Positions 1 to 64,000 of a DNA stretch of 64,000 nt are shown one piece after another (position 1 is the first letter of the stretch; each line of letters opens with the position of its first letter). The notes below the pieces were generated by a model, which searched no databases, was not told the origin of the DNA, and saw nothing but the letters and a program-made list of their open reading frames with translations. Source of the DNA: Eledone cirrhosa (Eukaryota); contig OZ024763.1 in assembly GCA_964016885.1 (NCBI GenBank), positions 18,910,001 through 18,974,000 of the forward strand, written 5' to 3'. The translations under genes and the position numbers were made by a program.

Positions 1-339
1 TGTAAGTATATATGTATATTTATATATACATATGTGTGTCTGTGTCTATATATGTATGTTTGCATGCATGAATGAATACATTAAGCTTTAGATTTAGTAG
101 AATGTACAACCACTGATTCCAGCTATTTGCACTATCGTATATTTTGGTTGACCAAATACTTTGCTTAATTGTTTTATTTATTTGTTTTTTAAATTTATTC
201 TTTCTCTTAGGTTTCAGGTATTTTTTGAAAGCAAAGCATTGACCCCTAAAATACTACAGTGGGCCCTGCAATGCTACTGTGGGCTCTTGCAATGCTACCG
301 TGGGCCTCCTGGGGCTCACTTGCCATTGGGCAATCTGGC

Positions 340-640
340 CAGTCCGCCACTGGTTAGAATGTCTCAGGAAATAATCTCTGGACAGATTTTACGAGCAAAA
401 CCAACTGGCAGGAGACCCAGGGGTAGACCCTGACCCTGACCCTGAACAAGATGGTTGGATAACATCCGTGAGTTTGGCTGGTCTCACTTGGGGATCCATC
501 CAGATCAGTTGGAAATGGTTGCTTCAAGACAGGACCCACTGGAAGGAGTATTTGAGGACTCTGCCCCTCATGTCACTCTCAAGAATAAGTGGGCGAAGAA
601 GAACAACAACAAGAAAAAGAAGTACGAGAAGAAGAAGAAC
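340..640 (+). mobile_element. 3' end fragment of RTE-clade LINE (Expander/Rex3-like ORF C-terminus) with AAG/AAC-rich tail
   Basis: Translates LVRMSQE..QILRAKPTGRRPRGRP / RWLDNIREFGWSHLGIHPDQLE, typical RTE C-terminus; frameshifted by a ccctga repeat; simple-repeat tail 596-640. Confidence 0.7.
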
Positions 641-1073
641 GTAAAGATCCATAACTAAATGTCACGTGATATAAATAATATTATTTTACTTATTTATTTT
701 TTCAATTACTAAAAAAAAAAAATGGTTGTTTATTTGTTTTAAATAAAGAAAATTTAATTTAAAACACTCTTTTTTAAAATAAAGAATTTTTTTATTCGAT
801 TATGATCGAAGTGTGAGATTGACACCGTTGAGAAATATACAGATTTCTATTCGTGAAACAACGAGACTTGTTTCACAGTCAATGGACGGTCACGTTTTGG
901 ATTTTACTCTATCGTACACATTATTACTACGTTCAAGGGAATTTATTAAGTTGGTTTTTTTTTACCAAATTAAACAACAGACTTCATTGAACAGCGCCAG
1001 GTAGGTCTTTGTTTTATCAGAAAATATATTATTATCGTTGTTATTACTTTGATATCTGAGTCATTGTTGTTAT

Positions 1074-1437
1074 TTAACCCTTTCGTATTTAAACCAGCCG
1101 TATCTAGTCACAATTCTCTCACCTCTTTCTCTTCAAACTGGTCATAACCGGCTGCTCGTGTCGACGTTAAGGTATTGTTCTCAAAATAGATAATATTAAA
1201 ATCTCATAGATTTGATATTATGTGAGATAAAGCCTTTACCCCCAAAATACAATAGTATACTCTTTTACTCTTTTTCCCGTTCCAGCCATCCGGTTGAGGC
1301 CATGCTGGGGCACCGCCCTTGATATATATATATATATATAGAGTAATGTAAATGCTAAGGGGTTAAAGTATGAGGTAAATCTTTACCACAAAAAATACAA
1401 TAGTAAATATAGAGTAACGTAAATTCTAAAGGGTTAA
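1074..1437. mobile_element. piggyBac-type MITE with TTAA target sites and a duplicated right end
   Basis: TTAA-CCCTTTCGTATTTA (1074-1091) and TAAATTCTAAAGGG-TTAA (1420-1437), 12/14 inverted match; second right end TAAATGCTAAGGGG-TTAA at 1349-1366. Confidence 0.55.
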
Positions 1438-2469
1438 CCAGAAAATTTGCCCTAATAAACATCAAACCGCTACCAGCAGCCTCGGATATTCAGAACGTAT
1501 CGGAGGGTCCTTGTTGTTCCCAGTTTTAATACGCAAATTAAAATGTAATACTCAAGCGGGGTGGGTGGGGTGGGGAGTTGGAAAAAATCTGAAAAATTAA
1601 AAACTAAAAAGAGAGGGGCAGGGGTGAAAGATTATTCAAGACCCGAGAATTAAAAAAAATAAACAGATGGATGGTTTATATTTTTTGGTTGAGCTAACGA
1701 TACGAACTCACACCGACATGTTTGGTTTCGTGGTTTATATAATTTCGTATAGTAATATTTATTCCTTACGATCTATGGACCTCCGTCGGTATCGACAGTG
1801 AGTGTTTCACTTGTTCGAGCAACGGAACAGCCTGCTCAAGAAATCAACGTGTGACTGAGTATTCCACAGACGCGTGTACCTTTTAAATGTATTTCTCACA
1901 ACATACGGGCGTGCCATGGGCATTTAAACATGGCAGAGTCCATTCAATCCCCTCCCTCTCCAGATCTGAGCAGAGTTAATGTCTTCCGGAGAGAGAAGGG
2001 GGGATGTGTGTGTGAGACAGTGAGAGAGAGAATGGGAGAGAGAGTGAAGTTAGAGAGACAGAAAGAAAGAATGAGGGGGAGAGAGCGGGGAGAAAGAGTG
2101 AGGTGAGAGAGAGAGAGAAAGCGATAGAGAGAGTGAGTGAGAGAAAGGGTGAAAGAGTGATAAAAAGAGTGATAGGGGGAGGAAGAAAGAGAAAAAGAGT
2201 GAAAGAAAGGGGGAGAGAGAGAGAAAGAATGGACCCTGTATTAGATTGGTATTGTACCGACCGTGAAATGATAAAAGACAAAATTAATCTCAGCGAGATT
2301 TGAAGACAGAGCGCATGTCAGCTTTGTTTTTTCATTTTGATCTCTCAGGGGGTCGGCACATATAACCCCAGTCCAGTAGGGAAAGAGGGAAGGGGTGGGG
2401 TTGTTAAAATGTCGGACTGATTTGTGGAATCTGATCTGGCTCTGTGTAGTCTGACTTCATATCCTACCT

Positions 2470-2920
2470 CCTCCTGCCAGGAGTTGTCACTGACAGATAG
2501 TATCAGCAATGGAAAGACCAATGGAAGCATGGCTTCCTCGGTCTGATCTGATGATCAGCTCCTTTCTACTACAAGTTGTGACCTACAGATATCAGCAATA
2601 GAACGATCGATGGAAACATTGTTTCCCTGGTCTGACCTGATGATCAGCTCCTTTCTTCTGCCAGATGTTATGACCGACATAGTATCAGCAATGGAAAGGC
2701 CAATGAACACGTTGTTTCCCTGGTCTGACCTGATGATCAGCTCCTTTCTTCTGCCAGGTGTTATGACCGACATAGTATCAACAATAGAAAGGCCAATGAA
2801 CACGTTGTTTCCCTGGTCTGACCTGATGATCAGCTCCTTTCTTCTGCCAGGTGTTATGACAGACAGTTAGTATCAACAATGGAAAGAACAATAGAATCAT
2901 GGTTTTGTTGGTCTGACTTG
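2470..2920 (+). repeat. 93-bp minisatellite (~4.5 copies) derived from the body of the SINE at 38750-38965
   Basis: atgatcagct recurs at 2551, 2640, 2733, 2826; unit aligns to reverse complement of 38772-38855. Confidence 0.85.
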
Positions 2921-3154
2921 ACGTTTTTTCTTTTTTTTCTTTGAATCCTCAATTTTTAGATCTTCTGATTTAGAAGAGAACTGGGTCTTAAACCGGTTCG
3001 GGCACCTAGACGACACCATCAGACAGCTGACTCCTCAGGGCCAGTGGTGTGTTTTCACAGCTCAGCTAATGACACTGAGTAATCGATTACTGAGGGTCAG
3101 AGGTGTTACCATTGCTCAGCTGAAGGTAACACTAAATAATAGACTGTTCAGGGG

Positions 3155-3434
3155 AAGGGGCCTCGTTTGCCTTAAAAATGTGAGGGGGGGGGGGACAAAT
3201 CAACATTTGTTGATTCTTAAAGGAGCATAAATTACTTATGATGCCTTTCCTGGACCCTATCACATAAGTAAAATTTTACGCTAATTAAATTTTATATATT
3301 CAAATGAAGTTCAGATATAAAAAAATAAGCTTAAAAAGAATTTATTATATCAAATAAACAAAAAATAAAACATAGGCGTTTGAAAAAGTAGGGAGGGGGG
3401 ACTTGTCCCTTGTACCCCACTGAAACAAGGCCCT
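3155..3434. mobile_element. Possible short MITE interrupting a degenerate local repeat
   Basis: gggcctcgttt ... aaacaaggccc inverted ends, G-rich/C-rich subtermini; no clean TSD seen. Confidence 0.3.
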
Positions 3435-4173
3435 TGGCCAGGGGTGTGTTTTCACTGCTCAGCTGACGACTCCCCCCCCCCCCCCCCACTTTTCCTCCCT
3501 TACTTCCTCAGTTTCGAGAACTTCACATCCAGAAGTAGACTGGATCTCTTATATCGTTCCAGACATCCGAACTAGAATGACTAACAAGATTGCTGAGGGC
3601 CAGGGGGAGCATGTTTTTACTACACAGCTACAGCTACACAGTCTTACAGACTGCCTACTGTTAAGGGCTAGAAGTGTGGTGTGTGCGCATGCGTGAAAAT
3701 CTTCATTCGACTCGTCAGTATTGTTCACTACAGAGGAAGAAGAAGAAGGAGGAGGAGAAGAAGAAATCGGCTGTTGTCTGGCTGGCTAAAAATGGCGTCT
3801 GACTTGAAGAGTATGGAATTTGTCGAATTAAAAGGAAACGACATTTCAAAACAAACCAGTGATGTTTTCACAGCCGGTTCTAAGGAAGTATAAACACGGC
3901 TCTCAGAGGGGATAAGACAAAACAGCAATGAAATGTTGAGAGATTGTTTGTAAGATGTGACAGCTCGCCGTCCGACTTGCCGTGAGTGGTTGAAAGCAGA
4001 CGACAGAGAGATATCGGATGACATCACATGACATCAGTCCTCAACACAGACTTGTAAACAACGTAACCGTTATACATAAGTGTATATATATATATATATA
4101 TGAATAGGTCTATGTATATATACACACACATATATAAATCGAGATACACATCTATATAATATGTAAATATGTG

Positions 4174-4219
<46 letters not shown>

Positions 4220-4318
4220 TTATTCATACACACATATACTACTATACAGAATTATGTGTGTGTGTGTGTGTGATTGTATATATGTTTATATGTGTATATG
4301 TATATATACGTATAGATG

Positions 4319-4349
<31 letters not shown>

Positions 4350-4478
4350 TTACGTAAATATGTGTGTTTATGTAAATATATGTATGTGTGTGTGTCAATA
4401 TAATGCCTATATATGTGTGTATGTATATGCAAACACATACAAACACCTGTGTATGTGTACACGAAACACCTGTATGTT

Positions 4479-4522
<44 letters not shown>

Positions 4523-4995
4523 GAGAGAGATAGATAGATAGAGAGAGAGAGCTATGTATGTTGAGGTGAGAACGATCTCTATGGTGAGGAGAGAGAGAGA
4601 GAGAGAGAGATGTATGTTGAGAAGAGTGAGAACGATCTCTATGGTGAGGAGAGAGAGAAACAGTCGGTGTATGTCTCTGACAAGTATCGTTAAAACATCG
4701 TTATTCTTGTTGGTGTTTACCAGCGGATCAAAGGTAAAACATATCTAAGCCCTTGCAGTAAGCCTAACGTTTGAGGGACTTGTATGAATAGTACTGAACC
4801 GAGTCTAGAAGAGGGGTCTCAAATACGCAGGGTCTTAGAATACTGTTTTATGGCTCACAGCAGAACAAATGAAAATTTGAAACGGAAAACTTTCCCTCTC
4901 TATGTTTTTTACTGATATATATATATATATATAAATATGGTTTTGTAAAGACATTTTCCATTTATTAATATTGTTAATATATATATATATATATA

Positions 4996-5450
4996 TACGA
5001 TATTAAATAAATGGAAACTATATTTATAAAACCATATTTATTTCATTATATATATTTCAGGGATATCATATTAAAAATATGGTATGCCTTCATCAGACAA
5101 AATACAATATAAACAGTCTTATAAATAGATAGATTTGACATACCTTACAACTTCAACTTCCATTTAAAAAGTTGATTTGGTAAATCAACTTTTTAAATGG
5201 AAGTTGAAGTTGTAAGGTATGTCAAATCTATCTATTTATAAGACTGTTTATATTGTATTTTGTCTGATGAAGGCATACCATATTTTAATATGATATCCCT
5301 GAAATATATATAATGAAATAAATATGGTTTTATAAATATAGTTTCCATTTATTTAATATCGTAAATATACTCCAAATACTTGTTGAGTGCTTTTATATCA
5401 GTTATAAATATTTACTCGTTGTAACCCAACAATTTAAATAAAACTTTGCA
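4996..5450 (+). mobile_element. Fold-back PLE pseudo-LTR-like element, family A (182-bp-arm palindrome plus 3' extension) between (TA)n tracts
   Basis: 4996-5178 is the reverse complement of 5182-5363 (one indel), loop GGT; related pieces at 4934-4978, 5468-5630, 17542-17635. Confidence 0.8.
5251..5324 (+). ncRNA. Type I hammerhead ribozyme (family A), AUA cleavage triplet
   Basis: tattttgt-CTGATGA(5264-70)-AGG..hairpin..CCT-GAAA-TATAT-ATA-atgaaata; mirror copy on minus strand in the left arm. Confidence 0.75.
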
Positions 5451-5512
5451 TATATATATATATATATATTAACAATATTAATAAATGGAAAATATCTTTA
5501 CAAAACCATATT

Positions 5513-5574
5513 TATTTTATTATACGTATTTCAAGGGTACCACCATTTTAGTACGCATTCGTCAGATAAAATAT
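5513..5574 (-). ncRNA. Hammerhead ribozyme, diverged family A copy
   Basis: Minus strand: tattttat-CTGACGA-..GTAC..GTAC..-GAAA-TACGT-ATA-ataaaata; perfect 8-bp stem I, imperfect base of stem II. Confidence 0.65.
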
Positions 5575-5626
5575 ATTTGGTGTTAAGATAGTGACATACC
5601 TTCTTGTGATCTTAATAGTATAAGAC

Positions 5627-5661
<35 letters not shown>

Positions 5662-5677
5662 TGACCCTCCCCAAGTA

Positions 5678-5723
<46 letters not shown>

Positions 5724-5835
5724 TAAGAGGAATTCCAACTTTGTCTGATTTACTCGTTTTATTTACAATCCTTTAAAATTTATAATGGTATTATAATGAA
5801 ATAGTATGATAGAATATTAAATGTTAAGTGTTAAT

Positions 5836-5874
5836 TGAACAAGTACTTTCATGCTTTCGCAATCTTCAGGTTCA
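5836..5874 (-). ncRNA. Minimal type I hammerhead ribozyme (39 nt)
   Basis: Minus strand: TGAAC-CTGAAGA-T-TGC-GAAA-GCA-T-GAA-AGTACT-T-GTTCA; 5-bp stem I, GNRA-capped stem II, palindromic stem III, CUU triplet. Confidence 0.75.
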
Positions 5875-5926
5875 TAATGTGTGGTGACAGTCAAGTTTGC
5901 AATTTTCAACTGTCTATATATATATA

Positions 5927-5958
<32 letters not shown>

Positions 5959-6380
5959 AATATAATGGAAAAATTTGAACAGGGACAAAACAGAGAGGCA
6001 GTACAACGAATGTTTATTAATTTCACGCTCTGGAGAGTGGGGTGTTGGTGGGGGGCAACGTTTCGGGCATAAGCCCTTCCCCAGGTGAAAAGTGTGTGGG
6101 AACAGAGTCCAAAGGGTGTGTAGGGGAGTGGTGGAGAGACGTATAGCGAAAGGAAACGGTGCGAATGAATAAATAAAAAATAAAGATAAAAATAAAAATA
6201 AAGCATGATCAAAATACAAGGAATGAGATAAATTTAAATATAAAGGCATGATCAAAATAAACTGAAATTAAAAGGGGGGTAAACAGGTGATGGAAGGGTG
6301 TGGGGTGTGTAGGGGTGGTGGCGGGTGGAGTGGGAAGAGGGAGACGGGGTGTCCAAGCGGGGAGGGCTGAAGGTGGTGTG

Positions 6381-6438
<58 letters not shown>

Positions 6439-6529
6439 AAAGTAAGGGTTGGGGGAAGAACGGGGTTGCATGTTCAGGAAGAGGTGTGTGTGTGTGTGGG
6501 GGGGGGGGGGGGTCGGAGTGTCTGTGCGT

Positions 6530-9500
6530 GTGTGGTGGTGTTAATGGTGATGGTGGTGGTGTTGGTGGTGGTGATGGTGACGGTTGTGAGAGTGGTGGTG
6601 GTGGTGGTGACAGTTGTGAGGGTGGTGGTGACGGTTGTGAGAGTGGTGGTGGTGGTGGTGACGGTTGTGAGAGTGGTGGTGGTGGTGACGGTTGTGAGAG
6701 TGGTGGTGGTGGTAGTGACGGTTGTGAGAGTGGTGGTGGTGGTAGTGACGGTTGTGAGAGTGGTGGTGGTGGTGGCGGTTGTGAGAGTGGTGGTGGTGGT
6801 GACGGTTGTGAGAGTGGTGGTGGTGGTGGTGACGGTTGTGAGAGTGGTGGTGTTGGTGGTGGTGATGGTGACGGTTGTGAGAGTGGTGGTGGTGACAGTT
6901 GTGAGAGTGGTGGTGGTGGTGACAGTTGTGAGAGTGGTGGTGGTGGTGACGGTTGTGAGAGTGGTGGTGGTGACGGTTGTGAGAGTGGTGGTGGTGGTGA
7001 CAGTTGTGAGAGTGGTGGTGGTGGTGACGGTTGTGAGAGTGGTGGTGGTGACGGTTGTGAGAGTGGTGGTGGTGACGGTTGTAAGAGTGGTGGTGGTGGT
7101 GGTGACAGTTGTGAGAGTGGTGGTGGTGGTGGTGACGGTTGTGAGAGTGGTGGTGGTGGTGGTGGCGGTTGTGAGAGTGGTGGTGGTGGTGGTGACAGTT
7201 GTGAGAGTGGTGGTGGTGGTGACGGTTGTGAGAGTGGTGGTGGTGGTGACGGTTGTGAGAGTGGTGGTGGTGGTGGTGACGGTTGTGAGAGTGGTGGTGG
7301 TGGTGGTGACAGTTGTGAGAGTGATGGTGGTGGTGGTGGTGACGGTTGTGAGAGTGGTGGTGGTGGTGGTGGTGACGGTTGTGAGAGTGATGGTGGTGGT
7401 GGTGACGGTTGTGAGAGTGGTGGTGGTGGTGGTGACAGTTGTGAGAGTGGTGGTGGTGGTGGTGACAGTTGTGAGAGTGGTGGTGGTGACGGTTGTGAGA
7501 GTGATGGTGGTGGTGGTGACGGTTGTGAGAGTGGTGGTGGTGGTGGTGACAGTTGTGAGAGTGGTGGTGGTGGTGACGGTTGTGAGAGTGGTGGTGGTGG
7601 TGACGGTTGTGAGAGTGGTGGTGGTGGTGGTGGTGACGGTTGTGAGAGTGGTGGTGGTGGTGGTGACGGTTGTGAGAGTGGTGGTGGTGGCGGTTGTGAG
7701 AGTGGTGGTGGTGGTGACGGTTGTGAGAGTGGTGGTGGTGGAGGTGGTGACAGTTGTGAGAGTGGTGGTGGTGGTGGTGACGGTTGTGAGAGTGGTGGTG
7801 GTGGTGGTGACGGTTGTGAGAGTGGTGGTGGTGGTGGTGACAGTTGTGAGAGTGGTGGTGGTGGTGACGGTTGTGAGAGTGGTGGTGGTGGTGACGGTTG
7901 TGAGAGTGGTGGTGGTGGTGACGGTTGTGAGAGTGGTGGTGGTGGTGGTGGTGACGGTTGTGAGAGTGGTGGTGGTGACGGTTGTGAGAGTGGTGGTGGT
8001 GGAGGTGGTGACAGTTGTGAGAGTGGTGGTGGTGGTGGTGACGGTTGTGAGAGTGGTGGTGGTGGTGACGGTTGTGAGAGTGGTGGTGGTGGTGGTGGTG
8101 ACAGTTGTGAGAGTGATGGTGGTGGTGGTGACAGTTGTGAGAGTGGTGGTGGTGGTGACAGTTGTGAGAGTGGTGGTGGTGGTGGTGGTAACAGTTGTGA
8201 GAGTGGTGGTGGTGGTGACAGTTGTGAGAGTGGTGGTGGTGGTGGTGGTAACAGTTGTGAGAGTGGTGGTGGTGGTGGTGGTGACAGTTGTGAGAGTGGT
8301 GGTGGTGGTGGTGGTGACAGTTGTGAGAGTGGTGGTGGTGGTGACAGTTGTGAGAGTGGTGGTGGTGGTGGTGACAGTTGTGAGAGTGGTGGTGGTGGTG
8401 ACAGTTGTGAGAGTGGTGGTGGTGGGGGTGACAGTTTTGAGAGTGGTGGTGGTGACGGTTGTGAGAGTGGTGGTAGTGGTGGTGACGGTTGTGAGAGTGG
8501 TGGTGGTGGTGGTGACAGTTGTGAGAGTGGTGGTGGTGGTGACGGTTGTGAGAGTGGTGGTGGTGGTGACGGTTGTGAGAGTGGTGGTGACAGTTGTGAG
8601 TGGTGGTGGTGGTGGTGGTGACAGTTGTGAGAGTGGTGGTGGTGGTGACGGTTGTGAGAGTGGTGGTGACAGTTGTGAGTGGTGGTGGTGGTGGTGGTGA
8701 CAGTTGTGAGAGTGGTGGTGGTGGTGACGGTTGTGAGAGTGGTGGTGGTGACGGTTGTGAGAGTGGTGGTGGTGACAGTTGTGAGAGTGGTGGTGGTGGT
8801 GGTGGTGACGGTTGTGAGAGTGGTGGTGGTGGTGACAGTTGTGAGAGTGGTGGTGGTGGTGGCGGTTGTGAGAGTGGTGGTGGTGGTGACGGTTGTGAGA
8901 GTGGTGGTGGTGGTGGTGACGGTTGTGAGAGTGGTGGTGTTGGTGGTGGTGATGGTGACGGTTGTGAGAGTGGTGGTGGTGACAGTTGTGAGAGTGGTGG
9001 TGGTGGTGACAGTTGTGAGAGTGGTGGTGGTGGTGACGGTTGTGAGAGTGGTGGTTGTGAGAGTGGTGGTGGTGGTGACAGTTGTTAGAGTGGTGGTGGT
9101 GGTGACGGTTGTGAGAGTGGTGGTGGTGACGGTTGTGAGAGTGGTGGTGGTGACGGTTGTGAGAGTGGTGGTGGTGGTGGTGACAGTTGTGAGAGTGGTG
9201 GTGGTGGTGGTGACGGTTGTGAGAGTGGTGGTGGTGGTGGTGGCGGTTGTGAGAGTGGTGGTGGTGGTGGTGACAGTTGTGAGAGTGGTGGTGGTGGTGA
9301 CGGTTGTGAGAGTGGTGGTGGTGGTGACGGTTGTGAGAGTGGTGGTGGTGGTGGTGACGGTTGTGAGAGTGGTGGTGGTGGTGGTGACAGTTGTGAGAGT
9401 GATGGTGGTGGTGGTGGTGACGGTTGTGAGAGTGGTGGTGGTGGTGGTGGTGACGGTTGTGAGAGTGGTGGTGGTGACGGTTGTGAGAGTGGTGGTGGTG

Positions 9501-12500
9501 GTGGTGACGGTTGTGAGAGTGGTGGTGGTGACGGTTGTGAGAGTGGTGGTGGTGGTGGTGACAGTTGTGAGAGTGATGGTGGTGGTGGTGGTGACGGTTG
9601 TGAGAGTGGTGGTGGTGGTGGTGACGGTTGTGAGTGGTGGTGGTGGTGGTGACGGTTGTGAGAGTGGTGGTGGTGGTGACGGTTGTGAGAGTGGTGGTGG
9701 TGGTGGTGGTGACGGTTGTGAGAGTGATGGTGGTGGTGGTGACGGTTGTGAGAGTGGTGGTGGTGGTGGTGACAGTTGTGAGAGTGGTGGTGGTGGTGGT
9801 GACAGTTGTGAGAGTGGTGGTGGTGGTGACGGTTGTGAGAGTGATGGTGGTGGTGGTGACGGTTGTGAGAGTGGTGGTGGTGGTGGTGGTGACAGTTGTG
9901 AGAGTGGTGGTGGTGGTGACGGTTGTGAGAGTGGTGGTGGTGGTGACGGTTGTGAGAGTGGTGGTGGTGGTGGTGGTGACGGTTGTGAGAGTGGTGGTGG
10001 TGGTGGTGACGGTTGTGAGAGTGGTGGTGGTGGCGGTTGTGAGAGTGGTGGTGGTGGTGACGGTTGTGAGAGTGGTGGTGGTGGAGGTGGTGACAGTTGT
10101 GAGAGTGGTGGTGGTGGTGGTGACGGTTGTGAGAGTGGTGGTGGTGGTGGTGACGGTTGTGAGAGTGGTGGTGGTGGTGGTGACAGTTGTGAGAGTGGTG
10201 GTGGTGGTGACGGTTGTGAGAGTGGTGGTGGTGGTGACGGTTGTGAGAGTGGTGGTGGTGGTGGTGGTGACAGTTGTGAGAGTGATGGTGGTGGTGGTGA
10301 CAGTTGTGAGAGTGGTGGTGGTGGTGACAGTTGTGAGAGTGGTGGTGGTGGTGGTGGTAACAGTTGTGAGAGTGGTGGTGGTGGTGACAGTTGTGAGAGT
10401 GGTGGTGGTGGTGGTGGTAACAGTTGTGAGAGTGGTGGTGGTGGTGGTGGTGACAGTTGTGAGAGTGGTGGTGGTGGTGGTGGTGACAGTTGTGAGAGTG
10501 GTGGTGGTGGTGACAGTTGTGAGAGTGGTGGTGGTGGTGGTGACAGTTGTGAGAGTGGTGGTGGTGGTGGTGGTGACGGTTGTGAGAGTGGTGGTGGTGG
10601 TGGTGACAGTTGTGAGAGTGGTGGTGGTGGGGGTGACAGTTTTGAGAGTGGTGGTGGTGACGGTTGTGAGAGTGGTGGTAGTGGTGGTGACGGTTGTGAG
10701 AGTGGTGGTGGTGGTGGTGACAGTTGTGAGAGTGGTGGTGGTGGTGACGGTTGTGAGAGTGGTGGTGGTGGTGACGGTTGTGAGAGTGGTGGTGACAGTT
10801 GTGAGTGGTGGTGGTGGTGGTGGTGACAGTTGTGAGAGTGGTGGTGGTGGTGACGGTTGTGAGAGTGGTGGTGGTGACGGTTGTGAGAGTGGTGGTGGTG
10901 GTGGTGACAGTTGTGAGAGTGGTGGTGGTGGTGGTGGTGACGGTTGTGAGAGTGGTGGTGGTGGTGACAGTTGTGAGAGTGGTGGTGGTGGTGGTGACGG
11001 TTGTGAGAGTGGTGGTGACGGTTGTGAGAGTGGTGGTGGTGGTGACGGTTGTGAGAGTGGTGGTGGTGACGGTTGTGAGAGTGGTGGTGGTGGTGACGAT
11101 TGTGAGAGTGGAGGTGGTGGTGACGGTTGTGAGAGTGGTGGTGGTGGTGGTGGCGGTTGTGAGAGTGGTGGTGGTGACGGTTGTGAGAGTGGTGGTGGTG
11201 GTGGTGACAGTTGTGAGAGTGGTGGTGGTGGTGGTGACGGTTGTGAGAGTGGTGGTGGTGGTGGTGACAGTTGTGAGAGTGGTGGTGGTGGTGGTGGCGG
11301 TTGTGAGGGTGGTGGTGGTGGCGGTTGTGAGAGTGGTGGTGGTGGTGGTGACAGTTGTGAGAGTGGTGGTGGTGGTGGTGGCGGTTGTGAGAGTGGTTGT
11401 GGTGGTGATGGTGACAGTTGTGAGAGTGGTGGTGGTGGTGGTGACGGTTGTGAGAGTGGTGGTGGTGGTGGTGGCGGTTGTGAGAGTGGTGGTGGTGGTG
11501 GTGACGGTTGTGAGAGTGGTGGTGGTGGTGGTGACGGTTGTGAGAATGGTGGTGGTGGTGGTGACGGTTGTGAGAGTGGTGGTGGCGGTGACAGTTGTGA
11601 GAGTGGTGGTGGTGACGGTTGTGAGAGTGGTGGTGGTGGTGGTGACGGTTGTGAGAGTGGTGGTGGTGGTGGTGGCGGTTGTGAGAGTGGTGGTGGTGGT
11701 GACGGTTGTGAGAGTGGTGGTGGTGGTGGTGGTGGTGACAGTTGTGAGAGTGGTGGTGGTGGTGACGGTTGTGAGAGTGGTGGTGGTGGTGACGGTTGTG
11801 AGAGTGGTGGTGGTGGTGACAGTTGTGAGAGTGGTGGTGGTGGTGACAGTTGTGAGAGTGGTGGTGGTGACGGTTGTGAGAGTGGTGGTGGTGGTGGTGG
11901 CGGTTGTGAGAGTGGTGGTGGTGGTGGTGACGGTTGTGAGAGTGATGGTGGTGGTGGTGACAGTTGTGAGAGTAGTGGTGGTGGTGGTGGTGACAGTTGT
12001 GAGAGTGGTGGTGGTGGTGACAGTTGTGAGAGTGATGGTGGTGGTGGTGACGGTTGTGAGAGTGGTGGTGGTGGTGACGGTTGTGAGAGTGGTGGTGGTG
12101 GTGGTGGTGACAGTTGTGAGAGTGGTGGTGGTGGTGGTGACAGTTGTGAGAGTGGTGGTGGTGGTGGTGACAGTTGTGAGAGTGGTGGTGGTGGTGGTGA
12201 CAGTTGTGAGAGTGATGGTGGTGGTGGTGACAGTTGTGAGAGTGGTGGGGCTGGTGGTGACGGTTGTGAGAGTGGTGGTGGTGGTGGTGGTGACAGTTGT
12301 GAGTGGTGGTGGTGGTGGTGACGGTTGTGAGAGTGGTGGTGGTGGTGACAGTTGTGAGAGTGGTGGTGGTGACGGTTGTGAGAGTGGTGGTGGTGGTGGT
12401 GACGGTTGTGAGAGTGGTGGTGGTGGTGGCGGTTGTGAGAGTGGTGGTGGTGGTGACGGTTGTGAGAGTGGTGGTGGTGGTGACAGTTGTGAGAGTGGTG

Positions 12501-15110
12501 GTGGTGGTGACGGTTGTGAGAGTGGTGGTGGTGGTGACGGTTGTGAGAGTGGTGGTGGTGGTGACGGTTCTGAGAGTGGTGGTGGTGGTGACAGTTGTGA
12601 GAGTGGTGGTGGTGGTGACAGTTGTGAGAGTGGTGGTGGTGACGGTTGTGAGAGTGGTGGTGGTGGTGGTGGCGGTTGTGAGAGTGGTGGTGGTGGTGGT
12701 GACGGTTGTGAGAGTGATGGTGGTGGTGGTGACAGTTGTGAGAGTGGTGGTGGTGGTGGTGGTGACAGTTGTGAGAGTGGTGGTGGTGGTGACAGTTGTG
12801 AGAGTGATGGTGGTGGTGGTGACGGTTGTGAGAGTGGTGGTGGTGGTGGTGGTGACAGTTGTGAGAGTGGTGGTGGTGGTGGTGGTGACAGTTGTGAGAG
12901 TGGTGGTGGTGGTGGTGACGGTTGTGAGAGTGGTGGTGGTGGTGGTGGTGACAGTTGTGAGAGTGGTGGTGGTGGTGGTGACGGTTGTGAGAGTGGTGGT
13001 GGTGGTGGTGACGGTTGTGAGAGTGGTGGTGGTGGTGGTGACGGTTGTGAGAGTGGTGGTGGTGGTGGTGGCGGTTGTGAGAGTGGTGGTGGTGGTGACA
13101 GTTGTGAGAGTGGTGGTGGTGGTGGTGACAGTTGTGAGAGTGGTGGTGACAGTTGTGAGAGTGGTGGTGGTGGTGGTGACAGTTGTGAGAGTGGTGGTGG
13201 TGGTGGTGACGGTTGTGAGAGTGGTGGTGGTGGTGACAGTTGTGAGAGTGGTGGTGGTGACGGTTGTGAGAGTGGTGGTGGTGGTGGTGGCGGTTGTGAG
13301 AGTGGTGGTGGTGACGGTTGTGAGAGTGGTGGTGGTGACGGTTGTGAGAGTGGTGGTGGTGGTGACGGTTGTGAGAGTGGTGGTGACGGTTGTGAGAGTG
13401 GTGGTGGTGGTGTGGGGGGGGGGGTGACGGTTGTGAGAGTGGTGGTGGTGGTGACAGTTGTGAGAGTGGTGGTGGTGGTGGTGACAGTTGTGAGAGTGAT
13501 GGTGGTGGTGGTGACAGTTGTGAGAGTGGTGGGGCTGGTTGTGACGGTTGTGAGAGTGGTGGTGGTGGTGGTGGTGACAGTTGTGAGAGTGGTGGTGGTG
13601 GTGACAGTTGTGAGAGTGGTGGTGGTGGTGGTGGTGACAGTTGTGAGAGTGGTGGTGGTGGTGGTGGTGACAGTTGTGAGTGGTGGTGGTGGTGGTGGTG
13701 ACGGTTGTGAGAGTGGTGGTGGTGGTGGTGGCGGTTGTGAGAGTGGTGGTGGTGGCGGTTGTGAGAGTGGTGGTGGTGGTGACGGTTGTGAGAGTGGTGG
13801 TGGTGGTGACGGTTGTGAGAGTGATGGTGGTGGTGGTGACAGTTGTGAGAGTGGTGGGGCTGGTGGTGACGGTTGTGAGAGTGGTGGTGACAGTTGTGAG
13901 AGTGGTGGTGGTGGTGACAGTTGTGAGAGTGGTGGTGGTGGTGGTGGTGACAGTTGTGAGAGTGGTGGTGGTGGTGGTGGTGGTGACGGTTGTGAGGGTG
14001 GTGGTGGTGGTGACAGTTGTGAGAGTGGTGGTGGTGGTGGTGACGGTTGTGAGAGTGGTGGTGGTGGTGACGGTTGTGAGAGTGGTGGTGGTGGCGGTTG
14101 TGAGAGTGGTGGTGGTGGTGACGATTGTGAGAGTGGTGGTGATGGTGACGGTTGTGAGAGTGGTGGTGGTGGTGACAGTTGTGAGAGTGGTGCTGACAGT
14201 TGTGAGAGTGGTGGTGGTGGTGGCGGTTGTGAGAGTGGTGGTGGTGACGGTTGTGAGAGTGGTGGTGGTGGTGGTGGTGACAGTTGTGAGAGTGGTGGTG
14301 GTGGTGGTGACGGTTGTGAGAGTGGTGGTGGTGGTGACGGTTGTGAGAGTGGTGGTGGTGGCGGTTGTGAGAGTGGTGGTGGTGGTGACGATTGTGAGAG
14401 TGGTGGTGATGGTGACGGTTGTGAGAGTGGTGGTGGTGGTGACAGTTGTGAGAGTGGTGCTGACAGTTGTGCGAGTGGTGGTGGTGGTGGCGGTTGTGAG
14501 AATGGTGGTGGTGGTGACGGTTGTGAGAGTGGTGGTGGTGGTGGTGACAGTTGTGAGAGTGGTGGTGGTGGTGGTGGCGGTTGTGAGAGTGGTGGTGATG
14601 GTGACGATTGTGAGAGTGGTGGTGATGGTGACGATTGTGAGAGTGGTGGTGGTGGTGGTGAGAGTTGTGAGAGTGGTGGTGGTGGTGGCGGTTGTGAGAG
14701 TGGTGATGGTGGTGGCGGTTGTGAGAGTGGTGGTGGTGGTGGTGACGGTTGTGAGAGTGGTGGTGGTGGTGGTGACAGTTGTGAGAGTGGTGGTGGTGGT
14801 GGTGGCGGTTGTGAGAGTGGTGGTGGTGGTGGTGACAGTTGTGAGAGTGGTGCTGGTGACGGTTGTGAGAGTGGTGGTGGTGACAGTTGTGAGAGTGGTG
14901 GTGGTGGTGGTGGCGGTTGTGAGAGTGGTGGTGGTGGTGACAGTTGTGAGAGTGGTGGTGGTGACTGTTGTGAGAGTGGTGGTGGTGGTGACAGTTGTGA
15001 GAGTGGTGGTGGTGGTGACGGTTGTGAGAGTGGTGGTGATGGTGGTGACAGTTGTGAGAGTGGTGGTGGTGGTGACAGTTGTGAGAGTGGTGGTGGTGGT
15101 GTTGGTGGAG
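6530..15110. repeat. 8.6-kb minisatellite, unit gacRgttgtgagagt(ggt)n, with higher-order duplications
   Basis: 15-nt core plus variable GGT run repeated several hundred times; produces the GGGGDGCES / poly-Val pseudo-ORFs. Confidence 0.97.
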
Positions 15111-15244
15111 GTTGACCAGATGAAAAAGAAGTGTCGCTTTACTGGTTGCTAGGCGCCGTTACGGTGTGTGGCAATAACTGATCTCCGTACTTGACTGACT
15201 TGTTGTGATGGGAATATTGGATGGGATAAAACACCAACAATAAA

Positions 15245-16169
15245 GATAGACTGACAGACAGACAGATGGAGAGAGAGATAGAGAGACAGACGGATGGAGA
15301 GAGAGACAGACAGAGAGACAGACAGACAGAGAGACAGGCAGATGGACAGAGAGACAGAGAGACAGACGGATGGAGAGAGAGACAGAGAGACAGACAGATG
15401 GAAAGAGAGACAGACAGATGGAGAGAGAGACAGACAGATGGACAGAGAGACAGATAGATGGACAGAGAGACAGAGAGACAGAGAGACAGACAGATGGAGA
15501 GAGAGACAGACAGATGGACAGATAGACAGAGAGACAGACAGATGGACAGAGAGATAGACAGATGGAGAGAGAGAGACAGAGAGACAGACAGATGGACAGA
15601 GAGACAGAGAGACAGACAGATGGAGAGAGAGAGACAGAGAGACAGACTGATGGAGAGAGAGACAGAGAGACAGACAGATGGACAGAGAGACAGAGAGACA
15701 GACAGATGGAGAGAGAGACAGAGAGACAGACAGATGGAGAGAGAGACAGAGAGACAGACGGATGGACAGAGAGACAGAGAGACAGAGAGACAGAGAGACA
15801 GACAGACGGACAGAGAGACAGAGAGACAGAGAGACAGACAGATGGAGAGAGAGACAGAGAGACAGACGGATGGACAGAGAGACAGAGAGACAGAGAGACA
15901 GACAGATGGACAGAGAGATAGAGAGACAGACAGATGGAGAGAGAGAGAGACAGACGGATGGAGAGAGAGACAGACAGAGAGACAGACAGACAGAGAGACA
16001 GACAGACAGAGAGACAGACAGAGAGACAGACAGAGAGACAGACAGACAGACAGACAGAGTCAGACAGATGGACAGAGAGACAGAGAGACAGACAGATGGA
16101 CAGAGAGACAGACAGATGGACAGAGAGACAGAGAGACAGACAGATGGAGAGAGAGACAGATGGAGAGGG

Positions 16170-16220
<51 letters not shown>

Positions 16221-16770
16221 GAGTCAGACAGATGGACAGAGAGACAGAGAGACAGACAGATGGACAGAGAGACAGAGAGACAGACGGATGGACAGAGAGA
16301 CAGAGAGACAGACAGATGGAGAGACAGACAGATTGACAGAGAGACAGACAGATGGACAGAGAGACAGAGAGATGGACAGAGAGACAGACAGATGGAGAGA
16401 GAGACAGATGGACAGAGAGACAGACAGATGGACAGAGAGACAGAGAGACAGACGGATGGACAGATGGACAGAGAGACAGATGGACAGAGAGACAGATGGA
16501 CAGAGAGACAGAGAGACAGAGAGACAGACAGATGGAGAGAGAGACAGACAGATGGACAGAGAGACAGAGAGACAGACGGATGGACAGATGGACAGAGAGA
16601 CAGATGGACAGAGAGACAGATGGACAGAGAGACAGAGAGACAGAGAGACAGACAGATGGAGAGAGAGACAGACAGAGAGACAGATGGAGAGAGAGACAGA
16701 GAGACAGACAGATGGACAGAGAGATAGACAGGCGGACGGATAGAGGGATGGACAGAGAGACAGACGGAAG
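15245..16770. repeat. Compound (GACA)/(GA)/(GATG) microsatellite
   Basis: Direct inspection. Confidence 0.95.
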
Positions 16771-16842
16771 AACAGACGAAAACACACGGACTTGGGGCTT
16801 CTCTATCCCTGTCTCTAGTTTTAGATTATATATATATATATA

Positions 16843-17103
16843 TAGGAAAAAGTATGACCCCGACGGCAGAGCTCAAGCCGTTTAGACGGCTATTTCTGGA
16901 CTAAATTAGAATGTTTAGCCTGGTGAAATATATATATATTATAGGAAAATCCCCGGCCGTTTCGACAGCTAGATCGAGCTGTCGAAACGGCTGGGGCTCA
17001 GCCGTCGGGGTCCTCACTCTTTTCCTATTACCCACTCTACTACCCTAAGTATCGAGTACTCTGGTGCGTTATGGTCCACCTGGTTCCTTACCACACTTCC
17101 TTC
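16843..17103. mobile_element. Family B fold-back element pieces (3' half of a hammerhead plus 3' tail)
   Basis: Minus fragment 16843-16910; hairpin 16951-16996 continuing into tail ttcctattacccactctactacc..ccttaccacacttccttc shared with the 31474, 31697 and 52560 copies. Confidence 0.75.
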
Positions 17104-17518
17104 ATTGCTGTAGTGGAGTCTGTGCTGCTGTACGGGTCTGAGACTTGGACACTGACCAAGGAACTCACACAGATGGTGGATGGGTGCTACACGAGAATGC
17201 TGTGGATGGCTCTGAACATTAATCAGTATACACTGAGGATGAAAAGCTCAGAGCTGTATGGGAGCCTCGCGAGTAGCACAGAGGAGACTGAGGTTAGCTG
17301 GACATGCTCACCGACATCCAGAGTTGACACTACACTCAGTGCTCCTGTGGGAGCCCCTACATGGACACACTAGAAGAGAAAGGCCGAGGTTAACGTATAT
17401 TGATGCTCTAAGGACAGACACTGGTCTTTTGGAGACGCAGGACATGACAGCGATAATGAGGGACAGAGACCGTGGAGAGAACTCGTCCATAAACCTCAGG
17501 AATTTTACCCGCCCTAGA
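17100..17518 (+). mobile_element. 3' fragment of RTE/RTEX-like LINE ORF
   Basis: VESVLLYGSETWTLT..DGCYTRML..ALN then RRLRLAGH..RHPE..VLLWEP.HG..RERPRLTYID; frameshifted. Confidence 0.85.
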
Positions 17519-17664
17519 TATATATATATATATATATATATACGATATTAATAAATGGAAACTATATTTATAAAACCATATTTATTTCATTATACATATT
17601 TCAGGGATACCACATTAAATTATGGTATGCCTTTGTAGTAGTAGTGGTAGTAGTAATAGATATA

Positions 17665-17935
17665 ATTTGATTTTAATTTCATATCCACTAAAAGGTTCTG
17701 TCGAGCTGTGGATTACAGAGTCAGGCTAGATCGATACAGATCGAACTTTGAGCTGATCGGTGGCGAAACACGCGTCACCAACCAATAAACGTAATGAAGG
17801 AGTAACCACTCGCCCTTGTTTTATTTTATTATGCTGAGGTTAACTTTGCCTTTCATCCTTACGGGGTCGATAAAATAAAGTACCAGTAATGCACTGGGAT
17901 AATTGCTGGCCTTGTGCCAAAATTAGAAACAATTA
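17665..17935 (+). mobile_element. Composite element: family K segment fused to 3' half of the major SINE
   Basis: Homologous to 31930-32185 including the junction ttat-gcYgaggtt. Confidence 0.6.
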
Positions 17936-18107
17936 TATAGTAGCAGCAGTAGTAGTAGTAGTAGATATAGTAGTAGTAGCAGCAGCAGCAGCAACATTCC
18001 TTTTGTTTTCAGTTGTGTGGCACCAATGTGAGCGACTAAACCAGGAAGATAGGATACAAAGATAATGAGAGAGATAGAAGGGTGGAGTGATGATAGAGAG
18101 AGAGAGG

Positions 18108-18154
<47 letters not shown>

Positions 18155-18155
18155 G

Positions 18156-18206
<51 letters not shown>

Positions 18207-18773
18207 AGTACAGCCTGTCTGATGGTCGGGTCGTTGGCGACTAAACTGGCAACCCCACCAAGGTTTCTTGGTGAGGAGAGTGACTTTGGACATCCTGCAG
18301 GACTAAAAACAAAACCTGTCAAAGGGCAAAGGAGCTCTTAAGAGTCAATGACCATCCAAAATCACCGGGAGAGATGACCCCTTAGCCTTTGTCAAGGCAG
18401 AATTCTAGGAGAAGGAAAACTCTGATATAACACCTGCAACTCTCATGGTATCCAATGATGTTGACTTGTTCTTCTTTTTGGTAAATATCATCTTGGTTAA
18501 GAGAGTGGGACTGGCTTTGTGCAGTGCCTTTGCTCACTATAAAAGCTTCACGGCACAGGCATTGCTTTATATCTGGAGATCTCTCTGCACTTGTCGTCAC
18601 ATGGTACCATGGGCCCAGCACTATGTGTCAATAATTGTCACAAGTGTAGTGTTTGTACCAGAGTTTTCAAGTCGCTGGCTGGACTAAAAAGTCACACTCG
18701 TTCAGCACATCGGTAGGGGTTCTCCTACATGGATATAAAGTAGTGGCCGTACTCGAAAATGAGTTGGCAGCCA

Positions 18774-18846
<73 letters not shown>

Positions 18847-19264
18847 CACATATATATAGATAGCTCCAGAGATAGAAGGGAGGAGTGGAGGGGGAGAGAG
18901 ATGGGGAGGATAGATATCTTTCTTTATTTGCCACAGGGGCGTAGAAAAATTGGACATTACAAGACGTGAGGGCGGGGGTTTAACATTAATAAAGAACAAT
19001 AAACTATATATAATAAAATAACAATTGAAATCCCAGTAGGGGGGGGGGGGGGACGTTACTGCAGGGTTGTTTTACACCCCGTGGATAGAACAACCCTCAA
19101 CACCAGAGGATAGATAGACAGACAGACAGATATGTTTCTTTATTAGCCACAGGGGCACAAAAGAAGGGGACAAATACAAAAGGGGAAGTTTACATACAAT
19201 AAATAGATAGACGAATGACATTGCTGATAACACGAAAGAAACCGGATAGTGTAAAATATTAAAA

Positions 19265-20605
19265 ATATGTCTGTGTGTGTATGTGCATGTATGTGTGTGT
19301 GTCTGTGTGTGTGTATGTGTGTGTGTGTGTCTGTGTGTCTGTGTATGTATGTATGTATGTATGTGTCTGTGTGTATGTGTGTGTGTGTGTGTATGTATGT
19401 GTGTGTATGTATGTGTGTATGTATGTGTCTGTGTGTGTGTGTATGTATGTGTGTCTGTGTGTGTATGTGTGTGTATGTGTGTATGTATGTGTGTATGTCT
19501 GTGTGTATGTCTGTGTGTCTGTATGTGTGTGTATGTATGTGTGTGTATGTGTGTGTGTGTCTGTGTGTGTGTGTGTATGTATGTGTGTGTATGTGTGTAT
19601 GTCTGTGTGTCTGTGTGTGTCATCCTTACGGGGTCGATAAAATAAAGTACCAGTAATGCACTGGGATATTTGCTGGCCTTGTGCCAAAAGTAGAAACAAT
19701 TATTAAAAATAGCACACACACAGACAGGCACAGACACACACAGACACACACACACAGATAGGCACAGACACAGACACACAGACACACACAGACACAGACA
19801 GGCACACACACACAGACACACACACAGACACAGACAGGCACACACACACAGACACAGACAGGCACACACACACAGACACAGACAGGCACACACACACAGA
19901 CACACACACAGACACAGACAGGCACACACACACAGACACAGACAGGCACACACACACACACACACACACAGACGCAGACAGGCACACACACACACAGACA
20001 CAGACAGGCACACACACACAGACACAGACAGGCACACACACACAGACACACACACAGACAGGCACACACACACACAGACACACACACAGACACAGACAGG
20101 CACACACACACACAGACACACACACAGACACAGACAGGCACACACACACAGACACATACAGGCACACACAGACACACACACAGACACACATACAGACAGG
20201 CACACACACACAGACACACACACAGACACACACACACACACACACAGACACACACAGACACACACACACAGAGACACATACACAGACACACACACACAGA
20301 GACACACACACACACACAGACACACACACAGACACACACACAGACACACACAGACACACACACGCAGACACACGCAGACACACATACATACACACACATA
20401 CGCATACACAGACACACACAGACACACACACACGCAGACACATAGACACACACAGACACACACACACACATACACACACACAGACACACACACACATACA
20501 CACACAGACACAGACACACACACACACACACACACACAGACACACATACCCACACAGACGCACACAGACATACGCACACACACACAAACACAGACACACA
20601 CACAT
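19265..20605. repeat. TG-rich then CA-rich compound microsatellites flanking a SINE 3' fragment (19621-19705)
   Basis: Direct inspection. Confidence 0.9.
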
Positions 20606-20724
20606 CTCCCCTTCGCGCCCACCCAATTAATTAAAATTCAAACAAGTTGACTCCACAATAAAATTAAGATTAGTTATGAGAAAGAGAGGAAGAATTGACC
20701 TCAGTACATGACTGGTATTATATT

Positions 20725-21590
20725 TTATCGATAAATAAAGTATCAGTCATTGGGACAGTGTGATCAATAAATAAAGTGTCAGTCTAATATGGAGACAGTG
20801 AGATCGATAAATAAAGTATCAGTCTAATATTGAGACAGTGTGATCGATAAAGTATCAGTGTAATATTGAGGCAGTGTGATCGATAAATAAAGTATCAGTC
20901 TAATATTGAGACAGTGTGATCGATAAAGTCCCAGTCTAATATTGAGACAGTGAGATTGATAAATAAAGTGTCAGTCTACTTTTGAGACAGTGAGATCGAT
21001 AAAGTGTCAGTCTAGTATTGGGACAGTGTGATCGATAAATAAAGTGTCAGTCTAGTATCGGGACAGTGTGATCGATAAAGTGTCAGTCTAGTATTGGGAC
21101 AGTGTGATCGATAAATAAAGTGTCAGTCTAGTATCGGGACAGTGTGATCGATAAAGTGTCAGTCTAATATTGAGGCAGTGTGATCGATAAAGTGTCAGTC
21201 TAATATTGAGACAGTGTGATCAATAAATAAAGTGTCAGTCTAATATTGAGACAGTGAGATCGATAAATAAAGTGTTAGTCTAGTATTGGGACAGAGAGAT
21301 CGATAGTGTCAGTCTAATATTGAGACAGTGTGATCGATAAATAAAGTCCCAGTCTAATATCGAGACAGTGTGATCGATAAAGTGTCAGTCTAATATTGAG
21401 GCAGTGTGATCGATAAAGTGTCAGCCTAATATTGAGACAGTGTGATCAATAAATAAAGTGTCAGTCTAATATTGAGACAGTGAGATCGATAAATAAAGTG
21501 TTAGTCTAATATTGAGACAGTGAGATCGATAAAGCCCCAGTCTAGTATTGGGACAGAGAGATCGATAAATAAACTCCCAGTCTATTGGGG
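20725..21590 (+). repeat. 36/40-bp minisatellite derived from a SINE internal segment
   Basis: Unit gatcgataa(ataa)agtgtcagtctaatattgagacagtgt resembles SINE tcgataaaataaagtaccagt..ctggg; about 22 copies. Confidence 0.85.
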
Positions 21591-22316
21591 TAGATTCTTC
21601 CTCTTCATATCCCTCCCTCCTCTCTATCTGTGGAGAGGGATCAGACTTGGAGGTTAGGGCTGGGATAAGGGAAGGGGGAGGGGGCTCTAATATGTTTAAA
21701 TGTCAAACGTACTGTTTGTTGGTGTGTGTGTGTATATATATATGTATGTGTGTGTGTATATATATGTATGTGTGCATGTATGTGTGTGTGTATATATGTA
21801 TGTGTGCATATGTATATATGTATGTGTGTATGTGTATGTGTGTGTGTGTATGTGTGTGTATATATGTGTGTATATGTATGTGTGTATGTATATATGTATA
21901 TATGTGTATATGTATGTGTGTATATATGTATGTGTGCATATGTATATATGTATGTGTGCATATGTATATATGTATGTGTGTATGTGTGTATATGTATGTG
22001 TGTATGTATATGTGTATATGTATATATGTATATATGTATATATGTATGTATATGTATGTGTGTATATGTATATATGTATGTGTGTATATGTATGTGTGTA
22101 TATGTATATTTGTATATATGCATATATATACATATAAAAATAAACAGGTACTTAAGTATGTGTGTATATATATACATATACATACAGAGAGAGAGAGAGA
22201 GAGAGAGAGAACAACAACAACAACTGCTTCGTGTCGGCTAAAATGTTTATGTAAATATCTGCTTGTTTGTTTGTTTGTTGAACATGTTTTCAACTGGAAC
22301 AAACAAGTTTTAGTCC

Positions 22317-22335
22317 GCAGCGCCATCTGCCGGCA
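22317..22335 (-). promoter_or_regulatory. Candidate CTCF binding site
   Basis: Minus strand TGCCGGCAGATGGCGCTGC fits the CTCF core motif; lies in a unique island; motif match only. Confidence 0.45.
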
Positions 22336-22789
22336 ATTGTAAGTTACGTGTGAAACATGTCATTATGTGATCTCCAAATCACCCCCTCCACACGGGCCAT
22401 CCACCTCCAGACAGACTGACCAATCAAATCACTGAATTACAAGCCAGTGGGGCACAGATCCGTGACTCGTAAAATGTCTTGTATGCTATTGAAATCCATG
22501 GGAAATTATCGTGGGACTCTCTACGCGGTTCGCTAGACGTGCTAGAAACGGCAGCCACCCACCCTCATCCAAGTCACACAACTACTGTATTTTAAGCCTT
22601 TTAATTGCAAAACCTCTTCTGGTTCTACGAATTAATAAAACTTTGGGGTTTAAAGTGTTTGTATTTATCTAAAAGCAGCAAATCGGTAGAGTCGTTAGAG
22701 CAGTCACGGGCAAGCTGCGGCCCGCGGAGTTTTCTCAATGGCTCGCCTAATTACCTAAATGAAATCCTTCTGAAGTTTGGCTTTTACGT

Positions 22790-22935
22790 CTACCTCCCTT
22801 CTGATTAATGAATGCTGAAACTAGCACATTACTCTACCATCCCCTGCAATTCTAGCACTTAACCCAGTCTCCTGCCTTCCATCACTCCTGGACACAGCCC
22901 CGAGATACTTGAACTTCTCTACCTGTTTCAGTGTA
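22790..22935 (-). mobile_element. RTE RT internal fragment
   Basis: Minus strand TLKQVEKFKYLGAVSRSDGRQ..ARI (RT F.YLG motif region). Confidence 0.7.
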
Positions 22936-23029
22936 AATCTTGTCCTAGCTAATTACCATAGCTAGGACAAGACGTAGGTACAGTTGTGATATCGTATCAT
23001 ACGTGTTGTTACTAATAATTGTTTCTACT

Positions 23030-23360
23030 AATAATTGTTTCTACTTTTTGGCACAAGGCCGGCAATTATCCCAGTGAAATTACGAGTACTTTATTTTATC
23101 GACCCCACCCCGTGAGGATGAAAGGCAAAGTTAACCTCGGCGGGATTTGAACTCGGATCATAAAGGGCCGTAACTCTTTGCTGCAAAGCATGGCGTCCGA
23201 GCCTCTACCGATACTGCCAATCCACCGCCCTCAAAAAAATGTTCTTCCCTGGAGAATCCGGGCAGGGAAGAACATTTTTTGAGGGCGGTGGATTGGCAGT
23301 ATCGGTAGAGAGTCGGACGCCATGCTTTGCAGCATGCTTTATGGTCTGAGTTCAAATATG
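23030..23360. mobile_element. Head-to-head inverted pair of the major tRNA-derived SINE including duplicated 5' flank
   Basis: Full minus copy 23030-23230; about 23180-23251 is the reverse complement of 23263-23334 around loop gagaatccggg. Confidence 0.85.
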
Positions 23361-23440
23361 TTTATGAAACTGTCAGTATTTAAAATGTATCAGTAGTGCA
23401 AGTTATTAAAATATAAGCAAGTTATTAAAATATATATATG

Positions 23441-23630
23441 TGGTGGATTGGCAGTATCGGTAGAGGGTCGGACGCCATGCTTTCCAGCATAGTTACGTCC
23501 CTTTACGATCTGAGTTCAAATCCCACCGAGGTTGACTTTGCCTTTCATCCTTACGGGGTCGATAAAATAAAGTACCAGTAATGCACTGGGTAATTTGCTG
23601 GCCTTGTGCCTAAAGTAGAAACAGTTATTA
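23441..23630 (+). mobile_element. Major tRNA-derived SINE (~190 bp), full copy
   Basis: A-box-like tggcagtatcgg, B-box gagttcaaatc, body ctttgcctttcatccttacggggtcgataaaataaagtaccag; about 15 full or partial copies in window. Confidence 0.9.
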
Positions 23631-23769
23631 AAATATAAACCTATATAAGACCCTTACTGTTCCAATGAGTTCACAAACACTCAGCAAACACTCTAAAGTG
23701 TAAGGCCTAAACTGAACGCTAACCTGTACTCAGGACTCCTGCCAAACCAAACCGTACTCCAAATTGTTG

Positions 23770-25003
23770 TTGTTGTTGTTGTTATAGCTGTTTAGCCCTA
23801 GGTCAGGCATAACATGATCAGAACCGTGATTGATGATCTTCTTCTTCTTCTTCTTCTTCTTCAGCCCAAGGTCAGATCTATAGTGGTCAGAACTGTGGCT
23901 GTTGTTGTTGTTTAGCCCTAGGTCAGATCTAAAGTGGTCAGAACTGTTGTTGTTTAGCCTCAGGTCAGATCTAAAGTGGTCAGAACTGTGGCTGTTGTTG
24001 TTGTTTAGCCCAAGGTCAGATCTAAAGTGGTCAGAACTGTGGCTGTTGTTGTTGTTTAGCCCAAGGTCAGATCTAAAGTGGTCAGAACTGTGGCTGTTGT
24101 TGTTGTCTAGCCCTAGGTCAGATCTAAAGTGGTCAGAACTGTGGCTGTTGTTGTTGTTTAGCCCTAGGTCAGATCTAAAGTGGTCAGAACTGTGGCTGTT
24201 GTTGTTGTTTAGCCCTAGGTCAGATCTAAAGTGGTCAGAACTGTTGTTGTTTAGCCTCAGGTCAGATCTAAAGTGGTCAGAACTGTTGTTGTTTAGCCTC
24301 AGGTCAGATCTAAAGTGGTCAGAACTGTGGCTGTTGTTGTTGTTTAGCCCAAGGTCAGATCTAAAGTGGTCAGAACTGTGGCTGTTGTTGTTGTTTAGCC
24401 TCAGGTCAGATCTAAAGTGGTCAGAACTGTGGCTGTTGTTGTTGTTTAGCCCAAGGTCAGATCTAAAGTGGTCAGAACTGTGGCTGTTGTTGTTGTTTAG
24501 CCCTAGGTCAGATCTAAAGTGGTCAGAACTGTGGCTGTTGTTGTTGTTTAGCCCTAGGTCAGATCTAAAGTGGTCAGAACTGTGGCTGTTGTTGTTGTTT
24601 AGCCCTAGGTCAGATCTAAAGTGGTCAGAACTGTGGCTGTTGTTGTTGTTTAGCCCTAGGTCAGATCTAAAGTGGTCAGAACTGTGGCTGTTGTTGTTGT
24701 TTAGCCCTAGGTCAGATCTAAAGTGGTCAGAACTGTGGCTGTTGTTGTTGTATAGCCCTAGGTCAGATCTAAAGTGGTCAGAACTGTTGTTGTTTAGCCT
24801 CAGGTCAGATCTAAAGTGGTCAGAACTGTGGCTGTTGTTGTTGTTTAGCCCTAGGTCAGATCTAAAGTGGTCAGAACTGTGGCTGTTGTTGTTGTTTAGC
24901 CCTAGGTCAGATCTAAAGTGGTCAGAACTGTGGCTGTTGTTGTTGTATAGCCCTAGGTCAGATCTAAAGTGGTCAGAACTGTTGTTGTTTAGCCTCAGGT
25001 CAG
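23770..25003. repeat. 51/42-bp minisatellite (~24 near-identical units)
   Basis: Unit (gtt)n-tagccctaggtcagatctaaagtggtcagaactgtggct; short variant lacks 9 nt and carries cctcagg. Confidence 0.95.
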
Positions 25004-25794
25004 CGATGACAGACAAGAAACCCCTCCCCCCCCCACATCATTATACCAATGAAATGAGGGCCAGGAGTTTCGTGACTATATTCTTACATACACACACACA
25101 CAAACTCTCACATACACATACGCACTCTCTCTCTCTCACACACATACATACATGTAGTCGGTCCATTATTTTTGAAAAGCAAGTGACAGGCGAAGACTGT
25201 GCGTGGTGGTGGTGGCGGTGGTGGTGGTGGCGGTGGTGGTGGTGATGGAGGTGGTGGTGGCGGTGGTGGTGATGGAGGTGGCGGTGGTAGTGATGGTGGT
25301 GGCGGTGGTGGTGGTGATGGTGGTGATGGTGAAGGAGATGGTGGTGGTGGTAGTGATGATGGTGGTAGTGGCGGTGGTGATGGTGATGGAGATGGTGATG
25401 GAGATGGTGGTGGCGGTGGGGAAAGAGTGAAGTGAGTGGGGATAGTGGTGGTAGTGGATAGAGAGAAGAGAGTAAGTGGTGGTGATGGTGGGGAGTAGTT
25501 TGACCAAACCGGGTTGGTTGGGAGGGGTTGAGGAGGTGACAGGTCAAGTGACAACATCTGCAGGTGGAAACCCTTTTAAGATAAGGTGGTGGCGGTGGTA
25601 GTGGTGGGGGTGGTGGTAGATGTTTGGGAGTGGGGTGGGGGTGGGGTAAATAAAAGAGGGGCGGAAGAGAGGGGGAATGGATGGAAGAAGGTTGAGAGAT
25701 AGAAGGAAAGAGGGGGAGGAATGACAGTGACTGATAAGACGACAGTCAGCTGTCAGTCACGTGGTGACACCTAACAACATCATCATCATCATCA

Positions 25795-26515
25795 AATCCC
25801 GCCGAGGTTAACTTTGCCTTTCATCCTTACGGGGGATCGATAAAATAAAGTACCAGTAATGCACTGGTGGTAATTGCTGGCCTTGTGCCAAAAGTAGAAA
25901 CAATTATTTTAGCTGGTAGAGGGTCAGACGCCATGCTTTGAAGCATAGTTACGTCCCTTTATGATCTGAGTTCAAATCCCGCCGAGATTAACTTTGTCTT
26001 TCATCCTTACGGGGGATCGATAAAATAAAGTAGCAGTAATGCACTAGGGGATAATTGCTGGCCTTGTGCCAAAAGTAGAAACAATTATTTACAGCAGGTG
26101 CAACAGGTGCCCCACGGGCCACAATCCGGCCCGCCAGACCAGTCGGAGTGACCCGCAATGAAGGTGTTTCATGTTTACCTTGTAGGCTTATATAGAATGT
26201 TGTAACCGTAATACAATGTTCTGTTAGTTGACCTAAATACCAAGTCTCACATTAATTGTTTCTACTTTAGGCACAAGGCCAGCAATTCACCAGTGCATTA
26301 CTGGTACTTTATTTTATCACCCTTATAATAATTGTTTCTACTTTAGGCACAAGGCCAGCAATTACCCAGTGCATTACTGGTACTTTATTTTATCGACCCC
26401 GTAAAGATGAAAGGCAAAGTCAATCTCGGCGGGATTTGAACTAAGATCGTAAAGGGACGTAACTCTATGCTGGAAAGCATGGCGTCCGACCCTCTACCGA
26501 TACTGCCAATCTACT
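25795..26515. mobile_element. Cluster of four major-SINE copies (two plus, two minus)
   Basis: Plus 25795-25905 and 25910-26088; minus 26253-26322 and 26330-26515. Confidence 0.9.
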
Positions 26516-27229
26516 AATAAAACTAAATTATATTGTTATACTTTGGGAGGGCCATGTTGCCAATAAGAAACACACGCACCAGTTGCTTTCACTTCAATTT
26601 ATTATAATAAATTTATAAATTTAGGAATTTATAAATTTCCGGTTGGTTGGTTGGTTGGTTCCACAACCAGGTAGTTGTTTATATATTGTCAAAGTTCTTT
26701 CGTCACACATTCTGTGACCTCTTCAGTGACTGGGGATTCTTTTCTTTGTTTTTGTGCCTCTCCTTTGTTCTGTCCTACGCCATTTTGTTTCTGTGTGTGT
26801 GTGTGTTGTGTGCTCGTTCTGCGCATGCGCCACATCCGGGTGTCTGTGTGTGTTTATATTCGTTTATTTATTTGTTTATTTACATGTTACAGGTTGGTTG
26901 TTTGTTCTATGTGCGTGTGTTTTCATTTTGTCCTTAATTGTAAGTTGTGATGTTGCTGTTCCACTCATATTTTCTATTTAATTTTGGTTATAATTCTTTT
27001 TTTTTATTTTTTTTTTATTTTTTTTTTTTTAAATTATTTTTTTTATTTTTTATGTTTATTGCCTAAATTATATTTTATTTCTCTTTATTGTTTAAAAATG
27101 TATTCACAATGTATTTATGACCCAATTCCCTGGTTTTCATTAGATTACATATAGTTGCTCCAGCGTTCAGAGGTGGGCCACCAATAGAATGTGTTGCACA
27201 CTCCTGCTTTACAGTAACGATAATAATAA

Positions 27230-27612
27230 TGGTTTCTTATATAGGCACAAGGCCAGCAATTTTGGCGGAGAAGAAAGTCGATTAAATCGACCCCAGTGCG
27301 TGACTGGTACTTTATTTTATCGACCCCGTAAGGATGAAAGGCAAAGTTAACCTCGGCGGTATTTGAACTCAGACCATAAAGGGCCGTAACTCTATGCTTC
27401 AAAGCATGGCGTCCGAACCTCTACCGATACTGCCAATCCACCAATAATGATTTCTAGTATAGGCACAAGGTCAGTAATTTGGGGGGAGCGGAAAGTTGAT
27501 TAAATCGACCCAAGTACGTGACTGGTGCTTTATTTTATCGTTCCCGTAAGGGCCATAACTCTATGCTGCAAAGCATGGCGTCCGACTCTCTACCGATACT
27601 GCCAATCCACCG
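27230..27612 (-). mobile_element. Two SINE copies of a longer subfamily variant
   Basis: Same head and body with extra aagtcgattaaatcgaccccag segment. Confidence 0.85.
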
Positions 27613-28157
27613 GCCTTGGAAGAGGAAGAGATATAATGGAAGAATCAACCCTAGTATTGTACTGGTACTTTGTGTGTGTGTGTGAGAGAGAGAGAGAGAG
27701 TCTATCATCACCATTTGCCGTCTGCATTATATTTACCGACCTCGAAAGGTTGAAAGGCACCTACAGTTTATGCCAAGTGAAACTGTAAGACCATCATCCC
27801 TGTATAATCTTTTCCCAACGTTCTAACGATTCTGCCAATTCACCATCTACAGTTTATATCAGGTGAAACTCTAAGGCCATCATCCCGGTATAAGCTTACT
27901 CCCGAGGTAGGAAATTCTTTATTCAAAATGCATAAAATATAAATTGGAATAATGTCTTTACTGCCATCGAGGGATCCCGTGGGAGACCAACATCAATGAA
28001 TTCGTCTAGATAACTACTACTACAACTACTACTACTATAATTACTACTACTACTACTACTACAACTACTACTACTATAATTACTACTACTACTACTACTT
28101 TTACTACTACTACTACTACTACTACTACTATAATTACTACTACTACTACCACTACTG

Positions 28158-28191
<34 letters not shown>

Positions 28192-28389
28192 AATCACAAC
28201 CACAACAACCACCACCATCACTACCACTACCACTACCATTTACCTTTAACAACACCACCACTAGCCATCAAGTTAGTCAGAGAATCTCACACACACACAC
28301 ACTCACAGATCTCTTACTCTCTCTCTAACCTCCGCCTCTCCTCATCCCTCTCTCTCGCATCTTCAATCTCTCTTCCCTCTCCTCTATTT

Positions 28390-28850
28390 CTCTCATATAT
28401 ATATATATCTCCCTCTCTCTCCTATATCTCCCCCTCTCTCCTATATCTCCCCCTCTCTCCCTATATCTCCCCCTCTCTCCCTATATCTCCCCCTCTCTCC
28501 CTATATCTCCCCCTCTCTCCCTATATCTTCCTCTCTCCTATATCTCCCTCTCTCCTATATCTCCCTCTCTCTCTCCCTATACCTCCCTCTCTCTCCCTAT
28601 ACCTCCCTCTCTCTCCCTATACCTCCCTCTCTCTCCCTATATCTCCCTCTCTCCTATATCTCCCCCTCTCTCCCTATATCCCTCTCTCCTATATCTCCCC
28701 CTCTCTCCCTATATCCCTCTCTCCTATATCTTCCCTTCTCTCCCTATATCTCCCTCTCTCTCCTATATCTCCCGCTCTCTCCTATATCTCCCCTATATCT
28801 CCCTCTCTCTCCTTATACCTCCCTCTCTCTCCTATATCTCCACTCTCTCC
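28390..28850. repeat. ~18-20-bp pyrimidine-rich tandem repeat (ctctctccctatatctcc)
   Basis: Direct inspection. Confidence 0.9.
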
Positions 28851-28859
28851 CCCCTTTAA

Positions 28860-28896
<37 letters not shown>

Positions 28897-28914
28897 CTCC
28901 CCTCTCTCTAACTT

Positions 28915-28945
<31 letters not shown>

Positions 28946-29549
28946 TATCTCTCTACCCCCACCTTTAGTCCCCCCCCCCCACCTTTAGTCTCTCTCTCTC
29001 CAGTTGTCTGTCTGTTCTATTCACAAGTCTGACATTGACAACAGGAAACATCAGCAGTGTTTGAGACTGGGACAGTGGAGTGGGGGTGAGGGGCTGGCAG
29101 TGCAGAGGTGGGGGGGGGGGGAGAGGGAGTCGATAATAAGACGGAGGTGATGGTGAGGGTGGGGGTGGAGAATGCCCATGGGTGGGATGGAGACACTCAC
29201 ACACACTCTGACACACACACACACACTACAGACACAATGACAATGACACTACAGACCCACACACTGTCACACACACACTACAGACACAATGACACTGATA
29301 GACACACACACACACTGCAGACACAATGACACTGATAGACACACACACACACGCACAGACACACACACTACAGACACAATGACACTGATAGACACACACA
29401 CACACACACACACTGCCCTGCCCAACACACATTGGCCACCACCCCTCCCCCAGCCCCAGTCACGTGACATGGGTCACTGGAACACTGTTATTTGGACAAT
29501 TGTACAGTTAGAAATAAATAAATTTTGATTGACCCAATTTATTTCTTTA

Positions 29550-30600
29550 TTCCTTCGTTCCTTTATTCCTTCGTTCCTTCATTCCTTCATTCCCTCGTTC
29601 CTTCGTTCAACCATTCCCTCGTACACACTTTCACTCTTTCACCCGTTCCCTCATTCCCTCGTTCTTTCATTCCCTCTTTCATTCACTCGCTCACTCGTTC
29701 CCTCATTCACTCGTTCAGTCGTTCACCCATTCCCTTGTTCATTCGTTCCCTCATTGACTTATTCTCTTATGCACCCATTCACTCATTCAATCGTTCATTG
29801 ATTCACTCATTCACTCGACCTCTCATTCACTCGACCTCATTCACTTAATCTCTCATTCACTTAATCTCTCATTCACTTAATCTCTCATTCACTTAATCTC
29901 TCATTCACTTAATCTCTCATTCACTTAATCTCTCATTCACTCGATTCCTCGATCTCTCGTTCACTCGATCTCTCATTCACTCATACACTCTTTCCCTCGT
30001 TCACTCATTCGCTCTTTCCCTCATTCGCTCTTTCCCTCATTCGCTCTTTCCCTCATTCGCTCTTTCCCTCATTCGCTCTTTCCCTCGTTCACTCTTTCCC
30101 TCGTTCACTCTTTCCCTCGTTCACTCATTCGCTCTTTCCCTCGTTCACTCATTAAACTCTTTCCCTCGTTTACTCATTCACTCTTTCTCTCGTTCACCCA
30201 TTCACTCTTTCCCTCGTTCACTCATTCACTCTTTCCCTCGTTCACTCATTCACTCTTTCCCTCGTTCACTCATTCACTCTTTCCTTCGTTCACTCATTCG
30301 CTCTTTCCCTCATTCGCTCTTTCCCTCGTTTACTCATTCACTCTTTCCCTCGTTTACTCATTCACTCTTTCCCTCGTTCACTCATTCACTCTTACCCTCG
30401 TTCACTCATTCACTCTTACCCTCGTTCACTCATTCACTCTTACCCTCGTTCACTCATTCACTCTTTCTCTCGTTCACCCATTCACTCTTTCCCTCGTTCA
30501 CTCATTCACTCTTTCCCTCGTTCACCCATTCACTCTTTCCCTCGTTCACCCATTCACCCTTTCTCTCGTTCACCCATTCACTCTTTCTCTCATTACCTTA
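29550..30600. repeat. Degenerate 16/24-bp tandem repeats (cattcactctttccctcgttcact)
   Basis: Direct inspection. Confidence 0.9.
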
Positions 30601-31061
30601 TGCAATTATTCACTCATTCTTTTGTTGATTCATTCGTTTCTTTATTCATTTATTCACCAATTAAAATTTTAATTAATTTATTGATTCATTTAATTTTTAA
30701 TTAATTCAATTTTTAATTTAATAAGTTAAGCCACTCTTTTAATTTTCAATGATTAATTCCTTCATTCAAATTTTAATAAACTCATTCATTTATTCTTCCA
30801 TTCACTGGGTTTTTCTTCTTTTCTTGATTCTTTCATTTATCGATTCACTAATTCATTCACTCATTTGTTTACTCTTTCATTCGTCATTCTAGTCTTTCAT
30901 TCGTCATTCATTCACTCATAGTCAATATATCGATCTACCATGGTCAATCAACCCTCTGAAACGATGGTAAAACAATGAACTAATTAAAAATCTCTCTTCG
31001 ACCAGTGTTTTATTTTCATTGTTCAACACACACACACACACACAGACACACACACACACAG

Positions 31062-31095
<34 letters not shown>

Positions 31096-31388
31096 ACACA
31101 CACACACACAGACACACACACACACAGACACACACACACACACACACACAGACACACACACACACAGACACACAGACACACAGACACACACACACAGACA
31201 GACAGACAGACACACACAGACAGACAGACAGACAGACAGACATACAGACAGACACATGCGAGAGAAACCACATAACTGTTGACCCGGTAAAGGAAATAAA
31301 TAAATATTCTTAAAAGGACTCCTGTTGCATTTTCGATTTCTTTTCCTGATATATATATATATATATATACATATATATACAGTATATA

Positions 31389-31427
<39 letters not shown>

Positions 31428-31433
31428 ATACAG

Positions 31434-31473
<40 letters not shown>

Positions 31474-31475
<2 letters not shown>

Positions 31476-31662
31476 ACGAAGAGTTGTGGTAAGGAACCAG
31501 GTGGACCATAACGCACCAGAGTACTCAATACTTAGGGTAGTAGAGTGGGTAATAGAAAAAAGTATGACCCCGACGGCAGAGCTCAAGCCGTTTCGACGGT
31601 TATTTCTGGACTGAATTAGCCGTCGAAAAGGCTTGAGCTCTGCCGTCGGGGTCATACTTTTT

Positions 31663-31699
<37 letters not shown>

Positions 31700-31903
31700 C
31701 GAAGGAAATGTGGTAAGGAACCAGGTGGACCATAACGCACCAAAGTACTCAATACTTAGGGTAGTAGAGTGGGTAATAGGAACGAGTAGGACCCCGACGG
31801 CTGAGCTCAAGCCGTTTCGACGAAATTTTTTTTTTTTTTTTTTTAGTCCAGAATTAGCCGCCGAAACGGCTTGAGCTCAGCCGTCGGGGTCCTACTCGTT
31901 CCT
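31474..31903 (-). mobile_element. Two tandem family B fold-back elements separated by (TA)n
   Basis: 31474-31666 (apex 31607-31612) and 31697-31903; long arm on minus strand, short inverted arm ends at ttccta then (TA)n. Confidence 0.85.
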
Positions 31904-31929
31904 ATATATATATATATATATATATATTC

Positions 31930-32185
31930 ATTCTGTCATCACTACCACAGAGGTCCGGCGAGCTTTTGATTCAAGAGTAGGGCTAGATCAATACAGATCG
32001 AATCCTCAGCTGATCAGTAGCGAAACGCGCGCCACAAACGAATAAACGTAATGAAGGAGTAACCATTCACCATTGTATTATTATTGCCGAGGTTCACTTT
32101 GCCTTTCATCCTTACGGGGATGATAAAATAAAGTACCAGTAATACACTGAGATAATTGCTGGCCTTGTCCCAAAAGTAGAAACTA
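31930..32185 (+). mobile_element. Composite family K + SINE 3' half (second copy)
   Basis: Homologous to 17665-17935, flanked by TA runs. Confidence 0.6.
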
Positions 32186-32275
32186 TATATATATATATGT
32201 GTGTGTGTGAATGAAGTAATTCCGTCGGAAAAGTCCAGGAAAAAAGAGTGCTCTATGTAGGTAACAGAGCTTAAT

Positions 32276-32509
32276 AGTTATGTAATAAACAACATAAGGC
32301 AATTATTCCATTTACCAGTGGTTTCTTAAAAGCAAAAGATTTTGCTTTCAATCCTCAGAATGAAAAAATCCTGGTCTGTTTATTGAATTTGGATTTTTAA
32401 AAAATCCAAATTCAATAAACAGACCAGGATTCTGAGGATTGAAAGCAAAATCTTTTGCTTTTAAGAAACCACTGGTAAATGGAATAATTGCCTTATGTTG
32501 TTTATTACA

Positions 32510-32516
<7 letters not shown>
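32276..32516. mobile_element. Family E fold-back element with inverted hammerhead pair
   Basis: Palindrome centred on ggatttttaaaaaatcc (32391-32407), arms ~120 bp, short deletion in right arm. Confidence 0.85.
32306..32365 (-). ncRNA. Type I hammerhead ribozyme (family E), GUA triplet
   Basis: ttcatt-CTGAGGA-TTGAAAGCAAAA-tc-TTTTGCTTTTAA-GAA-ACC-act-GGT-A-aatgga; plus-strand mirror at 32429-32480 has a shortened stem I. Confidence 0.8.
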
Positions 32517-32575
<59 letters not shown>

Positions 32576-32651
32576 TGTAATAAACAACATATGTTGATTT
32601 AAAACTGAACTGATTTAAAAGTGTTTTTTAACCTTCATATCATGTCTTCCT

Positions 32652-32721
32652 GTTTTATCTGATGAAAACACAAATATTATTGCATGATGATATTTGTTTT
32701 TGAAATGCGCATAATAAAATA
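32652..32721 (+). ncRNA. Type I hammerhead ribozyme (family D), AUA triplet
   Basis: ttttat-CTGATGA(32659-65)-AAAcACAAATAT..ATATTTGTTTTT-GAAA-TGCGC-ATA-ataaaa. Confidence 0.8.
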
Positions 32722-32751
32722 CATGGAACTCTTTTAACCATCTTTTGTTCT

Positions 32752-32794
<43 letters not shown>

Positions 32795-32930
32795 GTGAGT
32801 TTTATTGTAGCACAATAAAGCAATGCAAATATCGGATATAATTGTTTCTACTTTTGGCACAAGGCCAGCAATTATCCCAGTGTATTACTGGTACTTTATT
32901 TTATCGACCCCGTAAGGATGTATAAATAAT

Positions 32931-33195
32931 ATGGTTAAAAGAGTTCCATGTATTATATTATGCGCATTTCAAAAACAAATATCATCATGGGATGATATTT
33001 GCGTTCTCATCAGATAAAATAGGGAGACATGATATGAAGTTTAAAAAAGACTTGCGAGCAGTGAAGTGTTAAATCTACATATGATATGTCTCCCTATTTT
33101 ATCTGATGAGAACGCAAATATCATCCCATGATGATATTTGTTTTTGAAATGCGCATAATAAAATACATGGAACTCTTTTAACCATCTTTTGATCT

Positions 33196-33200
<5 letters not shown>
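32931..33200. mobile_element. Family D fold-back element with two inverted hammerheads (32950-33022 minus; 33095-33165 plus)
   Basis: About 32931-33030 is the reverse complement of 33087-33186; CTGATGA at 33103 (+) and 33007-33013 (-). Confidence 0.85.
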
Positions 33201-33254
<54 letters not shown>

Positions 33255-34015
33255 GCGACGAAATGCCTACGACGGTTGGATGGCCACTGATGAGGACAAA
33301 CTTTTTTATATGTAACCCATTTGCAGCGCCGCAGCTCCATTATTATCATATTTACATATATATATATATATCGATCTTCCACGGTCTATCGACCCTCTGA
33401 AACGATCCTAACACAATGAACTAATTTACTACCTCTCTCTGACTTATTTTGCACACACATATACACGCACACACACACACACACATATATATACACAAAC
33501 ACACTATCTATCTCTATATACATACATACACACCTCCCCCTCACTCTCCCTCACTCTCTTTTTTTCTTTCTCTCTCCATCTCTCTCTCTCCATCTCTTTC
33601 TCTCCATCTCTCTCTCCATCTCTCTCTCTCCATCTCTCTCTCTCCATCTCTCTCTCTCCCCATCTCTCTCTCCATCGCTCTCTCTCTCCATCTCTCTCTC
33701 CATCGCGCTCTCTCTCTCTCCATCTCTCTCTCTCCATCTCTCTCTCCATCTCTCTCTCTCTCTCTCCATCTCTCTCTCCATCTCTCTCTCTCACCATCTC
33801 TCTCTCTCTCTCTCTCTCTCTCCATCTCTCTCTCTCTCTCCATCTCTCTCTCTATATATATGTGTGTGTGTGTGTCTGTGTGTGTCTGTGTGGGGGGTGG
33901 GGGGTGGTGTCTGTGTGTTTGTGTGTGTGTCTGTGTGTGTCTGGGTGTGTGTGTGTCTGTGTGTGTGTCTGTGTGTGTGTGTGTGTGTGTCTCTGTGTGT
34001 TTGTGGGTGTGTGCA

Positions 34016-34048
<33 letters not shown>

Positions 34049-34699
34049 CTGTGTGTGTTTGAGTGTGTGTCTGTTTGTGTGTCTGTCTGTGTGTGTCTGT
34101 GTGTTTGTGTGTGTGTCTGTGTCTGTCTGTGTGTGTGTATGTGTGTGTGTGTGTGAGTGTGTGTGTGAGTGTCTGTGTGTGTGTGTGTCTGTGTGTGTCT
34201 GTGTGTCTACAGAATAGTAAATTATTGACATAAAACTAAAAATAGATTCAATATTCCATTCTCCGCCCTCCCCACCATGTCTGTCTACAGTCTTAACAGA
34301 CAGAACTCTCTGTCACTGATTAAAGCTGAGACACTCACCACCAATTTGTTACACTACACCACCACCACACCACCACAGAGCAACACACTACACCACCACA
34401 GAACACACACTACACCACACACTACACTACACCACCATCACCACAGAACACCACACCACCACCACACTACAATACAACAAACCACACCACCACCACAGTA
34501 CACCACTCTACACCACACCACACCACACCATACTTCACATCACATCACCACACCACCACACCACATCTCACCACAACGCCATACAGCACCTCACAACACC
34601 AGACGACATCACACCACACACTACCACACCAAACTCTACCACACGACACATCACAACAACACACCATTAGAGGACTGTTTAAAGCTAAGACCTACATAC

Positions 34700-35180
34700 C
34701 CCACTAGAGCACAAGACCACCAGACGACCTGACCACCAGGCAACCAAACCACCAGACGACCTGACCAGCAGACAACCAAACCACCAGACGACGTGACCAC
34801 CAGACCACCTGATCACCAGTCCACCTGACCACGAGACCACCGGACCACCTGACCATCAAACGACCTGACCACCAAACCACCAGACCACTTGACCACAGAA
34901 CCACCAAACCACAAGACCACCTGAACACCAGACCACCAGACCGTCAGCCGACCTGACCACCAGAACACCAAACCACCAGACCATCTGACGACCTGTCCAC
35001 CAAACGACTTGACCACCAGAATACCAAACCACCAGACCATCAGACGACCTGACCACCAAACGACCTGACCACCAGATCACAAGACCACCAGACAACCTGG
35101 CCTTCAGACACCCTGACCACCAAACGACCTGATCACCAGACCACCTGACCACCAGACCAGACGACATGACCATCAGACGT
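34700..35180. repeat. Degenerate ~15-25-bp tandem repeat (accaccagacgacctg)
   Basis: Direct inspection. Confidence 0.85.
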
Positions 35181-35329
35181 ACTAAGATCAGCACAACTGG
35201 AGTCTCCTCACTGACGTTAGTTTCAATCATTTAATAAAGACATATTTTATCCACCAGTTTTCTAGATAAATCTATAACACCGCCCCATCTTTCTCTCTTA
35301 TTAACTCAATCAATTACTCTCTGTGAGCC

Positions 35330-35360
<31 letters not shown>

Positions 35361-36292
35361 ATGTATGTATGTATGTATGTATGTATGTATGTATGTATGT
35401 ATGTATGTATGTATATCTATATGTGTATGTATGAAGCATCTATATCTATCTATCTATATATGTATATATATATAATTGTTTCTACTATTGGCACAAGGCC
35501 AGAAATTACCCAGTACATTACTGGTACTTTATTTTATCGACCCCGTAAGGATGAAAGGCAAAGTTAACCTCGGCGGGATTTGAACTCAGAATGGCAAGGG
35601 CCGTAACTCTATGCGTCAAAGCATGGTGTCCGAATATATATATAATGTATATATATATAATGTATATATATATATATATAATGTATATATATATAATGAA
35701 TATATATATATAATGTATATATATATATATAATGTATATATATATATAATGTATATATATATAATGTATATATATATATAATGTATATATATATAATGAA
35801 TATATATATATAATGTATATATATATAATGTATATATATATAATGTATATATATATAATGTATATATATATAATGTATATATATATAATGTATATATGTA
35901 TATATATATAATGTATATATGTATATATATATAATGTATATATATATATATATATAATGTATATATATATAATGTATATATGTATATATATATAATGTAT
36001 ATATGTATATATATATAATGTATATATATATAATGTATATATGTATATATATATAATGTATATATGTATATATATATAATGTATATATGTATATATATAT
36101 AATGTATATATATATAATGTATATATGTATATATATATAATGTATATATGTATATATATATATATGTATATATATATGTATATATGTGTGCGTGTCTACC
36201 CGACTGCTTGTTTATGTGAGTACGTATATATATATATATACATACATACATATGTGTGTGTGTGTGTCTACGTATATATATCTATATGTATG

Positions 36293-36325
<33 letters not shown>

Positions 36326-36673
36326 ATGTTTATATATATATATACATATATATGTCGTCTAACAAAACGTTCATTGACACCACAACTAAAGGTTTAATCA
36401 ATAAATACACCCAACACAGTAGCTCTGTGGCTGTCAGTACAGGGTGACCCCCCCCCAGCCATCCAGACCTGGCATCCACCGTCCGTTTATGTAAACAGCA
36501 CAATGAGGGGTGGGTGGATGTTAGCAGGGGTAGACACAAGGAAGGACACATATATGCATACAAACATATATATATGTATGCATACAAACATATATATATA
36601 TTTATATGTATATATATGATTATATGTATGCATATATATATTATATATATATGTATATATATATATAAATATG

Positions 36674-36860
36674 GGCGGTGGATTGGCAGTATCGGTAGAG
36701 GGTCGGACGCCATGCTTTCCAGCATAGTTACGTCCCTTTACGATCTGAGTTCAAATCCCGCCGAGGTTAACTTTGCCTTTCATCCTTACGGGGTCGATAA
36801 AATAAAGTACCAGCAATGTACTGGGTAATTGCTGGCCTTGTGCCTAAAGTAGAAACAATT
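36674..36860 (+). mobile_element. Major SINE, full copy (other copies 35475-35632 -, 39148-39325 -, 53500-53710 +)
   Basis: Near-identical to 23441-23630. Confidence 0.9.
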
Positions 36861-36960
36861 ATATATATATATATATATATAGAAGTGGTTACACAACAGT
36901 TAGTTCACCATACCGAGGACAATTATTTCACCTTAGCGGATCCGAAGCAAAATTACAGGC

Positions 36961-37383
36961 ACCAATAACACCTTCAACCTGAAATCGAGAGCCTACCCTC
37001 CTAAGGTAACTGAACTTGCTCCTTTCGAGGCGAACCTTCTTGACTTAGTCGTTAACATTTCCTTTCGCAAACACCCAAACATCTTTCAAACTAAACTCAG
37101 AAATGACATTAAGAAATTTAGGTCTTCTAATAACACTTTCGTTCTTTCCGACAAAACTAATAATATTTACGAAGTCGACAACACCACTTTCCGCCACCTG
37201 GCCCATAACGCTATTACTTCCAAATATAAGAAAGCTAACCCTATGGCCTACCACGACATTAATACTGAAGCCAAAGAACTTGGTGCCGCCCTTAAGGTAG
37301 ATAAGAACCTACAATCTCTAGCTAAGCGGGAGGCGTTCCTGACCCTGAAAGATCACAAGGTAGACTTTACTTCTAACCCCACA
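36961..37383 (+). pseudogene. Penelope-like reverse transcriptase N-terminal region (141 stop-free codons, missed by ORF track)
   Basis: FNLKSRAYPPKVTELAPFEANLLDLVVNISFR..FQTKLRNDIK..VLSDKTNNIYEV..ITSKYKKA..INTEAK..AFLTLKDHKVDFTSNPT; DKT corresponds to the PLE DKG motif, LKDHK..P to RT motif 1. Confidence 0.85.
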
Positions 37384-37386
37384 GAT

Positions 37387-37429
37387 TACGAGCTGAGGAT
37401 CCGGTAAGGTGAAACTATTGTTCTGCGTA
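37387..37429 (+). ncRNA. Minimal hammerhead ribozyme in PLE pLTR
   Basis: TACG-AG-CTGAGGA-T-CC-ggtaa-GG-T-GAAAC-tatt-GTT-CT-g-CGTA. Confidence 0.65.
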
Positions 37430-37519
37430 TGGCGAACTAACTGTTGTGTAACCACTTCTACCTAACTCGTCCCATGGGCTGTGCTCTACCACTACGGATA
37501 TTACCTTCCAGTGTTCTAC

Positions 37520-37553
<34 letters not shown>

Positions 37554-37561
<8 letters not shown>

Positions 37562-37789
37562 ATACTTTGGGAGGGTCATGTTGCCAATAAGAAACACACG
37601 CACCAGTTGCTTTCACTTCAATTTATTATATATTTATAAATTTATAAATTTACAAATTTACAAACTTATAAATTTCTGGTTGGTTGGTTGGTTGGTATAT
37701 TGGCAACATGACCCTCCCAAAGTATAACAATATCGGTTTCAACACACGATTTCAGATAAAGAATCTTGCTAAACAAATTCAGAAACGAA

Positions 37790-37790
<1 letters not shown>
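37554..37790. mobile_element. Family J element with 36-bp inverted repeat, in (TA)n
   Basis: atattgttatactttgggagggtcatgttgccaata at ~37554-37589 and its reverse complement at ~37698-37733; related pieces at 26530-26660 and 5660-5682. Confidence 0.65.
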
Positions 37791-37831
<41 letters not shown>

Positions 37832-37997
37832 CATAAATCATGTCTATAGAATTATTAGATAAATAAAATATATATCTAATAATTCTATAGACATGATTTA
37901 TGATATATTGGTCTGATTATTTAATTTATTAATTCTTCATAGAGCCACAAAGTGACCGGTTGCAACATATATAACTTTATGTATATGTAAACCTTTA

Positions 37998-38040
<43 letters not shown>

Positions 38041-38259
38041 GTATTTGTATGTATGTATGAATATATTATATATATATATATGTATTTGTATGTATGTATG
38101 AATATATTATATATATATATGTATGTATTATATACATTGTATATGTTATACATATTGTGTATAAACCATTGCATAATACCACAGCTGCAAGCAGGATTTT
38201 TACAGAAACAATCGTTATGCAATAAATTAATGTTATACTGAAGCATTCAACGGTTACTT

Positions 38260-38314
<55 letters not shown>

Positions 38315-38323
<9 letters not shown>

Positions 38324-38730
38324 TAAACGGAATAGAAAATGCTGACAAATTGTTCACAGTTAAAAATAGTTTAATTAGGAATAAGTGAGAATTAGTAATA
38401 GTATTGGTTAGTATTCAGTATTGGTTTTAAGTTTTACCGGTTGCGCATTTCTAATGCTTTTCAAACATAATTTTGAGATAGAGCGTCCGTGATATTTGTT
38501 CAGATCAGAACAAACATCACGGACGCTCTATCTCAAAATTATGTTTGAAAAGCATTAGAAATGCGCAACCGGTAAAACTTAAAACCAATACTGAATACTA
38601 ACCAATACTATTACTAATTCTCACTTATTCCTAATTAAACTATTTTTCACTGTGAACAATTTGTCAGCATTTTCTATTCCGTTTACCAATATATCATAAC
38701 TTGTGTGTTACACCTCTATTCTTTTAAATA
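38315..38730 (+). mobile_element. Family F fold-back element (~187-bp arms)
   Basis: 38315-38501 is the reverse complement of 38508-38694 with few mismatches; apex agatca; (TA)n both sides. Confidence 0.85.
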
Positions 38731-38749
38731 TATATATATATATATATAT

Positions 38750-38965
38750 CTTGGACGATCGACTTTCGTCAAATCGGACCGAGGGAACAATGTTTCCGTT
38801 GGTCTTTCCAATTGCTAATACTATCTATCGGTCGCAACTCCAGGTAGAAGGAGCAATGTGAAATAAAGTGTCTTGCTCAAGGACATAACGCATCGCCTGG
38901 TCCAGGAATCGAACTCACATCCTTACGATTGCGAATCCAATTCTCTAACCACTCAGCCACACGCC
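38750..38965 (-). mobile_element. Second tRNA-derived SINE family
   Basis: Minus strand A-box tggctgagtgg, B-box gagttcgattc, then tgtccttgagcaagacact typical of SINE central domains. Confidence 0.85.
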
Positions 38966-38969
38966 TTCA

Positions 38970-39057
<88 letters not shown>

Positions 39058-39584
39058 TATATAGTTACTGTAGGTTCACCAGAGTGACCACTCAATCCGT
39101 AGTTTCCAGTAAGTATAGAGGTGTAGTACTAAGCAGAGTGTAATGACAGTTTCTACTACTTTAGGCACAAGGCCAGCAATTATCCCAGTACATTACTGGT
39201 ACTTTATTTTATCGACCCCATAAGGATGAAAGACAAAGTTAACCTCGGCGGAATTTGAACTCAGAGTGGCGTAAGTATGGGTCAAAGCATAGCCTCCCAC
39301 CCTCTACCGATACTGCCAATCCACCGGCCGCTATTTGCAAATAATGCTCAAATGAAGTGCACAGACACAGACACAGACACACACACACGCACAGACACAC
39401 ACACACACACACATATATATATATGTATAAAGGAAAAGTTAAAAAACAATAACAAGGAGTACAGTTACGAAAAGTGTTTGGTATTAGGTTCACGCTTGAG
39501 AGTGGGGGCTGGGGGACGACGTTTCGGGCATAAACCCTTCATCAGGAGAAAAGTGTGAAGAAAAAGAGTTCCGAGAGGGTGTGA

Positions 39585-39635
<51 letters not shown>

Positions 39636-39649
39636 TATATATATATATA

Positions 39650-40006
39650 TGTAGGAGGTGAGTTTTATTGTAGTACAATAAAGCAATGCAGATATCGGAT
39701 AAGAAGCACTCTACAGTTTGTAGGACTGGAGTATAAATAATATATAAGATCAAAAGATGGTTAAAAGAGTTCCATGTATTTTATTATGCGCATTTCAAAA
39801 ACAAATATCATCATGAGATGACATTTGCGTTTTCGTCAGATAAAATAGGGATACATGATATGAAGGTTAAAAAACACTTGTGAATAGTGAAGTTTTAAAT
39901 CAACATATGTTGATATGTTGATTTAAAACTTCACTATTCACAAGTGTTTTTGAAATGCGCATAATAAAATACATGGAACTCTTTTAACCATCTTTTGATC
40001 TTATAT

Positions 40007-40010
<4 letters not shown>
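39650..40010 (-). mobile_element. Family D fold-back element; intact hammerhead (CTGACGA) on minus strand ~39777-39848, deleted short arm
   Basis: Minus: tattttat-CTGACGA-..-GAAATGCGCATA-ataaaata; plus arm 39913-40008 jumps from aagtgttttt directly to gaaatgcgc. Confidence 0.85.
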
Positions 40011-40043
<33 letters not shown>

Positions 40044-40430
40044 GGAGAGTGGTTGCGAGCTTGATGTCTTGAAGATGTTCGGCAAATCTGTCCTGGCTTC
40101 TTGTCCGCCTGTTTGTCTGATAAAGACGGACATTAAGATGATACATTACATTACATTAGAGTATAGTATATATAATAGAAGCGACGTCTGGCGGAGAAAC
40201 ACAAAGTTTACGATGTCGTCTGCTGAAACCATGCTACTATTCAAAGTACATTTCCAATGAAAGACACACACACACACACACACGCACACATATGTATATG
40301 TACACTTATGTATCATATGTATATATATATATATGCACATATTTACACATATGTGTGTGTGTATATATATATATACATACATTTATCTGTTTACATATAT
40401 GTACACACACACATTTATGTATGTGCGATA

Positions 40431-40462
<32 letters not shown>

Positions 40463-40529
40463 TTATATATATGTTCTCTCTCTCTCTCTCATACATATAT
40501 ATATATATTTATATATATGTGTGTGTGTG

Positions 40530-40562
<33 letters not shown>

Positions 40563-41369
40563 TTACTGTATATAATAGATGTAATGTGTAGTGAAAAGTC
40601 CAAACTTTATGATGTCGTCTGCTCTCATTCAAAGAATATTTCCACTGAAACACATTTGGCTCGTTTTCAATATATTACTCGGTGTTGTATGATATCGATT
40701 TCTCTTTCATCGATTCTCTTATAGCTTATTGATTTGATCGGAATAAAGCGGCTCTTTTATAATGAAATTACTCGTAAATTACCAGCGTGAGCGTGTGTAT
40801 GTATAGGTAATGTGTGTATTTATGTGTGTATGTGTGTATAGGCAATGCATGTATGTATGTGTGTATGTACGTATGTGTGTATGTATGTATGTGTAAGTAA
40901 TGCGTATATGTGTGTATGTATGTATGTGTAAGTAATGCGTATATGTGTGTATGTGTGTGTGTGTGTGTGTATGTGTGTGTGTGTGTATGTATGCATGTGT
41001 GTATGTATAGGTAATGTGTATATATGTATGGTAGTGTAAGTAATGCGTATATGTATGTATATGTATGTATAAGTAATATGTACATGTATGTGTGTGTGTG
41101 TGTGTATGTATACGTGTGTGTGTGTGTTTGCGTGTGTATGTGAATATGTCTGTGTGTGTTTGTATGTATGTGAGTGTATGTATGCGTATGGAAGTAATGT
41201 ATGTATATGTACATATGTATGTAGGCATGTGTGTATGTATGTATGTGTGTGTGTGTATGTGTGTATATATATATTATATGTCTATCTATATATGAATGTA
41301 TATATGTATCTAGCCCTGGGTCTATTACCACCTTTACTGGCCTAGGTTTCACATCTGGTATGACTCATT

Positions 41370-41635
41370 ATTACATCTGGCCTGGTTTGAGCCAATTACC
41401 AGATTAGTTGACCTTCCTTTCACTTCCTGACTGGGCTTATTACCAGCATTGAGGAGCCTATATATTACATCTGGCCTGGTTTGAGCCAATTACCAGTTTA
41501 GTTGACATTCCTTTCACCTCTTAACTGGGCTTATTATTAGCTTTAAGGAGCCTATATATTACATCTGGCCTGGTTTGAGCCAATTACCAGTTTAGTTGAC
41601 TCTCGTTTCATCTCTTGACTGGGCTTATTATCAGT
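41370..41635. repeat. 94-bp tandem repeat, ~3 copies
   Basis: ttacatctgg at 41371, 41465, 41559. Confidence 0.9.
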
Positions 41636-41995
41636 TTTGTGGGTTTCGTTTGGTATGTTTCATATTTACGCAGTCCTTGTAAATTCTCTATATAATATAC
41701 TTCGGCTGCTTATGGCACAATTATATATATATATATAATATATATGTATGTATATGTATATATATCTGTATGTATATGTATATATATCTGTATGTATATG
41801 TGTATATATCTGTATGTATATGTGTATATATCTGTATGTATATGTATATATATCTGTATGTATATGTATATATATCTATGTATATGTGTATATATCTGTA
41901 TGTATATGTGTATATATCTGTATGTATATGTGTATATATATATGTATGTATATGTATATATATAATTGTATGTATATGTGTATATATCTGTATGC

Positions 41996-42027
<32 letters not shown>

Positions 42028-42158
42028 ATGTATGTATATATGTATATATCTGTATGCATATATATATATATATGTGTGTGTGTATGTATATGTGTATATA
42101 TCTATATGCATATATATATATATATATATATCGGTATTTATATATATATATATATTGG

Positions 42159-42205
<47 letters not shown>

Positions 42206-42583
42206 CGGTTTTTATATATATATATATATCTATGTATATATGTCTCTCTGTACACACATATATATATACACACACATCCAAATGGAATTCACAGCAAGTC
42301 CATTGTACGTTAGAGGACATATCTGGTGTAAACACAGCTAATCTATCTGCCTCTACGCTCTGGTGCTCATCCGTTCATAAGTTTACCGCTTTAAGGGGTG
42401 AGGGCTGGGCCGGGTGGGCTTGGGGTGTATTTTAGCACGTGACCTAGATACCCTAGATATACATATAGATATATATATACACACCTTCATATATACATAC
42501 GAACGTGTATATGTGGATGTACACGGATGCTGAAGTAAACATGAGTAAACGACGACACACAAAATACTTATTTACTAACGTAA

Positions 42584-43555
<972 letters not shown>

Positions 43556-43856
43556 GGAAAAAATGAAACGAAATTTCATTTCTCACTCTTAGTACGGCTG
43601 TTACTTAAATATAAGTGCATATATGTATACAGACGTACAGTAGTATGTATATATATATACATACATGCACACATATATATATGTACGTATGGGTTTACCG
43701 AACATTTATTATAATGGTCGGTTTGTTTGTAAACAAACAGCTCGAATTAAGCCGTACAGTGTTTAGCAACCATCGTTGCCCTTTTGTTCAACACTGACAA
43801 AGGAACGATGAACTGTTTCTAGCTTATAGAACTGTTTCATTCTTGAGAAATCATCA

Positions 43857-43909
43857 GGGATTCCTGATGATTTCTCAAGAATGAAACAGTTCTAGTCCTG
43901 TAGAATCTC
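43857..43909 (+). ncRNA. Canonical-core type I hammerhead ribozyme, GUA triplet, with 31-bp fold-back (43827-43894)
   Basis: GGGATTC-CTGATGA-T-TTC-tcaa-GAA-T-GAA-ACAG-ttctagtc-CTGT-A-GAATCTC; 7-bp stem I, 4-bp stem III. Confidence 0.85.
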
Positions 43910-44603
43910 GTCTATATTAAAACTTTTATACTCTTCTATGTATTGAATACCTTACTTATTGTGGTTACCTCCGATTCAACCCGGAATAACTTACCTATAT
44001 GTATATACGCATCCTTCGACTCATTAATTATCGATAAAAATCGGGGGGGTGGGGGGTGAAACCTTGTGTAGGAGAAATCTTCTTAGACCTGGTTTATATC
44101 ACGTTTGGTACTCATACACACATACACACACACATATTTATACACAGACATACACCCGTACCTATATCCACACACACACACACACATACATACACACACA
44201 CACACGCACATGCACACACACATACATGCACACACACAGACACATACATGCACACACATACACGCACACACATACACGCACACAAACATACAGGCACACA
44301 TACATGCACACACACACGCACACACAAACACACATGCATGCTCACACACGAGCATACACATACATTTACTCACGAGCATATACATACATACACAGACTAT
44401 CATATCCTTCACATCTTCCTGCTCCCCCCTCTTCCCCCACGTCCCCTTCCTACCTCCCTCTACCCCCTCTACCCCCTCCCCCTCCTCCTCCCCATCATTC
44501 CACCATTAGCACCCCCCCTCGCTACTCCCCCACGCACTCCACACTGTTTACTGAAATATTTGTTGCTAGGAAACTCTAAAACGGGACTTCGTGAGATCTG
44601 GAA

Positions 44604-44643
<40 letters not shown>

Positions 44644-45280
44644 CGTGGGTGTTTGTACGTGTGTATGTAGTTGTGTGTGTATGCGTGTGTATGTATTTGT
44701 GTATGTTTGTGTGTGTGTATGCGTGTGTATGTACTTGTGTGTGTATGCGTGTGTATGTACTTGTGTATGTTTGTGTGTGTATGCGTGTGTATGTACTTGT
44801 GTGTGTATGCGTGTGTGTGAGTGTGTATGTTTGCACGAGTGTGTGTATGGACGTATTTGTTTTTGTGTATGAGTGTGTATAGGCACGAGTGTGTGCGTGT
44901 GTGTGTTTATGTGTGTGTATGTGTGTACGTATGTACCCGTCGAATAAGTTCGCTTCAGTATCATTAGGCTACGGGTTCGATCCTACAGATGGCACACTGC
45001 AACTATATAAATATATATATATATTTAGATATACGTATGTACGAAGGGTCCATACGTACGTGCGCGCGCGCGCGCGCGCGCACACACACACACACACACA
45101 TAAACACACGTACACATGCATACACACGTACACACAAACATGAAAGTATGTATATAAAATTTAGGTCTAACATCGTTCGTACCTGTCCTCATTAACGCAC
45201 CAAGGTCACGAACAATCATTCCTTCTGACCTCCTTCCTCCTGCCTTTTTCATCAACTTTTTTTTTAAAATATGGGGACTA

Positions 45281-45356
<76 letters not shown>

Positions 45357-45388
45357 GTCTGCATGTCTGCAGACAGACAAGCAGACAC

Positions 45389-45957
45389 AAATTTTAGTAA
45401 GTAAGTTAATTTTTATAATTTTCTTATTTTACGTCTTTCATATAATTGTTCTGCATCCCCTTGCATTGAACCACAAAGTTACTAAGACAAACCTATATAT
45501 TGGGCTAGCATAGGTATGCATCTGTATATATATATTGGTAGATATACTAATTCTTTATAATTATCTCCAAATTATTTTGTTGAGCAAAAATTTGCCAAAA
45601 CTGCTACTATAGTTCATAGTAATAGTTCGGCTACTGTCTTCTTAACACCCCACTCCTCACTGATTAACCTCGATGTCACATGATTGATTCTTTTGAATTT
45701 GCCACCGACCAAGTAGGGAGTGATTTTTTTCAATGTCTTAGAATTTAGTTCACGCTTGCTTTTTTCCATCCACTGAATTATTTTTATATAAGTTCCCTGT
45801 GTCCACGCACTGCCTGGGAACTTAGCTGAGAATAGACTTCCTAATGACGAAAGGCCTTCTCCATGTGTTTCATTCGGAAACCATGTTTATTCCCTTTCAG
45901 AAACTAATTAGTTGGAGTGAAATTTTAGTAAGTTAATTTTTATAATTTTATTTTACG

Positions 45958-45962
<5 letters not shown>
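45389..45962 (+). mobile_element. pLTR-like unit with terminal direct repeat and core-mutated hammerhead (45836-45918)
   Basis: aaattttagtaag..ttttacgtcttt at 45389-45438 and 45920-45962; ACTTC-CTAATGA-c-GAAAGG..CCTTTC-a-GAA-ACTAATTAGT-T-GGAGT. Confidence 0.7.
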
Positions 45963-46025
<63 letters not shown>

Positions 46026-46073
46026 TATATATATATATATATAATGTATATATATATATAATGTATATATATA

Positions 46074-46104
<31 letters not shown>

Positions 46105-46128
46105 CATTATATATATATATATATAATG

Positions 46129-46162
<34 letters not shown>

Positions 46163-46375
46163 ATATATATTATATATATATATACATTATATATATATAT
46201 AATGTATATATATATAATGTATATATATATAATGTATATATATATAATGTATATATATATATATATATTATATATATATATACATTATATATATATATAA
46301 TGTATATATATATAATGTATATATATATAATGTATATATATATAATGTATATATATAATGTATATATATATAATG

Positions 46376-46413
<38 letters not shown>

Positions 46414-46451
46414 ATACATTATATATATATATAATGTATATATATATAATG

Positions 46452-46502
<51 letters not shown>

Positions 46503-46687
46503 TATATATATATATATATATATACATTATATATATATATATATATATATATACATTATATATATATATATATATACATTATATATATATATATATATAT
46601 ATATACATTATATATATATATATATATATATATACATTATATATATATATATATATATATACATTATATATATATATATATATATAC

Positions 46688-46724
<37 letters not shown>

Positions 46725-46749
46725 TATATATATAATGTATATATATATA

Positions 46750-46787
<38 letters not shown>

Positions 46788-46802
46788 TATATATATATAC
46801 AT

Positions 46803-46833
<31 letters not shown>

Positions 46834-46842
46834 CATTATATA

Positions 46843-46906
<64 letters not shown>

Positions 46907-46990
46907 TATATATATATATATAATATATATATACATTATATATATATATATATATATATACATTATATATATATATATATATATATACAT

Positions 46991-47052
<62 letters not shown>

Positions 47053-47102
47053 TATATATATATATATATATATATATACATTATATATATATATATATAT
47101 AC

Positions 47103-47141
<39 letters not shown>

Positions 47142-47919
47142 TATATATATATATATATATATACATTATATATATATATATATATATACATTATATATAT
47201 ATATATATATACATTATATATATATATATATACATTATATATATATATATATATACATTATATATATATATATATACATTATATATATATATATATATAT
47301 ACATTATATATATATATATATATATACATTATATATATATTTATATATATACATTATATATATATATATATATACATTATATATATATTTATATATATAC
47401 ATTATATATATATATATATATACATTATATATATATATATATATACATTATATATATTATATATATATACATATATACATTATATATATATATATACATA
47501 TATACATTATATATATATATATATATACATTATATATATATATATATATATACATTATATATATATATATATATACATTATATATATATATATATACATT
47601 ATATATATATATATATATATACATTATATATATATATATATATACATTATATATATATATATATATACATTATATATATATATATATATACATTATATAT
47701 ATATATATATATACATTATATATATATATATATATACATTATATATATATATATATACATTATATATATATACATTATATATATATTTATATATATACAT
47801 TATATATATATATATATATACATTATATATATATATATATATACATTATATATATATATATATATATACATTATATATATATATATATATATACATTATA
47901 TATATATATATATATATAC

Positions 47920-47966
<47 letters not shown>

Positions 47967-48015
47967 TATATATATATATATATATTTATATACATTATAT
48001 ATATATATATATATA
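45963..48015. repeat. 2-kb (TA)n array with CATT/AATG interruptions
   Basis: Direct inspection. Confidence 0.95.
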
Positions 48016-49840
48016 GTTATTTATTTATTTATTTAGAGAGAGAGAGATATATATATAGATATATGTCAAAGATTTTATGTGCGTGTATATGCGTATGTCC
48101 GTTCGAACTCCTCCAGTGTGTGCGTTTACGCGCATATCTGTTCGTTTACATGTATGTATGTATATATGTGTGTATGTATGTATAAGTATGATGTGGGGGG
48201 GTTCGTGAGTCACATCCGTGTGACCTGTCCACAAGCAGACGATAACCAAAAACAAAACCCGCCGGTGTCATAGGAGGGGAGGGAGAGAAAGGAGGGAGAA
48301 GGAAGGCGAAAGACAAGGTTAATATGAAAAACAAACAAGCGAAACGAAGTGTGTGAATATATTCCATTCCAGTCTTTATTTCACCCAAAATATTTTACGA
48401 AGAAGCAAATATTTTCTGAAGATTTCTCCGTTATCAGATTTCCAAAATAAATTGTATTTCGTTTGAGGTCACGTTTCAGGTGAGGACTGGAGGGGTAGTG
48501 AATGAGGGAGGGGGAAGGGAGATATACTAAAAAAAAACAAAAAAACTAAACAAAACCTAACAAAAAGCCCCCCAAAACGAAAAATTCCAAACAAAAAATT
48601 CCTTCCAAAATGAAGGAAAAGCAAGAGAAAAATGAAAGCCGCGAGAAGCAGACGGTAGACGCTGTTTGCGTTGATGTTTCGGTTTTTCAGGGTCAATTTA
48701 TTGATTTACACCGTGCTTCCTGACTAGAGAATATTTTCTAGAAAATTTTCTTATTCTTTCGATGAAAGAGGGTCCTGTCATCATCATCATCGTCATCATC
48801 ATCATCATCATCATCATCGTCATCATCATAATCATCATCATAATCATCATCGTCATCATCATAATCATCATCATCATCATCGTCATCATCATCGTCTTCA
48901 TTTTCATCATATAGTCGTTATCATCATCATCGTCGTCATGATGGCTTCGTTAACGAAGATTTATGAATTGGTGGTGGTTGTGGTCGTGCTGCTGGTGGTG
49001 ATGATGGTGGGTGGTGGTGATTGTGGGTAGTGGGTGGTGTTGTTGATGATGATTGTTGGTGGTGGTGGTGGGTAGATATTGTGTTGTTGATGATGGTAGT
49101 TGGTGGTGGTGGTGGTGGTGGGTAGATATGGTGTTGTTGATGATAGTAGTTGGTGGTGTTGATGGTGTTGGGTAGTGCTGGTGGTGGTGGTGTTGGTGTT
49201 GATGGTGGTGGTGGGGTAGATATGGTGTGATGGTGTTGGGTAGTGTTGGTGATGGTGGTGATGATGGTGGTAATGAATGGTGTAGGGTAGTGGTAGTGTT
49301 GTTGATGGTGGCGTTGGTGGTGGTGGTGATGGTGGTAGGTAGTGGTATTGTTGGTGATCGCGCGATGGTAGAGGTCGTGATGGTGATAGTGGTGGTGGTG
49401 ATAATGGTGGTGGATAGTGGTAGTGTTGTTGATGGTGGTGTTGGCAGGGGTGATGTTGGTGGTGATGGTAGAGATGGTGATGGTGCTGATGGTGTTTGGT
49501 ATTGGTATTGTTGGTGATCGTGATGGTAGTAGTGGTATTGTTGATGATGGTGGTATTGTTAGTGGTAGTAGTAGTAGTAGTAGTAGTAGTAGTGATGGTA
49601 GTGATAGTGATGGTAGTGGTAGTGGTATTGTTGGTGGTGATGGTGTTGGGTAGTGGTATTGTTGGTGATGGTAGTAGTGGTATTGTTAGTGGTAGTGGTA
49701 GTAGTAGTGATGGTCGTGGTAGTGGTATTGTTGGTGATGGGTGGCGATGGTGTTGGGTAGTGATATTGTTTGTGGCGCCAGTAGTAGTAGTAGTGATGGT
49801 AGTACTGGTAGTGTTGGTCTCTTCAGGTCCGTTACAGGCT

Positions 49841-51808
49841 AACGTCTGACGTGACCAATATATAGGACAGACAACGTCTGACGTGACCAATATATAGGAC
49901 AGACAACGTCTGACGTGACCAATATATAGGATAGACAATGTCTGACGTGACCAATATATAGGACAGACAACGTCTGACGTGACCAATATATAGGACAGAC
50001 GGGCTGACGTGACCAATATATAGGACAGACGGGCTGACGTGACCAATATATAGGACAGACAACGTCTGACGTGACCAATATATAGGACAGACAACGTCTG
50101 ACGTGACCAATATATAGGACAGACAACGTCTGCCGTGACCAATATATAGGACAGACAACGGCTGACGTGACCAATATATAGGACAGACAACGTCTGACGT
50201 GACCAATATATAGGACAGACAACGGCTGACGTGACCAATATATAGGACAGACAACGTCTGACGTGACCAATATATAGGACAGACGGGCTGACGTGACCAA
50301 TATATAGGACAGACAACGTCTGACGTGACCAATATATAGGACAGACAACGTCTGACGTGACCAATATATAGGACAGACAACGTCTGCCGTGACCAATATA
50401 TAGGACAGACAACGGCTGACGTGACCAATATATAGGACAGACGGGCTGACGTGACCAATATATAGGACAGACAACGTCTGACGTGACCAATATATAGGAC
50501 AGACAACGGCTGACGTGACCAATATATAGGACAGACAACGTCTGACGTGACCAATATATAGGACAGACAACGTCTGACGTGACCAATATATAGGACAGAC
50601 GGGCTGACGTGACCAATATATAGGACAGACAACGGCTGACGTGACCAATATATAGGACAGACGGGCTGACGTGACCAATATATAGGACAGACAACGTCTG
50701 ACGTGACCAATATATAGGACAGACGGGCTGACGTGACCAATATATAGGACAGACAACGTCTGACGTGACCAATATATAGGACAGACAACGGCTGACGTGA
50801 CCAATATATAGGACAGACAACGTCTGACGTGACCAATATATAGGACAGACAACGGCTGACGTGACCAATATATAGGACAGACAACGTCTGCCGTGACCAA
50901 TATATAGGACAGACAACGTCTGACGTGACCAATATATAGGACAGACAACGGCTGACGTGACCAATATATAGGACAGACGGGCTGACGTGACCAATATATA
51001 GGACAGACAACGTCTGACGTGACCAATATATAGGAAAGACAACGGCTGACGTGACCAATATATAGGACAGACAACGTCTGACGTGACCAATATATAGGAC
51101 AGACAACGGCTGACGTGACCAATATATAGGACAGAACGTCTGACGTGACCAATATATAGGACAGACAACGTCTGAAGTGACCAATATATAGGACACAACG
51201 GCTGACGTGACCAATATATAGGACAGACAACGGCTGACGTGACCAATATATAAGACAGACGGGCTGACGTGACCAATATATAGGACAGACAACGGCTGAC
51301 GTGACCAATATATAGGACAGACAACGGCTAACGTGACCAATATATAGGACAGACAACGGCTGACGTGACCAATATATAGGACAGACAACGGCTGACGTGA
51401 CCAATATATAGGACAGACAACATCTGACGTGACCAATATATAGGACAGACAACGGCTGACGTGACCACTATATAGGACACAACGGCTGACGTGACCACTA
51501 TATAGGACAGACAACGGCTGACGTGACCAATATATAGGACAGACAACGTCTGACGTGACCAATATATAGGACAGACAACGGCTGACGTGACCAATATATA
51601 GGACAGACAACGGCTGACGTGACCAATATATAGGACAGACAACGGCTGACGTGACCAATATATAGGACAGACAACGGCTGACGTGACCAATATATAGGAC
51701 AGACAACGGCTGACGTGACCAATATATAGGACAGACAACGGCTGACGTGACCAATATATAGGACAGACAACGTCTGACGTGACCAATATATAGGACAGAC
51801 AACGGCTG
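49841..51808. repeat. 32/30-bp minisatellite (~62 units)
   Basis: Unit tgacgtgaccaatatataggacagacaacgKc (32 nt) or ..gacagacgggc (30 nt). Confidence 0.97.
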
Positions 51809-51891
51809 CTGCCAGAGAGAATTATGTTCTAGGTTCAATGTTTCTGTCACATTTCTTCCTCTCATCCTTTTTGTCCTCCTCTTCACCTCCT

Positions 51892-52091
51892 NNNNNNNNN
51901 NNNNNNNNNNNNNNNNNNNNNNNNNNNNNNNNNNNNNNNNNNNNNNNNNNNNNNNNNNNNNNNNNNNNNNNNNNNNNNNNNNNNNNNNNNNNNNNNNNNN
52001 NNNNNNNNNNNNNNNNNNNNNNNNNNNNNNNNNNNNNNNNNNNNNNNNNNNNNNNNNNNNNNNNNNNNNNNNNNNNNNNNNNNNNNNNNNN
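51892..52091. other. Assembly gap (200 N)
   Basis: Run of N. Confidence 1.
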
Positions 52092-52111
52092 ATCATTGAT
52101 TGTTCAACGGC

Positions 52112-52157
<46 letters not shown>

Positions 52158-52163
<6 letters not shown>

Positions 52164-52541
52164 TATTGAAGTTTGCTTGAAGCATTGTGGAACAATAAGT
52201 AAATATTTATAAGTCGTTTGGAAGCCTCGACAATGCAAATGGGTAAATCTCCGGGTAACAAGGTCCGGTGGTGGAGAGAGAGATATGTAAGTGGGTGTAC
52301 GTTGAGATGCGTGGTGTGTATAAGATGTGTGAGATGTGTAGAATGAAGGGAAGAGTAAAAGAGTTGTTATTATTATTTTTATTCTTTTACTCTTCCCTTC
52401 ATTCTACACATCTCACACATCTTATACACGCCACGCATCTCAACGTACACCCACTTACATATCTCTCTCTCCACCACCGGACCTTGTTACCCGGAGATTT
52501 ACCCATTTGCATTGTCGAGGCTTCCAAACGACTTATAAATA
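52158..52541. mobile_element. Family H fold-back element (159-bp arms, 20-nt spacer), no hammerhead core seen
   Basis: 52204-52362 is the reverse complement of 52383-52541; (TA)n both sides. Confidence 0.8.
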
Positions 52542-52559
52542 TATATATATATATATATA

Positions 52560-52748
52560 TAGGAACCAGTAAGACCCCGACAGCTGAGCTCAAGCCGTTT
52601 CGACGGCTAATTCTGCAGAATTAGCCGTCGAAACGGCTTGAGCTCAGCTGTCGGCGTCTTACTGGTTCCTATTACCCACTCTACTACCTCAAGTATTGAG
52701 TACTTTGGTGCGTTATGGTCCACCTGGTTCCTTACCACATTTCCTTCG

Positions 52749-52751
<3 letters not shown>
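52560..52751 (+). mobile_element. Family B fold-back element
   Basis: Palindrome centred on ctgcag (52613-52618), long arm ends ccttcgtta then (TA)n. Confidence 0.85.
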
Positions 52752-52782
<31 letters not shown>

Positions 52783-52984
52783 GAAAGGTATAAAAAGTAT
52801 TGTAGCAAGAAGCCAACAGTATTCCATAATATATAAGTGACTATAGCGTCAAAATGGGAAAATAGTTAACGTAAGATGTGGGAAAAATAATTCAAACTCA
52901 ATTCAAAAAGAATCAGGATATAGATTTATCCAACAGAATTTAGTGAAATCCAGGGAAAAATCAATAGATATATATATAGTCTAT

Positions 52985-53330
52985 CTTTGTCTAGCGTGTT
53001 CATATAATACTATTCTCTCTCCTATGGTTCGATCTGTCTCACCTCTGTATGTCGTTGGCATGTTTCTGCAAATACCCTCTTACATCTTATGCTATAGACT
53101 ACATTTCTAGTTTTACAATTTATTTGAGGATTTATTCTACATATAACACATTTCTTATTCATACAGAGAGTTTTCTTAAAGGGGTATGTTTTGCTGGTAA
53201 GGGATTTTATGGAAGTTCCTGGTTTTTCTACCACTTTACTCTTTAGATGTGTCTTTCTTAGGGCCTTTCTAAATTGGTTAGCTAATTTCCCTCCAGGGGT
53301 TGCATCCACGAACATCACACTGGTATCTCT
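52985..53330 (-). pseudogene. Penelope-like element linker plus GIY-YIG endonuclease fragment
   Basis: MFVDATPGGKLA..KVVEKPGTSIKS..PF..C....C..C......CKTRNVVYSIRC, then after a frameshift YRGETDRTIGERI..EH. Confidence 0.85.
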
Positions 53331-53984
53331 GGTTGTTGTACCATGAAGTAGCTTTCCCTATTTTATGTTTAGTCCTATCTATGCTCCTGTACACACACAT
53401 CTACTGAGTTCCATGGCTTTAGAATTTTAGCATAAAGTTACACCTTGGTTAACGATAGTAGTTATTACTTCGGTTTTAAAACACTATTATTTAACAGTAC
53501 GTAAAGGGACGTAATTCTATGCTGGAAAGCACGGTAGAGAGTCGAACGCCACGCTTTCCAGCACAGAGTTACGTTCCTTTACGGACTGAGTTCAAATCCC
53601 GCCGAGGTTAACTTTGCCTTTCATCCTTACGGGGGTCAATATAATAAAGTACCAGTAATGTACTGGGTAGGCTAATTACTGGCCTTGTGCCAAAAATTGA
53701 AACAATTATTTAGCAGTAAAATAAACTTCCGGGACCCCTACTAGAGTTATGTCCCTTTAGTGTTTACCGGTAAAATAAGCTTAAAAAGCATGTTTGTCTA
53801 TTTTGCCATGGACTGGCTACGTAGTGTATTAAAAAAAATTAATTAAACAAAACAAAATCTCATGTCCATTTATCTATTTTAAATAGTTTTTATTCAAAAC
53901 CCCTTCCCAATCCTAACCCAGCACCCTTCACACACACATATATACGCTCAAACACATACATACACACACATACACACATATACA

Positions 53985-55089
53985 CATGGGTTAGACGGGT
54001 TGTCCTGTTGTGGGCAGTGTCTGGTTGGCTGACCATGCCTTGCTCATACAGGAACTGATTTGGCTTGATTTCTACAGCTGGATGCCCTTCCTAACACCAA
54101 CCTCATTTACAGTGAGTGCTGGGTGCTTTTTCGTGGCGCCTACACGTCCACTTTACAGTGTGGGCTGGGTGCTTTTTTTGCCGTGGCACCTCCACGACCA
54201 CCTTGCAGTGGGGGGGGGGGGCATATTGTCTATATGCTTCAGTTTGTACCCATGGGAGGTCGGGTACTCTGTATTACTGCGTGACGCTAGAGGTCACGGT
54301 CATGTGTCATCGCCTTTGAGAGGTATAATTGGGTAAGGTCGGCTTTTATCACCTCATTCCAGGTCATCTTGGGTCTCCCCACTCCGCGGTTTCCATCAAC
54401 TTCTAGTGCTCTGCACCTTTTTATGCAGCTGACATCCTTCATACGCATCACATGTCCATACCAACGCAACCGCCTCTCCTGCACACAGCATTTGATTCCT
54501 CTTATGCTCAGTCTCTCTCTCAATTCATTTATGCTTTGTCGTTCGCGTATATTACTACTACACATCCACCAGAGCATGCTGGCTTCATTTCTCTCTAATC
54601 TACGTAAGTCTTCCACCTTCAACGCCCAGGTCTCACTACCATGCAACATCGCTGTTCGGATACACGCCTCATACAGTCTGCCTTTCATTTTGAGGGAGAA
54701 GCCTTTTGCAGCTAGCAGTGGTAGTAGTTCCCTAAACTTCTTCCATCCCGTTCTTACCCTAGTTATTGTACTTTCTGAACACCCACCTCCGCTGCTAATT
54801 CGGTCACCTAGGTAGCAGAAGCTGTCTACTGTTTCTCCAGAGCCCTCCCAGAGATTGGTGGTACTTGTTTCCTGTGGCTGTTTGCTGCTTGCTGTCCTAG
54901 CACAGCTGCTGCATGTGAAGCCTACATTCTTAATTAAGCTTCCTGAGATCCCGCTACATCTCTTGTGTACCCATTGTTTGCATTTGGGGGAGAGAATGGA
55001 GTTCCTACCTACACCTTTCCTACATACTGAGCAAGGCCATTTCCCTGAGGGGATCTGGGTTCTGTTTTCTCATCTACTTACAAGGACCT
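53985..55089 (-). mobile_element. 5'-truncated RTE LINE (PHD-like finger, RT C-terminus, extended 3' UTR)
   Basis: KGRLYEACIRTAMLHGSETW..ERRLRWYGHVMRM..GRPKMTW; 3' UTR nearly identical to 60890-61250. Confidence 0.92.
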
Positions 55090-55314
55090 ATATATATATA
55101 TATATACAAATTTTAGTACATCATTAACGAAGCTTTAGGCTGCGGCTAAACTAACGAATGCAGATTCGGAATGTAGCTTTAGCACTCGATGGAGAATAAT
55201 ACCCCAGAGTTATAACAATACGTTTAGACAGCTTTGCAGGTTAAATATAGCGACTGGCAGTCCAGCCGCATTGCCATAGCAATGAAAAAAACTGAATTCA
55301 GGGAAAGATTTATA

Positions 55315-56646
<1,332 letters not shown>

Positions 56647-56768
56647 GTTTGTGAGTGGTGTGCGTGATTGTATGCATGAATGAGTGTTGGTATGTGTGGT
56701 TGTGGTTTGTATGCATGAGTATTAGTGTGTGAGTCGTGTCAATAAGTTTTTTTTTTTTTTTTTTTTTT

Positions 56769-59700
56769 CTAATGACCATGCTGTAAAATGGAGGGGTAGA
56801 GAGGGCCCTTGAGTCTAGTAAGACATCCTCTCTAGTGCTGGTGGCACAAATAAAAGCACCCAGTCCATGCTGTAAAGTGGCGCTGGTGTTAGGAAGGGCA
56901 TCCAACCAGTGTATCAATGCCAAAAAGCTTATCAGCACAGCAACAAAACAGCATAGAAAAATATGAAGACGTCGCATCTCAGAGTTGCAACACTTAATGT
57001 TGGCACTCTCAGAGGTAGGTCTGCTGAAATAGCGGAGATGCTGGAGAGAAGGCAGGTGGATGTGTGCTGCGTGCAAGAGGTGAGATGGAGGGGTGCCTCT
57101 GCGAGACTAGTCGTAGGCAAGCGTCTTAGCTATAAGCTATTCTGGGTAGGTAAGGATGATGGGTTAGGGGGAGTAGGCATTTTCCTGGCTGAGAAATGGA
57201 TCAATAAGACAATAGAGGTAGTTCGAGTTAGTAATCGAATAATTAAGCTTAGATTAGTTGTAGGTAGGAGACTACTGACAATCATCTCGGTCTATGCTCC
57301 CCAAGCAGGCCTAGGCAAAGATGAGAAAGACTGCTTTTATGAGCAACTTTTGCAAACAACCACAATGACAGAGGACGGAGACATCGTTATGCTAGCAGGA
57401 GACTTCAATGGTCATGTTGGACAGCTCCAGGATGGTTACACTGGGGTACATGGTGGGCACGGTTACGGTTCAAGAAATGAAGAAGGAGTGAGACTTCTTG
57501 AATTTTGTGATGCAAGTACATTGACTATTTGCAACACAAACTTCCAGAAACCTGCCAATCACCTAATAACCTACAAATCTGGTGAGCACATAAGCCAGAT
57601 TGACTTCCTGCTAGTTAGGCAGCGGGACAGGCAGATAGTGTCTAATACCAAGGCATACCCTGGGGAAGAATGTACCCCACAGCATAGGTTAGTTGTTAGT
57701 GATATCTCAGTAAGCAAGAGATGGAATGAGACATATAGGAAGGTGTGGAGAAGAAAGGTCTGGAAGCTAAAAGACCTTTCATTAAAATTCAAATTTAGGA
57801 AAGCCCTTCAAGATGTATATGACGAAAAAGAAGACGATTTAGAGACGTATGACATAGATAATAACTGGAAGTTCTTACGTGACAACTTGCTGAAGGCTAC
57901 TGATGAAACCTGTGGCTGGAGCAGAGCTCCAACCAGACAGAGAGTGACCTGGTGGTGGAACAGCAGTGTAGATAAGGCTATTAGAGACAAAAGACTAGCA
58001 TGGAAGGCTTGGAATAAGGGTGGGAGTAGGGAAGAATATACAGCCACTAAGAGAGAAGCTAGACGTCAGGTGTACTTAGCACGCAGGGAGGCAGAGAGTA
58101 GGAGGTTTGCCAATGTTCTGCGACGGGAAGATCAGAGGCGTGCGGTGTTCCACATTGCAAGGCAGTGTGTCAATGCAAATCAGGATGTTGTTGGTGATAA
58201 ATGTGTCCGGGATGATGCCAGTGTACTTAGTGTCACGAATGACCAGAAAAAGGAGGCCTGGAAATGTCATTATGAGAGACTGATGAATGTGGAGAACGAA
58301 TGGGAGAGAGAGAAATTACCCTTGGTAGATCCGACAGAGGGACCAGCTATTGAGATTGACGAATATAGGGTCCAAGAGGCGATTAGGGAAATGAAAAATG
58401 GTAAGGCGGCCGGACCATCTGGAATAGTTGCTGAGATGCTGAAGGCATCAGGGGACGTAGGCACTAAACTGGTTGCACGCATAATCAATCAGGCTATATA
58501 TGGTGGTGTCATACCCAAAGACTGGTGCAGCAGTATTCTCATAAATTGCTACAAAGGTAAAGGGGATGCTTTGGAGAGGAGCAATTATAGGGGTATAAAA
58601 CTGATAGATCAGGTTATGAAAGTGGCAGAAAGGATTTTAGCACAACTAATTAGAGAAAGGGTCAAACTAGATGAGATGCAGTTTGGTTTTGTGCCTGGGA
58701 AGAGTACAACAGATGCCCTCTTCTTGGTGAGACAAATGCAAGAGAGGTTCTTAGAGAAGAATAAGCCACTATACTTAGCCTTTGTTGACCTAGAGAGGGC
58801 CTTTGATAGGGTACCCCGATCTGTCATCTGGTGGTCCCTAAGGAAGCTGGGTGTTGAGGAATGGCTTGTAAGGACAGTGCAAACCTTGTACAGAGGTACT
58901 CTCAGTAAAGTCAGGGTAGGAATGGAGTTTAGTGAGGAATTCCAGATACAAGTAGGAGTACATCAGGGTTCGGTCCTCAGCCCGCTCTTGTTCATTATAG
59001 TCCTCCAAGCCATAACAGCCTCCAAGCCATAACAGAGGAGTTTAAGACTGGCTGTCCATGGGAACTTCTCTATGCTGACGATCTGGCTCTTATGGCAGAA
59101 TCAGTAGAGGAGCTAGAGAATAAATTCCGGCTATGGAAACAGCAGTTGGAAGCAAGAGGACTGAGAGTAAATCTAGCTAAGACAAAAGTGTTGATGAGTA
59201 GAAAAGAGGACAAAACCCTGATTCCGTCAGGGAAATGGCCATGTTCGATATGCAGAAAAGGAACTGGCATAAATTCTATAAAATGCACACAATGTAGGTC
59301 CTGGGTACACAAGAGATGTAGCGGGATAGCAGGCAAACTAACAGGTAGGGAGAAATATGTATGCAGTAGATGTACAGGGAAGTTAGACAGTAGAAGTCGC
59401 ACTGATAGACACATTTTTCAAATGCGAGAGGGCGCTATAGAAGTGGTGGATAGCTTCCGGTACCTAGGAGATCAGATTAGCATGGGAGGAGGGTGTTCCG
59501 AGGCCATAGTATCTAGAATAAGGACGGGTTGGAAGAAGTTTAGGGAGCTGCTTCCTCTGTTGACGAAGAAGGGTTTCTCCCTGCGTACGAAAGGCCGGTT
59601 GTATGATGCCTGTGTGAGAAGCGCGATGCTGCATGGTAGTGAGACATGGGCAGCTACCGCAGAAGATATGCGACGGCTGGAGAGAAATGAGGCAAGCATG

Positions 59701-60074
59701 CTCCGTTGGATGTGCAGTGTAAATGTGCGTGAACGACCCAGCATAAATGTGTTGAGAGAGAAACTGTGTCTGAGAGGGATAGAATGTAGTGTACGGGAGA
59801 GGAGACTGAGGTGGTATGGACATGTGATGCGCATGGAGGATGACCGATGGGTGAAGAAGTGCCAGGAAATGCCAGTTGAAGGAAGACGTGGTAGAGGTAG
59901 ACCACGAAAAACATGGGCGGAGGTGGTGAGAACAGACCTCAGATCATTGAAGCTCACGGTGGAGATGACGAGGGACCGTGACGAGTGGAGAGATGCTGTG
60001 CTGAATAAGACCCGTCCCACCCTTGCAAGCAGGGAAAAGCGGACGTAAAATGATGATGATGATGATGATGATGA
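56769..60074 (+). mobile_element. Full-length RTE-clade LINE with (GAT)n tail
   Basis: Short 5' UTR, single APE-RT ORF, 3' end gcggacgtaaaa(tga)n; no clear TSD. Confidence 0.95.
56963..60048 (+). pseudogene. RTE ORF: AP endonuclease + reverse transcriptase with PHD-like insertion; one frameshift from a 17-bp tandem duplication
   Basis: TLNVGTL, CVQEVRW, GDFNGH, IDF, QHRL; QFGF, FVDLERAFD, HQGSVLSP, YADD, FRYLG; cctccaagccataacag duplicated at 59002-59018/59019-59035. Confidence 0.95.
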
Positions 60075-60095
60075 TATATATATATATACTTATAC

Positions 60096-60126
<31 letters not shown>

Positions 60127-60133
60127 CTTATAC

Positions 60134-60164
<31 letters not shown>

Positions 60165-60186
60165 CTTATACATATATATACATACT

Positions 60187-60218
<32 letters not shown>

Positions 60219-60224
60219 TATACA

Positions 60225-60290
<66 letters not shown>

Positions 60291-60326
60291 CTTATACATA
60301 TATATATATACATACTTATACATATA

Positions 60327-60358
<32 letters not shown>

Positions 60359-60383
60359 CATATATATATATACATACTTATAC

Positions 60384-60480
<97 letters not shown>

Positions 60481-60511
60481 CTTATACATATATATATATA
60501 TATATATATAC

Positions 60512-60544
<33 letters not shown>

Positions 60545-60678
60545 CTTATACAATATATATATATATACTTATACATATATATATATATACTTATACATAT
60601 ATATATATACTTATACATATATATATATACTTATACATATATATATATATATATACTTATACATATATATATATACTT

Positions 60679-60714
<36 letters not shown>

Positions 60715-60785
60715 TTATATATATATATATATATATATATTTAAGTATATACTTATATATATATATATATATATATGTATATACT

Positions 60786-60817
<32 letters not shown>

Positions 60818-60845
60818 CTTATATATATATATAAGTATATACTTA

Positions 60846-61250
60846 TCATCATCATCATCATCACCGTTTTACGTCCGTTCTTCCACGCTAGCATGGGTTA
60901 GACGGGTTGTCCTGTTGTGGGCAGTGTCTGGTCGGCTGACCATGCCTTGCTCATACAGGAACTGATCTGGCTTGATTTCTACAGCTGGATGCCCTTCCTA
61001 ACACCAACCTCATTTACAGTGAGTGCTGGGTGCTTTTTCGTGGCGCCTACACGTCCACTTTACAGTGTGGGCTGGGTGCTTTTTTGCCGTGGCACCTCCA
61101 CGACCACCTTGCGGTGGGGGGGGGGGGGGGGGGCATATTGTTTATATGCTTCAGCATGTACCCATGGGAGGTCGGGTACCCTGTATTACTGCGTGACGCC
61201 AGAAGTCACGGTCGTGTGTCATTGACTTTGAGAGGTGTAGTTGGGTAAGG
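60846..61250 (-). mobile_element. Short RTE 3' segment with extended 3' UTR and (GAT)n tail
   Basis: LTQLHLSKSMTHDRDFWRHAVIQGTRPPMGTC*, then UTR matching 53985-54340, ending acggacgtaaaacgg(tga)n. Confidence 0.85.
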
Positions 61251-64000
61251 ATGTTGTGGTACCAACATGACTTTACATTGAAAGGGGTGGTGTGGATGGA
61301 GTGGGGGTAGTGGGACGGGGGTGTATTTTTGTTAGAGGTGCCTACTGACTGTAGGTTTCGCTTTGTACTTAGGTAAGGCGGCTCTTCTATATTACTGTGT
61401 AGTGCCAAAGATCTCGGTCCAGTGACATTGTCTTGGAGAGGTGTAAGTGTGTGAGGTCGGAATTTATCAAGTCGTCCCAGGTTTTTCTGGGTCTGCCTAC
61501 TCCGTGGCTACCGTCTATTTTTATTGCCCTGCACTTTTTTATACAGCTGTCATCTTTCATGCGCATCACGTGACTGTACCAACATAGTCTTCTCTCGAGT
61601 AAACAACATCTGATCCCTCTTATTTCTAATTTTTCCCTTAGTTCGTTTATGCTTTGCTGTTCACGTATATTACTATTACACATCCAGCGGAGTATACAAG
61701 CTTCGTTCCTCTCTAGTCTGCGTATATCCTCTGCACACAATGCCCAGGTCTCACTGCCATGTAACATTGCTGTTCGTATGCAGGCATCATACAGCCTGCC
61801 TTTCATTTTTAGAGAGAACACTTTAGCGGCTAATAGTGGTGTGAGCTCTCTGAACTTTTTCCATCCAGTTCTGACTCTAGCTACTGTAATTTCAGAGCAC
61901 GCTCCACCACTGCTGATTTTGTCACCCAAGTAACGGAAGGTGTCCACTATTTCTATAGAACCATCTGTGCAATGGAATGAGCTAGTATTCTGTGGGCACT
62001 TGCTGCTACTTATTGCACCAGAGCACCGGCCACATATAAAATCTATATTCTTAGTTAGCTTACCTGTGATCCCACTACATCTTTTATGCACCCATACTTT
62101 GCATTTGGGACATAAAATGGAGTTTCTACCTACTCCTTTCCTAGACACTGAGCATGGCCATTTCCCGGATGGGACCGGTGCCCTATTTTCCTTCCTACAA
62201 ACTAGAACTTTAGTCTTAGACAAGTTAACTTTAAGGCCTTTTGATTCTAGGCCATGCTTCCATGTTTGGAATTTCTTCTCTAGTTCAGCCATTGATTCAG
62301 CTATGAGCGTTAGATCATCTGCATATAGGAGTTCCCATGGGCAGCCGGTCTTGAACTCCACTGTTATAGCCTGAAGGGCAATAATAAATAGTAGGGGGCT
62401 AAGAACAGAGCCCTGATGAACACCAACTTTTACGCTAATCTCTTCACTATATTCATTGTTAATTCTAACCTTGCTGACTGTTTCTTTATACATGGCTTGT
62501 ATAGCTCTCACAAGCCATTCATCAACACCTAGTTTTCTAAGAGCCCACCAGATAATGGAACAGGGGACTCTGTCAAAGGCTTTCTCCAAGTCGACAAAAG
62601 CTAAGTACAGGGGTTTACTTTTAGCTAGGTACTTCTCCTGTAGTTGTCGTACAATGAAAAGAGCGTCTGCGGTACTTTTACCTGACACAAACCCGAACTG
62701 CATTTCATCTAGATCAATTCGATCTCTGATTAGTTGCGCTATTACTTTTTCTGTGACTTTCATGACCTGGTCGATTAATTTAATGCCTCTATAGTTACTC
62801 CTATCTAGGGCATCTCCTTTACCCTTGTAGCAGTTAATGATGCTGCTGCTACGCCAGTCCTTTGGAACAACCCCATTCTGTATGACTGTTTACTATCCGG
62901 GTGACCATAGTGTGTCCCACCGTTCCAGAAGCTTTCAACATTTCAGCAATTATTTCCCAAGGCCCAGCCGCCTTACCCGTCTTCATATCTTTAATTGCCT
63001 TACTTATTATACTACCTTCGACTAACACTGCTGGTCCCTCTATTGGATCGATGTGGGGGAGACTGTCTTTCTCCCATTTATTCTCCTCATTTAGTAGCCT
63101 TTCGTAGTGACACTTCCAAGCTACCTTCTTATCAGCGTCAGTGATGGCAAGTACACCATCATCATTAAGGACACACTTCTCTCCGACAATATCACGGTTT
63201 TCCTTGACAATCCTGAACACCCCACGTTTTTGGTCCTCGCGTTGTAGAATATGCTTGAACTTTCTTTCCTCTGCTTCCCTTCTTGCGAAGTACACTTGTC
63301 TCCTAGCTTCCCTCCTGGCCACTTGATAGTCTTCTCTACTTCCCCCATCCCGCCATACTTTCCAAGCCTCCTTTTTGGCCTAAATTGACTCCTCCACCAC
63401 GTTACTCTCCTCCTGCCTACAGGCCTGCTCCAGCCACAGACTTCATCTGCTGCCATCAGCAGGTTTGCTTTCAGGAATTCCCACTGTTCCTCTATATTGT
63501 ACGACTCTAATTGCTCTTCCTTACTGTCGAAAGCATCAAGTAATATGCTTTGAAATTTATTTCTGGCTGTGGGGTCCTTTAGCTTCCATATTTTTCTCCT
63601 GAGGATAGTCCTCTTCTGTTGTCGAGTACGTCTCGTCCTGACTATGAGGTCGCTAATTATGAGTATGTTGAGAAGTGCATTCTTCATGGGGGAGGAATTT
63701 AGTGTTTACAACAGACACTCTGTCACGTTTTCTGGTAAGGATATAATCTACCTTGCTGGTATGTTCCCCTGATCTGTAGGTGATCAAGTGATTGTCTCGT
63801 TTTTTGAAGTTAGTGTTACAGATAGTTAGGTTATTTGCGTCACAGAATTCCAGGGTTCTGGAGCCTTCCTCATTTCTAGTACCAAACCCATAGCCTCCGT
63901 GGATTCCATCATAGCCGTCACAATGTTGTCCAACGTGACCATTTAGGTCGCCAGCAATAATTATATAGTCACTGTCGGTTATTTGGGAGGTAGTGAGCAT
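61251..64000 (-). mobile_element. Decayed RTE LINE (APE partial, RT, PHD-like finger), runs off window end
   Basis: GDLNGH/VDY in 63653-64000; RT ORF 61387-62763 with FVDLEKAFD, HQGSVLSP, YADD; several frameshifts. Confidence 0.95.

Follow-up and report, generated by a model that had tools for sequence, protein, structure and literature searches.

Self-complementary helix III loops in hammerhead motifs of Penelope-like retrotransposons of Eledone cirrhosa, and their predicted action in pairs

Introduction

Why does a small hammerhead motif change the sequence of its helix III loop from one family to the next, yet keep that loop self-complementary? The question is raised by a 64,000-nt stretch of Eledone cirrhosa DNA (contig OZ024763.1; the window hereafter). 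The motifs in it lie at the 3' ends of Penelope-like retrotransposons. Our analysis leads to the reading, which we hold to be probable, that they are type I motifs near the element 3' end whose self-complementary helix III would let two of them pair, this being the predicted cutting form. The idea of dimers formed through a palindromic helix III is already in print: in its accessible part, the 2014 paper of Cervera and de la Pena (PMC4209133) describes hammerheads that have a short helix III of palindromic sequence, are proposed to act as dimers and occur in pairs on opposite strands.

Results

Hammerhead motifs in the window

The motifs TATATA, TACGTA, TGCGCA, AGTACT and ACTAATTAGT, which a preliminary description of this DNA had reported, were each found again in the sequence at the same positions. 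That description was also right that families A and D are built on one frame, TATTTTRT-CTGAYGA-long stem II-GAAA-T-NNNN-A-TA-ATRAAATA, which is present in seven window copies; an eighth motif represents a second family, characterized by AGTACT. All seven frame copies carry the full core (CUGAYGA, GAAA, A15.1-U16.1, U15.2-A16.2, and A at H17) and have 7 to 8 of 8 helix I positions paired. Three of them, all on the minus strand, are additions to the earlier list: 5039-5104 (loop ATAT), 32951-33021 (GCGC) and 39777-39847 (GCGC).

The family A motif with the ATAT loop at 5256-5320 (+) has the full core and all 8 helix I positions paired, with GAAA at 5301-5304 followed by TATATA at 5305-5310, and the minus-strand copy at 5039-5104 is its inverted twin. 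The two belong to a head-to-head pair of 5'-truncated family A ends (4990-5369) joined near 5180, its inverted arms matching over 105 nt (100%) and 87 nt (99%); the arms 5074-5178 and 5182-5286 of this palindrome are 100% complementary, and each end, about 190 nt long, comprises an upstream part, the hammerhead and a tail. Next to this pair, subfamily A2 contributes a motif with the loop ACGT at 5513-5573 (-), which holds TACGTA at 5523-5528 and a tail reaching about 5450, and the tail of a further A2-type copy at 4913-4996 (+), 90% complementary to 5450-5533. By eye, this further copy shows CTGA and then (TA)n where the hammerhead would be expected (4913-4931). The second-family motif lies at 5834-5878 (-), with CTGAAGA, a stem II of UUGC-GAAA-GCAU and AGTACT as helix III, that is, 2 bp with a 2-nt loop, ending at 5842 on the minus strand.

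Family D, with the loop GCGC, is represented by three ends within 32619-33188 in the order + - +, first tail to tail and then head to head. Their motifs occupy 32651-32721 (+; TGCGCA at 32706), 32951-33021 (-; helix I 7/8 paired) and 33095-33165 (+; TGCGCA at 33150, the tail passing into (TA)n from about 33200), and inverted matches join 32619-32744 with 32928-33053 (126 nt, 91%) and 32928-33030 with 33086-33188 (103 nt, 98%). A further family D motif at 39777-39847 (-) sets the end coordinate of the preliminary description; its upstream head-to-head partner has, by eye, lost the 5' half of the hammerhead. Beyond that range, a hammerhead-like motif of a further family at 45835-45919 (+) has ACTAATTAGT at 45903 as a 10-nt palindromic helix III. 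Its core reads CTAATGA and is incomplete, and because G5 is replaced by A we regard it as a damaged copy.

The hammerhead fold and its covariation

We aligned 46 sequences, a sample partly hand-picked for diversity. C3-U4-G5-A6-N7-G8-A9 and G12-A13-A14 are invariant in all 46, N7 being U or C, and so are the pairs A15.1-U16.1 and U15.2-A16.2, with A at H17. Pairing is found in 94.3% of the cells, compared with 33 to 57% when the partners are slid, and amounts to 98.1% in helix I, which is open-ended as in a type I hammerhead, 89.2% in helix II and 100% in helix III. Changes on both sides occur in 8 of the 9 stem II pairs, and the covariation score of 0.402 exceeds the slid values (0.06 to 0.19) and was reached by none of 500 shuffles. 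Since the covariation of stem II is this strong, the hammerhead fold is real. Helix I changes are of the G.U to A-U kind only, which confirms the swaps between G-U and A-U noted earlier for stem I.

In this alignment, 29 sequences have AU as their first stem II pair, 13 have GU, 2 have GC and 2 another combination, and if the first base were instead read as bulged, the second pair would be AU in 29, GC in 11 and GU in 4. A first pair of A-U or G.U (42/46) in place of G10.1-C11.1 was counted against our main reading. A pyrimidine-pyrimidine mismatch is retained at the fourth stem II position.

The Rfam hammerhead models gave no match in the whole window at the gathering threshold, nor at E values up to 10 on 4900-6000, 33080-33180 and 5815-5895, a result that counts against the main reading; current Rfam models thus overlook an abundant hammerhead class altogether. 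The other Rfam matches were chance snoRNA or sRNA matches and sub-threshold miRNA families, the latter because of the palindrome with its 190-nt arms.

The host element

The motif lies about 1 to 1.9 kb downstream of an ORF that is predicted to adopt a telomerase-like reverse-transcriptase fold. At one locus (L031), a minus-strand hammerhead, an 821-aa ORF (1329-3791, +) and a plus-strand hammerhead (4851-4921) follow each other, and an inverted repeat of the 3' end, some 300 nt long as judged from the repeated ORF, is found upstream; at another (L033), the ORF at 4115-2418 (-) is accompanied by a minus-strand hammerhead near 539. The AlphaFold (AF2) model of the 821-aa ORF reached a pLDDT of 78 and a pTM of 0.70, and its best Foldseek match was Candida TERT (6zdq_A, E 5.5e-8), with more TERTs and other reverse transcriptases among the further best matches. 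At the sequence level, Pfam found no family in five element ORFs at E values up to 0.01 and nothing relevant up to 10, and a profile of 14 homologues returned nothing relevant from the PDB sequences, while RVT_1 appeared below cut-off in 2 of the 14 homologues. An IYRDD motif can be seen in the ORF by eye.

A GIY-YIG endonuclease may also be encoded, an assignment that is weakly supported: Pfam GIY-YIG appeared below cut-off in 2 of the 14 homologues (best E 0.0055), and the nearest ESM Atlas clusters contain GIY-YIG in 26 to 50% of their members, which is a lead at most. The C-terminal 142 residues, modeled by AlphaFold as a single sequence, gave an unusable model (pLDDT 37.8). LIY...YFG and CxC...C...HC motifs are visible by eye.

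Copy number and the helix III loop

In the frame, helix III consists of 2 bp and a tetraloop. Searching the 3.0-Gb genome with the pattern TCTGAYGAN{20,40}GAAATNNNNATAAT, and with the reversed pattern as control, we obtained 75,371 matches against 8, so the abundance of the frame exceeds chance; the second-family (AGTACT) frame has 7,047 copies against 0 for its reversed pattern. Together these copies form a very large natural data set: they exceed 80,000, come from several lineages and include four loop states that were amplified.

The loop varies by lineage yet is self-complementary, as the preliminary description had proposed. The four major types, ATAT, ATGT, ACGT and GCGC, differ between element lineages and are joined by single transitions that preserve pairing. 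Among the 75,371 matches, the inner pair is TA in 22,274, CG in 22,968, TG in 28,510, CA in 602 and other in 1,017, and the outer pair is A..T in 50,737, G..C in 22,985, G..T in 592, A..C in 511 and other in 546. The outer and inner pairs change in step, the outer one from A-U to G-C: the G..C count is close to that of inner CG, and the A..T count to that of inner TA plus TG (50,784). With G.U allowed, at least 72,695 of the 75,371 loops (96.4%) are self-complementary. In this wider sense the palindromic loop claimed earlier was kept, but strict DNA palindromes make up just 43,593 to 45,242 loops (58 to 60%).

A central T-G pair is found in about 38% of loops (ATGT in 30 of 100 among the matches listed). 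Such loops are non-palindromic as DNA and self-complementary only as RNA, through tandem U.G. The inner U.G state was amplified to its 28,510 copies in several lineages, and C.A stands at background, its 602 copies being mostly GCAC and ACAT. This asymmetry between an amplified U.G and a never-amplified C.A speaks for a constraint at the level of RNA; a few amplification events stand behind it, not 28,510 independent ones.

Energy predictions point the same way as the main reading. The 2-bp helix III hairpin of a monomer is predicted at +4.7 kcal/mol, whereas the in-register 8-nt self-duplexes are predicted at -3.2 (AUAU), -2.2 (AUGU), -6.5 (ACGU) and -10.5 kcal/mol (GCGC), with ACAU at +0.4 kcal/mol. 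For whole family D motifs, RNAcofold predicted the double-hammerhead pairing, for example at -46.1 against 2 x -16.4 kcal/mol. The predicted weak monomer hairpin and favourable self-duplex support the dimeric-hammerhead signature described earlier; the selection proposed with it is not seen in these copies, which decay neutrally. In dead copies, transitions that keep the pair and transitions that break it are similarly rare (G..T 592 against A..C 511), and GTGC (499) compares with about 430 for GCAC, the latter estimated by eye from 72 of 100 among the matches listed and scaled to 602. These counts led us to reject selection on the loop at the level of single copies. Selection would have acted on the few active source elements, not on the window copies.

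Could a single motif cut by itself, the 2-bp helix III and tetraloop being enough with tertiary contacts, and the loop complementarity merely inherited, unselected, from a few founders? According to the accessible part of PMC7229834, invertebrate retrozyme hammerheads with 2 bp and a tetraloop self-cleave efficiently as single motifs, and both the neutral decay at copy level and the restriction to just four major loop types linked by single transitions would suit this explanation. It does not account for the adjacent positions L2 and L3, which are unpairable within one hairpin yet complementary in 97.9% of copies, and all four amplified loops are self-complementary, a property that by simple enumeration 36 of the 256 tetramers would have by chance. 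The two further families with other palindromes (AGTACT and ACTAATTAGT) and the unfavourable predicted energy of the monomer hairpin also speak against it, and we consider monomer cutting unlikely.

Insertion structure and orientation

The copies are mostly 5'-truncated, many form head-to-head pairs and (TA)n borders them, a form shared with Penelope-like elements, with (TA)5 or longer within 150 nt downstream in 49 of 62 copies compared with 12 of 62 upstream. Among the matches listed, 48 of 100 copies belong, by eye, to 24 divergent pairs whose members are no more than 5.1 kb apart. In the window and at locus L055, orientation alternates (+ - +) and there are no direct tandems. Same-strand neighbours 300 to 450 nt apart have an inverted copy between them, so no unit is flanked by two sense hammerheads; a retrozyme reading, in which tandem units give circular RNA, was rejected on this ground. 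A rarer same-strand arrangement has a spacing of about 3.3 to 3.9 kb (by eye), and solely there would two same-strand hammerheads come to lie on one transcript. The earlier proposal of tandem or multimeric transcripts therefore finds no footing in the window: its copies are inverted head to head and tail to tail, 5'-truncated and neutrally decaying, and DNA so arranged carries no implication of multimeric sense transcripts. The junctions of the inverted pairs lie about 40 to 90 nt upstream of the hammerhead, and for this reason we rejected a switch of template by the cDNA at the duplex of helix III.

The twin insertions would be explained if the motif were a non-catalytic signal, in which helix III dimerises two template RNAs inside a dimeric particle of reverse transcriptase and endonuclease and cleavage is dispensable. 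In the one biochemically studied element (PMC11167929), hammerhead catalytic mutants left in vitro insertion unchanged and RNA-seq showed no read ends at the cut site, results that also count against the main reading; the protein of that element is predicted to be a dimer cutting both strands of the DNA. Here, head-to-head pairs contain about half of the copies (by eye, among the matches listed), and helix I and the core sequence are kept across families whose ORFs are just 54% identical. However, not one of the 11 catalytic core positions varies between lineages, a constancy that a signal serving dimerisation alone could do without, and the inverted-pair junctions lie away from helix III. We judge such a signal to be distinctly unlikely. 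The same doubtful standing applies to its extended form, in which helix III would be above all an RNA-RNA dimerisation element that brings two templates together; the two cut DNA ends would then be primed simultaneously, giving the head-to-head twins, and the U.G-tolerant and C.A-intolerant loop would be a genomic record of pairing in vivo.

A palindrome acting at the DNA level, as a site recognised by a protein or a side effect of the (TA)n target microsatellite, with no role in RNA pairing, is extremely improbable: the commonest family A helix III, ATATATAT, is indeed (TA)4, the elements target (TA)n and the copy at 4913-4931 has (TA)n for its hammerhead (by eye), but the 28,510 central T-G loops pair as RNA while their DNA is non-palindromic, the mirror C-A state (602 copies) was never amplified, and the GCGC and ACGT loops bear no relation to (TA)n.

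Discussion

Under the preferred reading of paired hammerheads, two separate RNA molecules, or a pair of motifs carried by the same partial-tandem transcript, would pair through the 8 nt from A15.1 to U16.1. Each active site would thereby gain a stable helix III, allowing the predicted cleavage after A17. Constraint would have acted on the transcribed source elements, and the window copies would be dead insertion products in neutral drift. The loop data fit the dimer model published for hammerheads with a short helix III (PMC4209133, accessible part). Against the reading, the same source reports poor in vitro cleavage by the minimal hammerheads of Penelope elements, dimers included. To a published and poorly tested idea, that Penelope-like hammerheads act in pairs, the present work adds a large data set, and the U.G/C.A asymmetry names the exact loop mutants to examine. 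Beyond the data set, the hint of an RNA constraint and the Rfam gap, this is ordinary repeat annotation.

Newt satellite 2 and the avocado sunblotch viroid form a double-hammerhead, reportedly described by Forster et al. (1988; cited in PMC4209133), with the same weak helix III, through which two motifs pair into two active sites. Those motifs sit in tandem satellites or rolling-circle multimers, whereas ours sit in dispersed, mostly inverted retrotransposon ends.

A close likeness exists to the minimal, palindromic-helix-III hammerheads that PMC4209133 describes from the pseudo-LTRs of metazoan Penelope-like elements. As far as the accessible part of that paper goes, the two sets have in common the type I topology, a long helix II, a helix III of 1 to 2 bp with a palindromic loop of 2 to 4 nt, proposed dimers, a terminal-repeat location downstream of a Penelope-type ORF, and many consensus families with compensatory changes. 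Also described there are opposite-strand pairs with 100 to 700 bp between them, tandems spaced by about 3 kb and a majority of truncated single copies. In contrast, copy numbers of 2,000 to 9,000 are quoted there against at least 75,371 plus 7,047 here; where a highly conserved G10.1-C11.1 with an unpaired base between 9 and 10.1 is given there, the first stem II pair of our motifs, as aligned, is mostly A-U or G.U; our motifs have the pyrimidine-pyrimidine mismatch at the fourth stem II position and a helix I of 8 bp; and for the 38% of loops with a central U.G and tandem U.G pairing, we found no mention in that part of the paper.

Metazoan non-LTR retrozymes (PMC7229834; Li et al. 2026, bioRxiv 10.64898/2026.07.22.740005; accessible parts of both) are likewise type I and form abundant, AT-rich, non-coding animal repeats, and are thought to derive from the pseudo-LTRs of Penelope elements. 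They form direct tandems of 170 to 400 bp that give circular RNAs, unlike the alternating orientation here.

When we searched the literature for hammerheads in the Penelope elements of cephalopods, the one paper that came up was that of Craig et al. (2021; PMC8557442), whose accessible part describes EN+ Penelope-like elements with inverted 5'-truncated copies, tails and a (TA)n bias. The C-terminal endonuclease is weakly recognised in our elements, in contrast to those. The two agree in having an inverted 5'-truncated copy beside the full copy, a tail beyond the repeat, a (TA)n target bias and a hammerhead near the 3' end.

Hammerhead motifs in the window share one frame

Both strands of the window were scanned for CTGANGA, and the sites cited in the preliminary description were inspected; every coordinate proved correct on re-reading. 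Seven copies have a common frame of TATTTTRT (8 nt), CTGAYGA, a hairpin of 26-36 nt, GAAA, T, four loop bases, A, TA and ATRAAATA, these last 8 nt being complementary to the first 8. They lie at 5256-5320 (plus) and 5039-5104 (minus) with the loop ATAT, at 5513-5573 (minus) with ACGT, and at 32651-32721 (plus), 32951-33021 (minus), 33095-33165 (plus) and 39777-39847 (minus) with GCGC; the minus copies 5039-5104 and 32951-33021 are additions to the earlier list. An eighth motif, whose helix III is AGTACT, represents a different family (about 5834-5878, minus), and a hammerhead-like motif at 45903 has a 10-nt palindrome and a damaged core, CTAATGA. The frame follows the type I hammerhead order, namely helix I 5' strand, C3-A9, helix II, G12-A14, helix III, U16.1-H17 and helix I 3' strand, with helix III made of just A15.1-U16.1 and U15.2-A16.2 around the tetraloop.

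Covariation supports the hammerhead fold

The Rfam hammerhead models gave no match at the gathering threshold, nor when short stretches were searched at E up to 10, so the hammerhead case rests on the motif itself. The A2 alignment comprises 46 distinct copies, taken from the window and from other genomic loci; the sample was partly hand-picked for differing stem II sequences and includes one copy from a mismatch list. Every core position is invariant. When the hammerhead structure was imposed, 94.3% of cells paired, versus 33-57% with partners slid, and the covariation score was reached by none of 500 shuffles. In helix II, 8 of 9 pairs have changed on both sides, while helix I changes between A-U and G.U only, bearing out the swaps described earlier. 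The outer loop pair is AU in 33 copies, GC in 10, GU in 1 and other in 2, and the inner pair UG in 16, CG in 14, UA in 14 and other in 2. Judged by these sequences, the hammerhead fold is well supported, and catalysis is predicted.

At its fourth position, stem II has a near-invariant C opposite C or U in all subfamilies (alignment columns 19 and 48, e.g., window 5274 and 5298). This conserved pyrimidine-pyrimidine mismatch sits inside an otherwise covarying helix and may be a site of tertiary or protein contact. Sequence, not just pairing, is kept in helix I and in the bases next to helix III (columns 1-8 and 64-71), while ORFs are only 54% identical between families, which hints at a second constraint, e.g., recognition by the element's own protein.

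The loop varies but remains self-complementary

Searching the 3.0-Gb genome with TCTGAYGAN{20,40}GAAATNNNNATAAT gave 75,371 matches versus 8 for the reversed pattern, and the frame of the AGTACT family gave 7,047 versus 0, match counts for such large families being lower bounds. Within the frame fixed by the search pattern, to which the loop counts apply, the inner pair (L2-L3 of loop bases L1-L4) is TA in 22,274 of the 75,371, CG in 22,968, TG in 28,510, CA in 602 and anything else in 1,017; the outer pair (L1-L4) is A..T in 50,737, G..C in 22,985, G..T in 592, A..C in 511 and anything else in 546. It follows that at least 72,695 loops (96.4%) are able to pair with another identical loop when G.U is allowed. 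The claim that the loop varies yet stays self-complementary thus holds in this wider sense, but strict palindromes number only 43,593 to 45,242 (58-60%). Among the first 100 matches listed, counted by eye, the loops were GCGC 36, ATGT 30, ATAT 25, ACGT 2, GTAT 1 and GTGC 1, and five could not self-pair (ACGC twice, ATGC, AGGT and ATCT).

As neighbors, L2 and L3 cannot pair inside a single hairpin, so the complementarity that 97.9% of the 75,371 copies keep makes sense only between two strands. The monomer helix III hairpin has a predicted energy of +4.7 kcal/mol, and in-register self-duplexes of the 8-nt segment are predicted at -3.2 (AUAU), -2.2 (AUGU), -6.5 (ACGU), -10.5 (GCGC) and +0.4 (ACAU) kcal/mol. 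Whole family D motifs, when cofolded, are predicted to adopt double-hammerhead pairing (e.g., -46.1 versus 2 x -16.4 kcal/mol); the minimum-energy structure of cofolded family A dimers lacks it, a consequence of their high AU content.

Single transitions, none of which disrupts pairing, connect the four amplified loop states: ATAT, ATGT, ACGT, (GCGT), GCGC. The U.G inner state has been amplified to 28,510 copies, in lineages differing in stem II and tail sequences, and the mirror C.A state occurs as 602 scattered copies; this asymmetry, which stems from a handful of amplification events, points to constraint at the level of RNA rather than DNA. Among dead copies, transitions that keep the pair are about as rare as those that break it (G..T 592 versus A..C 511; GTGC 499 versus GCAC about 430, the latter scaled to 602 from 72 of 100 matches listed, by eye). 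Therefore, the copies as such drift neutrally, and the constraint acted on source elements.

Copies alternate in orientation

The segment 4990-5369 is almost perfectly palindromic, with arms 105 nt (100%) and 87 nt (99%) long. Two family A ends, joined head to head, make it up, and the tails of two older copies of subfamily A2 flank it. At 32619-33188, family D ends are chained + - +, as they are at L055, a locus outside the window. Same-strand neighbors 300-450 nt apart, considered as tandem retrozyme units, were rejected as such on account of these chains. The preliminary description, whose observation was confirmed, is thus only partly supported in its interpretation: window copies that alternate in orientation do not imply the tandem or multimeric transcripts it proposed, and two sense hammerheads per transcript would arise only with the spacing of about 3.3-3.9 kb, found in two cases among the first 100 genome matches listed (by eye).

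The perfect inverted pair 5074-5286 would form a long RNA hairpin if transcribed through. Below threshold, it matched several miRNA families of plants and animals in Rfam, the best being MIR6140 with 86.9 bits where the gathering score is 140; these matches were dismissed as artefacts of the palindrome. The 39777-39847 copy has a head-to-head partner at about 39850-39960 whose hammerhead is missing its 5' half, the break falling between short T-rich repeats (both by eye).

The carrier resembles Penelope-like elements

By eye, 48 of the first 100 matches listed fall into 24 divergent pairs (minus, then plus) with separations of 143 to 5,060 bp, and six of the wider pairs were taken for sequence reading. 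At L031, a locus elsewhere in the genome, hammerheads at 536 (minus) and 4851-4921 (plus) enclose an open frame of 821 codons (1329-3791, plus), and the 3' end, about 300 nt as judged by the repeated ORF, recurs inverted upstream. The protein was unrecognized by Pfam and has homologues down to E 1e-105; of 14 aligned, two touch GIY-YIG and two RVT_1, all below cut-off. An AlphaFold model on this alignment (pLDDT 78, pTM 0.70) has its nearest structural matches among telomerase reverse transcriptases (6zdq_A, E 5.5e-8), with other reverse transcriptases next, and a C-terminal Cys/His motif and LIY...YFG were seen by eye. Endonuclease-bearing Penelope-like elements, in the part of PMC8557442 available to us, have a telomerase-like RT, a C-terminal Cys/His motif plus LIY...YFG, a complete copy with an inverted, 5'-truncated one next to it, and a hammerhead close to the 3' end. 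These are the marks that our element bears, its endonuclease being putative. Runs of (TA)5 or longer lie within 150 nt downstream in 49 of 62 copies and upstream in 12, a downstream excess like the (TA)n bias described in that part of PMC8557442. The distance from hammerhead end to (TA)n is bimodal, about 24-59 or 111-139 nt (62 copies, from the window and L001-L062, loci elsewhere), which suggests that the 3' end has two alternative forms or that some families have a longer tail.

Other features of the window

At 6563-15101 lies an 8.5-kb minisatellite in which a 30-nt unit (GTGGTGGTGGTGGTGACGGTTGTGAGA) is repeated about 300 times. Several of its reading frames are open, and it accounts for the surplus of G relative to C in the window. 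Additional arrays occupy 15244-16777, 19713-20604, 20727-21584 (40-nt unit) and 23863-24989 (51-nt unit). The long open frame at 56957-59032 (plus), with a YADD-type motif seen by eye, probably encodes a reverse transcriptase from another retrotransposon, one of LINE-like type. Positions 51892-52091 are 200 N, either a gap in the assembly or withheld sequence.

Comparison with published systems

In the sections of Cervera and de la Pena 2014 (PMC4209133) available to us, the helix III of metazoan type I hammerheads is usually 1-2 bp long and closed by a palindromic loop of 2-4 nt, and hammerheads with such a short helix III fold into active dimers. Hammerheads of Penelope elements have a long helix II and form many families that show compensatory changes. 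Most are single truncated copies; others lie about 3 kb apart around an RT ORF or sit on opposite strands at a distance of 100-700 bp. Their activity in vitro is low, dimers included. In the available part of Frangieh et al. 2024 (PMC11167929), hammerhead mutants were irrelevant for insertion in vitro, and no RNA-seq ends were seen at the cut site. The Eledone cirrhosa motifs are the case described in those sections of PMC4209133, from which they differ only in degree: copies are far more numerous, stem II begins with an A-U or G.U pair instead of G-C and keeps a pyrimidine-pyrimidine mismatch, and a large loop class pairs through U.G. The supplementary figures of the 2014 paper may show related motifs. 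What is new is a very abundant further case of the already described Penelope-type hammerhead, with a putative catalytic role.
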